Of a stretch of 64,000 nt of DNA, positions 1 to 64,000 are shown piece by piece. Made by a program: the position numbers and the translations under genes. A model generated the notes under the pieces. That model saw nothing but the letters and a program-made list of their open reading frames with translations, did not search any database and was not told the DNA's origin. Source of the stretch: Candidatus Cloacimonadota bacterium (lineage in GTDB: Bacteria > Cloacimonadota > Cloacimonadia > JGIOTU-2); the NCBI GenBank assembly GCA_049903315.1, contig JBNGBT010000002.1, forward strand, positions 1-64,000. Direction: 5' to 3'. Position 1 is the stretch's first letter, and each line of letters starts with the position of its first letter.

Positions 1-121
1 TCTTGTAGATCGTCGGTCTACTTACATGATACTCTCGGGATAAATCAATAACACGAACATTGGCCTCTTTATAACGAAGATATACTTCCTCGCGTTGTAA
101 GGGAGCTAAACGTGTACGCTT

Positions 122-493
122 ATGCATTACCATGGCATGTACTCCTTTCTGCAACAACATACTCTTCTCCCAATTTCTGTAAACAACGCTAAGTTTTCTT
201 ACACATTAGATTATCTCTTGCGATCTATAGACATTAATAAGAATTTTCCCAAAGCATTTGATAACGTGGGATTTGTATATTTTCAGCAGGGAAATTATAA
301 CAAATCAATTGAATACCTTATAAAAGCTGTTACGATGGATTCGACCATGGTGAATGCATTAGTTGTTCTTGGTGATGCGTATGAGCAGGTAAATAATAAA
401 GAGAAGAAGCTTGAATATTACAAAAAAGCTGCCCGTTTGGGTGATATCCAAGCACAGGCATTCTTAAAAAAGGAAGGTTTTGACTGGGATTGA
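122..493 (+). CDS. TPR-repeat protein, probably only the C-terminal part; 5' end uncertain
   Basis: TPR-like helices from about residue 29 (AFDNVGFVYFQQGNYNKSIEYLIKA; ALVVLGDAYEQVNNKEKKLEYYKKAARLG). The first ~28 aa are not TPR-like, and the frame has stops upstream. Confidence 0.6.
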   Translation: MHYHGMYSFLQQHTLLPISVNNAKFSYTLDYLLRSIDINKNFPKAFDNVGFVYFQQGNYNKSIEYLIKAVTMDSTMVNALVVLGDAYEQVNNKEKKLEYYKKAARLGDIQAQAFLKKEGFDWD

Positions 494-856
494 TTAAGTA
501 TCTCTAATTTTTCATAGGGTATAACTAGGTGATTATCCCATTTCCAAATTAATAAAAATTTAATAACTAATATCAAATCTCTAATTTCTAGTTAAATTTT
601 AAAATGACAAATGTCAAAAAATTCTTCGATTTAGAGTGAAGAAATGAAAAATTGTAATGATCATACGGTATTTTTAGAAGGAGTATCGTATTGTGAACCA
701 CGAAATAAACGAAATTGATAAAATATCAGTTCCAAAATTTATATTAAGTGAAAATTGCTTTGACATTTATTCACCAGTTGACAAATAATTTGTATTTATA
801 AATTAGGATTTAGAGATTAATTTATTGTAAGCTTTTTTATTTTTTTAAAATCGTTA

Positions 857-1534
857 TTATTCCTTTTCTTTGAAATAAATTTCTGCGTGACCCAATCCTT
901 GGAGGGCATCTTGAATATCTTCGACAATATCCCAATTCTGTAATTTTACTTCTACGACTAATAATTGCTCAAGGGGTTCGATAGCACGTTGGTCGCCGAT
1001 CATACCAAGAGCAGATACTGCCTCTTGGCGAACTTCCATGTCTTTATCAGCGAGTAAATTGATAAGAGGGACAACCGCTTTCGGTTCTTCTTTTTTTCCA
1101 AGAGCTTGGGCAGCGTTTGCACGTACACGCCAGTCAGGGTCATCTAAAGAAGCGATGAGAGGATTTACCGTTTCATAACCCATATTCTGAAGAGCAACAG
1201 CCGCATTCTGGCGGACTCCAAGACTTTCATCGCGGAACATCTGTATGAGTGGAATTATAGCACGAGGGTCTTTTATTTTACCAAGGGCAATAACGCCTGC
1301 CGTACGCACTTCTTCACTTGGGTCTGATAAAATACTGATCAGAGGATCTACTGCGCGTGGGTCTTTACTCTCTGCCAGCTCTTCGGCTGCTTCAATTTGT
1401 ATGAATTTATCCACATAATCAAGATCAGCAATTAGGTCTTTAACGCGGTCGGGCTTTTTTCTTGCACAACTTGAAAAAATTACTGCTGAGAGAAGCAAAA
1501 TAATTGCAATTAAAATGTACCTTTTTTTATTCAT
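857..1534 (-). CDS. HEAT/PBS-lyase repeat lipoprotein
   Basis: Signal peptide with lipobox-like FSSC; repeated VRxxAAxALG...AVxPLIxLLxD units. Confidence 0.85.
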   Translation of the reverse strand: MNKKRYILIAIILLLSAVIFSSCARKKPDRVKDLIADLDYVDKFIQIEAAEELAESKDPRAVDPLISILSDPSEEVRTAGVIALGKIKDPRAIIPLIQMFRDESLGVRQNAAVALQNMGYETVNPLIASLDDPDWRVRANAAQALGKKEEPKAVVPLINLLADKDMEVRQEAVSALGMIGDQRAIEPLEQLLVVEVKLQNWDIVEDIQDALQGLGHAEIYFKEKE

Positions 1535-1683
1535 ATTTATTAAACCTCATGTTACAATTTAATCTAAATTTCATATATTACACTCAACTCAATGAAAATT
1601 TCGTCAAGAAATGTGTCAAATTTGTTGACAAAAAATATTCCTACTTTATTGAACAAATTATCAAATTTTGAAAGAAGGCTGAG

Positions 1684-2973
1684 ATGAAAAAGAATTTTTT
1701 CATAGCCATAATAATTATGGCTGTTCTTGTGTCTTGTTCATGGTGGAAGAAAGATGAACACAAGAGCATGCATGATCTTAACATCGACCCCGCTTTCACT
1801 TTTAATACGACACGTATGGTTACAGTTGAAATTACAGGACCAATTGAAACTGACTTCAACCTGTTCCTTGAATATGATGGGGAAGGCAAAGCCCCGAAGG
1901 ACACCTTGCTTCTGGATAAAATGGTCGTTGCGACCATGACAGATTCGACAGGAGTATTTGAAGACATAATTACATTACCTTCTTATAGGAGTCATGTATA
2001 TCTTCAGTCAGGTGAATACATCAAGAAACTTACAATTAATAAAACAACAACAACTGAGGGGGAGGTAATAGACTCGTTCTCACTACCCAAAGAATCCTTG
2101 GGAAGCACTCCTTCAAAATGCTGTTATACTTATATTTATTATCCGAGTAAGTATACATATGGCACAGTGATGTTCGAAGATCTTTGGCCCAATACGGGGG
2201 ATTACGATCTGAATGATCTTGTCATTGATGCGAACTGGATTGAAAAGTATTATAATAATCAGTATATCTATGTTCCCCCTTTCTACTTCTTTAAAAAGAT
2301 ATTCGAAATTGAAGCAAAATTCAAGATTCGAGCAACTGGAGCAAGTTATAAAATTTCTTTTGCCGTACAATTACCAGATCTTTGTTATATTGATGGAGCG
2401 GTGACAACAACATTGCCACAGGGACTTTCGGTAGAGCAGGCAAACAATACGATCGTTTTCATCTTTGATGTGCATGAAGCACTTGGCTCACCATCAGGTG
2501 AATGGACCAATACGTATGAACCTTATCCATATTACACTCCTGTTGAATTCACTGTACATATTCCAATTCAGTATGTAAACGGATTTGATCCCGCATGGGC
2601 TGCATGGGTGAGTGATCAAAACAATCCCATTTATAATCCACCTTATAATCCTTTCATCTATGTAAATGACGATAGAAGTCATGAGATCCATCTTGCTAAT
2701 TACCCTCCTACTGACTCAATGAATACTGCGCTTTTTGATACTGGAGATGATGCTTCGAATCCTGCCGCAGGTATTTATTTCAGAACTTCAAACGGACTTC
2801 CCTGGGCTGTAAATGTTGGCGAGAGTACTGTGTATATGAAAGAAACTATTCCAATTATTGATGGCTTCAGCCATTTTGCACAGTGGGCTGAAAGTGGTGG
2901 AACGTCTTATACTGATTGGTATAAAAATAAATCCGGTTATATAAGCTGGGAAAATATTTATACTGAACCCTAA
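1684..2973 (+). CDS. LruC-domain (DUF4842-like) lipoprotein
   Basis: Lipobox LVSC; motifs FEDLWPxxGDYDLNDLV, NPFIxVNxxRSHEIHL, LPWA, FxxWAESGG. Confidence 0.8.
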   Translation: MKKNFFIAIIIMAVLVSCSWWKKDEHKSMHDLNIDPAFTFNTTRMVTVEITGPIETDFNLFLEYDGEGKAPKDTLLLDKMVVATMTDSTGVFEDIITLPSYRSHVYLQSGEYIKKLTINKTTTTEGEVIDSFSLPKESLGSTPSKCCYTYIYYPSKYTYGTVMFEDLWPNTGDYDLNDLVIDANWIEKYYNNQYIYVPPFYFFKKIFEIEAKFKIRATGASYKISFAVQLPDLCYIDGAVTTTLPQGLSVEQANNTIVFIFDVHEALGSPSGEWTNTYEPYPYYTPVEFTVHIPIQYVNGFDPAWAAWVSDQNNPIYNPPYNPFIYVNDDRSHEIHLANYPPTDSMNTALFDTGDDASNPAAGIYFRTSNGLPWAVNVGESTVYMKETIPIIDGFSHFAQWAESGGTSYTDWYKNKSGYISWENIYTEP

Positions 2974-3013
2974 GCAAGAATTTAAATATATTATATTCCC
3001 GATGGGGAATTGG

Positions 3014-3697
3014 TCATTTAAGAAATTCGATCACTTCTCCATCGGATATTTTTTTTACCCTACGGTTGTCATTCACATCGAGAACTTTTCCCGCTTTTAT
3101 CTCACCGGAATCCGAATAACCTCTCACTTCCCAGAAGCCAGGTTCATAATGATCCATGAGCTCTATTTTTACAAGACTTTTTGCTGATTTATATCCCCAT
3201 AAATATGGGCAGAAAATCCGGACAGGTCCGCCATAATCTTCTTCAAGATAGACTCCATCGATTTCGTATGCGAGGAGAGTTCTCTCTTTTATTGCAATAT
3301 CGATCGGAATTGATGTGTCATAATCATATCCTACTGACCAGAATCTGATAAACTGAACAGTTGAATCTGCATGTACTCTTTCGAGTATATCAGCAAGCTT
3401 CACACCACCCCAATTACCACGGACACTCCAACGGGTTACACTTGTCAGACGAGCATCGGCAACGGTCTTCGGCATGTTCTGCAGATCATTCCATGTAAAA
3501 ATTCTCGGACTGTCACACAAGCCTGTTACTTCGATTTTCCAATCTTCTCTATTTAATGTTCCGGGATGACCTTCTGCCCAGAAAATTGGTGTGTTCAATT
3601 GTTTAAGAATACTCATGGTTTGATCTCCTTCTGATGAATCTGCAGATATAACCCTGATGGGTAATAAAATTAGTAACGCTATAACAAAATATTTCAT
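3014..3697 (-). CDS. Sulfite-oxidase-family (MsrP/YedY-like) molybdopterin-binding domain protein
   Basis: WKIEVTG...FTWNDL, WGGVKLADIL, LLAYEIDG..L..DYGGPVR..P..WGYKSAK, GFWE.RGY motifs. Confidence 0.8.
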   Translation of the reverse strand: MKYFVIALLILLPIRVISADSSEGDQTMSILKQLNTPIFWAEGHPGTLNREDWKIEVTGLCDSPRIFTWNDLQNMPKTVADARLTSVTRWSVRGNWGGVKLADILERVHADSTVQFIRFWSVGYDYDTSIPIDIAIKERTLLAYEIDGVYLEEDYGGPVRIFCPYLWGYKSAKSLVKIELMDHYEPGFWEVRGYSDSGEIKAGKVLDVNDNRRVKKISDGEVIEFLK

Positions 3698-4668
3698 ACT
3701 TGCAACCGTCCCTTCCCAGAGTTATCAATCGTGAGAAGTTCTTCAGGGAATGCCTCGAAATATGTTTGCATTTTAAGATAGGGATTCTCAAACCGCACAA
3801 CCCACATTTTTAGAATGCTCATAATGGCACTTAACGGTATTTTACCTGTTCTGTATTTCTCGAGTTCAGAAAGAAAATACTGTTTCTCATTCGATGAGAG
3901 GGATTTCGAGAAATACCCGAAGATATGCTGTGCAACATTTATATTAGTTGCAATTCTTGGAAGGCGGCAAAAAATTCTCTGTAATGATTCTTCGTATCGT
4001 TGATGCACTTCATTTAATGGAAGCTTGTCATGATTCGCAGCTATTGTTCCTGCGATTTTAAGCTCTTTTTGATTGTATGCCATGAAAAGATATTTATTCT
4101 TTGAATGGAAATCAGTAAGAGAACTGATCTTGTTTTTTTGCTTTACAGTACTATATTCAGCAAAAGTAAATATTCGTCTGAAAAAATGCTCTCGCAGCCG
4201 GAGGTTGGTAAGCCGACCCTCATCTTCAATGGGAAAGTTTGGAAATTTTTGAATAACTTCTTCAGCGAAAATTCCCGTTGCTTTTTTATGTGACATTGCC
4301 ACTTTCCCGAGACGAGGATATGCTTTTACGTCCTTGATACCACATGATGGTGAGCGGCTTTTGAGAATAAATCCATGAACTTCAGGTAAAGATGTGAGGA
4401 TATCCTTTGCATATTTATTCATCTTTTCTGTAACATCAATTTCGGTATTGGATTGTATTAAATGATGTTTTCCATCAATGATTATCAGTCGAAGCGCACT
4501 TCGTGGTGTTCCCAAACCGATCTCTTGCTCAGGGCAGTGATGTATAATGTTGACGTGTTCCAGCATTGCTCTGACAACTGGGCTGCTTATCATATCTCCA
4601 CTATATCGACAGGAATCAATCTCAATGCACCTGCTGATAAAAATCGTGGGTTTTGTAAACTTTCTCAT
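3694..4668 (-). CDS. DUF523/DUF1722 (YbgA-like, 2-thiouracil desulfurase family) protein
   Basis: ISRC...[36 protein letters not shown]-terminal FHSKNKY...HIFGYF. Confidence 0.85.
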
Positions 4669-5441
4669 GAATGAAGTTTTTTAGGAAGCATTGGAATAAA
4701 TGCACTGGTGCGTTTTTTGTATGCTTCAAATTCTGGATTTCCGGCATATTTTTTCTCAAGTAAAGGAATACCCGATACTTTTGTTAAGAGAAAAGTAATG
4801 ATGATAGGACTAAAAATGCACCACAATCCATTTTCTGCTGAAACACACAAGAAGAAAATACCCCACCACATTGCAGATTCACCGAAATAGTTTGGATGAC
4901 GGGTATACTTCCATAATCCTATATCCATAATTTTGCCTTTATTTTCAGGAAAAGATTTAAACTTCTTCAACTGCGAATCTCCAACAGTCTCGAAGATAAA
5001 TCCGATGAGCCAGATTACGATTCCGATATAATCAAATATTTTAAGTCCCGCCTGAAAAGAGGTATTAAGAATTATTACTGGATAGACGATAAAGAATAGT
5101 AAAATTCCTTGTTGTAAAAAGACCTCAATATAACTTCTTATTATCCAATTCTTCCCCCATTTCTTTCGCCAATTTGCATAACGAAAATCTTCCGATCTTC
5201 CTTTATTCCTTAAATATATATGAATGGCTAATCGGAAGCCCCAGATAAGGATAAGTAGAGTTACAATAATCTGTCTGGTTGTGTAAAAAGGTGTATATAT
5301 AAAAGCCACAATTGCAGAAATAATAAAGCCCAATCCCCAGGCTATATCAGCGATCGAATTGTCTTTTAATATCAATGCTAAAACAAACATCAACGTCATA
5401 TAAAGTATAATAATAGCAGGTATTAATACAAACAAGCTCAT
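4665..5441 (-). CDS. DUF1295 (steroid 5-alpha-reductase-like) membrane protein
   Basis: [38 protein letters not shown]; multiple transmembrane segments. Confidence 0.85.
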
Positions 5442-5450
5442 TAAAACTCC

Positions 5451-6167
5451 TTATTCATATTCATAATATATATCTACATTTGTTGTTTTTTCCCATGCAC
5501 CGTTTTCTTGATGTGGAAGGATTGAGAGTCCGTGTATCTCTTTTACCTGCCGTGTTTCTGTATCCATGACGAAGAAGCTTGATTTTATGAGCAGTTTCAG
5601 AAATATACTCGATACTCCCATTTTTATAACAACGGTACCTGGTTTCTCGTATTTTGAATTATTGATTTTTTTTAAATAAAAGCCTGCTGTAGTAAGCATA
5701 TCGGCAGCGGGCAGTTTAAATTTAACTGTGTTTCCATCCATGATCTTGTCCCATTTGCTTACGAGAAATTCAACAAAGAGTGGTCCAACCAGGAGAGTGT
5801 CATCAAAAGCAAAGGTTTTGGATTTTGTCTTATTATTTTTTGTATAGGTTATTGAGATTTGTCTGTCTTGCAATAAAATGCTGCTTGATTCATTGGTGAC
5901 ATAAAATTCGGCATTGTATTTCAATAATGAACCATCTTTTAGGACTGCTTCTTCAACAACAGCCTCAGAGCTATCAGGTAACAGGTAATAATGTGATAAT
6001 ATTTCTAAGTCATCTTGATTTCTATCATTATTATATTGAAAGTATAGTAATAATGGTGGTTCTGTATCCTGCTGAAATACCTTTGCTTTAAATGAATCTC
6101 CCGCGAGTATGATTGTGGGAATAATAAGGAATAGAATGACCAGATGCAGCTTCTTTATCATTCCCAT
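5451..6167 (-). CDS. Exported hypothetical protein
   Basis: 238-aa ORF with N-terminal signal peptide, tightly packed in the operon. Confidence 0.7.
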   Translation of the reverse strand: MGMIKKLHLVILFLIIPTIILAGDSFKAKVFQQDTEPPLLLYFQYNNDRNQDDLEILSHYYLLPDSSEAVVEEAVLKDGSLLKYNAEFYVTNESSSILLQDRQISITYTKNNKTKSKTFAFDDTLLVGPLFVEFLVSKWDKIMDGNTVKFKLPAADMLTTAGFYLKKINNSKYEKPGTVVIKMGVSSIFLKLLIKSSFFVMDTETRQVKEIHGLSILPHQENGAWEKTTNVDIYYEYE

Positions 6168-6688
6168 ATTTGCGGCATCCTTTTTATTTTAGAAACATCA
6201 TATCCAACCTGGTTGAGTTTTTGTAATATGTTCTGATAAATTTCATCTTCGATTGATGGTTCACGAGCCATAATCCACACGAATTTTCTGCTTGGTTCTC
6301 CAATTACCGTGTAAGAATAATCTTCAGCCAAATCGATGATCAGGTAGGGAACTTTGAGGGGCCAGAGAAATTGTACCCGCCACTCTGCATTTGTCTGGGT
6401 ATCATATATCCACGCTTTTGGTTTAAGGTGTTTCTGTTTTCCATTTGGATCTTTGATTCTGAATATATAATCAATTTTCACCCTATTGTCTTCAAGCAGA
6501 GTATAGGATTCTATTCCATTGACCGCATCTTTTTCGATGAAATTCGGGATGATGGCAATTACATACCAGTCTCCAGCAAAGCAATCAAGGTCAACGTAAT
6601 TTACAGTTTGTAATGGTTCCATATTGTCCTCTTTACATGCGAGCAGCATCCACGCAAGTAGAAACATAATTATAATTATTTTTTTCAT
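6158..6688 (-). CDS. Lipocalin (Blc-like) lipoprotein
   Basis: Lipobox LLAC; VDLDCFAGDWYVIA, VQFLWP, YxxIGEPSRKFVWIMAR. Confidence 0.85.
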   Translation of the reverse strand: MKKIIIIMFLLAWMLLACKEDNMEPLQTVNYVDLDCFAGDWYVIAIIPNFIEKDAVNGIESYTLLEDNRVKIDYIFRIKDPNGKQKHLKPKAWIYDTQTNAEWRVQFLWPLKVPYLIIDLAEDYSYTVIGEPSRKFVWIMAREPSIEDEIYQNILQKLNQVGYDVSKIKRMPQIWE

Positions 6689-8211
6689 GTTCTTTTCTTC
6701 CTTCGAAGTTCCCGACAGATTCTTTCAACGCGTCTGAAATCTACTTTTCCGCTTCCCATAGTCGGGATATTTTCTATTACATAAAACTCTTTTGGAATAG
6801 CAATGGCCGGTAGTTCTGATTGCATCTCCTTTTTTACTTTTTTGAAATCAATCTCTTTTGTAGTAAGAGCTGCTACAATTTCTGAGCCTTTTATTTCGTC
6901 AGGTACATCGACTACGCAAAAAAGGACATCATCCGGAATATATTTTTCTAATATTTCCTCGACTCTAACCAGAGATATCATTTCTCCGCCAATTTTCACA
7001 AAGCGTTTCAATCTGCCCTTATGCCAAAGGAAGCCGTCTTCATCTATCAAACCCATATCTCCTGTTTCATACCATCCGTTCTTTATGCGAAATGTTGTTT
7101 CTTCAAGTTCTCCATAATATCCCTTCATCACAGAGGGTCCCTTCACAAGTATTTCCCCAAGTTCGCCGTGTTGAAGATCTTCTCCAGTTTCGCAGTTCAC
7201 GATTTTCACTTGCAAGTCATTAATCACTTTTCCGACACTCCCTGGTTTGTTATTCTCAAGGGTATTGGATGAGATAACAGGACTTGTCTCTGTTGTGCCA
7301 TAACCTTCCAGCACTGTTATATTATGAAGCTTTCGAAACCCTTCACGAAGGTGCTCTTTTACTTTATCTGCGCCTGCGATCAAGTAGCGGATCGATGAAA
7401 ACATTTCTGGTGAAGATTGTTTCAAATAACCGTAGAGAAAAGTTGGCGTACCAAACACAAATGTAACCTGGTGCTTGCTGATCGTTTCAACGATTTTACG
7501 ATATTCAAGAGGATTAGCATGTGTTACAATGGAAGCACCAGCAGAAAGTGCCAACCAAAAAAGAGTAAATCCAAATATATGAAAAACAGGTAAATTCCCG
7601 AGGAATACATCCTGTGGTGAGAGATCAAATATTTTCGGAAATGTCATGAGCTGGTGCATAATATTCGCGTGAGAAAGTTGGACCGCTTTTGGCTCTTTTT
7701 CACTACCACTTGTAAAGATTATGACCGAGGTTTCATCGTCGTTCCCATGACAGATTTTTTTCTGTATTGAAGAAGATGAAAGTTTGGATGCAAACAGTGC
7801 TTTCAATTTCATCGGAAGGGTGATGCGGGATTTTATGTCTTCAAGAAAGATCATACCTTCGACAGGTTTCTGGTCGAGTTTTTCAAGAAGTTTTCTGCTT
7901 GTGAGGATCGAACTGAAACCAATTTTATCCTGTGCATAAAGGCAGTTCTGCGATGCAAGAGTTGCATAGTTTATCATGACAGGTATCTTATCAGCCATCA
8001 ACGTCGCAATTACAGAGATAAATGCTGCGGCTGAAGTCGGAATCATAATTCCGATATGTTTCTCGGGATATTTCTTGATTATATTCTTAAAAAGAAGGGA
8101 AGCGATGAGTAGTTCATCATAAGTATATTCTTTATTTAATGTTTTATCAATAACAGCTATTTTTTTCTTTGATTCTGTTGCAGTAAGAAGAAATTTTTCT
8201 TGTAATAGCAT
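6685..8211 (-). CDS. AMP-binding acyl ligase (stand-alone Aas-type acyl-ACP synthetase domain)
   Basis: FTSGSEKEPKAV, EGYGTTETSP, WYETGD, GRLKRFVKIGGEMISL, GSGKVD. Confidence 0.85.
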   Translation of the reverse strand: MLLQEKFLLTATESKKKIAVIDKTLNKEYTYDELLIASLLFKNIIKKYPEKHIGIMIPTSAAAFISVIATLMADKIPVMINYATLASQNCLYAQDKIGFSSILTSRKLLEKLDQKPVEGMIFLEDIKSRITLPMKLKALFASKLSSSSIQKKICHGNDDETSVIIFTSGSEKEPKAVQLSHANIMHQLMTFPKIFDLSPQDVFLGNLPVFHIFGFTLFWLALSAGASIVTHANPLEYRKIVETISKHQVTFVFGTPTFLYGYLKQSSPEMFSSIRYLIAGADKVKEHLREGFRKLHNITVLEGYGTTETSPVISSNTLENNKPGSVGKVINDLQVKIVNCETGEDLQHGELGEILVKGPSVMKGYYGELEETTFRIKNGWYETGDMGLIDEDGFLWHKGRLKRFVKIGGEMISLVRVEEILEKYIPDDVLFCVVDVPDEIKGSEIVAALTTKEIDFKKVKKEMQSELPAIAIPKEFYVIENIPTMGSGKVDFRRVERICRELRRKKRT

Positions 8212-8217
8212 AATTAG

Positions 8218-8736
8218 TTACTCGTATTTCTCCCAGGGATCCACAAACAATTTTGAAATATCGAATCCCTTCTCAGTAAGTCTTTGAAGGATCTGTTGAT
8301 ATTGCTCCTCAGGAACGAATTTGTTTCTGCTGAGGATCCAGAGAAATTTCCTTTTTGGTTCACTTACAACTGCATACTCGTAATTTTTTCCTAAATCTAT
8401 GATCCAATAATTTGCACTGAAAGGCCAGAAAAATTGTACCTTCAGCTTTGCGTTCGACTCTTTATCATAGACCCACGCCTTACCTTTGATCTGACTGATC
8501 TTGCTATCAAATTTTATGCACTTATTAATAACCTGTATCTTGCCATCATCCCTAAGCGAATACTCGACCCATGAACGTTCGCATTTTTTTTGGAATCCGT
8601 TAGGATAGCGAGCAATTTCATACCATGTGCCAAGATATCTATCTAAATCTACAGAAGGGACGACCCTTAACTGCTCCTCTGCAAAAAGGGATAAAGGAAG
8701 TATACAGATGCCGATCAAAATTAATATTATTTTCAT
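8218..8736 (-). CDS. Lipocalin (Blc-like), second copy
   Basis: VDLDRYLGTWYEIARYP, LKVQFFWPF, FLWILSR. Start moved to the ATG at 8736, which follows an AAGGAG RBS and opens a signal peptide. Confidence 0.85.
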   Translation of the reverse strand: MKIILILIGICILPLSLFAEEQLRVVPSVDLDRYLGTWYEIARYPNGFQKKCERSWVEYSLRDDGKIQVINKCIKFDSKISQIKGKAWVYDKESNAKLKVQFFWPFSANYWIIDLGKNYEYAVVSEPKRKFLWILSRNKFVPEEQYQQILQRLTEKGFDISKLFVDPWEKYE

Positions 8737-8812
8737 TTTTTCTCCTTCAAATAGTATTAGATGTATCAATTTATATGTCAATTAAATTATGAAATAATGG
8801 ACAAAGAATAAT

Positions 8813-9760
8813 ATGGTGAATAGATTTTTATTGTTCATGAAAAAGCAAATGTGTATAAAAACAGTAATTATTTTATTATCTATTTTTTTTCTATGGTGCG
8901 GTTCTGCATCATCCGATATATTACAAAATGACTATGTCATCATTTCCTTTCAAACTCAGGACCACAAGGTTGCTGAAAATGTATTAGATAAATTTTCTGG
9001 TATTGTGACCCAGGTAAATAGAGAAGTGGGTTTTTATGAGGTGCCGATCATACAGCTTATTCTTACTCACTCCGAGAAAGAATTTGATGAATACATTTCA
9101 CGTGGAAAATTGCCGGAAAGCAGTATTGCGATGGCTATCCCGGCACTCTCAAAAATAATTATCAGAAATCCTAAAAATCTTCCTCCGCATACAGAATTTT
9201 ATAAAGTACTTACCCATGAATATCTCCATGTTGTGCTTCGCTCAATCGCGCCGAATACTTTTCTTCCATTATGGTTCGAAGAGGGATTTGTTCAGTATTA
9301 TGCAAAAGAATGGAACATAAATAAAGAAGTACAATTTGTTACTGATGCACTCAAGGGAAATGTGCTCGATCTGCAGCTTTATTCTTATCATTATCCTCAG
9401 GTAAAGAAGAAAGTTGAGATATTTTATCTGCAGAGTTATTACACATTTCGCTACCTCCTAAAAAGATTTACTATCCAGAAATTTTATCAATTTATTGATT
9501 ATATTCATACTGCCGATAACTTTGAAACTGCCTTTATAAAAGCATTTGGCATGTCTGTTCACTCCTTTCTTGATGGTGCCAAAAAATCAATTTCTTCCCA
9601 TTCTATCTTGGCAATATTATACTCTGGTTTTGGATTATTTTGGATAATAATTCCAATATTACTTTTAATTGCTTACATGCGCAAACAGCGATACAGAAGA
9701 AGGTTAGAGGAAAAATGGGAGAAAGAGAACGTGGAGCAAATTTCGTCAGGCGGTAGTTAA
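8813..9760 (+). CDS. Membrane-anchored peptidase MA (gluzincin-like) family protein
   Basis: HEYLH zinc motif followed by PLWFEEG; C-terminal transmembrane helix and basic tail. Confidence 0.75.
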   Translation: MVNRFLLFMKKQMCIKTVIILLSIFFLWCGSASSDILQNDYVIISFQTQDHKVAENVLDKFSGIVTQVNREVGFYEVPIIQLILTHSEKEFDEYISRGKLPESSIAMAIPALSKIIIRNPKNLPPHTEFYKVLTHEYLHVVLRSIAPNTFLPLWFEEGFVQYYAKEWNINKEVQFVTDALKGNVLDLQLYSYHYPQVKKKVEIFYLQSYYTFRYLLKRFTIQKFYQFIDYIHTADNFETAFIKAFGMSVHSFLDGAKKSISSHSILAILYSGFGLFWIIIPILLLIAYMRKQRYRRRLEEKWEKENVEQISSGGS

Positions 9761-10082
9761 CTCACTATTATTTTGTATGTTACAGATTTATAAAAAAAAA
9801 TTTGACAGCCATTTAATTAAATTGCTAAGGTCGATAAAGTTTCACTCAAACTAAAAAAAGGTAGTAAAGCTTTGAAAAATTTCTTAAGAAGAAAGAAGTT
9901 AAAAAAACGCAAGAGACTGCTAAGAACACTATTTCCATCTACATATTCATTATATACTCGCACAGTCTTACGCAATAAAAACGAAAATAGGCATGTTAAT
10001 ATCATTGATAGGTATTCATCTAATACTTTTCGGATGAGTGGATTTTGTTAATACAAAATAATACAGGGAGGAAAGTACACCT

Positions 10083-12812
10083 ATGAAAAAAGTACTTATT
10101 ATTCTCTTAGTTTCGTTGTTCATGTTCGCATCATTTGCCTTTGCAGCAGGCGCTGGCAATTTGGCAGGCAAAGTAACGAACGAAAAAACAGGCGATCCAA
10201 TCGCTGATGCAAATGTCTATGTCGAAGGAACCGAGTTTGGTATGCTGACTCGCAATAATGGCACATTTCTTCTAAAAAATGTCCCAGAAGGAAACTATAC
10301 TGTTGCGGTGAGCTATCTCGGTTATGAGTTAACAAAGAAGCCAGTCGATATCAAAGACGGCTTAACTTCAACCTTGAACTTCACCCTTACTATCAAAGAC
10401 ATCGGAATTCCTGGTATGACAGTATTTGCAGACAGGGCAGAAGAAACAACCCCTGTTGCTTATACTGACGTGAGTCATGAAGAGATCGCAATGGATCTCG
10501 GTTCTCGCGACCTTCCACTGGTTCTCAAGAGTACACCAAGTGTGTATTCTACAGATCAGGGTGGCGGTGCAGGTGATGCAGGTTTGTACATTCGTGGTTT
10601 TAACCAAAGAAATGTCGCTATAATGATCAATGGTGTTCCGGTCAATGATATGGAAAATGGCTGGGTATATTGGTCAAACTGGGATGGAGTCGGTGATGCA
10701 ACATCCTCGATCCAGGTACAGAGGGGTCTCAGCGCAATCAACCTCGCAGTACCCTCAATCGGTGGTACAATGAACATCATTACTGATCCCACACAAATGA
10801 CTTCTGGTGCGCGTTTCAAACAGGAATATGGTTCAGGCAACTTTAGGAAAATGACCCTTATTGGAAATACTGGTCTTATTAATGACAAATATGCTCTCAG
10901 TTTTGCCTTGGTTCGCAAACAAGGTGATGGTGTTGCAGATGGGACATGGACTGATGCCTATGCATATTATCTTGCTACTTCCTACAATCTGAATGATAAA
11001 AACAGATTGGAATTCTATGCTGTCGGTGCTCCTCAGCAACATGGCCAAAGAAGATATGCTCAGAATATTGCAGCTTTCAGCCATAAGGAAGCCAAAGAAT
11101 TAGCGACCACAATTCCAGCAACTGGTCCTAATAATATGACTGATTATCTTAATCAATTCCGTGAAATGGGCTTTAATTATAATGAGAATTTCAATACTCT
11201 AAATTCAGCGTATCATGGGCAGCAATGGTGGGACGGAGATTATCATCAGCGTTATGATTATTCTTTCCTCAACGAGAGCACAAACTATTATCACAAACCA
11301 CAACTTAACCTGAACTGGTTCAGTCAACTCACTGAGAAATTAAATCTCTATTCTACTTTATATTACTCTGGTGGAATCGGTGGTGGTGGTGGCACGTTCG
11401 GCAGCATGAAATGGGATTATTCCTTCCCTTCACGTGTTATCGACTGGGATGCTACTATTGCAAATAATATTGCTAATGATAACGGTTCAAAAGGTATTCT
11501 TAGAAATAGTGTCAACAAACAATGGACTATCGGTGCTATCGTAAAAGCTGAATACGAAGTAAGTCCTGAGATAAGTACCCTTATTGGTGTTGACTGGCGT
11601 ACTGCAGAGATCGATCACTTCAGAGAGGTCAGAGACCTCCTTGGCGGTGATTATTATTACTGGACAGGTAATGAATTTGATCCTGATACAACCTACTATG
11701 AAAAAGTCCTTGGTGATAAGATCGACTATAACAGCACGAACACCGTTGATTGGATGGGTGGATTTGCACAAGGTGAATTTAAACAAGGTCCCCTCACTGC
11801 CTTTGGTTCTGCAGGACTTTCAGCAGTAAAATACACCTTTACTGACCACTTCCACAAAAATACTGCCGGTAAGGAAATCACAACTGAAACCAAGTATATC
11901 CCAGGTTATCAGATTAAGGGTGGGCTTAGTTATCTCGTGATGCCGGATCTCGGCGTATTTGGTAATGCCGGTTATGTGTCCAAAGCCCCTATCTTTGACG
12001 AAGTCATTGATGACAGTGATGGAAAGAAAGCAGACGATCCTCAAAATGAAAAATTCATGAGTGGTGAAGCTGGCTTCAGTTGGGTTGGTTTGGATGGACT
12101 CCTAAATATCAAAGTTGGTGGTTACTACACAAAATGGATGGATCAGGTTTACAGAGAGTGGGTTGTACTTGATACAGCATCCACAGACGAAGAAGCTGTT
12201 TTCATCAGCGGGCTTGACTCCCGCCACATGGGTGCCGAATTTGAAGCAAATTTCCAGGCTGCAGACTTCCTGAACTTCCAGCTCAATGCTTCAAAAGGAT
12301 TCTGGAAATATACCGATGACGTCAGTGCAGTGATCAAACATACTACCGGACCCAATGATACTATTAATGTTTACGTTAAAGACCTGAAAGTCGGTGGTCA
12401 ACCGCAAACACAGATCGCTCTTACCGCGAGTGTGTATCCTTTTGATGGAATGGCTGTCAGGATTGTTGGAAAACACTATATGGACTTTTGGAGTAATTGG
12501 AATACTCTCGACAGAGATGACCCGACTGACAGAACTCAAAGTTGGAAAGTTCCTGACTACTCTACAGTGGATCTTCATCTAATGTATCAAATTCCTACAG
12601 TTGTGAAAGGTCTCAGAATGAGTGTTTTTGCTCATGTGTTTAATCTCTTGAATGGGATTTATATCCAAGATGCTACTGATAATAGCGCTTATGATTGCTG
12701 GGGCTCCTATGGTTGTGGTGGAACACCTAAATATCCTCACACATCCAGTGCCGCAGAAGTCTTCTTTGGATCTAGACGTACCATCAATCTTGGTGTTGAA
12801 ATCGGATTATAA
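10083..12812 (+). CDS. TonB-dependent receptor with N-terminal carboxypeptidase-regulatory-like domain
   Basis: Signal peptide; GKVT...GDPIADANV; plug motif IRGFNQRNVAIMINGVPVND; barrel-like C-terminus. Confidence 0.9.
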   Translation: MKKVLIILLVSLFMFASFAFAAGAGNLAGKVTNEKTGDPIADANVYVEGTEFGMLTRNNGTFLLKNVPEGNYTVAVSYLGYELTKKPVDIKDGLTSTLNFTLTIKDIGIPGMTVFADRAEETTPVAYTDVSHEEIAMDLGSRDLPLVLKSTPSVYSTDQGGGAGDAGLYIRGFNQRNVAIMINGVPVNDMENGWVYWSNWDGVGDATSSIQVQRGLSAINLAVPSIGGTMNIITDPTQMTSGARFKQEYGSGNFRKMTLIGNTGLINDKYALSFALVRKQGDGVADGTWTDAYAYYLATSYNLNDKNRLEFYAVGAPQQHGQRRYAQNIAAFSHKEAKELATTIPATGPNNMTDYLNQFREMGFNYNENFNTLNSAYHGQQWWDGDYHQRYDYSFLNESTNYYHKPQLNLNWFSQLTEKLNLYSTLYYSGGIGGGGGTFGSMKWDYSFPSRVIDWDATIANNIANDNGSKGILRNSVNKQWTIGAIVKAEYEVSPEISTLIGVDWRTAEIDHFREVRDLLGGDYYYWTGNEFDPDTTYYEKVLGDKIDYNSTNTVDWMGGFAQGEFKQGPLTAFGSAGLSAVKYTFTDHFHKNTAGKEITTETKYIPGYQIKGGLSYLVMPDLGVFGNAGYVSKAPIFDEVIDDSDGKKADDPQNEKFMSGEAGFSWVGLDGLLNIKVGGYYTKWMDQVYREWVVLDTASTDEEAVFISGLDSRHMGAEFEANFQAADFLNFQLNASKGFWKYTDDVSAVIKHTTGPNDTINVYVKDLKVGGQPQTQIALTASVYPFDGMAVRIVGKHYMDFWSNWNTLDRDDPTDRTQSWKVPDYSTVDLHLMYQIPTVVKGLRMSVFAHVFNLLNGIYIQDATDNSAYDCWGSYGCGGTPKYPHTSSAAEVFFGSRRTINLGVEIGL

Positions 12813-12831
12813 ATCTAATTGTAAATTAAAT

Positions 12832-12868
12832 AAAGACCTTCGAGCTTCGGTTCGAGGGTCTTTTTTTT
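12832..12868 (+). terminator. Rho-independent terminator
   Basis: AAAGACCTTCGAGC-TTCG-GTTCGAGGGTC followed by T8, just after the receptor gene. Confidence 0.85.
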
Positions 12869-12992
12869 AGGATTAAACCACAGAGAATACAGAGATCATA
12901 GAGTATATAAAACAACACAAAATCGTATTATGCGTGAGGGATTAATGCCTGTATATTATGTATTACTTAGGAATGTGCTTGAAAAAAATGTA

Positions 12993-13883
12993 TTAACCAA
13001 TCGTTACAAGTATGATTCCTGTAAAAGAAAGTACGAGTCCGATAAATTTTCGTAAAGTAAAACGTTCTTTTAAAAAAATTGCAGCAAATATAAAGACAAA
13101 GATCACGCTTGTCTGATTAATAGCAGTAGCTACACTAGCGTACGCAAATTTTAGGCCAGCGAGCCATATAACCATTGCGAGATATGCACCAAGTACTGTT
13201 CCAGGAATCATATGCATCCATTCTTTGGATGGTTTAAGAGTTCCAAATATTATTTTTTTCTGGGGATGGAATATTGCGATGATAGCCATCACGATTGTGC
13301 CGGATATGAGTCGTACTTCAGTGCACCAGATAATGGGAGAATTATCAAGAATGGGTTTGGCAATGATCACACTCACAGCCATTGCAAGAACAGATAACAC
13401 TCCAAGAAAGATGCCAAGCGCAAGTTTCTTCTTTGTGATCTCAAATGAGGAGATTCGTATTGTAGTAATACCAATAGCAAATATGATCAATGCTGCTCCA
13501 ATAAATTGCACAATGCTGAGTTTCTCACCAAGGAAAATAAAAGAGAGCCCGATTACAAACGGATTGAACAGAGTATTGACTACTGTAGATATACCCGCAC
13601 CAAGTATGTTCAAACTTGAAAAATAGATTGTATCTGCAAAGGCGATACCTACGACACCACTTACAATAAGTATGAGATAGTCATTTAAAGGGGCAGCTCT
13701 TAAAATTTCTTTTCCAAGAACAAGTGACGTCAAAATAAAAAGGATGGAAGAAACAGTATTCTTGAAGAAATTGAGAGCAAACGGTTTGGTGGTTTCCCCG
13801 CTTTTGCGAAAAAACATGATTGCTGATGCCCATACGATCGCACAAATAAGAGAGAGAATTTCACCAAAATAGGGGATATTCAT
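12993..13883 (-). CDS. EamA/DMT family transporter
   Basis: About 10 transmembrane helices in two repeats, ending FLGEKL and FLKERF. Confidence 0.9.
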   Translation of the reverse strand: MNIPYFGEILSLICAIVWASAIMFFRKSGETTKPFALNFFKNTVSSILFILTSLVLGKEILRAAPLNDYLILIVSGVVGIAFADTIYFSSLNILGAGISTVVNTLFNPFVIGLSFIFLGEKLSIVQFIGAALIIFAIGITTIRISSFEITKKKLALGIFLGVLSVLAMAVSVIIAKPILDNSPIIWCTEVRLISGTIVMAIIAIFHPQKKIIFGTLKPSKEWMHMIPGTVLGAYLAMVIWLAGLKFAYASVATAINQTSVIFVFIFAAIFLKERFTLRKFIGLVLSFTGIILVTIG

Positions 13884-13889
13884 GAAAAA

Positions 13890-14891
13890 TTAGAATTCGT
13901 CCTCGCTTTTTGGTGAACGTGTCATAAGAGTGATAACGCCCTCTTTTGGTGAGAGTTCTTCAAATAAAACCTCATGTATCTTATCTGTGATAGGCATATC
14001 CACATCCATTTTATGAGAAAGTTGGAATGCAGATTTGGTCGTGTTTATTCCTTCAGCTACCATTTCCATAGAAGAGAGTATTTCTTTCAACGAATATCCT
14101 TTTGCCAGTTGGTTTCCTACATAGCGGTTTCTGCTGTGTAAACTGTCACATGTCACTATGAGATCTCCAATCCCAGAAATACCAGAAAAGGTATGAGGAT
14201 TTGCCCCACATGCAACTCCCAGACGTGTAATCTCTCGTAAACCACGAGTAATGAGAGCAGCTTTTGTATTGTCACCCATGCCCATTCCATCTGAGATACC
14301 GGCACCGATTGCGATCACGTTTTTTAACGATCCGCCAAGCTCAACTCCGATAATATCTGTGCTTGTATACACTCGAAAATAATCAGTCATGAAAATTTGT
14401 TGAATTGATTTTGCATACTCTTCGCTCGTAGAAGCCGCAACAATGGTGGCAGGGAGTTTCTTACTCACTTCTTCGGAATGTGTCGGTCCAGATAATGTAG
14501 CAATTCTTTCAAATGCAATACCAGCTTCATCATTGATCACTTCAGACATGCGCAGCGTGGTTTCATTTTCAATTCCCTTTGCCACGTTCACTATATTTTT
14601 CTCACGAAGTTCATTCTTGACTTGTCCAACAATGTATCTGACCACATGAGAAGGAACCGCAAGCACAATTATTTCTGAATGTGTTGCTGCATATGAAAGA
14701 TCATTTGTGATTTCGATATTGTCAGGAAACATGCATCCTTTAAGAAAAAAAGCATTTTCCCGGGTTTTTTGCATATCGTCAGCCCGTTCTTTGATCCATT
14801 CCCATCCAATAACAGGATAGCCTTTCTCTGCTAAAAGTATTGCAAGGGTCGTACCCCAACTGCCCATTCCGATGAGCGAAATTTTTTCCAT
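13890..14891 (-). CDS. gpsA: NAD(P)H-dependent glycerol-3-phosphate dehydrogenase
   Basis: GMGSWGT, KGIE, LSGP, GVELGGSLKNVIAI, GDLIVTCxSxHSRN. Confidence 0.95.
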   Translation of the reverse strand: MEKISLIGMGSWGTTLAILLAEKGYPVIGWEWIKERADDMQKTRENAFFLKGCMFPDNIEITNDLSYAATHSEIIVLAVPSHVVRYIVGQVKNELREKNIVNVAKGIENETTLRMSEVINDEAGIAFERIATLSGPTHSEEVSKKLPATIVAASTSEEYAKSIQQIFMTDYFRVYTSTDIIGVELGGSLKNVIAIGAGISDGMGMGDNTKAALITRGLREITRLGVACGANPHTFSGISGIGDLIVTCDSLHSRNRYVGNQLAKGYSLKEILSSMEMVAEGINTTKSAFQLSHKMDVDMPITDKIHEVLFEELSPKEGVITLMTRSPKSEDEF

Positions 14892-14956
14892 GATTATCCT
14901 AAAAATTTATAACAATATTACTTTTATCATCAAAATTATTACAAGTTTTTTAGATT

Positions 14957-14983
14957 TTAGCACTCTGCTAATTTAAGTGCCAA
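14957..14983 (+). promoter_or_regulatory. CIRCE element (HrcA operator) upstream of clpB-groEL
   Basis: TTAGCACTC-N9-AAGTGCCAA versus consensus TTAGCACTC-N9-GAGTGCTAA; TTGACA follows at 14990. Confidence 0.85.
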
Positions 14984-15048
14984 AATTATTTGACAATATA
15001 TGAGGTTCATATATATTTTTTAGTAAAATCGGAGAATTTAGTAATAAT

Positions 15049-17649
15049 ATGAATTTAAATAAATTTACCTTAAAAGCACAAGAGGCAATTCAATCAGCGC
15101 TGCAGCTCGCTGAGCAGTTCGGTCATCAGGAGATCACTCCGGCTCATGTTATGGCTGTGCTAATAAAGCAGCCGGAAGGAATTATTCCTTCGATCCTGAA
15201 CAAATTGGAGGTCAACAAAGACCAGTTCTACAATGCTTTAGAAAAAATATTGCAGAACAAACCATCGGTTTCAGGGAGTGCTCAGCAGCCATATTTATCA
15301 GCAGAATTGAATAAAATATTCACGACAGCCCAGAAAGAAGCTGATAGACTCAATGATGATTATCTCAGCACAGAGCATATTTTCCTTGCAATGCTGAGAG
15401 ATAAGAACGAGCTGAGTGATCTGTTCAAACAATTCGGCATCACAGAGAAAGATGTCATGCAGATACTCAAAGAAATTCGTGGAAACCAACGTATAACAGA
15501 TCAGGATCCTGAAGCAAAATATCAAGCCCTGGAGCGCTATGCCCGAAATATTACAGACCTGGCACGCAAAGGTAAGCTCGATCCCGTAATCGGCCGCGAT
15601 GATGAGATACGCTCAGTTATGCAGATACTTTCCAGACGGAGGAAAAATAATCCTGTACTCATCGGTGAAGCAGGTGTGGGCAAAACCGCTATTGTGGAAG
15701 GTCTTGCAAAACGAATAGTTGAAAATGATGTCCCGGAAAATCTGAAAGGAAAAGATGTCGTTGAACTCGATATGGGAGCTTTACTTGCAGGAGCAAAATT
15801 TCGTGGCGAGTTTGAGGATAGGCTTAAAGCTGTTCTTAAAGAAGTTGAGTCAGCCCAGGGACAGGTCATACTCTTTATTGATGAACTCCATACCGTTGTA
15901 GGTGCAGGTGCTGCAGAAGGTGCAATTGATGCGTCAAATATGCTCAAGCCAGCCTTAGCGCGTGGTGAGCTGCATTGTATTGGTGCAACAACACTTAATG
16001 AGTATAGAAAATATATCGAAAAAGATGCCGCGCTGGAACGCCGTTTCCAGCCAGTCATGGTGTATGAACCCGATACAAATGATACCATATCCATTCTTCG
16101 AGGTATCAAAGAAAAATATGAAATACATCATGGTGTAAAAATAAAAGATTCTGCCATTATTGCTGCTGCCACACTTTCCGAAAGATATATTACCGATAGA
16201 TTCTTGCCTGATAAGGCAATTGATCTCATTGATGAGGCATGTGCGCATATACGTATGCAAATTGACAGTCTTCCAACAGAACTTGATGAGATTGAGCGGA
16301 AAATACGTCAGCTCGAAATTGAAAATCATTCTCTCAGAAAAGAAAAGGATGAGAAATCAGTTGCGCGAAAAGAAGAAATCGAAACCCGTTTGAAAGATTT
16401 ACAGGAAAAGGGAAACCATATTCGCGTACACTGGACTCGCGAGAAGGAACTCATCGGTGCGATCCGTGAGATCAAAGAGAAAATCGATCAGACAAAAACT
16501 GAAATGGAAAGAGCAGAGAGAAATGCCGATCTGACAAAAGCATCAGAATTAAAATACGGAACTCTTAGCAAGCTCAATGAAGAACTCCAAAAAAAGAACA
16601 AGGAATTGGAAGACCTTCAGAAAAATCAGAAGATCCTCAAAGAAGAGATAGATGAAAATGATATTGCCGAGATAGTATCAAAATGGACTCACATCCCGAT
16701 TTCAAAGATGCTTGAAAGCGAAGCTGCTCGTCTTGTGGATATGGAAAAGGAACTTCATAAACGTGTTGTCGGTCAGGATGAAGCAATTGTTGCAGTATCA
16801 AATGCAATCCGCCGAAATCGTGCAGGTATCAGTCCGGAAGGACGACCAATCGGAACCTTCATGTTTCTTGGACCAACAGGTGTGGGAAAAACTGAGCTTG
16901 CAAAAACGCTCTCTCAAATCTTGTTTGATACAGAAAAAGCAATGATACGGCTTGATATGTCCGAATATATGGAGCGACACACCGTGTCTAAACTTGTAGG
17001 AGCTCCTCCTGGATACGTTGGTTATGAAGAAGGGGGACAGCTTACAGAAGCAGTTCGAAGACGACCCTACTGTGTCATTCTTTTTGATGAGATTGAAAAA
17101 GCACATCCAGATGTATTTAACATACTTTTACAGATCATGGAAGATGGACGTCTGACCGATGGGCAGGGACGCACAGTTGATTTTACAAATACCGTGATCA
17201 TTATGACATCAAATATTGCTTCGCAGGAAATCTTTGCTGCGAACTCAAAAGAAGATATTTCTCAATCTGTTATAATGAAAGCATTACAGGCGCATTTCAA
17301 ACCGGAATTTCTTAACAGATTGGATGAGATTATCATATTCCACAAACTTTCTCATGAAGACATGAAGGAGATCATGGAAATACAACTTGCCGATCTGAAG
17401 AAGCGAATGGCTTCAAGAGGATTTGAAATTGACTTTTCTGAAAAAGCAAAAGATTTCATTTTACAGCATGGTTATGATCCTCAATATGGTGCACGACCGC
17501 TTAAACGAGTTATTCAAAAAGAAATTGAAAATAAAGTTGCCTTAGAGCTCCTCAAAGATTATAATATTGACGAGGGTACAACCTCCGAAAAGCATAAAAA
17601 GCTTTTTGTTGACATGAAAGATAGCGAAATTGCCATAAAGCGAAAATAA
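15049..17649 (+). CDS. clpB: ATP-dependent chaperone ClpB
   Basis: Clp N domain, two AAA+ modules ([16 protein letters not shown]) and a long coiled-coil middle domain. Confidence 0.97.
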
Positions 17650-17654
17650 ATTAA

Positions 17655-19325
<1,671 letters not shown>

Positions 19326-19350
19326 TTCTGACTATCCAATATATTCTTAC

Positions 19351-19385
19351 AAGCATCCATGTTTCGGCATGGGTGCTTTTTTTTT
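19351..19385 (+). terminator. Rho-independent terminator after groEL
   Basis: AAGCATCCATG...CATGGGTGCTT hairpin followed by a T run. Confidence 0.85.
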
Positions 19386-19466
19386 ATAAATACAAGATGT
19401 AAAGTACAATTTGACAAAATAAAAGTATATAAAAAATACTTGAAAAAAACAAAAGGAGTGCAAAAA

Positions 19467-22367
19467 ATGAAAAAATTGTTTTTTGTTTGTTTGATTTTTC
19501 TTATGATTCCACTTGCTCTTCTCGCTGATAGGGAATGGACAATTCTTGCTCAATATCCTATTCCAGAAAGTTCTTCCGGGCTTGCCTGGGACGGCACCTA
19601 TCTTTATAGCGGTATCTACGGCTCAAATGGGGGAAATGTCTATCGTATTGATCCGACGAATGGTTCGTATCAGTTACAATTTACAGGAACGCAAGGCGAT
19701 GCATATGGTATGACCTACAATGGATCTCATCTTGTGATAGTCGATCATCAAACTGCTACTGCTGATCCAGCTATTGCTCTGAAGTACACAACTTCAGGGA
19801 CATACATTGGACAGTTTGATCTTCCTGACCACTATATGTCCGGCATAGCTTACGACAGTGGAAATTACTGGTGCTCAACCTATTATAATCCTGATGGGTG
19901 GATATATAAGATCACAGAATCCGGTACTATTCTCACAAGTTTTGCCGCGCCGGATAACCAGCCATGGGACCTTTGTATGGAGCACGGCAATCTCTGGATG
20001 GCAGATTACTGGGGAGATGCGCTCTATGCAATTGATCCTAATACAGGAACGCTATTAGAAACACACGCTTCAGAGCATACTGACCCGGCTGGCATAGTGT
20101 ATGATGGGCAATATCTCTGGTATTGTGATAACGGTGCAGATTACGATCATGATTGGCTTTATAAAGTCGAACTTGGTGGTGCAGGAACTCCAGTCATAAA
20201 TATCCCTAATACAAATTACCCATTTGGGACTGTCACAGTTGGAGATTCTGCTTCGTGGAATTGCTATGTTTATAGTGTGGGCACAGGCGATCTTGTTGTC
20301 ACAGACATTACTCTTGCAGGTTTGAATGCATCCGATGTCCATTATACTCTGGATCTTCCACAAACTATCCTTCCCGGTAATAATATTGTTATCCCATTTA
20401 CATATTTACCTGCTGAAGCAGGTTCATTGAATTGTATTGCAACAGTCTTTTCAAGCGACCCACTCTCATCAGAAGTTGATATTACACTCACCGGAGATGC
20501 GGTCAACCCAGGACCGAGTATTTCTGTTATGAACGACACACATGATTATGGTACGGTAAGAGCGAATTCATATAATCGTTGGTATATTGAGATTGAAAAT
20601 ATTGGTGATGAGATTCTCTCAATTACAAATGCCTCTTCAAGTAGTCCAACTCATTTTATTATTGATGAATCAGTAACATATCCTATTAATCTTTATCCTC
20701 TTGAAACAACTGAGATTGGTGTATGGTTTACACCTGCATCAGGAACCTATTATTCTGAAATAATCAGCATTGACAGCAACGACCCGTCGCATCCATGTAC
20801 ACAAGTTGCGGTTGCAGGAGAAGGTAATAATATTGACTATCCTATAGGAAGCCTGCTCTGGTACTACTCAATTTCAACAAGTTGGGATAACAGTGTCAAA
20901 GCTATCGCCCCTATTACAGATATAAATGGAGACGGTATTGATGATGTAATTGTATCCTCCGAAGATGATTATTTCCGTTGCTTCAATGGTAACTCTTCCG
21001 GACTTGCAGATGTACTGTGGGAGGTTGAAATACCAAGTGGTTCACTCAGCTACCAAAAAGAATTGACTGTAACCAAAGATCTAAATGGTGACGGATATCG
21101 TGATTTTATTATTGGTACTCCATGGGGTGACAGATCCATACGTGCTGTATCCGGAAAAACCGGTGCAATCATCTGGACACATGATACCCATGAATACGGT
21201 GACGGTGGCTGGGTATACCAGGTAGATGCAGATTTCGATTATAATGCCGATGGTATCCCTGACGTACTTGCAGCAACAGGTGATGATGGCGATACTCATA
21301 CCGGTCCTCAAAGAGCATACTGTCTGAATGGCACGAATGGAATGTCACTTTGGGAGTTCTATACTCCAGGTCCAAAATTCTCTGTGATGGGCGTAAATGA
21401 TGTCAATGATGATAATATACCTGATGCAGTAGCAGGTGCATCATCTCAAAATGAACTCACAGGTTATGTGTACGGGATCAATGGTGCTAATGGTTCGCAG
21501 TTATGGAGTTATACAGTTTCCGGCTCGTCAGTGTGGGCACTTGGGCAACTTGATGATATTAATGATGATAACATCAAAGACATAATTGTAGGTGATTTTT
21601 ATGGTGCATACTATTATATAGATCCTACAGATGGCAGTGTAATACATAACGGTTCTATGGGTTCATGTCTCCTTCTCGATGTTGAGATCATGGATGATGT
21701 CAATGGCGATAACTATAGAGATGCAATGCTTGAGAATAGCACAACAAATGCAAGAATGCTTAATGGATATAGTGCAAGTTCGATCTGGAATGTTTCGTTA
21801 GCAGATAAAGCATGGAATATTGCCCGTATCGATGATATCAGTGGTGATGGCATCAATGATGTTATAATAGGCACTCTCTTTTCAAACAATTACTGCTATT
21901 TTATGAATGGAGTGAATGGCGATATTCTTCACTCCTTTAACTTTGGACAGGCTGTTGATGGTTTAAATGCAATACCTGATATTGACGGAGACGGGAGTAT
22001 GGAAATGGTTGTTGGTGGACGCGAAGGAACTCTTTCATGTTATTCAGGTGGCTTGAATGCGTTGGTCTCTGTTGATGAAGAACCCAATTTGACAAATTCA
22101 ATTCTTACTCAAAATTTCCCAAATCCATTCTCAACAGATACTTTGATTAAGTTCTCAAAACCCGAAGGGTATGTTGCCAATACTTCAATTAAGATTTATA
22201 ATGTAATTGGACAGCTCGTTACAGAAACTCAGCTAGACCAAACGCAGAATTCCTACATCTGGGATGGAACTGATTTTCATGGCAAAGCAGTAAGTTCCGG
22301 TATTTATTTCTACAAAGTTCAGAGTGGAGATTATAATGTAACTAGCAAGATGATATACATGAAGTAA
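19467..22367 (+). CDS. Large secreted protein: beta-propeller, two Ig-like domains, FG-GAP-like repeats, FlgD-Ig/T9SS-like C-terminal domain
   Basis: Start re-assigned to ATG 19467 (AAGGAG RBS, signal peptide MKKLFFVCL). Repeated DINGDGxxD motifs; tail QNFPNPF...IYNVIGQLV...WDG...SSGIYFYK. Confidence 0.8.
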   Translation: MKKLFFVCLIFLMIPLALLADREWTILAQYPIPESSSGLAWDGTYLYSGIYGSNGGNVYRIDPTNGSYQLQFTGTQGDAYGMTYNGSHLVIVDHQTATADPAIALKYTTSGTYIGQFDLPDHYMSGIAYDSGNYWCSTYYNPDGWIYKITESGTILTSFAAPDNQPWDLCMEHGNLWMADYWGDALYAIDPNTGTLLETHASEHTDPAGIVYDGQYLWYCDNGADYDHDWLYKVELGGAGTPVINIPNTNYPFGTVTVGDSASWNCYVYSVGTGDLVVTDITLAGLNASDVHYTLDLPQTILPGNNIVIPFTYLPAEAGSLNCIATVFSSDPLSSEVDITLTGDAVNPGPSISVMNDTHDYGTVRANSYNRWYIEIENIGDEILSITNASSSSPTHFIIDESVTYPINLYPLETTEIGVWFTPASGTYYSEIISIDSNDPSHPCTQVAVAGEGNNIDYPIGSLLWYYSISTSWDNSVKAIAPITDINGDGIDDVIVSSEDDYFRCFNGNSSGLADVLWEVEIPSGSLSYQKELTVTKDLNGDGYRDFIIGTPWGDRSIRAVSGKTGAIIWTHDTHEYGDGGWVYQVDADFDYNADGIPDVLAATGDDGDTHTGPQRAYCLNGTNGMSLWEFYTPGPKFSVMGVNDVNDDNIPDAVAGASSQNELTGYVYGINGANGSQLWSYTVSGSSVWALGQLDDINDDNIKDIIVGDFYGAYYYIDPTDGSVIHNGSMGSCLLLDVEIMDDVNGDNYRDAMLENSTTNARMLNGYSASSIWNVSLADKAWNIARIDDISGDGINDVIIGTLFSNNYCYFMNGVNGDILHSFNFGQAVDGLNAIPDIDGDGSMEMVVGGREGTLSCYSGGLNALVSVDEEPNLTNSILTQNFPNPFSTDTLIKFSKPEGYVANTSIKIYNVIGQLVTETQLDQTQNSYIWDGTDFHGKAVSSGIYFYKVQSGDYNVTSKMIYMK

Positions 22368-22387
22368 TAATAATACTTACTTATACT

Positions 22388-22418
22388 AAAAAAGCCACGT
22401 GATCACGTGGCTTTTTTT
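22388..22418. terminator. Bidirectional terminator between convergent genes
   Basis: Perfect palindrome AAAAAAGCCACGTGATCACGTGGCTTTTTT. Confidence 0.85.
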
Positions 22419-22438
22419 AATATCAATAAATGAGTTTA

Positions 22439-24160
22439 TTATTTTGATGGAACCTGGAATATCATATCTTCATTCTGATATCCTGGAAGGTCGAGGTACC
22501 AATCCTCTTTTTGAGTTCCATCACTTTGAACCCATTGGACAAAATAGTTGAATGCATCTGAGATTTGTATCATCTCGATAGGGTAGTTACAACCTTCTGC
22601 AATTAAAATAGCCCATGGCAGATAATCCTCAGTTCGGAAGTAAATGCCCATGCCAGGATCTGTTGCATCGTCACCTGTGTTAAAAAGCGCAGTATTCATT
22701 TCATAAGTATAGGGATAATCGGGAAGGTGAATCTCGTGACTGCGAACTCCATTCTGAAGAAGGAACGGATTGAACGGTGCAAGATTCCAGGGAACCACGA
22801 CTTTTGATTTATCTGATTCTTTCATAGGAATGGTAACAGTCCATGATACAGGTGTAACATAGGTGTACTCAGGCCAGGTGTTTATCCATTCAGAAGAACC
22901 GCTCACATTAAATACAGCTTTATGATTTTCAAAAAAGATCACTGTGCGGTTGTCTGTATCAACATATGCCATATCAAGTTCGTCATCAATAGTACCATTT
23001 ACTTCCCAGTAGTTTGGATATTGAATTGCAAATCCATTAGTGAGGAAACCAGCTCCTGCTGCACGAAGATTGAAGTTATTGATGACGTCAACGATTTCAT
23101 GACTGGCATTCGTTACTTCATTGACATTATAATCCATGACCAGGTCATTCATGTCATAATCACCTTTTTCAGGCCAGAGGTCTTCCCACATAAAGGTTCC
23201 ATATTGCCCTTCGGCTGGTGTATATTGATTAAAAGCTCTATCTGGATCATATGGGTAGTCATCCCAGTCATCTGTAACACCGTCACCATCACTGTCATTG
23301 CATGTGGGAGTATAATCGACATCAAAGGTGACCTGTCCAATTTTTTGACCACCTTTTGCTAATATTGTAATTTCAGTCATTGCAGCAGCATCAGCAGTAG
23401 GAATGATATAAATGAAATAGCTGTAAGCACCCTTCTTCGGACCTTCTCCAACAGCCTCAAATTTAATACTGTAATAGGGATTATTTGTGGGACTTTCAAT
23501 CGTATATTTGTAACCATTGGACCAATATGTGTCACCATTAACAGGTTGAGAGGGTACGACACCAGCAGGCAAACTTATCGCAACATGGCTTAATGCCCAT
23601 TTATTATAGTTTCTCACCTTAAATTTCACTGTGGTAGTACCATTGCAATTATCTTCTAACTCATAAAAATAAAATCCAAACCCCTCATCACTTTGAAGAA
23701 CATAGTCACACTTTGGGTCTCCTTTCACTTCATAGACTGGTGGTATACAGACAAAAGTATCAAGAATAGAAGCTGTTTTCTCATTCTCAATATTGAGCCA
23801 TAATTTTTGAAGGATTCCTCCGGATTTGAGGAATATTGATTCATAATAGGTTGGGAGAACTATTGTGCTATTGAAGGTTGCATTTTCGTCAGTTCTGATA
23901 GAAAGGACTCGTAAAGTTCCTCCGTCATCTGGATTATCTTTCCAGATTTCAAAGTGCCCATAAGGCATGAGGAATCCATATTGATCTATGGATGTAATGT
24001 TCAGTTCTACAGAACGGGTCGTATTAAATTGAAATTCAGGATCAGCAACAAGGTCATCCATATTTTTAGAATCGTCCTTGCTGGAATTGAATAAGTTGCA
24101 TCCTGCTAATGCAATCACTAAAACAAAAATAAAAAATCCGATTACATAGTACTTTTTCAT
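22439..24160 (-). CDS. LruC-domain lipoprotein with an inserted Ig-like domain and a DxDxD (TSP3-like) segment
   Basis: Lipobox LAGC; WEDLWPEKGDYDMNDLV, RSHEIHL, LPWA; DSDGDGVTDDWDDYP. Start set at ATG 24160, after a GGAGG RBS. Confidence 0.8.
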   Translation of the reverse strand: MKKYYVIGFFIFVLVIALAGCNLFNSSKDDSKNMDDLVADPEFQFNTTRSVELNITSIDQYGFLMPYGHFEIWKDNPDDGGTLRVLSIRTDENATFNSTIVLPTYYESIFLKSGGILQKLWLNIENEKTASILDTFVCIPPVYEVKGDPKCDYVLQSDEGFGFYFYELEDNCNGTTTVKFKVRNYNKWALSHVAISLPAGVVPSQPVNGDTYWSNGYKYTIESPTNNPYYSIKFEAVGEGPKKGAYSYFIYIIPTADAAAMTEITILAKGGQKIGQVTFDVDYTPTCNDSDGDGVTDDWDDYPYDPDRAFNQYTPAEGQYGTFMWEDLWPEKGDYDMNDLVMDYNVNEVTNASHEIVDVINNFNLRAAGAGFLTNGFAIQYPNYWEVNGTIDDELDMAYVDTDNRTVIFFENHKAVFNVSGSSEWINTWPEYTYVTPVSWTVTIPMKESDKSKVVVPWNLAPFNPFLLQNGVRSHEIHLPDYPYTYEMNTALFNTGDDATDPGMGIYFRTEDYLPWAILIAEGCNYPIEMIQISDAFNYFVQWVQSDGTQKEDWYLDLPGYQNEDMIFQVPSK

Positions 24161-24377
24161 GAGTACCTCCACTTGATGGAATAAAATAAAATATAATAAA
24201 AAATGTCAATATTTGCAATAATTATATATTTTATTAAAATATGATTACGCAAGATCGACTTGAATAAAGAAGTTACGATGAGTTTTTCTGTTACTTTGAT
24301 GATAAAACTTTACAAGTATTCTTAGTGTAAGAAATTATATTTAATAAATTAATTTTTTTAAGGGAGATAAAATAATA

Positions 24378-26987
24378 ATGAAGAAGCAAGTGATATTCAC
24401 TATTGCATTAGTGTTTTTTATAAGTATTTTCTCGTTTGTATATGGGAACAACATTTTATGTAAGGCTCTCACAAATGGGATGCAGATTGCAGTGAAGGAG
24501 AATCATAATAATAATTCGATTGGTTTTTATTGTTTTGTAAAGACCGGTTCTGTAAATGAAGGAGAATATCTGGGAGCGGGAATCTCTCATTATCTGGAGC
24601 ATGTAGTAGCAGGGGGATCAACCACCTTCCACTCAGAAGCTGAATATGAAGCAATGGCACAGGAGATGGGAGCGATAGTAAATGCTTATACCACGAGCGA
24701 TGCAACCGCTTTTCATATAACAGTCGATAAGGAATATGCGGATCAGGCATTGGAAATATTATTTCAGCAAATGCATGCATGTGCATTTGATTCTACAGAA
24801 GTTGCTCGTGAAAAGCAGGTCATCCTCAAAGAGATCGTAATGCGCTCAACACCTCCGCGATCAAAAGTGTATCAGAGAAATAATGAGCTTGTTTTTCCAA
24901 CTTCAAATAGAAAGTACCCGGTCATTGGTTATACGGAATTATATAAAACCATTACTAGAGAAGAACTCGCAGATTATTATCATAAACGATATGTACCTAA
25001 TAATATGATTTTTGTTGTCACTGGTGATTTTGATGCTGAAGTGATGCTCAAGAAAGTTGAAGAAAGATTCAACGGTCTTGTGAGAGGACAACTTGATCCG
25101 GTCTATCTTCCACCTCAGAATCCGCGAAGTGGTACAATTGAATACATGGAAGAATTCCAGATTCAGCAGCCCACAGTGATGATTACAAAAATACTTCCTG
25201 CTGCAGATTTTGAGCAATATCCCAAATTAATTGCTGCGTTAGATATCCTTTTTGGCAAAAGGCAGTCTCCAATAAAATATAAATTAGTCGAAGAACTTCA
25301 ATTAGTGAACTATATTTATGCGCGCGTGAATGTTTCAATGCAGATGCCTGAGGGAACGATTTCCATTGGGTTTGAAGCAAAAGATCCTTCAAGGGTCAAA
25401 GAAATCGTCTCTATCATTGATGAGGAAATCGAATGGTACAGCATGGTTGGAATTGAAGATGAAGATATTAAAAATCTTATCACAAGATATAAAGCAAATC
25501 TGCTTTTGAGTACTCCTGGGGTAGATCGGGATTGTAATAGCATTGGCTGGAATCTTATGATGTTTGGAGTGCCTGAATCTGATGAGTTATTTATTAATGC
25601 ATTTGAACAGATCACTGCGAAGGATGTGATGAACAGCATCAAGGAATACCTCGTTCCCAAAAATCGTGTTATTTTCTATGCTTTGCCCGAAGGTTCCAAG
25701 CAGCTACTCCAGCAGAAAGATGAACTCCTCGCAGAAACAATTCAACCACAAAAAGTGCAAATTTCTGACAAACTCACTCTTATTTATAAGAAGACTACGG
25801 AAAAACCGATAATTAGTGGAGTGGTGTATCTTCCTATAAGTGATGATTATGAAACAGTTGAAACAGTTGGCACTATTTCTTTTATGGCAAACCTCATGTT
25901 CAAGGGTTCAAAGAAATTCGATTCGCTTGATCTTACCGAGTGGAAGGAAGATCATGCAATTGATCTGGATATTTCAATTAATAATGATGGAACATATATT
26001 GATTTTAAATGTCTGAAAGATGATTTTCCCAAACTTCAGGAGATTATTATTGATGCGTGTAATAATCCGACTTTTCCCGAAAATGAGATCATGCTTGCAA
26101 AAGAAAGAGCAAATGCCCGATACCAGAGATCTTTGAGTAATGCTTCTTCTATTCATAATGAATTCCGTAGTGAAAAACTCTATTCTGGGCAACCTGCAGG
26201 TGTTTCAGATTTAAAAAAGCTTGAGATCATTCAATCGCTCGATCAGCAAGACATAAAAAATATTCATAACAAATATTTCATGGCATCAAATGCAATTATT
26301 ACCTTCTTTGGCGATCTTACTCTTAATGAAGCCGAAGCATATGCAAAGGGATTTTACGATAACCTTCCCAAAGGAAAGATTTCCGGGAAAGAATATCATC
26401 TTATTGTTCCGGACATACAAGAAACATTTATACAAGAGTATGATTTTGAACCGGTCAATATTGATCTCAACTGTATTGCTCCGCCACGGGATAATGATAA
26501 TATCGACTATTGGACAATGAAAGTGGTCATGGCGATATTGAATGGCTCACGTGGTAGGATCCATAAAGCAGTGCGCGGCACAAATGATCTTGCTTATTAT
26601 GGATATGCGCAATATAATAGTGGAGAGGATTATGGTTTCTTCCGCCTTACCAGCCAGACTTCTGGTGATAAAAAGGATGAATTGGTCGCAGTTCTGCAGG
26701 ATCAAATTGATAAACTGAAGAATGAAACAGTCACACTTGAAGAGATCCAATCTTCAGTTGATGATTATTCCAAAATGATCATTACGAGTATTGATGATAA
26801 TCAATTGCCCTACTATATGACACAATATGAAGCTATCGGACTTGGCTATAATTATCTCGAAAAGATGAAGTCCTATTTCGACAAAGTCACTGCAGAAGAC
26901 ATACAAAGAGTAGCCAATGAATATTTTACAAAAGTAGCGGTCTTTATATCTCAGCCAAATGCAGAAGTTAAACTGATGGTGCAATAA
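24378..26987 (+). CDS. M16 (insulinase/pitrilysin) family zinc peptidase, exported
   Basis: Inverted zinc motif HYLEH, NAYT, ERxxxxxE-like REKQVILKE; duplicated N- and C-terminal halves. Confidence 0.9.
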   Translation: MKKQVIFTIALVFFISIFSFVYGNNILCKALTNGMQIAVKENHNNNSIGFYCFVKTGSVNEGEYLGAGISHYLEHVVAGGSTTFHSEAEYEAMAQEMGAIVNAYTTSDATAFHITVDKEYADQALEILFQQMHACAFDSTEVAREKQVILKEIVMRSTPPRSKVYQRNNELVFPTSNRKYPVIGYTELYKTITREELADYYHKRYVPNNMIFVVTGDFDAEVMLKKVEERFNGLVRGQLDPVYLPPQNPRSGTIEYMEEFQIQQPTVMITKILPAADFEQYPKLIAALDILFGKRQSPIKYKLVEELQLVNYIYARVNVSMQMPEGTISIGFEAKDPSRVKEIVSIIDEEIEWYSMVGIEDEDIKNLITRYKANLLLSTPGVDRDCNSIGWNLMMFGVPESDELFINAFEQITAKDVMNSIKEYLVPKNRVIFYALPEGSKQLLQQKDELLAETIQPQKVQISDKLTLIYKKTTEKPIISGVVYLPISDDYETVETVGTISFMANLMFKGSKKFDSLDLTEWKEDHAIDLDISINNDGTYIDFKCLKDDFPKLQEIIIDACNNPTFPENEIMLAKERANARYQRSLSNASSIHNEFRSEKLYSGQPAGVSDLKKLEIIQSLDQQDIKNIHNKYFMASNAIITFFGDLTLNEAEAYAKGFYDNLPKGKISGKEYHLIVPDIQETFIQEYDFEPVNIDLNCIAPPRDNDNIDYWTMKVVMAILNGSRGRIHKAVRGTNDLAYYGYAQYNSGEDYGFFRLTSQTSGDKKDELVAVLQDQIDKLKNETVTLEEIQSSVDDYSKMIITSIDDNQLPYYMTQYEAIGLGYNYLEKMKSYFDKVTAEDIQRVANEYFTKVAVFISQPNAEVKLMVQ

Positions 26988-27051
26988 CAGTAATAAGATC
27001 GGGTAGTACAAACCGATTATATCAAAATAAAAATTTAAAGCACAAGTTAGG

Positions 27052-28218
27052 ATGCTTGAAGCTATGAAATATAAGAATACTCTATTACTGCTAGTTATAA
27101 TAGTACTTGTGATTATCCTTGGTATTGTAGCATTGATTCAATTTTCACCCAAAGTGCATTCTGTTATTCCGCATAGCAATGGAGACCACCCGTGGAAGAT
27201 CGGATATTATGAAGGGGGATCATTTATTGATTATACTCTCAGTCTTCGGGGATTAGTAAAAGGATTAAGTGATCTTGGATGGATTGATCCTATCACTATC
27301 CCGGAATTTCTAGACAAAGACGACGCACACCCCATCTGGGAATTTCTTGCTCAAAACGTAAAAAGCAACTACATTGCTTTTTCCAGAGACGCATTCTGGA
27401 CAGCAGGCTGGGAAGATTCAGTTCGTACAAGTAACCGAAAAAATGCAATAGAATATCTCAACAATAATTCAATTGACCTTGTGATTGCAGCTGGAACATG
27501 GGCTGGGCAGGATCTGGTGAACAACGAGCATTCAACTGCTACGATGGTGATTACTTCCAGCGATCCGCTACGTGCAGGTATTATTAAATCTACTGATGAT
27601 TCCGGTTATGATCATATCCTTGTAGAATATGACCCAAATCGTTATAGAAAACAGATTGAGCTTTTTCATGATATTATAGGATTTGAGCGTCTTGGAGTTA
27701 TATTCGAGGATTCTGAAGATGGGAGGATATATGCGAATTATGCAGACTTGGACAAAGTATCCAAAAAGAGAAATTTCAAACTAATTATCTGCTATACCGA
27801 TGAGGGTAAAACAGAGCTGGAATCATTTGAGAGAGCAAAAAGAAGCTATCAGATACTCGCACCAATTGTTGATGCTATGTGGGTTGGGCTCCATCAAGGT
27901 GAGGCAGTAGAATTTTTACCTGAGTTGCTCAAACCAATGTATGAATTTAATGTTCCCACATGGTGCGTACTTGGCGAACCAGCCGTAGAAAAAGGTGTGT
28001 TGCTCAGCATTACCCATCAGAACTTTGATGAAATCGGGCGATGGTACGCGGAGAACATTGCAAAGATTCTCAATGGAGCAAAACCCCGCGAACTCTCTCA
28101 AATTTTTAAAGAAGAAAACCATATTCTTGTAAATACAGAAGCAGCAAGAAGAATCAAATATGAAATTCCTGAAACAATCCTGAAAATTGCTGATAAAATA
28201 TATGAAAAGATCGAGTAA
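27052..28218 (+). CDS. ABC-type substrate-binding-like periplasmic protein
   Basis: N-terminal anchor; DLVIAAGTWAG, SDPLRAGII, IAKILNGAKPREL...VNTEAARRI. Confidence 0.75.
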   Translation: MLEAMKYKNTLLLLVIIVLVIILGIVALIQFSPKVHSVIPHSNGDHPWKIGYYEGGSFIDYTLSLRGLVKGLSDLGWIDPITIPEFLDKDDAHPIWEFLAQNVKSNYIAFSRDAFWTAGWEDSVRTSNRKNAIEYLNNNSIDLVIAAGTWAGQDLVNNEHSTATMVITSSDPLRAGIIKSTDDSGYDHILVEYDPNRYRKQIELFHDIIGFERLGVIFEDSEDGRIYANYADLDKVSKKRNFKLIICYTDEGKTELESFERAKRSYQILAPIVDAMWVGLHQGEAVEFLPELLKPMYEFNVPTWCVLGEPAVEKGVLLSITHQNFDEIGRWYAENIAKILNGAKPRELSQIFKEENHILVNTEAARRIKYEIPETILKIADKIYEKIE

Positions 28219-28222
28219 CAGT

Positions 28223-30031
28223 ATGAAAAAAAACTTATGGAGCTCCATTAAAATAATTATTATTGCAATTCTTTTTGGTCTCGTATTCTGGATCATTGAT
28301 TCTATTATTCATTATTTCGAATTCTCAACCCATCTGCGTATGATGATTGTAGAAAAACCCGGCAATTTTTTTGATTCGCTCATTCTCAATGTATATCCTC
28401 ATCAATTATTCGTGCGTTTTGCGTTTCTTATTTGTTGTCTTATTGGGGGATTCATTGTAATAGTCTTTATTACTAGGCAAAGAGTAATTGAAAAGGACCT
28501 TATCGAGAGTGAGGAGCAATATAGGAATGTGACTGAAAGAGCGAATGATGCTATCAGTATTATATCTGATGGTAAGATAAGATATGTGAATCCACGCTTT
28601 TGCGAGATATCCGGTTATTCTACAAGAGAATTGATCGGAGCTTCTATTACAAAAATACTTAAAGAATCAGAGATCCCCAAAGTAGTTGATCATTATGAAA
28701 AACGAATGAATAATGAGAATGTTGAATCTGTGTATGAAATCATAATACTTCATAAGAACGGAGCAGAGATATTTATAGAAATCAATGCTGGTATTATCAC
28801 ATGGAAGAATTCCAAAGCTGATCTCATTATTGCAAGGGATATTACCTTCCGAAAAATAGCTGAAAAAGCACTACAAGAAAACGAAGAGAAGTATCGAACC
28901 CTAATTAATAATATCAATACAGGATTATATAGAAATTCAGTGGAATTGAATGGTACATTTATCGAGGTAAATCCGGCTTTTGTAAAAATGTTTGGTTACG
29001 ACAGCAGAGAAGAAATGCTGCAACTCAAAGCTGTTCAGCTTTATGCAAATACAAAAGACAAAGAAGATTTCAATCGTGAATTGATGGAGAAAGGATTTGT
29101 TACAAATCGGGAAATGCTCTTGCAAAGAAAGGATAAGAAAACCTTCTGGGCAAAGGTTACGGTAATGCTCATAAGAGATGAAAATGGTAATCCCAAATAT
29201 TATGATGGTCTTGTGGAAGATATCACAGAAAGAAAACAAGCGGAAGAACAACTGAAAAAAACAAATATTGAATTAAGGCAACTGAAAGAAAATTTGGAAA
29301 TCAAAGTGAAGGATACAATAAAAGAGATCAGAGATAAAGACCACCTCCTTATAAAACAGTCACGCCATGCCTCAATGGGAGAGATGATCGGTAATATTGC
29401 ACACCAGTGGCGTCAACCTCTCACTGCGATCGCAGTCCTGGTGCAAGATATTGAAGAAGCATACAATTATGACGAATTGACTTCTGAATACTTAAAAGAA
29501 TCTATCAAGAAAACAATGGAACAACTAAAATATATGTCCCATACGATCGACGATTTCCGAAATTTCTTCAAGCCCAATAAAACGAAGGAAGATTTTTCTG
29601 CGAATATAGTGGTCATGAAAACAGTGGAATTTATCCGTAAAAGTTTTGAGCACAATCAAATAGAACTGAAGATAGACCTGAAGCAGGAATGCAAGATATC
29701 CGGTTTTGCGAATGAATATTCACAGGTCATACTGAATATTCTTAACAATGCCAAAGATGCAATAGTAGAGACGAAAACGAAAAATGCGTTTGTTGAGATC
29801 CTTCTGGAAAAAAAGAATGAAAAAACAATCTTAAAGATCACTAATAATGCAGGATCCATTCCTGAAGAAATTCTAGAGAATATTTTTGATCCCTACTTTA
29901 CGACAAAACAACAGAGAAAGGGAACCGGGCTCGGTCTTTATATGGCAAAAACCATTATTGAGCAAAATATGGGGGGAAAAATTTCAATCAATAATTTGAA
30001 AGATGGAGTCTCATTTATTATTGAAGTGTAG
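28223..30031 (+). CDS. Membrane PAS-PAS sensor histidine kinase
   Basis: Two transmembrane helices, two PAS/PAC domains, H-box IAHQWRQPL, NILNNAKDA, FDPYFTTK, GTGLGL. Start probably the ATG at 28223. Confidence 0.9.
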   Translation: MKKNLWSSIKIIIIAILFGLVFWIIDSIIHYFEFSTHLRMMIVEKPGNFFDSLILNVYPHQLFVRFAFLICCLIGGFIVIVFITRQRVIEKDLIESEEQYRNVTERANDAISIISDGKIRYVNPRFCEISGYSTRELIGASITKILKESEIPKVVDHYEKRMNNENVESVYEIIILHKNGAEIFIEINAGIITWKNSKADLIIARDITFRKIAEKALQENEEKYRTLINNINTGLYRNSVELNGTFIEVNPAFVKMFGYDSREEMLQLKAVQLYANTKDKEDFNRELMEKGFVTNREMLLQRKDKKTFWAKVTVMLIRDENGNPKYYDGLVEDITERKQAEEQLKKTNIELRQLKENLEIKVKDTIKEIRDKDHLLIKQSRHASMGEMIGNIAHQWRQPLTAIAVLVQDIEEAYNYDELTSEYLKESIKKTMEQLKYMSHTIDDFRNFFKPNKTKEDFSANIVVMKTVEFIRKSFEHNQIELKIDLKQECKISGFANEYSQVILNILNNAKDAIVETKTKNAFVEILLEKKNEKTILKITNNAGSIPEEILENIFDPYFTTKQQRKGTGLGLYMAKTIIEQNMGGKISINNLKDGVSFIIEV

Positions 30032-30274
30032 TACGAGCTGAATGTCTTATTATTGTTCCAATGGACATTCTTATCATAAGTCGTTCCATAAAGTTGCTTA
30101 ATAAATTATACAAACTGCGGAATTAATTCAGCATTTCATCCTTTTATATGCTTGCTTCAAGATTTTGCAAAGTAAATATGAAAATTCTTTATTTTTTTAT
30201 AACTCCCATCTATCGAATACGTTGTGAAAAGAGATTGTCGCTTATTGTAATTAATTTTAACAATCATTGTATTT

Positions 30275-30291
30275 TTGGCACAAAAAGTGCA
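30275..30291 (+). promoter_or_regulatory. Candidate sigma-54 (-24/-12) promoter
   Basis: TTGGCAC-AAAAA-GTGCA with exact GG-N10-GC spacing, in the 480-bp intergenic region. Confidence 0.4.
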
Positions 30292-30514
30292 TTATAAAAA
30301 TGTAATATGAAAGATAATAATTATATCACGCTATTAGTTTTTCTTGTATTTATATTATTATATGTAAAAATGAAAAATGAGAATGAATTGATTGACAAAA
30401 TATTGGTATTATCTTTCTGCAAAACAAAGTTTAGTCGAAACAGGATTAGGACCTAGATATGTTAAAAATGATTATCCAGAATGTCTGCTGGATTATTAGA
30501 CGTACAGAATACTC

Positions 30515-32734
30515 GTGAAGGAGAAACTTTTACTGGTGAAAGAAAAACTTACTAAAGAAACTCCCAAATATGTCCTGCCCTTATCAGTCATGTATGTGGA
30601 AGATGAAGTACTCATTCTACGTTCGATCACGACAATGATGGAGCGTAAGATCAAGGATGTATACATCGCTCAAAATGGAGAAGCCGGACTGGAAATATTC
30701 AAGAAGCATAGACCTCAAATCGTTGTAACAGATATAAAAATGCCCATCATGGATGGCTTGGAGATGATCGAGAAGATCAAGGAAATCGATCCAACAACAA
30801 AATTCATCGTTGTATCTGCGTATGGAGAAACGAACTACTTTATCCGCGCTATAGAGCTTTCTGTGCATGGTTTTATACTCAAACCGGTCGATGTGAATCA
30901 GCTTATGGAAGTGATCATGGAGCTGAGCAACGGTATTTTACTTCAACAGGAAATTATAACAAAGGAAGAAGAAAGAAAAACAGCCGAAAGCGCTCGTCTT
31001 ACTCTGGAGAAGCAATATACTGAACTTCATGAAAATATGCGCGACGGTTCTCTGCGAACGGATCTGAAAGGTAAAATACAGAATACTAATATTGCATTTC
31101 AAAAGATTTTGGGTTATTCTCAGGAGGAACTCACCGGTAAAACTACCCATGACATTACACCAAAAGAATGGCATAGCATCGAAACAGATATTATCGAAAA
31201 CCAGGTTAAAGCCAGAGGATATTCCGAACTTTATGAAAAGGAATATATACATCGTGATGGAAGAATTATCCCAATTGAATGCCGTACTTATCTCCAAAGA
31301 GATGAAAATAATGAGATGGTTGGTTACTGGGGTATTGTGCGGGATATTACAAGCAGAAAGCAATCAGAAGAAGCACTTAAAAAAAGTGAAGAACAATTCC
31401 GTGATCTATTTGAAAATGCAAATGATGTAATATGGATATCTGATCTTGAGGGAAAATATGTCTTGGTGAACAGACTGTTTGAGGATCTGCTTGGATATTC
31501 AAAAGAGGAACTTGATGGAAAACAGTCGATTTTTACTATAAATAAAGAAGATAGAGCACAATCAATAAAGTATTATCAGCGTTCTATAAATGGTGAGTCA
31601 GTCGAATTTGAAACAGCTGTAATTCGTAAGGATGGTTCGAAGCGAATATTCTGGCTCAAGATGCGTCCAATATATGAGAATGGTAAAGTAGCATATATCC
31701 AGGGTATGGGACGTGATATCACGGTCAGGAAAAAAGCAGAGGAAGCCCTTGAAGAACAGAAGGTATATTTCGAACGGCTTTTTGAGAGCTCACCCGAAGC
31801 AGTTGTTATTGCTCAAAATGATGGGAAAATTTTACAGATCAACAGCACATTCTCGAAAATGTTTGGTTTTACGAAAGAAGAAGCCATAGGAGTCTTTCTT
31901 GATGATCTTATATCATCTGATGAATTACTGAGTGAAGCTCAGGAACTTACCAATCAGGTTGCTGAAGGCAAAGATATCGAATTAGAAGCGAAGCGAATAA
32001 TGAAAAATGGCAAATTGCTGGATGTTTCCATTTTGGGGAGACCAATCATCATCGACGGAAAACAGGTTGCTGTCTATGGAATCTATCGAGACATTACGGA
32101 AAGAAAACAGTCAGAGAATGAGTTGAAAGAAAGTTATCAGAGACTGCAAAAACTTATACAGGATACGGTAAATGTTCTCGCAAACGTCGTTGAATTGCGA
32201 GATCCCTACACAGCTGGACATCAGCATAATGTGGCTCAACTTGGTGTTGCCATTGCTGAAGAGATCGGTTGTACTGAAGATATGATCGAGGGAATTCGCA
32301 TAGGCGGCACTATGCATGATATTGGTAAGATTAAGGTGCCGATCAGGATATTGAATAAATCGGAAATGCTCACGGATAATGAGTGGGAGCAGATCAAAAA
32401 TCATCCAGTTGTAGGTTTTGAATTGTTAAAAGATCTGGATTTTCCATGGCAGGTAGCAAAAATGGTACAGCAGCATCATGAGCGATTTAATGGGACCGGG
32501 TATCCAAACGGGCTGAAAAATGATGAAATCTTACAAGAAGCACGCATTCTTGCAGTAGCGGACGTCATTGAAGCAATGGCAAATGACAGACCCTATCGCC
32601 AGAGTCTTGGATTGGAGATAGCTCTTGAGGAAATCGAGGACAATAAGGGCATTCTCTATGATCCTGAAGTTGTTGAAAGTGCGGTGAAAATTCTTAAGGA
32701 GGGCTCGTTTGAATTTATCAAAAAACATACCTAA
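30515..32734 (+). CDS. REC-PAS-PAS-PAS-HD-GYP response regulator / cyclic-dinucleotide phosphodiesterase
   Basis: VED...TDIKMPIMDG receiver; three PAS/PAC domains; RDPYTAGH, HDIGK, HHERxxGxGYP. Confidence 0.92.
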   Translation: MKEKLLLVKEKLTKETPKYVLPLSVMYVEDEVLILRSITTMMERKIKDVYIAQNGEAGLEIFKKHRPQIVVTDIKMPIMDGLEMIEKIKEIDPTTKFIVVSAYGETNYFIRAIELSVHGFILKPVDVNQLMEVIMELSNGILLQQEIITKEEERKTAESARLTLEKQYTELHENMRDGSLRTDLKGKIQNTNIAFQKILGYSQEELTGKTTHDITPKEWHSIETDIIENQVKARGYSELYEKEYIHRDGRIIPIECRTYLQRDENNEMVGYWGIVRDITSRKQSEEALKKSEEQFRDLFENANDVIWISDLEGKYVLVNRLFEDLLGYSKEELDGKQSIFTINKEDRAQSIKYYQRSINGESVEFETAVIRKDGSKRIFWLKMRPIYENGKVAYIQGMGRDITVRKKAEEALEEQKVYFERLFESSPEAVVIAQNDGKILQINSTFSKMFGFTKEEAIGVFLDDLISSDELLSEAQELTNQVAEGKDIELEAKRIMKNGKLLDVSILGRPIIIDGKQVAVYGIYRDITERKQSENELKESYQRLQKLIQDTVNVLANVVELRDPYTAGHQHNVAQLGVAIAEEIGCTEDMIEGIRIGGTMHDIGKIKVPIRILNKSEMLTDNEWEQIKNHPVVGFELLKDLDFPWQVAKMVQQHHERFNGTGYPNGLKNDEILQEARILAVADVIEAMANDRPYRQSLGLEIALEEIEDNKGILYDPEVVESAVKILKEGSFEFIKKHT

Positions 32735-32854
32735 GAACGAGAAAAAATCTCCTGAAATTAATACTTAAATTACTCTCAGCAAATTTGACAAACATTTACA
32801 TTCAAGAAAATTTGATTAATATATAATTCAAAAATACATACGCAGGGAGCCCGT

Positions 32855-34510
32855 ATGAAAAAAGTAATTTTCTTTTTCATTCTCATTATTGGGTTGTTCT
32901 CCGTTCAAGCTTTACTTGCTCAAGATAGTGTAGCCAAAGGTGTTATTAAACCCTCAGAAATACCCCCCGGCGCTACAGGATTGATATCAGTAACCTTTAC
33001 TATTCCTGAAGGAATGCATCAGACATTACAGGAAGATTATTTTTATATCGTAACTGACGAAGTTGATAGCATTGAATTTTTGCCCGTTCACTATCCTGAA
33101 GGCACTGAACATGAGGGGCTTATAGATTATTATGATTCTGTGATCCTTACTATGGAATTCATCGTAGCTGATGGTGCAAAGATAGGGGAGCGGGATGTAA
33201 AAGTATATGCAGGATACCAGTTCTGTGATGATGCGGGAATGTGTCATTTTCCTGAGGAAGATGAGCTTGTACTCTCTTTTGTTATCAGTGGTGAGCAACC
33301 TGTCAGTCCTACACAAAAGATTACCTCAACTGATACTAAGACTGAAGTAGCAAAGACATCTGGAACCGATTTTGCAGAGATTAAAAGTAAACTTGATGCG
33401 TTTGTCATGACGGACATTGCTGCCGGTTATCTAAAAAGTAAGGATTTCATCGCATTTGCAGAAAATGCAAAAACAGCAGATGGCTCATCTGCAAATAGAT
33501 TTGCAGGAATGAGTATCTGGCTTATTCTCCTTCTTATAGTTGTCGGAGGTATTGCCCTTAACCTTACTCCCTGCGTACTTCCAATGATGCCAATAACCAT
33601 TGCTGTACTCGGCGCAGGCACTCAGGCGGAATCCAAAGGGAAAGGTTTTTTGATCGGAGGTTTGTACGGAATTGGTATGATGCTGGCATACGGCGCGCTT
33701 GGTTTGATCGTGGTGCTTACAGGGTCGAGGTTTGGTGCAATAAATTCCTCTCCTCTATTTAACATAATAATTGCTGTCATTTTCATTTTACTCGCTCTTG
33801 CAATGTTTGATGTGTTCCCAATTGACTTCACAAAATTTCAGTCGGGCACAATGGCAGGTAAGAAATCAGGTAGGAGCAAATATATTACAGTATTTGTGCT
33901 GGGTGTGATAGCAGCTGTGCTTGCAGGTGCTTGCGTTGCGCCAGTGCTCATTTCAGTCATTTTGTATTCAGTCACATTATATACTTCAGGGAATCCGGCA
34001 GGCTTGCTTCTCCCCTTCCTCCTTGGCTTAGGCATGGCATTGCCATGGCCTTTTGTCGGTGCAGGACTTTCGATCCTTCCAAAACCCGGGAAATGGATGA
34101 AGTGGGTCAAGATCATTTTTGGTGTGATCATTCTCGTGATTGCACTTTATTATGGTTATACCGCTTTGCATATTTTCTCATCACAAGCACAGAACACAGA
34201 TCATGTAGTGGAATATACAGCAGAAGAAAACGAATCTGGCTTGTATTGGACTACCTCGCTAATGGATGGTCTTGAAAGAGCAAAAGAAGAGCGCAAACCG
34301 GTTCTCATTGATTTCTGGGCTACGTGGTGTAAAAACTGCCTTGCAATGGAAGCAACAACTTTCCGAGACGATGAAGTCGAAGAGGTTTTAAAGGATTTTG
34401 TTCTTGTCCGTTATCAAGCTGAGGATTTAAAGAAATCCCCAACAAAAGAGATACTCGATTACTACGATGTGCTCGGACTTCCTTCCTATGTCGTGCTTAT
34501 ACCCAAATAA
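32855..34510 (+). CDS. dsbD: Thiol:disulfide interchange protein DsbD (three-domain)
   Basis: N-domain QFCDDAGMCHFP; transmembrane domain LTPCVLPM and GACVAP; C-terminal thioredoxin DFWATWCKNC. Confidence 0.88.
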   Translation: MKKVIFFFILIIGLFSVQALLAQDSVAKGVIKPSEIPPGATGLISVTFTIPEGMHQTLQEDYFYIVTDEVDSIEFLPVHYPEGTEHEGLIDYYDSVILTMEFIVADGAKIGERDVKVYAGYQFCDDAGMCHFPEEDELVLSFVISGEQPVSPTQKITSTDTKTEVAKTSGTDFAEIKSKLDAFVMTDIAAGYLKSKDFIAFAENAKTADGSSANRFAGMSIWLILLLIVVGGIALNLTPCVLPMMPITIAVLGAGTQAESKGKGFLIGGLYGIGMMLAYGALGLIVVLTGSRFGAINSSPLFNIIIAVIFILLALAMFDVFPIDFTKFQSGTMAGKKSGRSKYITVFVLGVIAAVLAGACVAPVLISVILYSVTLYTSGNPAGLLLPFLLGLGMALPWPFVGAGLSILPKPGKWMKWVKIIFGVIILVIALYYGYTALHIFSSQAQNTDHVVEYTAEENESGLYWTTSLMDGLERAKEERKPVLIDFWATWCKNCLAMEATTFRDDEVEEVLKDFVLVRYQAEDLKKSPTKEILDYYDVLGLPSYVVLIPK

Positions 34511-34529
34511 TATTCAAGAGGTTTAAAAT

Positions 34530-35609
34530 ATGAAAAAATTTGCAGTATACTTCCTTGGAATTGTACTCGTGCTAACGATATTTTCCTGTGATAGATTTAA
34601 TCATCATTTTGATCCGTTCTTTACTCCATTCGAGCATTATTTGGAACGATTTGCAACTCATGTGGAAGATGGCATCTTATTTGATGATGTGGCATCTATC
34701 ATGTCCTACTATTCGGATACCTATCTGAACAACGGCGTGGAAAAATCAGGTATGGAGAATCTTTATACTTCCCTCGCTGATGCATCACCGGACAGCGTTG
34801 CAATTGAGATAGATATTCTCACAGAAGCTGAATATAAGGTATCATACCGTATTGTGACTGCAGGAGTTGATACCACTATTATTGACTATGCGCAAGCGCT
34901 GCGTGACAGCTTTCTTTTTATAGGAGATCAGATCGCACCACCGGTTCCACAAAAAGTATTGGTGGAAGTCATCACAGGTACATGGTGCCCGAACTGTCAC
35001 TATGCCGAGGAAGCACTTCAGCAGCTAAAACTGGAATATGGCGATTCCCTTTATTATATGGATTATCACTGGAATGACGTTCTGGACATCGGAGCGATAG
35101 AACTTATACAGTATTATGGGATGAACTATTCAGCTCCTCAATCTATGTTCCAGGGACAGGTAAATGTTACCGGCGGGGGGACAGAAACTTATGATCAATA
35201 CCTTAACACATTCACAACCTTGGCAAGTGAGGATGCTCTCGCACAGATCTTTGATTTCTCTTATACTGTTTCTGATACTCTATCAGGACAAGTTACGATA
35301 GACAAGGATGACACACTTCCACTAGTTGATTTATATCTTAAATATACGCTTGTTGAGAAGGTTTCATCAGTCAATGGATATAATGGAAGACCCTGCGAAC
35401 AGGTCGTTATCGCAAAAGGAATGAAAGATATAAGCAATGAAGATCTCGAAAACCCGGTTTCATTTAAGCTCGAAATGCCCCAAACAGTTCCGGATGATAT
35501 TGTGCTTTACATATGGTTGCAAACTCTTGCAGATCCGTATAATGCGGATACATGTAAAATATATAATGTCATTGAAGAAGATATTGTAATTGTGAAAGGG
35601 AGCAATTAA
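34530..35609 (+). CDS. Lipoprotein with an Omp28-like thioredoxin-fold domain (CPNC)
   Basis: Lipobox IFSC; KVLVEVITGTWCPNC; YH and cis-Pro-like SAPQSMFQG. Confidence 0.75.
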   Translation: MKKFAVYFLGIVLVLTIFSCDRFNHHFDPFFTPFEHYLERFATHVEDGILFDDVASIMSYYSDTYLNNGVEKSGMENLYTSLADASPDSVAIEIDILTEAEYKVSYRIVTAGVDTTIIDYAQALRDSFLFIGDQIAPPVPQKVLVEVITGTWCPNCHYAEEALQQLKLEYGDSLYYMDYHWNDVLDIGAIELIQYYGMNYSAPQSMFQGQVNVTGGGTETYDQYLNTFTTLASEDALAQIFDFSYTVSDTLSGQVTIDKDDTLPLVDLYLKYTLVEKVSSVNGYNGRPCEQVVIAKGMKDISNEDLENPVSFKLEMPQTVPDDIVLYIWLQTLADPYNADTCKIYNVIEEDIVIVKGSN

Positions 35610-36421
35610 TGAGAAAAATAAAAACTGTTCTGATAGTAAGTTTCATATTCTTCGCTTCCCTAACATTCGCATTGGACACGATGCCGGATTTCACACTTGA
35701 GGATATTAATGGTGACCAGGTAAATTTCGAAGAACTATTAAATAAAAAAGCTGTGATCATTGATTTCTGGGCGAAGTGGTGTACTCCATGCAAGAAAGCC
35801 CTCCCACATCTTAGTGATATTCAGTCAAAATATGATGATTTGGTAAATGTAGTATGTATTACCATTGATAAAGCGCGTGACAAAGGCAAGGTTAAATCTT
35901 TCGTGAAATCCAAGGACTATGAATTCATTACACTTTTTGACCCGAATCAAAGTGTATCAGATATGCTGAATATCATCTCGATCCCAAAGACTTTTATTGT
36001 TAATGAAGCCGGCGAGATCGTGTATACTCATGAAGGTTATACGCAGGGGGATGAAGTTGAACTGGAAGCTGAACTCAGGAAAATTATTTTTAAAAATATA
36101 ACTATGAAAGAGCTTAATAAAATATATCCCCAGGAAGAACTACCGGAGCCTACAACATATGTACTACCTGTGTATCCGGAAAAAGCTCATAATGACGGAA
36201 TCCAGACAGACATTATCCTTGATCTTGAAATTCTGGAGGATGGTACAGTGGGGGATGTGTGTGTTGTCAGTGCCTGTGAAGACCCAACTCATGGATTTGA
36301 GAATGCTGCGATAGAAGCAGCCGGGCAATGGGTATTCGAACCTATTACTATTGACAGCGTGTCCGTTAAAACCCGTGTCCTCTATCCAATTCGATTCAGA
36401 ATAGAAAAATATGAGAGGTGA
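35609..36421 (+). CDS. TlpA-family disulfide reductase fused to a TonB C-terminal domain
   Basis: PDFTLEDINGD, IDFWAKWCTPC, IPKTFIVN; then PVYPEKAHNDGIQ...EDGTV...FENAAIEAAGQWVFEP. Confidence 0.8.
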   Translation: MRKIKTVLIVSFIFFASLTFALDTMPDFTLEDINGDQVNFEELLNKKAVIIDFWAKWCTPCKKALPHLSDIQSKYDDLVNVVCITIDKARDKGKVKSFVKSKDYEFITLFDPNQSVSDMLNIISIPKTFIVNEAGEIVYTHEGYTQGDEVELEAELRKIIFKNITMKELNKIYPQEELPEPTTYVLPVYPEKAHNDGIQTDIILDLEILEDGTVGDVCVVSACEDPTHGFENAAIEAAGQWVFEPITIDSVSVKTRVLYPIRFRIEKYER

Positions 36422-36423
36422 TC

Positions 36424-37854
36424 ATGAAAAAAATCATACTATTGCTCGTCATCATATCCTTTGCTTCGTCCCTTTTTGCAGTGAACGATTTTCGCATAAT
36501 CGGTTTAAATGAGGCAACGTACGTTTATAAAAATGCAGAAGATTCCCTGAAGAATTATTTCTCGGATGAATTCAGTTTCAGATTGTCTTACAAAAATTTT
36601 ACATTTGGAATGAAGTTCATTGCGGATCTTCCCAGGTATGATGAATACGCTGCAATGCAGGATCTTACTTCTCAATCGATTTCGTATACATGGGATGAGC
36701 GGTTCCTTGAATATAAAGTGGATGATTTCTCTATACGTGCGGGAAACTTTGAGCAGGTCTTTGGTTCAGGTATTGCTCTTAGAGTCTATCAGGATAGAGA
36801 TTTCGATATTGATACCCGTCTGAATGGATTTTCGACAGAAATATTTCCAAAATTCTTTCAAATGAAAGCCCTGTATGGAGCACTGCCTAATAAGGATAAT
36901 GATACAAAGAATGACCTTGTCGCAGGACTTGATATGCAAAAAGATATATTTGATCCGCTCAAGGTTGGTGCATCTTTTGTGAATGTGCGCAAGTGGCAGG
37001 CAGGTGATAACTATCTGGATAGGAAGATATTTGGCGTTCGAGCCGATCTGGATGTCAGCTTATTCGATTTAAGTGCTGAATATGGCTATCTCGATCAATC
37101 CGAAGGCATTTCGAAGGTAGGACATGCTTTTTACGGAAATCTTAATACATATTTTGATATAATTTCTTTCTCTGTCGCATATAATAATTATTTAAATTTT
37201 GATTCACGTTTAAATGATCTTCCAATTCTCAATCACAGCAACGAACCCTTATACGATTCACCTATCGGAAAAGATCAGCAAGGTGTCATGGGTGAAGTAA
37301 CGTTCATGCCCAATGACTTTAATGAGATTATTGTTAATTATGCAGAAGAATGGAACAATGCATGGACGATCCGGCAGAGTGATCTGTGGGTTGAAGCAAT
37401 TCATTATTTTGACACTTCGACACTGGTCACAAGCTTTTCTCATCTTGAAAGAAAGGATGAAGAGGTGAACCACTGGGAAAAAGAAGTTACTCCTACTCTT
37501 ATGTATGATTTTATGATCGGGGAGACTCCTTTTTCCATAAAAGCGGAGTATCAGTATTTTGATAAACATTACCAGCAGGAAAAATCACATCATTGGGAAC
37601 CGCTTGTGCAAATCGATACGAATATCTTTGATTTTGATTTTTCAATCATTGCGGAATATTCGTATGAAAATATAAAAGATATTGGGAAAAATCCGCCATG
37701 GCTTGGTGCAGAGATAAGCAAAGAGATATTTCAGAGCTCGACAATGCGTCTTTTTATCGGCAAGGAAAAAGGCGGAAAGGTTTGCCGCAACGGCATTTGC
37801 AAATATCGCAACCAGTTTGAAGGATTACGTTTAGAATTAGTTACCACTTTTTAG
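36424..37854 (+). CDS. Outer-membrane beta-barrel (DUF6029-like) with C-terminal CxxxxC
   Basis: Signal peptide, amphipathic strands, RAGNFEQVFGSGIALR, GGKVCRNGICKY...GLRLELVTTF with terminal Phe. Confidence 0.72.
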   Translation: MKKIILLLVIISFASSLFAVNDFRIIGLNEATYVYKNAEDSLKNYFSDEFSFRLSYKNFTFGMKFIADLPRYDEYAAMQDLTSQSISYTWDERFLEYKVDDFSIRAGNFEQVFGSGIALRVYQDRDFDIDTRLNGFSTEIFPKFFQMKALYGALPNKDNDTKNDLVAGLDMQKDIFDPLKVGASFVNVRKWQAGDNYLDRKIFGVRADLDVSLFDLSAEYGYLDQSEGISKVGHAFYGNLNTYFDIISFSVAYNNYLNFDSRLNDLPILNHSNEPLYDSPIGKDQQGVMGEVTFMPNDFNEIIVNYAEEWNNAWTIRQSDLWVEAIHYFDTSTLVTSFSHLERKDEEVNHWEKEVTPTLMYDFMIGETPFSIKAEYQYFDKHYQQEKSHHWEPLVQIDTNIFDFDFSIIAEYSYENIKDIGKNPPWLGAEISKEIFQSSTMRLFIGKEKGGKVCRNGICKYRNQFEGLRLELVTTF

Positions 37855-37869
37855 TGGGAAGGAGCATAT

Positions 37870-38601
37870 ATGAAAAAAAATGTACTAATATTTATGAGTT
37901 TAATTTTATTAGGTGTCATCGGCTTGCATGCTGATCTGACAGTAAACATTCCTTTTGATCCTGATGTTATGGGACCTGCGTATAATGATACAAATTATAC
38001 TTATGTGTCTGAATATTTCGATGTGATAAATGAAGGAGTTACAGATGACTTTACTGTTATTGTAGATTACTTGGAGATTCCATCAGGATGGTCACTGGGT
38101 TGGTGTCACGAATATCAAGGCAGCGGTGCATGTCATGTGGTGCCTTATCCATGGACTTTTGAGTTTGGAAGCGGAGATACATTAAAATTAGATTTTTCTA
38201 TCTTTGTCACTTCAGCCGGTGCGATGCCTTTCTTTTATTCCTTTACCGCACCAAGCTTAGCATTTCCAACCGTTGTTGATTTTTCTTATACAACAGGCGT
38301 TGCAGTTGACGATCCGCAATATAACGAAAAGGTACTTCTGAAGAATTCACCGAATCCCTTTAATGAATCAACTGAAATTTCTTTTAATATAAAAAATTCT
38401 GCACACAGAGATGCAAAGATCGCAATATATAACCTTCAGGGAAAACTCATCAAAAGCTATTCTGTCAGCCCTGAAATGAATTCAATCACTTGGAACGGCA
38501 CTGACGAAAAAGGTGCAGCGCTTCCCAGTGGAGTGTACTTATACACTGTCACTATGGATGATGAGATCATGAAAACAGAAAAATTATTATTACTCAAATA
38601 A
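37870..38601 (+). CDS. Small secreted protein with a Cys pair and FlgD-Ig/T9SS-like C-terminal domain
   Basis: Signal peptide; GWSLGWCHEYQGSGAC; tail NSPNPFN...IYNLQGKLI...WNG...PSGVYLY. Confidence 0.8.
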   Translation: MKKNVLIFMSLILLGVIGLHADLTVNIPFDPDVMGPAYNDTNYTYVSEYFDVINEGVTDDFTVIVDYLEIPSGWSLGWCHEYQGSGACHVVPYPWTFEFGSGDTLKLDFSIFVTSAGAMPFFYSFTAPSLAFPTVVDFSYTTGVAVDDPQYNEKVLLKNSPNPFNESTEISFNIKNSAHRDAKIAIYNLQGKLIKSYSVSPEMNSITWNGTDEKGAALPSGVYLYTVTMDDEIMKTEKLLLLK

Positions 38602-38610
38602 GGAGAACTA

Positions 38611-40695
38611 ATGCGTTTTAAACTCGGAATACTGATTTCAGTGTTGTTGATCACGACCGGATTGTCGGAATTGTATGGAAACCAGAATATTCTCACACCT
38701 CAACTTCAGCAAAAGCTGCAGGAGAGCACTCGAGATGAATTAATACCCGTCAATATAATTATGAAAGAACAGTATGATCCTCAATATCTGTTACAGCAGA
38801 GTATGTTTCTTCCTATTTCAGAAAGAAGAAATTACGTCATCCAAGAGCTGCAATCCTTTTCTGATATGCATCAGCAAGAGCTTCTTTATGATCTGCAGAA
38901 CCTGTCTTACAACAATGTCGTGCAGGATATTCAATCCTTGTGGGTTTCGAATGTTATTGCCTGCAAAGCTACATCAGAAGTTTTATATGATCTAATGGAG
39001 CGGGATGACATTGAATTTATTGATCATGATGAGATACGAAATATGCTCATGTTTGAAAAAGGAAATACATATAATCCAACCTCTCGTGAGATCACGTGGA
39101 ATGTGACCAAGGTCAATGCTGATGATGTGTGGAATCTTGGATATACAGGAAGCGGTGTCGTGGTCGCAGTTATCGATACAGGCGTGAATTATAATCATGT
39201 TGACCTTGCTGATCATTTGTGGACTGATCCCGCATATCCAAATCATGGCTGGGATTTCCGCTATAATGATAATAATCCTATGGACGATCATGGGCACGGC
39301 ACACACTGCTCCGGTACAGTTGCCGGAGATGGAACTGCCGGTTCTCAGACAGGAATGGCACCAGATGCTCAGATCATGTGCCTTAAAGTTCTTGATAGTG
39401 ATGGCGGTGGCTCGGAATCCAACGTATGGAATGCAATTCAATTCGCTATTACAAATGGTGCAGATGTTGTTAGTATGTCCCTTGGTTGGCTGCATGCATG
39501 GTCACCAAATAGGGTAACATGGCGCAATACTATGAACACTCTCCTGGCAGCAGGCATCCCAGCTTCAGTTGCTGCAGGTAATGAAGGAGATCAACAGTAT
39601 TCATATCCGATTCCTGATAATGTTCGAACTCCCGGCGATTGCCCTCCTCCCTGGCTTCATCCTGATCAGACACTCATAGGTGGAATAAGCTCGGTCATTT
39701 GTATTGGTGCGACCAATTCCGGAGATGGGATTGCAGGTTTTTCAGGTCGAGGACCTTGTACATGGGAATATATATCCGGTTTCAATGACTATCCTTATTC
39801 TCCTGAAATCGGCTTAATACGTCCCGATATTGTTGCTCCCGGAGTCAACATCAAATCACTTGCTCATTATAGCAATTACGGGTATGAAAACGGTTGGAAT
39901 GGAACCTCAATGGCAACACCTTGCGCTGCTGGTGTGATGGCTTTGATGCTTTCAAAAAATCCAAACATACTTCCAGCTCAAATCGATCAAATTTTAGAAG
40001 AAACTGCATATGTGCTCTCAACATCAAAGAGCAATACATTTGGTTCAGGAAGAGTCGATGCACTTGCAGCAATAAATCAGGTTCCTTCCCCGAGTCCGAT
40101 CATGAACTTCTACCCGGATAGTCTTGACTTTGGAGATGTTCAGATTGGAGACGAATTAACTCAACAATTTTATATTGAAAATGTTGGTGGAGATACACTC
40201 CGCGGCACGATTAATGCGCCGGACGGATTCACCGTAACATTACATGGTTCAGATGAACCCGGCAGAAATACTCTTGAATATGCTGTTTCTTGCGGTTCGT
40301 GCACTGCATACGATCTCATTTTCTGCCCGACGAGTGTACAAACTTATGATGATTATGTCAGAATCAACCAGATCCCATTTTATATGTTCTATCTTGATGT
40401 ATGTGGTGAAGGATGTCCTGAAGTAGGTGTTGATCAAAATCCTCATACGAAGCCCTTTATAGAGCATTTTCCAAATCCTGTCACATCAACGCTGAACATG
40501 CACTACTCACTAAATAATCAGCAGGATGGCCTGCCTATCACAATCTATAATATTAGAGGTGAATTTATCACTACGATCCAAGGGCATGACGGCATCGCGA
40601 GTATGGATGTGAGCTCTTTGAATTGTGGTGTATATTTTTATAAAATAAATCATCAGGGAATATCATATTCCAATAAATTCATAATACTAAAATAA
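38611..40695 (+). CDS. S8 subtilisin-like serine peptidase with Ig-like and C-terminal sorting domains
   Basis: Catalytic triad VAVIDTG, HGHGTHCSG, GTSMATP; FPNP...GVYFYK tail. Confidence 0.92.
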   Translation: MRFKLGILISVLLITTGLSELYGNQNILTPQLQQKLQESTRDELIPVNIIMKEQYDPQYLLQQSMFLPISERRNYVIQELQSFSDMHQQELLYDLQNLSYNNVVQDIQSLWVSNVIACKATSEVLYDLMERDDIEFIDHDEIRNMLMFEKGNTYNPTSREITWNVTKVNADDVWNLGYTGSGVVVAVIDTGVNYNHVDLADHLWTDPAYPNHGWDFRYNDNNPMDDHGHGTHCSGTVAGDGTAGSQTGMAPDAQIMCLKVLDSDGGGSESNVWNAIQFAITNGADVVSMSLGWLHAWSPNRVTWRNTMNTLLAAGIPASVAAGNEGDQQYSYPIPDNVRTPGDCPPPWLHPDQTLIGGISSVICIGATNSGDGIAGFSGRGPCTWEYISGFNDYPYSPEIGLIRPDIVAPGVNIKSLAHYSNYGYENGWNGTSMATPCAAGVMALMLSKNPNILPAQIDQILEETAYVLSTSKSNTFGSGRVDALAAINQVPSPSPIMNFYPDSLDFGDVQIGDELTQQFYIENVGGDTLRGTINAPDGFTVTLHGSDEPGRNTLEYAVSCGSCTAYDLIFCPTSVQTYDDYVRINQIPFYMFYLDVCGEGCPEVGVDQNPHTKPFIEHFPNPVTSTLNMHYSLNNQQDGLPITIYNIRGEFITTIQGHDGIASMDVSSLNCGVYFYKINHQGISYSNKFIILK

Positions 40696-40700
40696 TTATC

Positions 40701-43304
40701 ATGAAAATCAAAAAAAGTAAGATAGTCATTCCTATATTCTTATGCGCTGCAATTATTGCAGTTGTACTTATTTCCATCCCAAAACCAGCTAGTAAAGGCA
40801 AACCTGCAGAACGCTGGGTAGAAAAACCACACGGTCAAAAAGTTAAAAAAGAGCCCGATGTGCTGCCCAATGAATGGATGGCTTACCAGCGCGTTTATCC
40901 CTATGATAAGATCAAGCTCGAGAACTATCTTAAAAGCATGGAAGATGCCCAGAAACTTCACAAGGAGTCCGCTCATTATAAATATTCCTGGGAGTTAGTA
41001 GGACCTACCAATATTGGTGGGCGCATCACTGATCTTGCGGTAAATCCTAATGATCTGAATACTTACTACGTGGGAGCTGCATCCGGCGGAGTGTATAAAA
41101 CCATAAATGGCGGTGCGAGCTGGGAAAATATTTTTACCGATGTACCTGTTATTTCTGTGGGTGCTATTGCACTTGATCCAAACAATGTAACTACTCTTTA
41201 TGTCGGGACAGGTGAAGCGAATGCATCGAGTTACAGTTTTCTTGGGAACGGCATATATAAGTCCACAAATGGCGGTCTGTCATGGGACAATATTGGTTTA
41301 GAACAATCCGGCTATATTGGCAGGATCGTGGTAGATTATATGAATTCTCAGAGAGTGTTCGTGGCAGCGTGCGGAAATCTCTTCTCACCAAATTCCGAAA
41401 GAGGAGTATATCGCAGTGATGATGGTGGGGAGACCTGGCAGCGAAAACTCTTCATTAATGATTCCACTGCAGCAGTCGATATTGTTCAACATCCAACCAA
41501 TCCGAATATTCTCTATGCCGCAATGTGGGAGCGTATGCGCGGTTTGACGTACAGACGATCCTTTGGTCCGAGTTCCGGTATCTGGAAATCAGAAAATGGC
41601 GGAGATACCTGGACTGAGCTTACAAATGGTTTGCCAACGGGCAGTGATGTAGGACGAATCGGACTCGCAATTGCAAAATCTAATCCTGATAGGCTTTATG
41701 CATTTTATGATAGAACAAACCAGGTTGATGTCTACAAAACAAGCAATGGCGGAGCAAGCTGGACTGCAACCAATGATGGAGCACTGCAGGGAATAAACAG
41801 CAATTTCGGCTGGTATTTCGGCCAGATCCGGGTCGATCCAAATGACCAGGATCGAGTATATGTTATGGGAGTGTACCTGTACCGTACAACAAATGGAGGT
41901 TCAAGCTGGAGTGAAATCGCATATAGTGTGCATGTTGACCATCATGCAATGTATATTGATGAAGATACAGGATTTATTATCGAAGGAAATGACGGCGGTC
42001 TTTATACCAGCTCAAATTCGGGCTCTTCTTGGTCAAAAATAAATAACCTACCCATGACGCAATTCTATGCAATCGAGATCGATCAAACCTATCCTTACAG
42101 AATCTACGGCGGTACTCAGGATAATAATACGATCCGGACTATGACAGGTGCACTTAATGATTGGGAAGCAATTTTGGGCGGAGATGGATTCTACTGCTTG
42201 GTAGATTACACAAATCCTAATAGAATCTTTGCAGAATACCAATGGGGCAACCTATACCGGTCAACCAACGGAGGTTCATATTTCAGCTATATTGCAAATG
42301 CAATGAGTGGCGACCGAACAAACTGGTCTTCTCCCTATGTGATGCATCCAACAAATCCTGATATTCTCTACTTTGGCACGTATAGAGTATGGAAAACAAC
42401 GAATGGAGGATCAAACTGGTCAGCAGTAAGCGGAGATCTTACTCAGGGTGATGATATAAGTGGTTATCATACAATCTCAACAATGGCTATCTCCACACTT
42501 GACCCTGGTCTTATTCTTACAGGCAGTGATGACGGACGAGTTCATATTTCCGATAATAGTGGGACTTCATGGACAAATATTTCTGTAGGTCTGCCTGATC
42601 GCTGGATTACGAGAGTGGCATTTGATCCTCATAATGCAACTACCATCTATGCAACGATTTCCGGTTTTCGCTGGGATGAAGAAGCCCCCCATGTTTTTAA
42701 ATCTACTAATCTTGGATTGGACTGGGTAAATATTAGCGGAAATCTTCCTGAAATGCCCGTGAACTGCATTGCCCTTGATCCGAATATCCAGAATAAAATA
42801 TTTGTTGGAACGGACTCGGGTGTATTTTTCTCTGAAGATGGAGGCTTTAGCTGGCACAGTCTTTCCCAGGGAATCCCCAATGTTCCTGTTACTGATATGA
42901 AAATTTATAATCCTGATCGATTTATGGTCATCGGCACATACGGCTGTTCTGCATATAAGATCGATCTTGACGACATTATTGTGAGTACTGATCCTGAACC
43001 GGACGAGCACGTGCTTGTACAACTCTATCAGAACTATCCCAATCCTCTTTCATTATCTTCACATGCATCAACGCAGATCGATTTCTCTCTGAGTACTCCT
43101 GCTGATATAGAAATTACAATCTATAATATAAAAGGTCAGAAAGTAAAAAACATAATGAACAATCAATTGGCAGCTGGGGATCATAATGCACTATGGAATG
43201 GTACTGATGAATTCGGTAAATCCGTTTCCACAGGAGTGTATCTTTACAAGCTGTCTGTTAATGGAAATGTAAAGCAAATCAAACGATGTACAATAATACA
43301 ATAA
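40701..43304 (+). CDS. BNR/Asp-box (VPS10/GH74-like) beta-propeller protein with C-terminal sorting domain
   Basis: GPTNIGGRI; many SxNGGxxW Asp boxes; GGTQDN, GGDG; QNYPNP...GVYLYK tail. Confidence 0.88.
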   Translation: MKIKKSKIVIPIFLCAAIIAVVLISIPKPASKGKPAERWVEKPHGQKVKKEPDVLPNEWMAYQRVYPYDKIKLENYLKSMEDAQKLHKESAHYKYSWELVGPTNIGGRITDLAVNPNDLNTYYVGAASGGVYKTINGGASWENIFTDVPVISVGAIALDPNNVTTLYVGTGEANASSYSFLGNGIYKSTNGGLSWDNIGLEQSGYIGRIVVDYMNSQRVFVAACGNLFSPNSERGVYRSDDGGETWQRKLFINDSTAAVDIVQHPTNPNILYAAMWERMRGLTYRRSFGPSSGIWKSENGGDTWTELTNGLPTGSDVGRIGLAIAKSNPDRLYAFYDRTNQVDVYKTSNGGASWTATNDGALQGINSNFGWYFGQIRVDPNDQDRVYVMGVYLYRTTNGGSSWSEIAYSVHVDHHAMYIDEDTGFIIEGNDGGLYTSSNSGSSWSKINNLPMTQFYAIEIDQTYPYRIYGGTQDNNTIRTMTGALNDWEAILGGDGFYCLVDYTNPNRIFAEYQWGNLYRSTNGGSYFSYIANAMSGDRTNWSSPYVMHPTNPDILYFGTYRVWKTTNGGSNWSAVSGDLTQGDDISGYHTISTMAISTLDPGLILTGSDDGRVHISDNSGTSWTNISVGLPDRWITRVAFDPHNATTIYATISGFRWDEEAPHVFKSTNLGLDWVNISGNLPEMPVNCIALDPNIQNKIFVGTDSGVFFSEDGGFSWHSLSQGIPNVPVTDMKIYNPDRFMVIGTYGCSAYKIDLDDIIVSTDPEPDEHVLVQLYQNYPNPLSLSSHASTQIDFSLSTPADIEITIYNIKGQKVKNIMNNQLAAGDHNALWNGTDEFGKSVSTGVYLYKLSVNGNVKQIKRCTIIQ

Positions 43305-43321
43305 AACAAAAAGGATATCTC

Positions 43322-45499
43322 ATGAAAAAATTACTTATACTAATCGCGGCTTTAATTATGCTTCCCGCAATTCTTTCTGCAACACAAATGAACGTGGTCG
43401 GGGAAGTATTTACATCCACGTCTTGAGGATACTGTCCTTCAGCCCGGGCCGGGTTGAGAGATCTTCAAGCTAATTTTGATAACTTTATACCGCTTTTCTG
43501 GCAAAGCACCAGCGGCTACGTGGGGATGCCAAGTCCCAATTACAGCACCCGTGGGGGTATGTACGGTGTCAGCGGTATTCCACATGCTCGATTTGGAGGA
43601 TACATCTCTGAAGTTGGTGGAATTGCTGGCGGTAATATGTACAATTATTATCTTCCTCATTACAATACACTTAATGCCCTGGATAGTCCATGTGCTATTG
43701 ACATTACGATGGATGTTACCTCTAAATCTACCATTGATGTTCAAGCTGATGTTGAATTGACTGGAAATATTACTACTACTAACAACAAGATCATTCTTCT
43801 GCTTACATACAAATACACTGATGATTATACTTGTGCGGTCGTTGCATATCATGATGAGAACTTTAATCTTACCACAGTAGGTCAGACCGGAAGCTTTTCC
43901 TATTCATTCGCGTATGACCCAGACTGGGTATTACCCGATTTGAAGGCAGTTGCTATTGTTCAGCCCTTTTCAAGCAATTACAAAATACATCAGGCAGCCA
44001 CTTGTGGTGTGAGCGGCATTTTCTCAATCTTCAGCAGCAATATTCAATCCGGACCACCGCAATTGGGTGTACAATTCTATAATGAATCATATCCTGATAC
44101 AGGCATTGTATCATATGAATGGGACTTTGACGGAGATGGAACATGGGACAGTACAGAAGAAAATCCATATCATCTTTATGACACGATTGGTAGTTATAAT
44201 GTATCACTCCGCATCTCTGATGGAGTCGAAACAGCAACTACAACAGCAGATGATTATATCACTGTAACGAACAGCTCAGATATTTCCGGAGAATTATCCG
44301 GTATATGGACAGAAACATATAGTCCATATATTATCACCGACGATGTGCATCTTGCGGATGAAAATCACCTGGAGATCGGACCGAATGTGGTAATCCATAC
44401 GAACAACGGAAGCAAAATCACGATTGAAGGATACTTCCGCGCAGTAGGTGATGAACGAGGTAACATCATTTTTATGACTGATGATACCTGGAGCGGTTTA
44501 TACTTCTTCAATTCACCTTATGAAAATGCACTGAGTCACGCAAATATAACCGGTTCTAATAACTGCGCAATCGATATTTATAACTCCCGAGTAGTAATAG
44601 GTTATAATACTATTTTTGGAAACTCCACAAGCTCTCAGAAAGGACCTGCGATCAATGCAACGAATGCTGACGAAGTGCTTATTGAATGGAATCTGATATC
44701 CAATAATACAAGCTCGAGTTTGTGTGGTGCGATAAGTTTGGATAATTCCTCTCCGCTTATTGTTCGTAACATCATTGTGAATAATGAAGCGGTCTATTCC
44801 GGTGCATTTAGCATGAAGAATGCATCATGTCCGGAACTTCTCAATAATACTATAGCGAACAACCTTGCGAGTTATGTATTTTATTTGTTTTCAAGCTCTA
44901 ATCCTATAATCGAGAATTCTATTATCAGGAACACGAGTAATGTGTTCATTAACTTCTCCAGCACACCTTTAGTCACATATTCTGATGTTTCAGGTGGATT
45001 CACAGGGACAGGCAATATCGATGAAAATCCCCTGTTTGTTAATCCAACTGCCGGTGACGGACCTACTTATGACGGGCTTGCAGCTGATTGGGGCTTACAG
45101 CAATCCTCCCCATGTATCGATGCAGGAAATCCTACTTCACCACCCGATCCTGACGGCACTCGTGCTGATATGGGTGCTCTGTATTACCATCAATATGTGT
45201 CTGTAGATGACCCGGAGGTAATACCGGTTTCCGTACACAACTTCCCTAATCCTTTTGCCAATAAAACGACTATTTCTTTTAATTCAACTGCGAATCTACA
45301 GGGCTTGGATCATATTACCATCTACAATATAAAAGGTGAGATGGTTACAACCTTAGCTTTAGAAGCATCTGATTCAGGATTCAGCACTGTATGGGATGGT
45401 AGAGATGATGCAGGAAAGAGTGTTTCAAACGGAATATATTTCTACAAATTCAAAGCAGAAGATATTGAAAGAACACAGAAATTGATCTTAATGAGATAG
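43322..45499 (+). CDS. Secreted selenoprotein 1 (725 aa, Sec35): Omp28-like UxxC thioredoxin fold, PKD, beta-helix, C-terminal sorting domain
   Basis: ATG 43322 with AAGGA RBS gives MKKLLILIAALIMLPAILSA-TQMNVVGEVFTSTS[TGA 43424]GYCPSARAGL, in frame with ORF 43454..45499. A hairpin follows the TGA and selABC is nearby. Confidence 0.9.
43439..43457 (+). promoter_or_regulatory. Putative bacterial SECIS hairpin 1
   Basis: TCAGCCCG-GGC-CGGGTTGA: 8-bp stem with one G-U pair and a G-starting loop 20 nt after the TGA. Confidence 0.75.
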
Positions 45500-45555
45500 C
45501 TGATACTCAATTTAGAAGATACATAGAGCAGGATGTCGTAGTCCTGCTCTTTTTT
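45422..45555 (+). repeat. 134-bp direct repeat copy 1 (gene 3' end, stop and terminator)
   Basis: Near-identical to 47769..47902; contains the terminator AGAGCAGGAT-GTCGTA-GTCCTGCTCT-T5 at 45525..45555. Confidence 0.9.
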
Positions 45556-45767
45556 GTATGGAAAAAACTTCCAATTATAATCCAGTTAGCGGATATCCGA
45601 ATATTTGTATGTGCAAGAAAAATAAATTTGACAACAAAGAAAAATAAATTTCGAATTTACTTAAGTAAAGTTGATGCTGGTTTTATATGCTTACTGGACG
45701 GAAAATATCATGAAAAAATGGAAAAAAGACTGTAAACAATTTATTTTAACTTCATAATGGAGGAATA

Positions 45768-47846
45768 ATGAAAAAGTGTATTATGTGTTTTATACTTTGT
45801 CTTTTTATGGTTGGTACTACATTAGCTCAGGATGGTAAAGACTATGGTGTCCCAGATTGGGAGTTCATTCAGGAACCCACAACACTCACGGGTTTTACAA
45901 ACTACTATGACTACATGCCCGGAAGTCTCTGTGGTCATCCTATTATGCGTCAACCTGATTGTTATGGCGGAGTATATTTTACCTTTCACGGACGTCCAAA
46001 TATTATAGATAATAGAAGAGTTTATTGGGCATATGTTCATCCAAATGGTGCAATAGAATATGCGACAATCACAACTTCAGACACATACGAGGGTTATCCA
46101 AGTTTGACAATACATCCTGCTTCCGGTGATCCTATTGTTTCATGGCATGATATTTTGGGACCATCCACTCCAGAAGATACAAATACTCGTGCGACGTTTG
46201 ATGACTATGGATTACTCTACATTCCCGGTTTCTGGAAAACTCCAGTAGCCTTTGATCAACCTGTTCCTTATGTTGAAGAGTATTTATGGCCTTACGTGTT
46301 TATTGGAAAAGCTCCGGATTATGTGACTACTGGTAATTATCGTCTATATCAGATAAGTGAACAAGGTCCTGACGGTGAGATTGAACATCCCATACTTCGT
46401 TGGATCGACGTTCCGGAAGATTCTTATGTGTACGGTGATCTTGATATAATGCTTGATAAGACCAATTGGCACCCTCCAGTTAACATTGCACGCGACTGGT
46501 CAGATCCCGATGCAGGTATTTCCTGCCGTCCATATCCTTCCTTTGCGGTAGATCCATTCACGCCCGGTCACGTTGCAATATTTGGTTATGCATGTTATGT
46601 AAACGGACTTACAGGAAATGAAATTGTTCCACAGGGATTCTATGTATGGGATTCCTATGATGGGGGAGAAACATGGTCATATGATAATTTTCATTCGTAT
46701 GAAACCGATGTAGGCATGCTGAATGAATATGTATTATATGCGGTTGAGAATATTCCTGGTTTTACTGATGATGAAGGCATTCCCTTTGATTCGCTTCATG
46801 TGTGGGTTGGTTTCCCCGGTAATTACTGTTCAACTAATCGAACTGCTGTTTTTGACAGGGAGGGTAATCTTCACTTACCGGAACTTTTCTGGATCAGCTA
46901 TGTTGATGAGGAGATCGGTTCTGTAACATATTGGCCCGAATACGCTTTCTTGTTCCAAGCAGAAGTTGTATATAAATCCGACGGCACATGGGACATTCGA
47001 CATGTTGCAAATATGTCAGGAACGGATGCATGGACAGGTCGCAGTGTTCCCTGGGAAATCGATCCTGTAAGTGGAGATACATTGATATACCCATGGTGTG
47101 ATATAGCAACTAATGATTATTCACCAAGCGGTTATGTAAATCTCCAATATCAGGCAGTATGCCTTGAACAAGATTGGATGGCACATGTGTGGGTAAGTGG
47201 TACGAAAATGCTCGAAGCTGAATTTGGCCCTGTCCCTTTGTTTTATTATCATCATCCAATCATTTATATCGCGATATCAAATTGTAATGGTGAATGGTGG
47301 TATGATCCAATAGAGCTATCAGATATTTTCAGTACTGCATATCCTGGCTTCGCAGATATGATAACGGTCTATCCGTATGTAAATCCAATTATAAAGGATC
47401 TCGGAGATGGTTGGGGACAGATCGATATGTACTTTCTTGATGATAATGATTATGGGAGTTCAATCAGCGGTTTAGGAAATAGTACGGGTGGTCAAATGGT
47501 TTATTGTTCTTTCAAATTTTATTATTATGTACCACTGTCAGTTGATCCTTCATATCCAGGAGCTGAATCTTCGCTTACTCTTTTCAATGTTCCCAATCCC
47601 TTCAAATCAAATACACTTATACAGCTTTCTGCTTCTTGTGGAATTGAGAATGCAAAAATAAATATTTATAATCTGCGAGGTCAGCTTGTAAAATCATTAG
47701 ATTCAATTACAGATACTCATAATGAAGGGCATGTAACATGGGATGGCACAAATCAAAATGGTAATACAGTTTCCAACGGAATTTACTTCTACAAATTCAA
47801 AGCAGGAGATCTGGAAAGAACACAAAAATTGATCTTGATGAGATAG
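45768..47846 (+). CDS. Secreted acidic, aromatic-rich protein of unknown function with C-terminal sorting domain
   Basis: GGAGG RBS, signal peptide, one Asp-box-like SYDGGETW, tail NVPNPF...WDG...SNGIYFYKF. Confidence 0.8.
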   Translation: MKKCIMCFILCLFMVGTTLAQDGKDYGVPDWEFIQEPTTLTGFTNYYDYMPGSLCGHPIMRQPDCYGGVYFTFHGRPNIIDNRRVYWAYVHPNGAIEYATITTSDTYEGYPSLTIHPASGDPIVSWHDILGPSTPEDTNTRATFDDYGLLYIPGFWKTPVAFDQPVPYVEEYLWPYVFIGKAPDYVTTGNYRLYQISEQGPDGEIEHPILRWIDVPEDSYVYGDLDIMLDKTNWHPPVNIARDWSDPDAGISCRPYPSFAVDPFTPGHVAIFGYACYVNGLTGNEIVPQGFYVWDSYDGGETWSYDNFHSYETDVGMLNEYVLYAVENIPGFTDDEGIPFDSLHVWVGFPGNYCSTNRTAVFDREGNLHLPELFWISYVDEEIGSVTYWPEYAFLFQAEVVYKSDGTWDIRHVANMSGTDAWTGRSVPWEIDPVSGDTLIYPWCDIATNDYSPSGYVNLQYQAVCLEQDWMAHVWVSGTKMLEAEFGPVPLFYYHHPIIYIAISNCNGEWWYDPIELSDIFSTAYPGFADMITVYPYVNPIIKDLGDGWGQIDMYFLDDNDYGSSISGLGNSTGGQMVYCSFKFYYYVPLSVDPSYPGAESSLTLFNVPNPFKSNTLIQLSASCGIENAKINIYNLRGQLVKSLDSITDTHNEGHVTWDGTNQNGNTVSNGIYFYKFKAGDLERTQKLILMR

Positions 47847-47902
47847 CTGATACTCAATTTAGAAAATATATAGAGCAGGATGTCACAGTCCTGCTCTTTT
47901 TT
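47769..47902 (+). repeat. 134-bp direct repeat copy 2 (gene 3' end, stop and terminator)
   Basis: Matches 45422..45555; terminator hairpin at 47872..47902. Confidence 0.9.
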
Positions 47903-48071
47903 ATTATATGAATTAGTAATTTCATCTGGCAATTTTGCGGTTAAATAGAGAGCAATTATACATATTTATCCCATAAGAAAGGACGAAATTTAGAACTCAA
48001 TTAATTCCAGAAAAATTTGACAAAAAATTAGGGTATTTCCCAATGAAATAAATTAATTTCAGGAGGAGCAG

Positions 48072-49994
48072 ATGAAAAAATTAGCTGTTCTCATATTTCT
48101 TATGATCCTCTCATCAACAGTTTTTGCAGCGTATCAGGTCGGCGATGTAGTTTCAAATTTCAGCTGGACTGATAACACAAGCACAACGCATAATATTTAT
48201 GACCTCATCGACGCGGAAAAAGCGATCGTATTTTTCTGGGGAGGTACTGGTTGAGGTGGCTGTGTTTCGGCGGCGCCGCAATTAGAAACTATCTGGCAAA
48301 ATTACCAAGGAACCGGTCATTGTTACATTCTTTCCGAAACCGACTGGACTTCTTATGGAGCAACATATTTTAATTCTTATGATATCGATCCTTATTACTC
48401 TCAATATGGAAACGGGTTTATTCCATTTTTTGCTGTCATTGGTGGTGAATACAAATTGTATTACGGAGACAATAGTGTGGGTAGTGTACCAGCTGCGCTG
48501 GATGCTGCCATTGCATCCTTGGGTTTATATGCAAATTTTGATGCAAATATAACTCAGGGACCTCCAGAACTCACTGTGCAGTTTACCAGCACATCGTCAG
48601 GTGCTCCGGATGCATGGGACTGGGATTTCAACAATGACGGTACCATTGATAGTCACGAAGAAAATCCTGTGTGGACCTACACCGGAGTTGGTTCTTATGA
48701 TGTTTCTCTTACAGTTTATGAAGGAGCTGATAGCGATGAACTCATTCAAGAGGACTTTATTACTGTTCTCGATCCATCGAATGTATCCGGTGAATGTGCT
48801 GGAAATTGGTCACCCACTTATGGAACGTACACGATTACTGGGAATGTTACCGTTCCTGTCGGTACGGTTCTGTCGATCGAGCCAAGCACGAATATCGTTG
48901 TAAATAATGGCAGCAAGATTGAAGTGAAAGGCAGAATTGAAGCACAGGGTTCAGAACGTGGATTGATACACTTCTCAACCGGCACTACATGGAAAGGTGT
49001 AAAGATAATCGATAGTCAAGAAGACAATGTGATCGATTTATGCTATTTCACAGGTTGTACAGAAAGTGCAGTTGATATTGATAATTCTACAGTAGATGTT
49101 CTCAACAGCACGTTTTATGAAAATACCAATACGAATCAAAAAGGTCCTGCTATAAATGTATTAGATGCCAGTGATGTCCTTATAATGGGTAATTCAATTG
49201 CAAATAACTATAGTTCTGTCCTTTCAGGTGGTATTGTGCTCGATAATGCCTCGGTTGAGATTTCCCATAATATCATTGTGAATAACGAAGCTACTTTTGC
49301 CGGTGCAATTGGAATGAAAAATGGATCTGATGCATCACTTATCAATAATACGATTGCAAACAATGTCGGGAGCTATGCCTGTATTTATCTTATATCCTCT
49401 TATCCGAATGTACTCAATACGATCATCATTCATGATGGTTTGATATTCACGACATTCAGCAGTAATCCAATAGTAAACTATTCCTGTATCTCAGGCGGAT
49501 ATTCCGGAACAGGAAATATCAGCGATGATCCGGAATTTGTGACTCCCTCTGCAGGGGACGGCATTGCCTATGATGGTTTAGCTGCAAACTGGAATCTGCA
49601 AGAAACTTCTCCGTGTATTGATGCGGGAGATCCTTCCTCACCTCCTGACCCTGACGGCACGATTGCAGATATGGGTGCTTTGTACTATCATCAGGTAGTC
49701 TCGGTTGACGATCCACACAGCAACATGATCTATGTCAGACAGAATGCACCGAATCCTTTCAAAGGTTCTACTTCAATATCCTATTCATTGCCAAAGAATT
49801 CCGAAAATGCTGTCATCACGATCTATAATGTCAAAGGTGATGTTGTGAAGGAATTTACTCTTGAAAACACAGAAGGTGATATCATATGGAATGGTATGGA
49901 TCAGAATAATAATGCTGTTGCAAGCGGAGTTTATTTTTATAAACTGCAAGGAGATTCCATTTCTCAGACCAGGTCAATGGTCTTCATGAAGTAG
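48072..49994 (+). CDS. Secreted selenoprotein 2 (640 aa, Sec61): AhpC/TSA-TlpA-like UxxC fold, PKD, beta-helix, C-terminal sorting domain
   Basis: ORF 48072..48254 ends in TGA (48252), but the frame stays open: ...KAIVFFWGGTG[U]GGCVSAAPQLETIWQNY...FIPFFAVIG, joining ORF 48456..49994 with no other stop. AGGAGG RBS and signal peptide. Confidence 0.9.
48264..48289 (+). promoter_or_regulatory. Putative bacterial SECIS hairpin 2
   Basis: Apical CGGC-GGC-GCCG (48268..48278), with the loop 17 nt after the TGA; flanking GTTT/AAAC can form a lower stem. Confidence 0.65.
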
Positions 49995-50022
49995 CATTTT
50001 ACTCATATACATAGCTTTCGGT

Positions 50023-50117
50023 TGAGAGGAAGGAACTGGTGTTCCAGCTGGTCTTCAAAATCAGTAGTGAGCGGATAACACCGTTTATGGCAGGTTCGAT
50101 TCCTGCCCTCTCGGCCA
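50023..50117 (+). tRNA. selC: tRNA-Sec (anticodon UCA)
   Basis: Acceptor TGAGAGG/CCTCTCG; D arm GGAAC-TGGT-GTTCC; 6-bp anticodon stem with loop CTTCAAA (TCA at 50055..50057); long variable arm; T arm GCAGG-TTCGATT-CCTGC; G discriminator and CCA; immediately before selA. Confidence 0.95.
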
Positions 50118-50145
50118 TTTTTTTATTTAAAAAATAGGAATTGAA

Positions 50146-51525
50146 ATGGATAAAAACGAACTCAGAAAAATTCCCGGAGTGGATACCTTGAAAAAGACCT
50201 CAAAGATTAAAGAACTCATTTCTGAATTTGGAGAAGAACTCACAGTTTTCTCAATCCGCCAGGTATTGGATAAGGTAAGAGAATCTGTTCTACAAGGGAA
50301 GAGAATTCCATCCGAAGATAAGATGCTTGCTATGATCGGGCAGAGAATAAATAATATTGGTTCCCAATCATTAAAACCAATGATCAATGCGACGGGTATC
50401 GTGCTGCATACAAATCTTGGGCGAGCCCCACTGGGTGAAGTACTCACAGAGGAAGTATCCAGAGTAATTCACGGATACTCCAATCTTGAGTTCGATTGTG
50501 AAAAAGGAAAGCGGGGTCACAGGGGAAACCATATCACTGATCTTATTACTTTTATTACAGGCGCAGAAGATGCAGTTGTCGTAAATAATAATGCAGCAGG
50601 TGTGTACCTGTCTCTCAGAACATTTTCAAAAGGTAAAGAAGCAATCATATCTCGCGGTGAACTGATAGAGATAGGTGGCTCATTCCGCATACCTGATATC
50701 ATGAAACAAAGCGGTGCGAAAATGATCGAAGTGGGTACAACAAATCGTACACGCCTATCAGATTATGAAGCAGCAATTACTGACAAAACTGCGGTACTGT
50801 TCAAGGCACACAAATCAAATTATTATATAGAAGGATTTTCCGAGGAAGTAGAGATAGAAGCTCTTGCGCAGCTCGCGCATGATAAGGAACTCATGTGTGT
50901 TTTTGATTTGGGATCGGGATTACTGAGAAAACCAACGGGGCTCTTATTAGAAACTGAACCGGATGTTCATAGTGCAATTGCGTCCGGTGCCGATCTCGTG
51001 ATGTTCAGTGGTGATAAACTTCTGGGTGGTCCTCAAGCAGGCATTATTGTCGGCAAAAAGAAGTATATTCAGAAATTGAAGAAATCACCACTTATGCGTG
51101 TACTTCGGGTAGGAAAAATGACGCTTGCAGCACTCTCTGCAGTGATCCGATGCTATCTCAAAGATGAAACACTCCTTGAAAATGTGCCAGTTTTCCACTT
51201 GCTGGATCAGAAAAAAGACGAACTGCAAGAGAAAGCACTACAGTTTTCAAAACTCCTTTTAAAAGAAAAAATTCCTAATATAATTATTGAAAATACGGCT
51301 CATTGCGGCGGAGGGACTCTTCCACAAGTTGAAATTCCCAGTTTTGCAGTGCGGCTTGATCTCTTAAAAACAAGGATTACTCCAGAACAGCTTTACCATC
51401 AATTGCTTCAATTAGAGAAACCTATTCTCGGTATTCTTCGCGAGGGTACGATACTCTTTGATGTGTTCACTTTAACTGAAGACCAGTTTGAATACATAGC
51501 AAAGCAAATAGTTGCTTTTAATTGA
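50146..51525 (+). CDS. selA: L-seryl-tRNA(Sec) selenium transferase
   Basis: INATGIVLHTNLGRAP, YSNLE, VVNNNAA, SRGELIEIGGSFRIPD, PLP-lysine FSGDKLLGGPQAG. Confidence 0.97.
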   Translation: MDKNELRKIPGVDTLKKTSKIKELISEFGEELTVFSIRQVLDKVRESVLQGKRIPSEDKMLAMIGQRINNIGSQSLKPMINATGIVLHTNLGRAPLGEVLTEEVSRVIHGYSNLEFDCEKGKRGHRGNHITDLITFITGAEDAVVVNNNAAGVYLSLRTFSKGKEAIISRGELIEIGGSFRIPDIMKQSGAKMIEVGTTNRTRLSDYEAAITDKTAVLFKAHKSNYYIEGFSEEVEIEALAQLAHDKELMCVFDLGSGLLRKPTGLLLETEPDVHSAIASGADLVMFSGDKLLGGPQAGIIVGKKKYIQKLKKSPLMRVLRVGKMTLAALSAVIRCYLKDETLLENVPVFHLLDQKKDELQEKALQFSKLLLKEKIPNIIIENTAHCGGGTLPQVEIPSFAVRLDLLKTRITPEQLYHQLLQLEKPILGILREGTILFDVFTLTEDQFEYIAKQIVAFN

Positions 51526-51541
51526 GTGGTACATTGAAAAC

Positions 51542-51710
51542 AATATCCAATATCCAACAAGGAATTTCCAAGTACCTTACAGATGATAAATATAATAATG
51601 GGAAAGAATATTTTAAACACAATATGAATAATTTGAGAATTGCTTTTGAAGATTCGAGCGAGACTGAATTTCTATGGATATTGGTTATCCTGTATTGGAT
51701 ATTGGACATT
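51542..51710. repeat. Inverted repeat made of heptamer units enclosing a decayed small ORF between selA and selB
   Basis: AATATCCAATATCCAA (51542..51557) versus TTGGATATTGGACATT (51695..51710), one mismatch. Confidence 0.6.
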
Positions 51711-51788
51711 CAGTCTATTTGTTTTACTTTAACATCCCAATTAAAATTATATGCAAACGAATTATAAAGAGTATCAAACAAAAACGTC

Positions 51789-53723
51789 ATGAAGCATTTG
51801 ATAATGGGTACAGCAGGTCATGTTGACCACGGCAAAACTGCGCTCATCAAGGCACTGACAAATTTTGATTGCGACACGCACAAGGATGAGAAAAAACGAG
51901 GGATCACTATTCATCTTGGTTTCACACATCTCGATCTACCGAATGGGAACAGCATCGGTATAATTGATGTGCCCGGGCATAAAGATTTCATCAACACGAT
52001 GATATCTGGAGCCAGCACAATTGATTTTGTGCTTTTTACTGTCGCTGCAGACAGCAGTATCATGCCGCAAACGAGCGAGCATCTGCATATTATGGAGCTT
52101 CTGGGTATCAAAAACGGCATTATTGCACTAACAAAATGCGATACAGTTGATGAAGAAATATTGGAACTCGTTGAGCTTGAAATTGACGAGTTCGTTGCAG
52201 GTACATTTCTTGAGCACGCTCCGATCATTAGAACATCTACAAAAGATAATATGGGAATGAGTGAATTAATGAGTGAGATCAGTAAAATCACAGAGAAAAT
52301 TGAGCAGCGATCATCCGGATTATTTTTCAGAATGTACATCGACAGGATTTTCAGCGTTCAAGGTTTTGGTACGGTTATAAACGGGTCGGTTTTGCAAGGA
52401 AGCGCAACAAAGAATACAGTTTTGTATTTACTCCCCGGGAGTAAAGAATTGAGGATTCGCAAGATGGAACATCACGGGAAAGAGGTGAATGAAGTGGTAT
52501 CCGGTCAGCGAGCTTCTTTGAATGTGGTGGGACTGGATATACAGAATTTCCAGCGTGGAATGATGGTATCAGAAAGAATCATAAAACCTACAAAAATGAT
52601 CGATGCGGAACTCACTTTATTTGATCATGACAGAACTTTCGGAATATGGAATCATGCCCTTTTTCTCATGGGTACTTTTGAAGATCAAGTAAGGATACAT
52701 TTACTCGATAAAGATACTTTACAAGGTGGTGAAAAAGGATTGGTGCAGATACATCTTGAAAAAGAATGCTTTCCAATTTTTGGAGATTCATTCATTATCA
52801 GGAGCACGTCCGGAGATATTACACTTGGGGGAGGTAAGGTGCTGGATGCATATCCCCTTCATCATAAAAAGCGAACTCCGCAAATCATGGAACATATACA
52901 GACAATTGCGGATGGGGGTTTGCCGGCATTCATCGCAGCTGAGGTGAGAAAGCGACCTCATGCAGTTCCTCTACCATTTCTTGCAGAAATTTCTAACATT
53001 CCTGAACAAGAATTGAAAGAAATAGTATTAGCTTCCATTCCCGATGATATCGAGATAAGAGAAGTCAATCAAAAAATATTATTAGTAGCTCTCTCAAGAA
53101 TTGGACTGATTAAAGGAAAAATTACCAAAATACTCACGAAGCATCACACGGAGAATCCGCTTATACAAAGGGGAAAAACCTTCGAAGAATTATCCAGTCT
53201 ACTGAATCTGGGCACAGAATATGACGTTTCATTCTTGAGTATGCTGTTGGAAGAAATGAGTAATAATAAAGTTCTGCGTAAGATTGAAGGAACGTATGCT
53301 CTTAAAGAAAAGGATAATTCGCCTTCCGATCAAGAAATAAAAAAGATAAAGAAAATCGGACAATTCATATTGAGTTTTGGTATGAAAGTTCCTTTAATGA
53401 ACGAGATAAAGGAATTTGGCCAGACACAGGGAATGTCTCAGAAAGAACTGCATGATATTATCAATTTTCTTATTGAAAATAAAGAAATCGTTACGATCGA
53501 AGGTTCGTTTATTCACGCAGCGATCATTGAAAAAGCGAAGAATGTGTTAATCGCACATTTCGAAAAGAATGAGACGCTCATGCTTGCTGATTTTCGTGAT
53601 AACTTGCAGGCAAATAGGAAGATATGCCTGTTGTTACTCTCTTATTTCGATGATAAGGGATGGACTGTTCGCAAAGGTGATTATCGGATATTGTCCGAAA
53701 AAGGTAAGGAGTTATTACACTGA
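51789..53723 (+). CDS. selB: Selenocysteine-specific elongation factor
   Basis: GTAGHVDHGKT, EKKRGITI, DVPGH, IDRIFSVQGFGTV; C-terminal winged-helix FRD...RK....L.YFD..G.T.R.GDYR. Confidence 0.97.
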   Translation: MKHLIMGTAGHVDHGKTALIKALTNFDCDTHKDEKKRGITIHLGFTHLDLPNGNSIGIIDVPGHKDFINTMISGASTIDFVLFTVAADSSIMPQTSEHLHIMELLGIKNGIIALTKCDTVDEEILELVELEIDEFVAGTFLEHAPIIRTSTKDNMGMSELMSEISKITEKIEQRSSGLFFRMYIDRIFSVQGFGTVINGSVLQGSATKNTVLYLLPGSKELRIRKMEHHGKEVNEVVSGQRASLNVVGLDIQNFQRGMMVSERIIKPTKMIDAELTLFDHDRTFGIWNHALFLMGTFEDQVRIHLLDKDTLQGGEKGLVQIHLEKECFPIFGDSFIIRSTSGDITLGGGKVLDAYPLHHKKRTPQIMEHIQTIADGGLPAFIAAEVRKRPHAVPLPFLAEISNIPEQELKEIVLASIPDDIEIREVNQKILLVALSRIGLIKGKITKILTKHHTENPLIQRGKTFEELSSLLNLGTEYDVSFLSMLLEEMSNNKVLRKIEGTYALKEKDNSPSDQEIKKIKKIGQFILSFGMKVPLMNEIKEFGQTQGMSQKELHDIINFLIENKEIVTIEGSFIHAAIIEKAKNVLIAHFEKNETLMLADFRDNLQANRKICLLLLSYFDDKGWTVRKGDYRILSEKGKELLH

Positions 53724-53759
53724 CGGAAATTGTTATGCTGACGATCAAAAGGATGTAGT

Positions 53760-54221
53760 ATGCAAAGAGATATAGAAGTGCGGTTTGCAAATCAGAAAGA
53801 TGTTAATTCACTTCATGAACTGCTTATCCAATTATCTGAGAGTGTTCTCATTAAACATGGACTTGATAATAGTGTGATAAAGAAGAATCTTAAGGATGCA
53901 CTCGAAAATGATGAGAATTCGATCATGGTAGCAGTTAAAAATAAGCGGATAGTGGGCATACTCTATGCTACCACTCATCAATCATTACTACATACACATC
54001 GTTCTGCCCTAATCGAGGAACTCATCATACATCAAGATTTTCGAGGAACAGGAATTGGAGGTGCGCTCTTGCGTAAGTATTTTGAATATGCCGAGGATAA
54101 AGGGTATTGCGAGATTGAAGTAAGTACTGAAATCACAAACAAAAAAGCGATTCATTATTATAAAAAGTGCGGTTTCGAAGAAGTTGGTATTCATATGGAG
54201 AAGGAAATCGGTGAGCAATGA
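53760..54221 (+). CDS. GNAT N-acetyltransferase
   Basis: IEELIIHQDFRGTGIGGALL, NKKAIHYYKKCGF. Confidence 0.88.
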   Translation: MQRDIEVRFANQKDVNSLHELLIQLSESVLIKHGLDNSVIKKNLKDALENDENSIMVAVKNKRIVGILYATTHQSLLHTHRSALIEELIIHQDFRGTGIGGALLRKYFEYAEDKGYCEIEVSTEITNKKAIHYYKKCGFEEVGIHMEKEIGEQ

Positions 54222-54892
54222 GTGCGAACCACATATTTTCCATACTGAAAGATAAGATTGATACAAAACATTGTACTTCTCCTCAGAAGATTGCAATTGA
54301 TGGGATCGATGCTTCAGGTAAAACAATATTTGCTGATCGCTTTGCAGACTACCTTAAGAAACAATCAATCCGGCAAGTAATTCGTGCATCGATCGACGGA
54401 TTTCATAATCCAAGGGAAGTTCGTTTACAGAAGGGAGAATACTCCCCAGAAGGATATTATTATGATTCATTTAATTACAAAGCTCTCAAACAATTCCTAC
54501 TCGAACCTATGATGCCAGACGGTAATAGAAGAATTCACACCCATATTTTCGACTTTAAATCCAATAGTAAAATTGTGAAAGATCGGTTTCTTGCTGAAGA
54601 TGATGCAATACTTATTTTTGATGGCATCTTTCTTATGCGTAGCGAACTCGTTAACTATTGGGATTTCAAGATATTTTTAAAAATTTCATTTAAAACAGCG
54701 CTTAGGAGAGCATTGATAAGAGATAAAGAATACTTCGATGACGAGAATAGTTTAAGGGAGAAATATGAAAAAAGATATTTCCCGGGGCAAGAGTTATATG
54801 TAACGGGTTCACATCCTGAACAAATAACCGATGTTGTGATAGATAATGAAGATTTTGATAGTCCAACAATTATAAAACCTTTGAATATTTAA
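54218..54892 (+). CDS. Uridine-kinase-like P-loop protein
   Basis: IAIDGIDASGKT, RASIDGFH, LIFDGIFL; ATGA overlap with the upstream gene. Confidence 0.82.
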   Translation: MSANHIFSILKDKIDTKHCTSPQKIAIDGIDASGKTIFADRFADYLKKQSIRQVIRASIDGFHNPREVRLQKGEYSPEGYYYDSFNYKALKQFLLEPMMPDGNRRIHTHIFDFKSNSKIVKDRFLAEDDAILIFDGIFLMRSELVNYWDFKIFLKISFKTALRRALIRDKEYFDDENSLREKYEKRYFPGQELYVTGSHPEQITDVVIDNEDFDSPTIIKPLNI

Positions 54893-54905
54893 TTCAAGAA
54901 TTAAC

Positions 54906-55991
54906 ATGAAAGCAGAACAGCAGATTCGTAAGATCATCCATATTGATATGGATGCTTTCTTTGCAGCGGTAGAAGTGCGTGATAATCCGCAATACAGAGG
55001 TAAACCACTTATCGTTGGCGGCGATCCGAACAGCAGGGGAGTTGTCGCCACATGCTCTTACGAAGCGCGGAAATATGGCATACATTCCGCAATGGCAAGT
55101 GCTGTTGCCTACAGACTCTGTCCCCATGCAATATTTGTGCACGGCAGGTATGAAGTGTATAGCCAGATATCAAAACAGATTAGAAGCATTTTTGATGAAT
55201 ATTCTCATCTTGTCGAACCTGTCTCCATTGATGAAGCATATCTCGATGTGACATATAATAAAAAGGGAATGAAATCAGCCACACTCATTGCAAAAGATAT
55301 TAAACAAAGAATATTCAAGAAAACCGGACTAACTGCCTCAGCGGGAGTGTCGTACAACATGTTCCTCGCAAAAATAGCATCGGATATGGATAAACCGGAT
55401 GGGCTTGTTGTTATTCCTCCTGATAAGGCAAAGCAAGTTCTGGAGGAGCTTCCTATAGGTAAATTCTATGGGATCGGCAAAGTGACAGAAAAGAAAATGC
55501 AGATGCTTGGCATCCTCACCGGTAAGGACTTAAAGGAGCAAACGCTCGAAGAACTCATTCGTCATTTTGGGAAAGCTGGAAGATATTATTACTACATAGT
55601 AAGGGGGATTGATAAAAGGGAGGTCACAACTGAGCGTGATATAAAGTCGATTGGCAACGAGAATACCTTTGCAACAGATATTGATGACATGCAAGAAATG
55701 AAGGAATATCTCTCAAAATGTGCGGCAAAAATAGAAGAAAGATTAAAAAAACATAATGTCGCCGGACGTACGATCACACTTAAGATTAAGTATCCCGATT
55801 TTTATCAGGCGACAAGAAGCAAAACTTTACAAAATTCAACACAAGAAAAAGAAGTTATCATTACTACAGTTTACTCGCTTTTAGAGGAAACTCTTGTCAA
55901 AAAGTGTAGTGTAAGGTTGCTTGGTATCAGCATTTCTAATCTTGAAAACGACAAGATAAATCTCCCTCATCAGCTCACATTAAAATTATAA
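54906..55991 (+). CDS. dinB: DNA polymerase IV
   Basis: IIHIDMDAFFAAVE, SYEARKYG, SIDEAYLD, KIASDMDKPDG. Confidence 0.96.
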   Translation: MKAEQQIRKIIHIDMDAFFAAVEVRDNPQYRGKPLIVGGDPNSRGVVATCSYEARKYGIHSAMASAVAYRLCPHAIFVHGRYEVYSQISKQIRSIFDEYSHLVEPVSIDEAYLDVTYNKKGMKSATLIAKDIKQRIFKKTGLTASAGVSYNMFLAKIASDMDKPDGLVVIPPDKAKQVLEELPIGKFYGIGKVTEKKMQMLGILTGKDLKEQTLEELIRHFGKAGRYYYYIVRGIDKREVTTERDIKSIGNENTFATDIDDMQEMKEYLSKCAAKIEERLKKHNVAGRTITLKIKYPDFYQATRSKTLQNSTQEKEVIITTVYSLLEETLVKKCSVRLLGISISNLENDKINLPHQLTLKL

Positions 55992-56064
55992 ATAAAAAAT
56001 AAATTACAGACCTTGACATTAAAAGAGTTTAAAAAATTCTTTTTTTTATTTATACGGAGGTTCC

Positions 56065-57570
56065 ATGGAAATAAAGAAAATATCGACATTGCATTTACCA
56101 GTTGATCTTGCATATCTTTCTGCTGCACAGGCGTTTATAAATGAACTTGCGCGGCTTGCAAAATTTTCACAAAAGGATATTACATTTTTTAATATTGCTG
56201 TTGAGGAAGCAATCACAAATGTGGTGAAACATGCATTCCTTCCGGACGAAGATGCGACATTCGATGTGATCTGCGAACTCACTCCAGTTGAGTTCAAGGT
56301 TATTATAAAAGATAGAGGATTACCTTTTGATCCAAGCCAGGTTGCTGATTTCTCTGCAGAAAGATCCCTGGACGGAGATGAGCAGGTCGGACTCGGATTT
56401 CGTCTCATGAAGGGCAGCGTGGACCAGTTGTCATTTCATAATATGGGTTATGGTGGCAAGGAAGTTCATCTTGTTAAGTTCGTTGATCAGAAGCATGTTG
56501 AAAAATATTTCCATAAATCAGAGATGCAAGCCTTCGAACAGCCAACATATAAATCGAAGCAGGAGAGAGTTGCCATACCTTTGCATGTGGAAGTTCTCCA
56601 GCAGAAACAAGCGATAGAAATATCCCAGTGTGCGTATCGAACCTACGGATACACCTACATTATGGAGAATATCTATTATCCAGAACGTCTCATAGAAATG
56701 ACCAGATCAGGTGAGCTCATTTCAGCCGTTGCAGTGTGTGAAGAAAATGGTGAAGTGATGGGGCACTGTGCTCTCGAACGCTTCGGTAAAAAATGGGATG
56801 TGCCTGAAATGGGAATGGCGTTCACTAAACCAAAGTTCCGTGGACAAGGCTGTATGACACGCCTTACTGCATTTTTATCCGAAGAAGCAATTAAAAAGGG
56901 AATAAAAGGTATGTATGCAAAAGGTGTGACCACTCATCCATATTCGCAAAAAGCATTGCTGAGTGGTGGTTTTAAAGATTGTGCGATCCTTATCGGTTTG
57001 TCACCCCCGAAAACATTTGAAGGAATGAAGGAGCAGGGGGCACAGCGAGAAACCCTTGTTTTGACTTATATGAAGCTGATCGACCAGAAACTGAACGTGT
57101 TCTCGACAGAGAAACACAAATGCATGATCGAAAAAATATATAAGAACGTACAAATAGATGCAACTGTAAAAATACATGATAAAAAAGAGTTGAAATCTAA
57201 AAAGATGGTGCAATCCGATGTGGAAGTGGAAATGAAAGATTCATTGCAGTTTGCAAATATCTACATCAATGACTGCGACGAAAATATTAAACTGGAAATC
57301 AGGCAGCGTGTGAGAGAACTCTGCCAAAAGAAGATCGAAACGATAGATCTCTATATCGATATGTGTGACGGGAATTCAATTAACTATATTGAGGATTTAG
57401 AATCGCTGGGATTCTTCTTTGCAGGTGTATTTCCAAATGATAAAAAGCAGTACATTGTTCTGCAGTATTTGAATAATGTACCAATTGATTATAAGAAAAT
57501 TGTTTTTGTCTCTGATTTTGCACAAGAACTTGGTGCGTATGTAAAAGAGTGCGATCCGAACCAAAAATAG
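56065..57570 (+). CDS. RsbW-like HATPase fused to a GNAT-like domain, copy 1
   Basis: AVEEAITNVVKHA, IKDRGLPFDP, GLGFRLMK; later PEMGMAFTKPKFRGQG. Confidence 0.82.
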   Translation: MEIKKISTLHLPVDLAYLSAAQAFINELARLAKFSQKDITFFNIAVEEAITNVVKHAFLPDEDATFDVICELTPVEFKVIIKDRGLPFDPSQVADFSAERSLDGDEQVGLGFRLMKGSVDQLSFHNMGYGGKEVHLVKFVDQKHVEKYFHKSEMQAFEQPTYKSKQERVAIPLHVEVLQQKQAIEISQCAYRTYGYTYIMENIYYPERLIEMTRSGELISAVAVCEENGEVMGHCALERFGKKWDVPEMGMAFTKPKFRGQGCMTRLTAFLSEEAIKKGIKGMYAKGVTTHPYSQKALLSGGFKDCAILIGLSPPKTFEGMKEQGAQRETLVLTYMKLIDQKLNVFSTEKHKCMIEKIYKNVQIDATVKIHDKKELKSKKMVQSDVEVEMKDSLQFANIYINDCDENIKLEIRQRVRELCQKKIETIDLYIDMCDGNSINYIEDLESLGFFFAGVFPNDKKQYIVLQYLNNVPIDYKKIVFVSDFAQELGAYVKECDPNQK

Positions 57571-57648
57571 TAAAAAATTTTTCGAGTGCACATCTACATC
57601 CTTGACATTTAATTTTGACATTGTTGCTTTTTTTCATTTGGAGGTTCA

Positions 57649-59154
57649 ATGGAAGTAAGAAAATTATCGATCTTACATGTGCCTGCTGACCTGGTATATC
57701 TTGCAGCAATACAGGCATTTATAAACGAGCTTGCGCGTCTAGCCGAGTTTTCTCAAAAGGATATTACTTTCTTCAGCGTAGCAGTCGAGGAAGCAGTCAC
57801 AAATGTTGTCAAACACGCATTTCTGCCAGACCAGGAAGAGCATTTTGATGTTATATGTGAGTTGACTCCTATAGAGTTTAAGGTTATTATTCGGGATAAA
57901 GGATTACCCTTTGATCCAAATCGAGTAGAGGATTTTTCAGCCGAGCAATCTCTTGATGGCAATGATCAGGCAGGGCTTGGATTCAGGTTAATGAAAGGAA
58001 GTGTTGATAAACTTTCATTCCATAATTTGGGTTTTGGAGGTAAAGAAGTCCAACTTATAAAATTTATTGATCAGAAGCATATCGATGAATATCTTAAAGC
58101 ATCTCAAATGGAAGCTTTCGATCAACCTGAATTTGTCGAGAAAAAAGAACTGGTAAAGATACCATTCCACCCTATGCTCCTGCAACCCAACCAGGCAGTC
58201 GAGATATCACAATGTGCATATAGGGCATATGGCTACACATATTTAATGGAGAATATCTATTATCCTGAACGTCTTATTGAAATGAACAAAACCGGTGAAC
58301 TCATATCTGCTGTTGCAGCATCCGATGAAAATAATGAGGTGTTGGGGCATGTCGCACTCGAGTTTTTTGGTAGAAAGAAAAAGATTCCTGAGTTGGGTAT
58401 GGCATTCACAAAACCAAAATTTCGCAGACAGGGCTGCATGACACACCTGAGTGAATTTCTTGACCAGCAAGCTCTTGAGAAAGGTGTAAAAGGTATCTAT
58501 GCTGATGCAGTGACAGTTCATCCCTACTCTCAAAAAGCACTTCTCAGTTGTGGTTACAAGTCTGCTGGTATACGTATAGGATTAGATCCGCCGAGAAACT
58601 TTAAAAGTATGGAGAATCAATGTACACAGCGCGAGACATTGGTGCTTATGTATAAAATGTTAATTACTCAGGACGTCGAAGTATTAGTGCCAGTGCATCA
58701 TAAGGGCATTATTGAGAAAATATACAAAAATATCGGGATCAAGGCAGAAGTGCATACGCTCAGAAATGTTGATGAAGACACGAACAAAATGGCTCAATCC
58801 GATGTGGAAGTGGATGTTGTAGAGTCAGCGAGGATTGCCAGCTTCATTGTTAATTCTGTTGGGGAAAATTTTCAGGAAGAGATAAAGTACCGGCTTCGTG
58901 ACCTATGCCTGAAAAAGATCGAGGTAATCGACCTGCGTTTGGATATGTGCAATAATAATCTCGTGAAATGCGTTCCTCAGCTGGAAATGCTCGGATTCTT
59001 CTTCTCAGGTGTTTTACCAGATGATGATAAACAATATCTCTTGCTGCAATATCTCAATAATGTGCCAATTGATTATTCAAAAATAGTGTTAGTTTCAGAT
59101 TTTGCTCAGGAACTTGGAAAGTATGTAAAAGAGTGCGACCCGAACCAGAAGTAG
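57649..59154 (+). CDS. RsbW-like HATPase fused to a GNAT-like domain, copy 2
   Basis: Same 501-aa length and motifs as copy 1; both end YVKECDPNQK. Confidence 0.82.
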   Translation: MEVRKLSILHVPADLVYLAAIQAFINELARLAEFSQKDITFFSVAVEEAVTNVVKHAFLPDQEEHFDVICELTPIEFKVIIRDKGLPFDPNRVEDFSAEQSLDGNDQAGLGFRLMKGSVDKLSFHNLGFGGKEVQLIKFIDQKHIDEYLKASQMEAFDQPEFVEKKELVKIPFHPMLLQPNQAVEISQCAYRAYGYTYLMENIYYPERLIEMNKTGELISAVAASDENNEVLGHVALEFFGRKKKIPELGMAFTKPKFRRQGCMTHLSEFLDQQALEKGVKGIYADAVTVHPYSQKALLSCGYKSAGIRIGLDPPRNFKSMENQCTQRETLVLMYKMLITQDVEVLVPVHHKGIIEKIYKNIGIKAEVHTLRNVDEDTNKMAQSDVEVDVVESARIASFIVNSVGENFQEEIKYRLRDLCLKKIEVIDLRLDMCNNNLVKCVPQLEMLGFFFSGVLPDDDKQYLLLQYLNNVPIDYSKIVLVSDFAQELGKYVKECDPNQK

Positions 59155-59242
59155 ATTTTAACAGAATTTTCTTTTGTAGTTTACAATAAACCAAGAGTAA
59201 GACTAAACCAGAAATACGAGGAGTATTATATAATCCTCAATG

Positions 59243-59926
59243 TTACATTCTTCCTTGATTCTTCAACCATTTGAGTGCTTCTCTATTACTTAAAGGAGAA
59301 AGCTCATTATTTTCTACAAAGTCCATAACTGTTTGGGCATCTGTTTTGGAATATTCGCGCAAGATCCACCCAATCGCTTTGTTTATGAAAAATTCATCAC
59401 TTCCATTTAATGCAATAATGATACTTTTCATTAGCATTGCATCTGTTTTTTCTTTATAGCCCAATTGAAATAAAAGACATGTTCGCTGCAGCCACATATT
59501 CCCGCTTTTCATCCACCTATTAATATATTTATCACGAATATCAGGAAATCTAATAAAATGCTCTCCTACCATCCAGCTGGCTAATCCATCCACACTGTCC
59601 CACCACGATTTTGTGATAATAAGCTGTTCGAAAAGATCAATGAAATCTTCACCCCATTTTTTTGTGAATTTTCTGAGCAAACCAATTGCAACGTATTGAA
59701 ATTCCCGTTCAGGAAGGTCCCACAGATCCAATGTGATCTGCTTCAATCTCGACATCTCCGGCAAACCGTATTCTTTAAAGAAATCTATAAGCAATTCTTT
59801 TCGCGTTGGTGTTTTTATTCCCAAATAGGGGAAAAGGTTCTTCATATATTTTGCCATTGGTTCGGCGTTGGCAGGGTTAGCATTTTCTTTAAATGATTTT
59901 ACTAATGGCTTTAAGTAGGGATTCAT
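59243..59926 (-). CDS. DNA alkylation repair protein (AlkD-like)
   Basis: MAKYMK...GIKTP, PEREFQY, KSWWDSVD, EFFINKAIGWILREYSK. Confidence 0.88.
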   Translation of the reverse strand: MNPYLKPLVKSFKENANPANAEPMAKYMKNLFPYLGIKTPTRKELLIDFFKEYGLPEMSRLKQITLDLWDLPEREFQYVAIGLLRKFTKKWGEDFIDLFEQLIITKSWWDSVDGLASWMVGEHFIRFPDIRDKYINRWMKSGNMWLQRTCLLFQLGYKEKTDAMLMKSIIIALNGSDEFFINKAIGWILREYSKTDAQTVMDFVENNELSPLSNREALKWLKNQGRM

Positions 59927-59999
59927 AAATTACTTCTTTCTATAAATGCAACACCGGGTATTGATGTTTCATCATGCTCATCTCATTTTGAGAAAGAAA

Positions 60000-60656
60000 C
60001 TAAATCTTCAGATACTCCTCGAGCATTGCTTTTAATTCTATATTTTGATCGTAAATAATTTGTTGCCTTTGCAAATTGCTGCTTAAAAATGAATAATAAG
60101 AAAGTATTATGTTATTGAGATAATACAGCTTCACATCAGGATTTTCGATAGTGTTATTTTTTGTGAAATCCATATTTTCAATCGCAAATTTTGCCACATA
60201 ATCATAAATAAAATCTGTAGATATCTGCCGCTGTTCCGCATAACCTTCAAAAGATTCATAGTAATTAACTATTTTCTGCCGTAATTCGAAATTTCTGATC
60301 AAATTTAATGTGCCGTTATATTTCATAGACTCATACGTGCTGGAATTAATACTGTAAGCATTAATGCTGAGTATGGCACTCATGAGAACTGCTGCGGAAT
60401 CTATGGTCGCGGAACCGGATTTAATGTGCATGATGTAATTTCTGATCTTTTCGAGCTTCCATTCCTTATCCTCGATCCCGGCTTCGAGATTTGCGGAATC
60501 CTGGGTTACTTCGCTGGAAAGAGTATTCAGGTACTTCATTTCCAGTTGAATATCTTTCACATTCTCGCGCCAGTTGTTGAGGAGGAATGCGCCGGTAATG
60601 CCGATAAATACGACAATTAACTCAACGATATATCCTGTCCAGTTGGTTTTTTTCAT
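60000..60656 (-). CDS. Hypothetical protein with N-terminal transmembrane helix (DUF6090-like)
   Basis: ELIVVFIGITGAFLLNNW, YLNTLSSEV..D, TYESMK..G.LNLIRN.ELR..I..YY. Confidence 0.7.
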   Translation of the reverse strand: MKKTNWTGYIVELIVVFIGITGAFLLNNWRENVKDIQLEMKYLNTLSSEVTQDSANLEAGIEDKEWKLEKIRNYIMHIKSGSATIDSAAVLMSAILSINAYSINSSTYESMKYNGTLNLIRNFELRQKIVNYYESFEGYAEQRQISTDFIYDYVAKFAIENMDFTKNNTIENPDVKLYYLNNIILSYYSFLSSNLQRQQIIYDQNIELKAMLEEYLKI

Positions 60657-60962
60657 AGCTCACCTAAATGTTATAATGATTTTAATGTGAGGAGAAATGG
60701 GGGAGGATTTTTGTCAAATTATTCGGGATTGGGAATTCATTGCAAAAAATGAACAACCATCCACCTACGCTAAACTTCGGCGCGGCAAGCAGAGAACACA
60801 GAGAGAAAAGAGAACACAGAGGATAATGAAAAAATTTTTATTGAAAATTTTGGTTTGCAACATTATTATAATGAGCCGCCATTAACCACTACGCGACGGA
60901 TTGGATTGATTCTCTCGTTCCCAAACACTAGTTTGTGTATGCGGATTTTTGATTTTTTATAT

Positions 60963-61334
60963 TTAGAGTTTATTTTCACGAATATACAGGAATATTAATA
61001 AAATAGCGAGAGCAGGTCCAACAATAATAGTAGGAAGTGCTTCAATTCTCAGTCCTCCGGTCAGGACACCCCACGCCATCGTAGCTGTATAAAGAACCAT
61101 CCAGGCGATCAACATAGACACAACGAATTTGACTTTATCCCAGTCACTTTCTCTATACGCTAACCATGCTCCGAGTGCAAACGCGAGCATCGCCCCTCCC
61201 ATGACCCGTTCGACAGCTTGACCCTCTGCAGCCGATGTTTGTGGGTTGATGATGTGGAATAATCCTGAAAGCACTGAAACAATGGCATAGATCAGGAGGG
61301 TAATCCTGAGCCCTTTAGAAATGTGCTCTTTCAT
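60963..61334 (-). CDS. Small four-helix membrane protein
   Basis: 123-aa ORF with four hydrophobic segments. Confidence 0.7.
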   Translation of the reverse strand: MKEHISKGLRITLLIYAIVSVLSGLFHIINPQTSAAEGQAVERVMGGAMLAFALGAWLAYRESDWDKVKFVVSMLIAWMVLYTATMAWGVLTGGLRIEALPTIIVGPALAILLIFLYIRENKL

Positions 61335-61445
61335 AATTAAGAATTCATCATATAATCTAACGCTACTATTTGCTTTAATTGATTCTATTATTTTTATTAA
61401 TTCATCTTTTATATTCTCACCACTTTTATTAATTCTTACTTTATC

Positions 61446-61504
61446 ATCTAACGCTTAGGTCACCGGCGCCGCTTGTCGGCGTCCGGTGCACCGTTTGGTT
61501 GGCC
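61446..61504 (-). mobile_element. Integron attC site (59-base element)
   Basis: Minus strand: GGCCAAC-CAAAC-GGTGCACC-GGACGCCG-ACAAG-CGGCGCC-GGTGACC-TAAGC-GTTAGAT. Has R''/R' cores, 5-nt spacers and two extrahelical bases; 59 bp. Confidence 0.85.
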
Positions 61505-62005
61505 TTTGCTTTCGAAACGGTAGTACTGCATTGGCCAAATTCCAGAATGAGGGCATACATATTCCTCAGCGGAGAGTATGGCTGTGCAATTCGTATATTT
61601 ATTGATGACTTTGTCCCAAAAGAGACGGGCTCCAGTGTTGGAATCAAGAACGCGCACTATCCACTTGCCGGGGAATTTATCAAATAGACGAAATGAGCAT
61701 ATTTTTCCAGCACCACGCCCTTTGAATTTTCTTGCAATGAAGAACTCCCCAATCTCGTGTCTATCAGTTTCTTCAGGATAAATGCGAACCATAGCGAATC
61801 CAGCAATGCTGTTATCGATCCTTACCACGAATGGGTGATGATCAGATTTATCCCAATATTCAGTAAGATCATCACAGCCGTCCCATTGCCCTTGATTATT
61901 GCAGTCCCACCCCATGTATTCAGACATGTCATAGATGTAATAACGAACCAGGTTCTTAACGACCGACAGATCTTTTGCTGTAGCTGATAATAATTCGAGA
62001 TTCAT
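61460..62005 (-). CDS. GNAT acetyltransferase carried on an integron gene cassette
   Basis: YIYDMSE, IAGFAMV, IGEFFIARKFKGRGAGK, NTGARLFW. Probable start ATG 62005 (alternative 62023); the stop codon lies inside the attC. Confidence 0.85.
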   Translation of the reverse strand: MNLELLSATAKDLSVVKNLVRYYIYDMSEYMGWDCNNQGQWDGCDDLTEYWDKSDHHPFVVRIDNSIAGFAMVRIYPEETDRHEIGEFFIARKFKGRGAGKICSFRLFDKFPGKWIVRVLDSNTGARLFWDKVINKYTNCTAILSAEEYVCPHSGIWPMQYYRFESKGQPNGAPDADKRRR

Positions 62006-62105
62006 ATTTCTGGAGGCCAACATATATTATACTGCTTAAAATTTCATATACCGCGGATTTAAGCAGTATATGAGATATACTTTAACAAGATCATAAGTAC
62101 ATCTT

Positions 62106-62192
62106 CCTCTCTTATTCATTATCATCTTTCTAAATTCTCATTTTGTAATTAGCTTATGTTGGTATAAATTAAGTTCAATCTTTTTTGTCAAA
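62106..62192. repeat. ~87-bp intergenic repeat copy A, containing a minus-strand TTGACA
   Basis: Aligns by eye with 63161..63246; shares CATTATCATC, TGTTGGTATAAATT and TTCAATCTTTTTTGTCAAA. Confidence 0.8.
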
Positions 62193-62276
62193 TTATTATA
62201 AAAACCATTTTTGGATACTCCTAAAAAATTTTCAGAATGAAATCAAAAAGGAACAAGATCCCAGTCCCTAAGAGGG

Positions 62277-63077
62277 TCAGTATTTTTTTTGAAAAAAGTT
62301 CGTAACAATTTCTGCAAATACTTTGGGTTGTTCCATGTGGATGGAATGAGCTGCATTGTCAATTGTCAGGAATTTAGTATTTAGAATTTTATTCAGGGAG
62401 CGTTGGGAGAATTCAGGTGAGAACAAAAGGTCTTCTCTGCCGTTGATTATTATAGTGTATGCTGAAATCTTTATAAGCTTATTGGAACAATCGAAATCAA
62501 TTATAGCTTCTACCTGGTTCTTGAAAGCAGTAGCAGTTTGAGGGAATGGATAATTTAAAGCATACAAAACGGCTTCTTTTACCTGCTGTTCGTTTTCAAA
62601 AAATGCATCTGTGAATAACCATGTAAACAAGTTCTTGAACCAAATATTCATATCTATGCCTGAAGAAAGGCTTTCAGCCAAGTTGAAAAGCAGGAATTCA
62701 TTGCGTTTTGATATTTTGGCTGCAGTTCCAGCTAATACTAATTTATCGACGGCTTTGGGATAACGGATTGCCAAATCCAGTGATATCAATCCACCCATCG
62801 AGTGCCCCAAAACATTGAATGAAGTAATGCCAAGATGATCGGCAAGCTGTTTACAGTCATCAGCAATTTGCTTAATGCAGAGTTTGACGTTCATTGGTTT
62901 AGTTCTGCCACAACCTCTGTTATCGGGAGTAATAACGCAAAAATGACGGGCAAGTTCCGGTAGGATTGGCAGCCAACTTTGACTATCACTTCCCAAACCA
63001 GCTATAAGCATCAAAGGCTCTCCTTGACCTTGCATTTCAAAATATAGTTCTATATCATCAAGTATTACAGTTGGCAT
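62277..63077 (-). CDS. Alpha/beta hydrolase
   Basis: DNRGCG, nucleophile GHSMGG, GREDLL, AAHSIHMEQP. Confidence 0.9.
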   Translation of the reverse strand: MPTVILDDIELYFEMQGQGEPLMLIAGLGSDSQSWLPILPELARHFCVITPDNRGCGRTKPMNVKLCIKQIADDCKQLADHLGITSFNVLGHSMGGLISLDLAIRYPKAVDKLVLAGTAAKISKRNEFLLFNLAESLSSGIDMNIWFKNLFTWLFTDAFFENEQQVKEAVLYALNYPFPQTATAFKNQVEAIIDFDCSNKLIKISAYTIIINGREDLLFSPEFSQRSLNKILNTKFLTIDNAAHSIHMEQPKVFAEIVTNFFQKKY

Positions 63078-63160
63078 TTTTGTTTATTTGCTGAAAATTT
63101 TGATATCATATTAAATAGCAAAAACATTACGTTCTTCATGATTTCCCAATTGATTATTTA

Positions 63161-63246
63161 CCTCTTTTCGACATTATCATCCTTTAAATCCTCATTATAT
63201 TTTTAGCTATTGTTGGTATAAATTTTATTCAATCTTTTTTGTCAAA
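63161..63246. repeat. ~86-bp intergenic repeat copy B
   Basis: Aligns with 62106..62192. Confidence 0.8.
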
Positions 63247-63282
63247 AAATACGAAACCTGTACATACATATACGTAATACAT

Positions 63283-63894
63283 TTACTTAACTACCCAAAA
63301 ACCTTCTACTAATAATTTACTTTTTTCAAATATTTTTCCGTTAAATTTATCACCGGAATGAATATGTCCAACTCCTTTTGGCGTTCCGGTCATTATTACA
63401 TCACCATCATCAAATGAAAGAAAACTGAGAGCTTCATGTAATATTTCGTCCGGCTTATTCAGCATTAAATTAGAGCCGCCCTTCTGTACCAAATAGTCAT
63501 TTATATAGAGTTCCATTCTCAGATCACTCATAGCACCTCCATAAGTGACAAACTCACTAAATACCGCAGATTTATCAAAAGACTTAGCACGTTCCCACGG
63601 CAGACCCTTTGATTTCAAATGAGATTGAACCTCTCTCTTTGTAAGGTCCAATCCAAACCCCACACCTTTCAGTTTATGAGAATGTATGAGAAAGGAAATT
63701 TCACCCTCATAATGGATAAGATCATCTTTGCTGGAACAGATATCATGTGATATAGATGAATTTGGCTTAATAAATATGACCGGTTGCTCTGGTACTTCAT
63801 TATGAAGTTCTTCAATATGCTCTACATAATTTCTCCCTATGCATACGATCTTAGAAGGATACATTGCTTTGCCGTCAAATATGATTGAATTCAT
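63283..63894 (-). CDS. Fumarylacetoacetate hydrolase family protein
   Basis: KIVCIGRNYVEHIEEL, HYEGE, GLDLTKR, PWERAKSFD, GDVIMTGTPKGVG. Confidence 0.92.
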   Translation of the reverse strand: MNSIIFDGKAMYPSKIVCIGRNYVEHIEELHNEVPEQPVIFIKPNSSISHDICSSKDDLIHYEGEISFLIHSHKLKGVGFGLDLTKREVQSHLKSKGLPWERAKSFDKSAVFSEFVTYGGAMSDLRMELYINDYLVQKGGSNLMLNKPDEILHEALSFLSFDDGDVIMTGTPKGVGHIHSGDKFNGKIFEKSKLLVEGFWVVK

Positions 63895-64000
63895 TTTATT
63901 TACCTTGAGTTTTTATGCTTAGAAAATGAACTATATTCATACAATTTTAGAGATTCTTTTGTCAAATAATTATGAAACCCATATATCTCGATTATAATGC

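Follow-up and report, generated by a model that had tools for sequence, protein, structure and literature searches.

A conserved gene cluster of Cloacimonadota encoding a candidate thiol/selenol-reducing module of the cell envelope and two predicted secreted selenoproteins

Proteins of the DsbD family are reduced by cytoplasmic thioredoxin, and several pathways of this type have been described, leading from DsbD to CcmG, DsbC and DsbG in E. coli, from CcdA to ResA in Bacillus, from TlpA to ScoI and CoxB in Bradyrhizobium, and from ScsB to TlpA-like proteins and PprX in Caulobacter. In the outer membrane, the LptD-LptE complex consists of a 26-strand barrel with a lipoprotein plug, and the disulfides of LptD matter for assembly. 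To our knowledge, thiol-disulfide exchange across an outer membrane has no precedent. In MtrCAB of Shewanella (6r2q), a wide barrel allows a redox protein to bridge periplasm and exterior. The available portion of a report on HBP35 of Porphyromonas gingivalis describes a surface-attached T9SS protein with thioredoxin activity in vitro, and names no electron donor for it (PMC2907840). The Omp28 families NF033782 and NF045500 have no function attached.

The window analysed here is a stretch of 64,000 nucleotides from a Candidatus Cloacimonadota bacterium. The ORF lists confirmed ten plus-strand genes (named g1 to g10) at positions 32855-49994, with selC, selA and selB directly behind the tenth, as a first-pass annotation of this DNA had placed them (Table 1). 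As in the DsbD pathways, a six-cysteine three-domain DsbD adjoins a secreted TlpA/ResA-like WCxxC protein; unlike in those pathways, the partners are a barrel, an outer-membrane lipoprotein and T9SS-exported proteins rather than periplasmic clients. The g3 gene shares 1 nt with g2 and 4 nt with g4, and 28 nt separate g10 from the tRNA-Sec gene. Since two near-identical terminator-like hairpins follow g8 and g9, the ten genes probably belong to three or more transcription units, g1-g8 being one, g9 another, and g10, possibly together with selC, a third. The selB product further matches PF09107 (SelB-wing_3, 48.8 bits) and PF25461 (32.5 bits).

Table 1 Features of the cluster, in coordinates of the window
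Feature	Position	Strand	Predicted product or description
g1	32855-34510	+	Three-domain DsbD: alpha Ig-like, membrane and C-terminal thioredoxin domains
g2	34530-35609	+	Lipoprotein: NTF2-like N-domain, thioredoxin domain (WCPNC), HBP35/Omp28-type beta-sandwich
g3	35609-36421	+	Periplasmic TlpA/ResA-like thiol:disulfide oxidoreductase (WCTPC) fused to TonB_C
g4	36418-37854	+	DUF6029 outer-membrane barrel, about 24 strands, without plug domain
g5	37870-38601	+	Small T9SS-tailed protein, Ig-like body, Cys pair C79-x8-C88; TIGR04183 35.3 bits
g6	38611-40695	+	S8 subtilase with T9SS tail; PF00082 186.5 bits
g7	40701-43304	+	Sortilin/Vps10-type propeller with T9SS tail; PF15902 105.5 bits
g8	43322-45499	+	Predicted secreted selenoprotein: signal peptide, Omp28/HBP35-like head U35-G-Y-C, PKD, beta-helix, T9SS tail
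Terminator-like hairpin after g8	45525-45550	+	10-bp stem, then T run
g9	45768-47846	+	T9SS-tailed, body unrecognised; tail domains the sole matches
Terminator-like hairpin after g9	47872-47897		Near-identical to that after g8
g10	48072-49994	+	Predicted secreted selenoprotein: signal peptide, TlpA-like head U61-G-G-C, PKD, beta-helix, T9SS tail
selC	50023-50117	+	tRNA-Sec, anticodon TCA; ARAGORN; Rfam RF01852 57 bits
selA	50146-51525	+	Selenocysteine synthase; PF03841 454.6 bits
selB	51789-53723	+	Sec-specific elongation factor; PF00009 (GTP_EFTU) 117 bits

Gene order turned out to be conserved for the first four genes, a smaller unit than the ten-gene set originally proposed. The order DsbD-lipoprotein-TlpA-DUF6029 barrel is kept in all 20 fetched Cloacimonadota regions, which represent at least nine families, and among 80 further loci g3 was found in 71/74, g2 in 66/66 and g1 in 55/57, with all three beside the barrel in 53/57; because the genomes behind these counts are related rather than independent, the support is smaller than the counts suggest. 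The core order withstood the test of conservation in relatives that had been named at first pass as a possible refutation. Being conserved across the phylum, the core arrangement lies far beyond chance. Downstream of the barrel, a T9SS protein with a thioredoxin-like head occurs in 16/20 regions, the other four (family f10) having no thioredoxin-headed gene near the barrel, and a relative of g5 follows the barrel in 14/20 fetched regions and 41/66 further loci. The conserved core is g1-g4, usually followed by g5 and at least one T9SS-tailed protein with a thioredoxin-like head. Within this genome g1, g2, g4 and both heads (those of g8 and g10) are single-copy. The core proteins each keep exactly one invariant Cys pair: C153xxC156 in g2, together with the lipobox Cys20 (21/21), C58xxC61 of the WCTPC motif in g3 (21/21), the pair of g4 (21/21 orthologues) and that of g5 (15/15).

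Other elements that had been taken as parts of the system proved to be local. The S8 protease lies near the barrel in only 5/36 loci and the propeller in only 2/36, both sets being close relatives, and g9 in none of the 36; just 6/74 loci, again close relatives, have the TonB_C-TlpA fusion, and selA stands within 8 kb in only 2/36. All five features, counting the selCAB adjacency, are limited to this genus or family, and g6 and g7 are passengers restricted to close relatives (g7 scores 148.6 bits, below the cut-off, with NF045728).

All of g5-g10 have visible hydrophobic N-terminal leaders and score above the cut-off of TIGR04183, the model for T9SS type A tails (31-38 bits against 23), by which they are classed as predicted T9SS type A cargo. 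The genome encodes the T9SS core proteins SprA (SprA_N, 104 bits) and PorU (534.6 bits); PorV-like barrels score below the cut-off. With 168 T9SS tail loci in 2.96 Mb, T9SS-tailed genes are cheap neighbours in this genome. In the reduced family f5, neither the barrel nor the heads were found (0/6 genomes each), and none of the five of these genomes that were searched for PorU has a match.

The assignments of g1 and g3 come from profile matches and conserved cysteines. The g1 protein matches DsbD_TM (PF02683, 131.8 bits) and Thioredoxin_7 (PF13899, 52.1 bits), with a weak match to DsbD_N (PF11412, 19.8 bits, cut-off 25) and 211 bits against NCBIfam PRK00293, below its cut-off of 330. Its orthologues keep the alpha-domain pair C124-x5-C130 (21/21), the membrane-domain cysteines C240 (21/21) and C360 (20/21), and C492xxC495 of the gamma domain (20/21). 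A DsbD_TM domain, an alpha Cys pair and a gamma CxxC identify g1 as a predicted three-domain DsbD. The g3 protein matches AhpC-TSA (PF00578, 76.2 bits) and Redoxin (PF08534, 71.9 bits), both above cut-off, as well as TonB_C (PF03544, 47.8 bits). It is assigned to the TlpA/ResA/CcmG type of family and not as an orthologue of ResA or TlpA, because the NCBIfam equivalogs for these two score below cut-off. A search of this 96%-complete genome for cytochrome c assembly genes (PF01578) gave none, and therefore the usual client of TlpA/ResA is absent.

The lipoprotein g2 has no Pfam match. Its structure model (pLDDT 91.7) retrieved HBP35 (5y1a) as the top Foldseek match (E 1.9e-11, 257 aligned columns), followed by 2axo and the Omp28 domain 2r2c, and HBP35 gives weak sequence matches at the active site to both the g2 profile and the g8 head. 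Unlike members of the two Omp28 models, g2 (22.8 bits against NF033782, the Omp28 lipoprotein, cut-off 150) and g8 (82.1 bits against NF045500, the Omp28-related selenoprotein, cut-off 200) score far under the curated cut-offs; their likeness to these families is one of fold. Since NF045500 exists and the g8 head matches it, Omp28-type selenoproteins are already known to NCBI curators; a literature search combining Omp28 with selenoprotein retrieved no paper. HBP35 is exported by T9SS and has its thioredoxin domain at the N-terminus, and g8 likewise joins such a head to a T9SS tail. Unlike HBP35, g2 is a lipoprotein and not T9SS cargo, and g8 and g10 have extra PKD and beta-helix domains, and Sec.

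The barrel g4 belongs to DUF6029 (PF19494, 76.7 bits, cut-off 27), a family present in all of its best 30 Atlas matches. Its model (pLDDT 92.3) comprises about 24 strands and lacks a plug, and no TonB box was identified. The nearest folds by Foldseek are 24-strand ushers and MtrB, next to TonB-dependent transporters: the FimD/PapC ushers are the best length-normalised matches (TMq 0.55-0.59), LptD (5ixm) is also listed, and MtrB stands at rank 11, a generic match for large barrels. As in LptD-LptE, a large barrel is co-encoded with a lipoprotein, here known from the genes, with the complex putative; unlike LptD and the ushers, g4 has no plug or periplasmic domains and no sequence relation to them. 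The likeness to MtrCAB is one of concept, since there are no haem proteins here and thiol/selenol chemistry would need protein-protein contact. The CRNGIC motif noted at first pass is present in g4, 18-23 residues before the C-terminus rather than at the end as had been stated. It contains the only cysteines of the protein (C456-x4-C461), which in the model lie within a hairpin (453-457/460-464) set between the final two strands of the barrel. Among the best 150 of 1450 family matches, 121/121 representatives of full length have the Cys hairpin, which is the most conserved part of the barrel family. Because the even-numbered turns are short and the odd-numbered loops long, strand counting in the predicted model puts hairpin 453-464 outside, as the probable last external loop.

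A cassette of lipoprotein (with UxxC), TlpA and barrel also occurs in all four WOR-3-like contigs that have an upstream flank. Their barrels share only 22-30% identity with g4 where the two align, and no DsbD adjoins the cassettes.

The proposal that g8 and g10 each contain an in-frame TGA in a UxxC motif was upheld, the codons lying at 43424-43426 (FTSTS-U-GYC) and 48252-48254 (GGTG-U-GGC), respectively. Genetic code table 11 splits both genes at these codons, as expected if the TGAs were real stops, pseudogene lesions or sequencing errors and there were no selenoproteins here. Such a reading would have to accommodate a signal peptide upstream of the TGA and a T9SS tail downstream of it in both genes. 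It would also leave the conservation of the codon unexplained: TGA stands at the same codon in 21/21 fetched TGA forms of the g8 type, with Cys at this site in nine other orthologues (CxxC aligned to UxxC), and exactly one TGA, always at one and the same codon, is present in 52/54 matches of the g10 type in a search of 201 genomes, among which no Cys form of g10 was found. The RNA signal differs between the two. A hairpin behind the g8 codon (43438-43458, 9 bp, -18.9 kcal/mol) is just modestly above shuffles (z -1.8), and RNAalifold gives no common structure for the g8 type, which favours a stop. Behind the g10 codon, a SECIS-like hairpin (CGGC-GGC-GCCG, 48268-48278) begins 13 nt after the UGA; this 11-nt element is identical in 30/30 loci, with no covariation, and is fixed at synonymous sites, GCG being used for 60/60 Ala codons there versus 6.7% elsewhere in the same genes. 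The bodies of g10 and g8 are 47% identical. The genome has selA, selB, selC and selD, and the question raised earlier, whether Sec and Cys heads follow the sel genes, was answered in the affirmative: heads with TGA are confined to genomes that have the Sec machinery, and family f6, which lacks selA, has CxxC forms. Both codons behave as Sec codons, as had been suggested, by virtue of the conserved TGA, the Cys homologues of g8 and the synonymous-site hairpin of g10. Judged from sequence, both TGAs very probably encode Sec, and reading them as stops is highly improbable and close to refuted.

From the gene content, conservation, invariant Cys/Sec pairs, folds and Sec decoding signals we infer the following electron path. 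Cytoplasmic thioredoxin would reduce the DsbD g1, which, by analogy with CcmG, ResA and TlpA, would pass electrons to the periplasmic TlpA-like g3. The latter may then reduce an outer-membrane station made of the plug-less barrel g4 and the HBP35/Omp28-like lipoprotein g2. The final clients would be the Cys hairpin of the barrel, placed externally in the model, and the CxxC/UxxC heads of surface T9SS cargo, which in this organism would be the Sec-containing g8 and g10; from there the heads would reduce extracellular disulfides or oxidants. In this genus, TlpA has acquired TonB_C, which would serve as its tether beneath the outer membrane, the operon has taken up a protease and a propeller gene, and the cluster adjoins selC-selA-selB. 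We assign a probability of roughly 0.4 to the reading that g1-g4, g5 and the T9SS heads form one envelope thiol/selenol-reducing module ending in the outer membrane.

A simpler arrangement would confine the chemistry to the periplasm, with nothing crossing the outer membrane. DsbD and TlpA would keep the Cys/Sec pairs of the lipoprotein, barrel, g5 and T9SS cargo reduced or correctly paired during transit, as ResA and CcmG act on apocytochrome c, and after export the heads would act stoichiometrically or be re-reduced by the sulfide of an anoxic habitat. Pathways from DsbD to a TlpA-type protein that work in this manner are well established, T9SS cargo is known to pass through the periplasm before export, every client has one conserved Cys/Sec pair, and the cluster is probably co-transcribed tightly enough to be co-expressed. 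Moreover, T9SS cargo folds in the periplasm, and TlpA could therefore charge the heads there, leaving the barrel without explanation. That gap weighs against confinement, which fails to account for a large barrel that lacks a plug, has an invariant Cys hairpin and is always encoded right after TlpA, or for this hairpin being the most conserved part of the barrel family, and a dedicated transit reductase would hardly be needed by a strict anaerobe. We consider confinement to the periplasm a serious possibility, if a doubtful one.

Two further explanations take the redox proteins to be accessory or the neighbourhood to be accidental. The HBP35/Omp28-like domains might bind haem or a thiophilic metal through the Cys/Sec pair, with the barrel as an uptake or export channel; DsbD and TlpA would only maintain the ligand cysteines in the reduced state, a part that TlpA plays at the ScoI and CoxB copper sites. 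The UxxC/CxxC motifs are at the N-terminus of the first thioredoxin helix, a classic redox site, and no haem- or metal-binding family matches any of the proteins; the top structural match of g2 is nonetheless the hemin-binding HBP35, described in the available portion of its report as required for growth at low hemin (PMC2907840). The barrel resembles TonB-dependent transporters among others, and TlpA is fused to TonB_C in this genus, while the missing plug and TonB box and the rarity of the fusion speak against such transport. We find haem or metal handling unlikely. If only g1-g4 belonged together, for an unrelated outer-membrane task such as polysaccharide export through DUF6029, the heads and sel genes would be chance neighbours, as the abundance of T9SS tails and the rare sel adjacency would allow, and the available portion of one study notes a likeness, by HHpred, of DUF6029 to Wzi-type barrels near polysaccharide export genes (PMC9603273). 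Coincidence would have to reconcile the absence of polysaccharide export genes flanking this cluster with heads that are homologous to the g2 thioredoxin domain, follow the barrel in regions of several families, and are single-copy and both within the cluster; this makes it very unlikely.

Returning to the envelope module, we tentatively suggest, as a possibility open to considerable doubt, that lipoprotein, TlpA and Cys-hairpin barrel together make up a thiol/selenol electron conduit through the outer membrane that continuously recharges thioredoxin-like enzymes anchored on the surface. Such a conduit would be the sulfur/selenium counterpart of the haem-based MtrCAB and would occur widely among phyla that have T9SS (here Cloacimonadota and WOR-3-like lineages), and the enzymes recharged by it would include a family of obligate extracellular selenoproteins. 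By reducing the disulfides of external proteins, or other oxidised sulfur compounds, these enzymes would render them digestible by an anaerobic fermenter.

Open reading frame, domain and tRNA searches recovered the arrangement that the first-pass annotation had described, ten genes (g1 to g10) followed by selC, selA and selB on one strand. The first eight genes are tightly packed, with intergenic spacing from a 4-nt overlap up to 19 nt. Terminator-like hairpins lie 3' of g8 and g9; they are near-identical, each with a 10-bp stem, and their loops are 2 nt different. Based on these hairpins, we read the region as three putative transcription units, g1-g8, g9, and g10, the last possibly extending through selC and selA. 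The hairpin pair resembles a repeated terminator cassette travelling with T9SS cargo genes. A two-component pair immediately 5' of dsbD is kept in four close relatives only and was therefore left out of the module. Two tandem paralogues, 501 residues each, lie elsewhere in the window.

Features of the window, of the source genome and of two related loci outside the phylum (plain numbers are window positions; C22 is the contig whose positions 1-64000 are the window, C55 another contig of the same genome, L183 and L184 WOR-3-like loci)
Feature	Position	Strand	Description
g1-g10	32855-49994	+	Ten genes, from ORF lists
g1			Three-domain DsbD
g2			359-residue lipoprotein, WCPNC
g3			TlpA/ResA-like, WCTPC, fused to TonB_C
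g4			DUF6029 barrel
g5 to g10			Each over threshold for T9SS type A tail model
g8 TGA	43424		In-frame, UxxC
g10 TGA	48252		In-frame, UxxC
Hairpin 3' of g8	45525-45550		Terminator-like
Hairpin 3' of g9	47872-47897		Terminator-like
tRNA-Sec (selC)	28 nt 3' of g10		Followed by selA, selB
Two-component pair	28187-32734		PAS histidine kinase, REC-3xPAS-HD-GYP response regulator
Tandem paralogues	56065-59154		Anti-sigma-type HATPase_c_2 and GNAT domains
selD copy 1	C22:66431-67354		12.7 kb beyond selB; inside 747-residue frame
selD copy 2	C55:243658-244584		In-frame TGA
Further T9SS-tailed frames	C22, ending 68748 and 309396		In-frame TGA
Fer4_5 protein and oxidoreductase	L183:8080-10432; L184:8594-10982		3' of barrel

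Of 201 sampled Cloacimonadota genomes, 177 encode the barrel, mostly with one match each; its closest named proteins come from Candidatus Celaenobacter. We compared 20 regions, each up to 20 kb long and together spanning at least nine families. All 20 keep g1-g2-g3-g4 in this order; in 14 the barrel is followed by a g5-like gene, and 16 have, within about 8 kb downstream, a T9SS protein whose head is of the g8 or g10 type. A further set of 80 loci found with the barrel alignment, some of which coincide with the first 20 regions, gave g3 in 71/74, g2 in 66/66, g1 in 55/57 and all three in 53/57. The synteny proposed for the whole cluster thus holds for the core g1-g4 but not for the rest, since near the barrel the S8 protease (g6; 5/36), the propeller (g7; 2/36), g9 (0/36), the TonB_C fusion (6/74) and selA within 8 kb (2/36) are rare and limited to this genus or family. 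The source genome has one copy each of g1, g2, g4 and the two heads. All 80 loci, taken from genome contigs, belong to Cloacimonadota, including two labelled Armatimonadota. The cluster on those two contigs is typical of Cloacimonadota, their barrels share 35-36% identity with g4, and the label probably reflects misbinning in the source genomes. The N-terminal domain of g2 is duplicated in some families (L036, L037, L038, L044; 460-487 residues). The g5 body, whose matches in Protein Atlas are unnamed T9SS-tailed clusters only, lies in some families inside larger proteins of 447-685 residues (L036, L038, L040, L046-L048), and the L038 protein starts with an Omp28-like head that lost its cysteines.

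Conservation extends to the cysteines of the encoded proteins. The orthologues keep the six catalytic cysteines of DsbD, the lipobox cysteine and CxxC of g2, the CxxC of g3, and C79-x8-C88 of g5; in g4, C456-x4-C461 is kept and there are no other cysteines. The g4 model (pLDDT 92.3) shows about 24 strands and no plug, with even-numbered connections of 2-5 residues and odd-numbered ones of up to 26 residues. The two cysteines oppose each other across an NG turn in the modelled hairpin 453-464, which the usual outer-membrane protein rule, applied to the strand list, would place in the last external loop. Among solved structures, the barrel fold comes closest to the 24-strand ushers FimD and PapC, to MtrB and to TonB-dependent transporters. 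A profile search found 1450 representatives of the barrel family, and a C-x(3-6)-C hairpin precedes the last strand in all 121 full-length representatives among the best 150. The g2 model (pLDDT 91.7) comprises NTF2-like, thioredoxin and beta-sandwich domains; its top structural match is HBP35, the T9SS surface thioredoxin of Porphyromonas gingivalis, and the next are, in order, a DUF1223 protein and an Omp28 domain. Homology links the g8 head to the thioredoxin part of g2, and this head matches the NCBIfam 'Omp28-related selenoprotein' model below cut-off. g8 and g10 share a PKD and beta-helix body (47% identity) and have unrelated heads. For the barrel (22-478) with the lipoprotein (21-359), a complex predicted from alignments scored 0.25 against a mark of 0.32.

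Standard gene callers break g8 and g10 at their TGA codons, each of which sits where a thioredoxin CxxC would stand; the readthrough frames run from a signal peptide to a T9SS tail. The g10-type head, which matched no curated family, occurs in 46 of the 201 genomes; 52 of 54 matches have exactly one TGA, and no Cys form was found across these genomes. An 11-nt element, CGGC-GGC-GCCG, begins 13 nt 3' of this TGA and is identical in 30/30 fetched loci. Its Ala codons are GCG in 60/60 cases, against 6.7% in the rest of the same genes, and its Pro codon is CCG in 29/30, against 12% elsewhere; GC3 outside the element is 29%. This codon bias, confined to the element, points to selection at the RNA level, as would be expected for the apical hairpin of a SECIS. 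The g8-type head is more widespread (173/201 genomes), its TGA and non-TGA forms being split by lineage: UxxC occupies one site in 21/21 fetched TGA forms, and CxxC stands there in 9 forms of other lineages. The hairpin of g8 itself reaches -18.9 kcal/mol (z -1.8), and RNAalifold on 17 g8-type TGA regions gave 2 pairs and no usable consensus. In Cys-form heads (L034-L038, L047, L048), the A-R-x-G codons after CxxC likewise form a GC-rich hairpin, with Arg encoded by CGG though the genes are AT-rich; the hairpin may be the remnant of a SECIS inherited from a Sec ancestor or a mere effect of the protein motif.

Sec and Cys heads track the sel genes. TGA heads go with the Sec machinery; selA, present in 94/201 genomes, is missing from family f6 (0/88), where heads have CxxC in 3 of the 4 regions examined. 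Four genomes with TGA heads and no selA match (G112, G126, G163 and G087) were rejected as exceptions: they have a tRNA-Sec over cut-off and SelB, and the missing selA is therefore an assembly gap. The source genome has two selD copies, of which that on C22 is probably part of a fusion and the second would encode a Sec-containing SelD. Judging from their sequences, we conclude that g8 and g10 are very probably both selenoproteins. The two further T9SS-tailed frames on C22 have their TGA in C-x-G-U-G-[ST]-T-P-P-G.

A related cassette occurs outside the phylum. The sole named record among 10 distant barrels is a candidate division WOR-3 protein, which, as a single query, retrieved 6 related metagenome loci. 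In all four with upstream flank, TlpA lies immediately 5' of the barrel, and immediately 5' of TlpA is a lipoprotein of roughly 250 residues that bears an Omp28-like E-x-F-T...UxxC site. Contig L183 also carries selA and, between lipoprotein and TlpA, a T9SS-tailed C-S-G-U-G protein resembling the C-x-G-U-G frames of C22. No DsbD is adjacent to these cassettes; in two of them a Fer4_5 membrane protein follows the barrel together with a pyridine-nucleotide disulfide oxidoreductase, and this pair could be another electron input.

Cytochrome c maturation was rejected as the role of DsbD and TlpA because the cytochrome c assembly gene (PF01578) has no match in the 2.96-Mb source genome (completeness 96%), so that the two form an electron input without a conventional client. 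Every protein conserved alongside DsbD and TlpA belongs to the outer membrane or is exported, and has one redox-type pair. For these two reasons we favour a candidate relay ending at the outer membrane, with a probability of about 0.4. DsbD would reduce TlpA, which would in turn reduce the thioredoxin domain of the lipoprotein, bound at or within the wide barrel; the lipoprotein may then pass electrons to the predicted external hairpin and to the heads anchored at the surface. In this genus, the fusion to TonB_C would fit a TlpA held beneath the outer membrane. The main rival, in which core and cargo proteins are charged in the periplasm only, leaves the barrel without explanation, and we regard it as somewhat less likely than the relay. 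The likeness to HBP35 suggests a role in haem or metal handling, which is less likely still and appears improbable.

All parts of this candidate outer-membrane relay are members of known families. HBP35 is already known as a T9SS thioredoxin, and its abstract names no electron donor (PMC2907840); NCBIfam already has a model for Omp28-type selenoproteins. The one paper listed for DUF6029, PMC9603273, concerns polysaccharide porins. Literature searches found no paper joining Omp28 with a selenoprotein; selenoprotein and T9SS co-occur as single mentions per paper in the retrieved excerpts. Selenocysteine came up together with Cloacimonadota in one paper, on tRNA-Sec, and term searches of two Cloacimonadota genome papers returned no mention of selenium, thioredoxin, DsbD or disulfides. 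Our searches met no published conserved operon in which T9SS thioredoxins or Omp28-type selenoproteins are combined with DsbD, TlpA and a Cys-hairpin barrel.

These observations touch on how Gram-negative cell-surface thiol enzymes, of which HBP35 is one example, stay reduced. One conserved operon holds a complete candidate supply line, DsbD, TlpA, a thioredoxin lipoprotein and a barrel whose invariant Cys hairpin is predicted to be external, which opens the question to genetics and thiol trapping. The bacterial selenoproteome gains predicted secreted, T9SS-targeted selenoproteins, and, if the barrel passes reducing equivalents, it would provide a new route for electrons across the outer membrane.

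Follow-up and report, generated by a model that had tools for sequence, protein, structure and literature searches.

The window analysed here, the first 64,000 nucleotides of contig JBNGBT010000002.1 from a Candidatus Cloacimonadota bacterium, carries at 48072..49994 on the forward strand a reading frame that, when its TGA is read as selenocysteine (Sec), is 640 codons (640 aa) long and ends in TAG. The sole in-frame TGA lies at 48252-48254 on the forward strand and is codon 61 (U61). Standard gene calling splits the frame into a 60-aa piece and a TTG-started 512-aa piece, and the ORF at 48456 is the TTG-started remainder of the longer gene. The initial annotation had described two ORFs in one frame with TGA 48252 as the only intervening stop; translation yields exactly one stop-type codon and confirms that 48072..49994 is one gene, not two broken reading frames. 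The gene, its parts and a related neighbour are as follows:

48072..49994, + strand: full gene, 640 codons with one in-frame TGA
48072..48128, + strand: signal peptide, aa 1-19, recognised by eye (KK, hydrophobic core, VFA then AYQ; no lipobox Cys)
48129..48530, + strand: TlpA/ResA/Prx-type thioredoxin-fold head, aa 20-153, from AF2, Foldseek and VIA-align
48252..48254, + strand: TGA for the predicted Sec61, first position of UxxC, from homologue comparison
48261-48263, + strand: Cys64, the Cys of UxxC, from the sequence
48268..48278, + strand: SECIS-like hairpin CGGC-GGC-GCCG, loop starting at +18 after the UGA
48423..48425, + strand: Pro118, where the thioredoxin fold has its cis-Pro, immediately preceding model strand E100-105
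48531..48767, + strand: PKD domain, aa 154-232 (PF18911, E 1.4e-8)
48927..49289, + strand: right-handed beta-helix region, best stretch aa 286-406 (PF13229, E 5.1e-9)
49749..49991, + strand: T9SS type A / FlgD-Ig-like C-terminal sorting domain (CTD; TIGR04183 31 bits, cut-off 23; PF18962, PF13860)
43322..45499, + strand: Omp28-type UxxC selenoprotein gene with TGA at 43424-43426 and the same PKD/beta-helix/CTD tail

The host is a Ca. Celaenobacter-like member of the Cloacimonadota, and the closest named relatives of the protein come from Ca. Celaenobacter antarcticus (88%) and other Cloacimonadota; a plasmid search gave no match. The layout of the signal peptide is likewise seen by eye in homologues. 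Between the 48072 protein and the neighbour at 43322 the tails share 47% identity; the neighbour matches NF045500 at 82 bits, below the cut-off of 200. In genome G216 the gene preceding selC has an Omp28-type region, inside which the contig begins, joined to a tail that shares 77% identity with the tail of the 48072 gene, and from this the heads appear exchangeable. Single-sequence AF2 of the mature 621-aa protein gave a pLDDT of 35, too low for the model to be of use. The signal peptide, the T9SS-type tail, the SECIS and the DsbD-TlpA-DUF6029 operon upstream all go beyond the initial annotation.

Several lines of evidence indicate that TGA 48252 encodes Sec. Across 232 Cloacimonadota genomes a profile search identified 62 matches, spread over 53 genomes; 60 of them contain a single TGA and 2 contain none. 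In every one of the 60 TGA-bearing strong matches (62 extracted from genomes) the TGA stands at the U61 column and is followed by xxC, and the two non-TGA genome matches have Cys and Ser at this column. L070 and L071 were counted separately as non-Sec, and three weak TGA matches (L072-L074) were excluded from the counts as a different subfamily. At the 49 of 52 metagenome loci scored at the site there are 46 TGA, 2 TGC and 1 TCT, although these loci overlap the genome set and so are not independent. Cys forms at the U61 column are found in L095, L096, P0005, P0012 and L071. The TGC loci L095 and L096 are full-length genes with signal peptides, each directly followed by a tandem Sec paralogue, and they nest among the Sec rows with support of 100/98 in a tree of 78 heads built on only 134 columns. 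L095 is 55% identical overall to the 48072 protein, and the Cys form P0005 is more distant, at 45% identity. The Sec/Cys pairing that the initial annotation proposed as a check is therefore borne out by L095, L096 and P0005, with Cys homologues present at position 61, and its claim of a hidden selenoprotein is upheld by a TGA fixed at one column in 60/60 homologues, the xxC that follows and these Cys counterparts.

The genome is equipped for this reading. Genes for selA, selB, selC and selD are all present (selD recognised from sequence), and across the phylum selA is found in 49 of the 53 genomes carrying the head. Among the four carriers without a selA match, G189 has selB and selC and G180 has selC, and searches of G133 and G170, which are 61% and 64% complete, found no clear Sec marker. 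Family f5 lacks both selA and the head in 98 genomes, and 57 of 106 selA-positive genomes have no head match. A reassigned genetic code was rejected: TGA is a normal stop here that terminates 18 of the 177 CTD genes of the source genome, the genome encodes RF2, and tRNA-Sec is its sole UCA tRNA. A codon-usage screen for Sec candidates missed both the 48072 gene and its Omp28-type neighbour, and this screen is thus insensitive.

If the TGA were instead a genuine stop, the locus would give a 60-aa peptide and a separate 512-aa protein, or would be a pseudogene; under another code the codon would be Trp or Gly. The protein databases, in which the family is mostly represented by split halves (P0007, P0006, P0009), fit a stop, as do a GGTGGTG that precedes the TTG at 48456 and the shorter internal translation products of Porphyromonas gingivalis HBP35 recorded in the portion of PMC2907840 available. 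Yet the TGA is fixed at the catalytic Cys column in heads down to approximately 36% identity, Cys counterparts exist, and a split would halve the fold and leave the CTD without a signal peptide. An independently initiated downstream protein, which the initial annotation had named as the competing outcome, fits poorly with the TTG at 48456, where just 8 of the 54 scored heads have a codon of start type. Against the other-code variant stand the normal use of TGA as a stop and a search that found no Trp or Gly UCA tRNA. Both variants are extremely improbable.

A candidate signal for recoding lies immediately downstream, where positions +14 to +24 after the UGA read CGGC-GGC-GCCG. In the homologues GGCGGCGCC is retained in 55/60, and all four wobble positions are G in 51/60; flanking Ala codons of the same genes are GCG in 15/136, and the genome-wide share of GCG is 13.7%. 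The GGC loop is found at +18 in 58/60. The outer pair +14/+24 is C-G in 54 homologues, A-U in 4, G-U in 1 and unpaired in 1; in the A-U form a Glu codon is accompanied by a synonymous change in the Pro codon, with three of the four cases forming one clade. Most stem positions are invariant and so say little about structure. The hairpin is broken in the Cys/Ser copies L070, L071, L095 and L096. Elsewhere in the source genome a GGC loop is likewise placed at +18 in selD, a peroxiredoxin gene carries GGUC in its loop at +18, and in the Omp28-type neighbour a GGC loop is found at +21.

The element agrees with the criterion of a G-containing loop 16-37 nt after the UGA and, as far as PMC13188914 describes the bacterial SECIS consensus (bSECISearch), lies inside its ranges with a 3-nt loop starting GG, a 4-bp upper stem and a loop distance of 17 nt from the UGA. 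It differs from the bSECISearch model, as given in the same part of that source, in its minimal stem, which alone has -4.2 kcal/mol versus a limit of -7.5 for the whole element. ViennaRNA favours another register (z +0.7 to +1.1), in which the 45-nt region around the hairpin folds at -11.6 kcal/mol, and folding z-scores of the post-UGA region were not significant and no better than shuffles. A GGC-triloop rule selected 8 of 133,612 TGA triplets, of which only those of the 48072 and 43322 genes have long frames on both sides; the count is illustrative only, because the rule was drawn from those two genes and missed selD, which has 3 GC pairs. Taken on comparative sequence evidence, Sec61 and its SECIS are almost certainly real, and SelB would read the GGC-loop hairpin just 3′ of the UGA and insert Sec61.

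The fold of the head helps to define its probable chemistry. AF2 on a 31-row alignment models aa 20-153 as a thioredoxin domain with an N-terminal hairpin (pLDDT 96.4). The top Foldseek match is 4nmu (E 1.9e-8, TM 0.78), and the best VIA-align matches are ResA/TlpA/DsbE proteins (Z 14.4-14.8, rmsd 2.3-2.9 A over 123-132 residues), with Bcp peroxiredoxin structures close behind at Z 13.2-13.3, within about 1.6 Z of the best match. Cys64 is present in 60/60 homologues. Pro118, in the FIPFFAVIG stretch that had been picked out as cis-Pro-like, is invariant in 31/31 aligned heads and is presumably in the cis form. Sec at the first position, an invariant Cys64 and Pro118 at the cis-Pro site together give the layout of a disulfide oxidoreductase.

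The active site departs in detail from both of its nearest relatives. The gap-free alignment to the TlpA at 35609 in the initial annotation was not reproduced: BLASTP finds 28% identity across 54 aa (E 1e-5) and has to open a one-residue gap, FWGGTG-U versus FWAK-W-C, and a gap-free version is possible only if the conserved FW is moved one position out of register. The active-site loop is thus one residue longer than in TlpA, the FWAxWCxxC spacing of TlpA/ResA/DsbE is interrupted by a one-residue insertion, and the loop aligns gap-free with the peroxiredoxin BcpB. The Gly-rich GGTG-U-GG-C site is indeed found in the 48072 protein but is not constant across the family, which has UGGC in 33/60 and UPxC in 20/60; W often precedes U in homologues. 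The head falls below the cut-offs of the ResA model (18.4 bits versus 170) and PF08534 (18.8 versus 26.6), and weak matches to PF00578/PF08534 occur in 29/31 heads. At E up to 1, neither NF045500 (Omp28_seleno), NF041054 (WAxxUGC) nor NF040769 (SelL-related) is listed for the 48072 protein (P0004).

These features bear directly on whether the head is a peroxidase. An envelope enzyme of the Prx/GPx type, with Sec as the peroxidatic residue, could protect an aerotolerant anaerobe, and it is consistent with the gap-free BcpB alignment over the active-site loop, with the Bcp, AhpE and GPx folds among the structural matches, and with the aerotolerance inferred for Ace Lake Cloacimonadota in the accessible text of PMC8542988. 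Peroxiredoxins have a conserved catalytic Arg at a characteristic position, whereas the 31 heads have no invariant or near-invariant Arg and the late strand of the head begins with Pro instead. The PxxxTxxC/U motif, in the form given in the part of PMC13188914 available, is absent as well, with U at the Thr position and Gly replacing Pro, and ResA/TlpA/DsbE proteins lead both fold searches. We consider a peroxidase quite unlikely. The AhpC/TSA-TlpA-like head of the initial annotation thus holds as regards the fold and fails as regards peroxiredoxin motifs.

By comparison, TlpA/ResA/DsbE(CcmG) proteins (4nmu, 2f9s, 3gl3) share with the head the N-terminal hairpin, a first-position nucleophile, a resolving Cys and the cis-Pro position. 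The head differs from them in having Sec rather than Cys and in its identity of only 14-21%, and the 48072 protein is tagged for export and has no N-terminal helix membrane anchor. Known UxxC thioredoxin-fold selenoproteins have the same fold, UxxC and coding-region SECIS; unlike them, the 48072 protein scores below cut-off and has a loop longer than that of TlpA, a signal peptide, a stalk and a T9SS-type CTD. By analogy of fold and motif to TlpA/ResA, Sec61 would attack a substrate disulfide and Cys64 would resolve the intermediate. A disulfide reductase is probable, in preference to a peroxidase or an isomerase, and its substrates are most likely disulfide-bonded extracellular proteins.

Where such an enzyme would act is indicated by its two ends. 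The CTD scores above cut-off, as do SprA, PorU and six PorV-family genes in the source genome, which holds 177 CTD domains. The GldM/PorM model had no match in the source genome, nor in any control genome. For Cloacimonadota, PMC11285876 states that T9SSs "may also be present". The signal peptide would export the chain, which would fold in the periplasm, and a T9SS-type apparatus would then take the protein via its CTD, probably to anchor it at the surface with the PKD and beta-helix regions as a stalk. Export and surface display in this manner are very likely. A precedent is HBP35 of P. gingivalis, a thioredoxin-type protein that carries a CTD, is located at the surface and can reduce insulin, as stated in the available part of PMC2907840. 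Both HBP35 and NF045500 (Omp28-related selenoprotein, GOS_C) resemble the 48072 protein in placing a thioredoxin-type active site on a CTD-bearing exported protein; HBP35 differs in using Cys, and NF045500 in that the 48072 head is TlpA-type rather than Omp28-type.

The same selenoprotein could alternatively serve as an isomerase or oxidase that folds or proof-reads CTD cargo in the periplasm or at the secretion step rather than as a surface reductase. With 177 CTD domains in the genome such cargo would be abundant, the top VIA-align match 2ls5 is annotated as a putative disulfide isomerase, and HBP35 is reported, in the same part of PMC2907840, to complement an E. coli dsbA mutant. The CTD and 400-residue stalk suggest instead export beyond the periplasm, the gene at 35609 already supplies a distinct TlpA of periplasmic type, and a Pfam scan found no dimerisation domain of the DsbC kind. 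This alternative is unlikely, and a surface reductase remains the preferred reading.

An enzyme at the surface would need to be re-reduced, and a linked operon upstream on the same strand is suggestive in this regard:

32855..34510, + strand: DsbD-like protein, opening the linked redox operon (PF02683; NF001419 211 bits, below the cut-off of 330)
34530..35609, + strand: Omp28-like lipoprotein with CxxC (NF033782 E 4e-5, below cut-off)
35609..36421, + strand: TlpA-like protein (WCTPC) with a TonB_C tail, from domain and family models
36418..37854, + strand: DUF6029 outer-membrane barrel carrying a CxxGxC pair close to its C-terminus (PF19494)
37870..38601, + strand: 243-aa small CTD protein containing a Cys pair

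Conservation of the cysteines in this operon is high. Both Cys of the Omp28-like lipoprotein are invariant in 13/13 homologues, the Cys pair of the small CTD protein is present in 10/10, and that of DUF6029 is present in 97/99, the two exceptions having no normal C-terminus. The DUF6029 pair presumably lies in the last outer loop, given the usual barrel topology. The TlpA-like protein and the barrel are fused in L142 and L143 (genomes G173 and G164). Complex prediction for the barrel with the Omp28-like lipoprotein (14 and 13 rows) gave 0.31 and 0.24 against a mark of 0.32, in runs without controls, and was given no weight in either direction.

The head gene is linked to this operon in part of the phylum. 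Of the 43 genomes having both, 20, from families f1 and f15, place it no more than 13 kb from DUF6029 and on the same strand; it is not linked in the other 23, where the two are mostly on separate or short contigs; in the single-contig genome G103 the head, barrel and selC are far apart. The head follows directly after the small CTD gene in 6 of 12 neighbourhoods (G154, G157, G186, G187, G189 and G228), which were picked rather than sampled, 10 of them for a link already seen. Family f5, which is Sec-less, keeps the operon without a 48072-type gene and has an Omp28-type gene after the barrel (L149).

DsbD/CcdA to TlpA/ResA are periplasmic reducing pathways, and the linked operon is likewise headed by DsbD-like and TlpA-like genes; it departs from those pathways in adding a Cys-pair barrel, a CxxC lipoprotein and CTD redox proteins. 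Re-reduction would run from DsbD to TlpA, from TlpA to the DUF6029 Cys pair and thence to the surface Cys-pair proteins. Gene order, one fusion and conserved Cys suggest such a route through DsbD, TlpA and the barrel, which we regard as a real possibility whose chances fall somewhat short of even. DUF6029 has been suggested, in the available part of PMC9603273, to act in polysaccharide export.

Downstream, the gene is followed closely by the Sec machinery itself, and candidate transcription signals lie before its start:

50023..50117, + strand: selC, tRNA-Sec (UCA), from ARAGORN; Rfam start 50020
50146..51525, + strand: selA (TIGR00474, 550 bits, above cut-off)
51789..53723, + strand: selB (TIGR00475, 319 bits, above cut-off)
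48017..48022, + strand: TTGACA, candidate -35 element with a poor -10, from the sequence
47872..47897, + strand: terminator-like hairpin closing the upstream gene, from a terminator scan

The 48072 gene ends 28 nt before selC and no terminator-like site is listed between them on the forward strand, in agreement with the initial annotation. An AGGAGG lies at 48061-48066. The TTGACA proposed for the gene is present and kept in 7/7 same-genus loci listed, despite differing upstream genes; the poor -10 led the promoter scan to omit the site, which stands as a candidate promoter only. That scan found 44 sites versus 44.4 in shuffles, and 410 intergenic TTGACA sites genome-wide showed no clear -10 motif after them. 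A 48072-type gene is directly upstream of selC in 11 of the 48 genomes having both, all of them in the host's own family and in three genera. The proposal that a Sec substrate gene leads the selC-selA-selB transcript is therefore plausible within that family and does not extend to the 37 of 48 genomes in which the genes are not adjacent. In RNA run X1 (share 0.06; from a relative at approximately 85% identity) the listed contigs cover most of 48031-49717, with one across the TGA, and one spans 50005-50291 from selC into selA; among the 8 of 26 pieces listed none bridges the gene end to selC, and the library may contain DNA.

This arrangement raises a regulatory reading, in which selenium would be sensed through the early UGA, and translation ending at U61 would act through Rho to make the transcript polar on selC-selA-selB. 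Since Rho is present in the source genome, termination at U61 could have this polar effect, and the 28-nt gap to selC with no terminator-like site in it, the adjacency in 11 genomes of three genera and the conserved TTGACA are all compatible with it. Conversely, the 37 genomes without adjacency include all f15 members, and other CTD genes precede selC in G216, G222, G225 and G229. Moreover, selC is near DUF6029 in 11 of 42 genomes, in five of them without a 48072-type gene between (G164, G171, G173, G174 and G229), no listed RNA contig bridges the junction, and positive feedback on the Sec machinery itself would be odd. A sensor function is very improbable, and polarity on the sel genes would be a family-specific side effect.

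In sum, we favour an exported selenol/thiol-disulfide reductase, T9SS-sorted and fed by the linked operon, as a reading of the whole that is rather likely to be correct. A more ambitious proposal, to which we give distinctly less than an even chance, is that the selenoenzyme is the outer end of a hitherto undescribed thiol relay across the outer membrane, in which the barrel would recharge surface-anchored, T9SS-sorted Sec and Cys redoxins and, in the host's family, the Sec machinery has been joined to the end of the operon. On this reading five different selenoproteins of the source genome appear to leave by one shared tag.

The family is outside current curation. No NCBIfam or Pfam model reaches its cut-off for the head, and no curated model covers the family. 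Within literature coverage that took in few subscription journals, no description of selenocysteine on a T9SS-type tag was found, and nothing on a selenoprotein together with Omp28; the accessible literature on selenoproteins in Cloacimonadota yielded only tRNA-Sec work. The string "seleno" is absent from the main text of PMC8542988 and PMC12590816, and "Cloacimon-", "T9SS" and "secret-" are absent from the review text on UxxC families. Table 1 of PMC13188914, in the part available, lists generic UxxC families that could absorb the 48072 head. According to the accessible portion of PMC13326102, BSepDB used known families as tblastn queries against Ca. Celaenobacter genomes, and the 48072 gene may therefore be listed there under a generic name. 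The recoding and the fold are themselves ordinary, and it is the export tag and the link to an unstudied envelope redox operon that are notable.

The natural Cys paralogues L095 and L096 provide assay material that requires no Sec expression system. The family is present in 53 of 232 Cloacimonadota genomes. These results raise the question of how an oxidoreductase outside the outer membrane obtains its electrons; one specific answer is offered by the linked operon, every member of which has a Cys pair and in which TlpA and the barrel are fused in some relatives.

In-frame TGA codons recur among the genes of this genome that encode C-terminal sorting domains (CTDs) for type IX secretion (by the T9SS): 5 of 177 such domains belong to a gene carrying one, namely the gene at 48072..49994, its Omp28-type neighbour and three candidates on contigs C22 and C69.
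Window 43322-45499: Omp28-type UxxC selenoprotein gene with a strong GGC-loop hairpin.
C22:67756-68793, outside the window: candidate TGA-bearing CTD gene, with the in-frame TGA between signal peptide and CTD.
C22:307393-309399, outside the window: candidate of the same layout.
C69:9698-11845, outside the window: candidate of the same layout.
The three candidates have CxGU-type or CEYGU motifs at the TGA, followed by G-loop hairpins at +19 to +22, of which that on C69 is the weakest.

The 43322-45499 gene shares its PKD/beta-helix/CTD tail with the 48072..49994 gene, and most of its homologues in f5, a family without selA, lack the internal stop. Since the 3′ ends that follow two adjacent CTD genes (window 45500-45560 and 47847-47905) are nearly identical and contain the same terminator-like hairpin, the sequences suggest that these gene ends were duplicated or exchanged. 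At locus L075 (G216:C182:1-2200), the gene preceding selC joins an Omp28-type region to a tail of the 48072..49994 type, an apparent head swap.

The linked redox operon encodes a TlpA.
Window 35609-36421: TlpA with a C-terminal TonB_C domain.
At L142:3793-5715 and L143:5571-7499, TlpA is fused to the DUF6029 barrel; immediately after the fusion come selC and a second group of DsbD/TlpA-like genes.

The whole genome encodes SprA, PorU and many PorV-family proteins and gave no match to GldM, with a model that also matched no control genome; the motor of its T9SS is possibly different or missing.

Because the selA-selB gap is 263 nt (window 51526-51788) and only about 25 nt in relatives, it looks like a recent insertion on sequence comparison; the 81-aa ORF within it matched no family. 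Further along, window 56065-59154 holds two tandem 501-aa paralogues with HATPase_c_2 and GNAT domains.

Two family members of the 48072 head on long CTD proteins, L070 (G134:C160) and L071 (G175:C145), have SxxS and CxxS, having lost both redox pair and hairpin. Four further redoxin-like heads bear TGA (L072, L074, L073 and L069); two read UGNMC, the G210 member reads UPNC in a genome where the selA search found no match, and the set includes a Sec member of a long-insert, Delongbacteria-like group. Tandem Cys and Sec paralogues of the head occur among L095, L096 and L097, the full-length Cys homologue L095 lying ~12 kb from the selC-adjacent Sec orthologue L097 on one contig. At these loci the Cys paralogue could be a back-up for low selenium.
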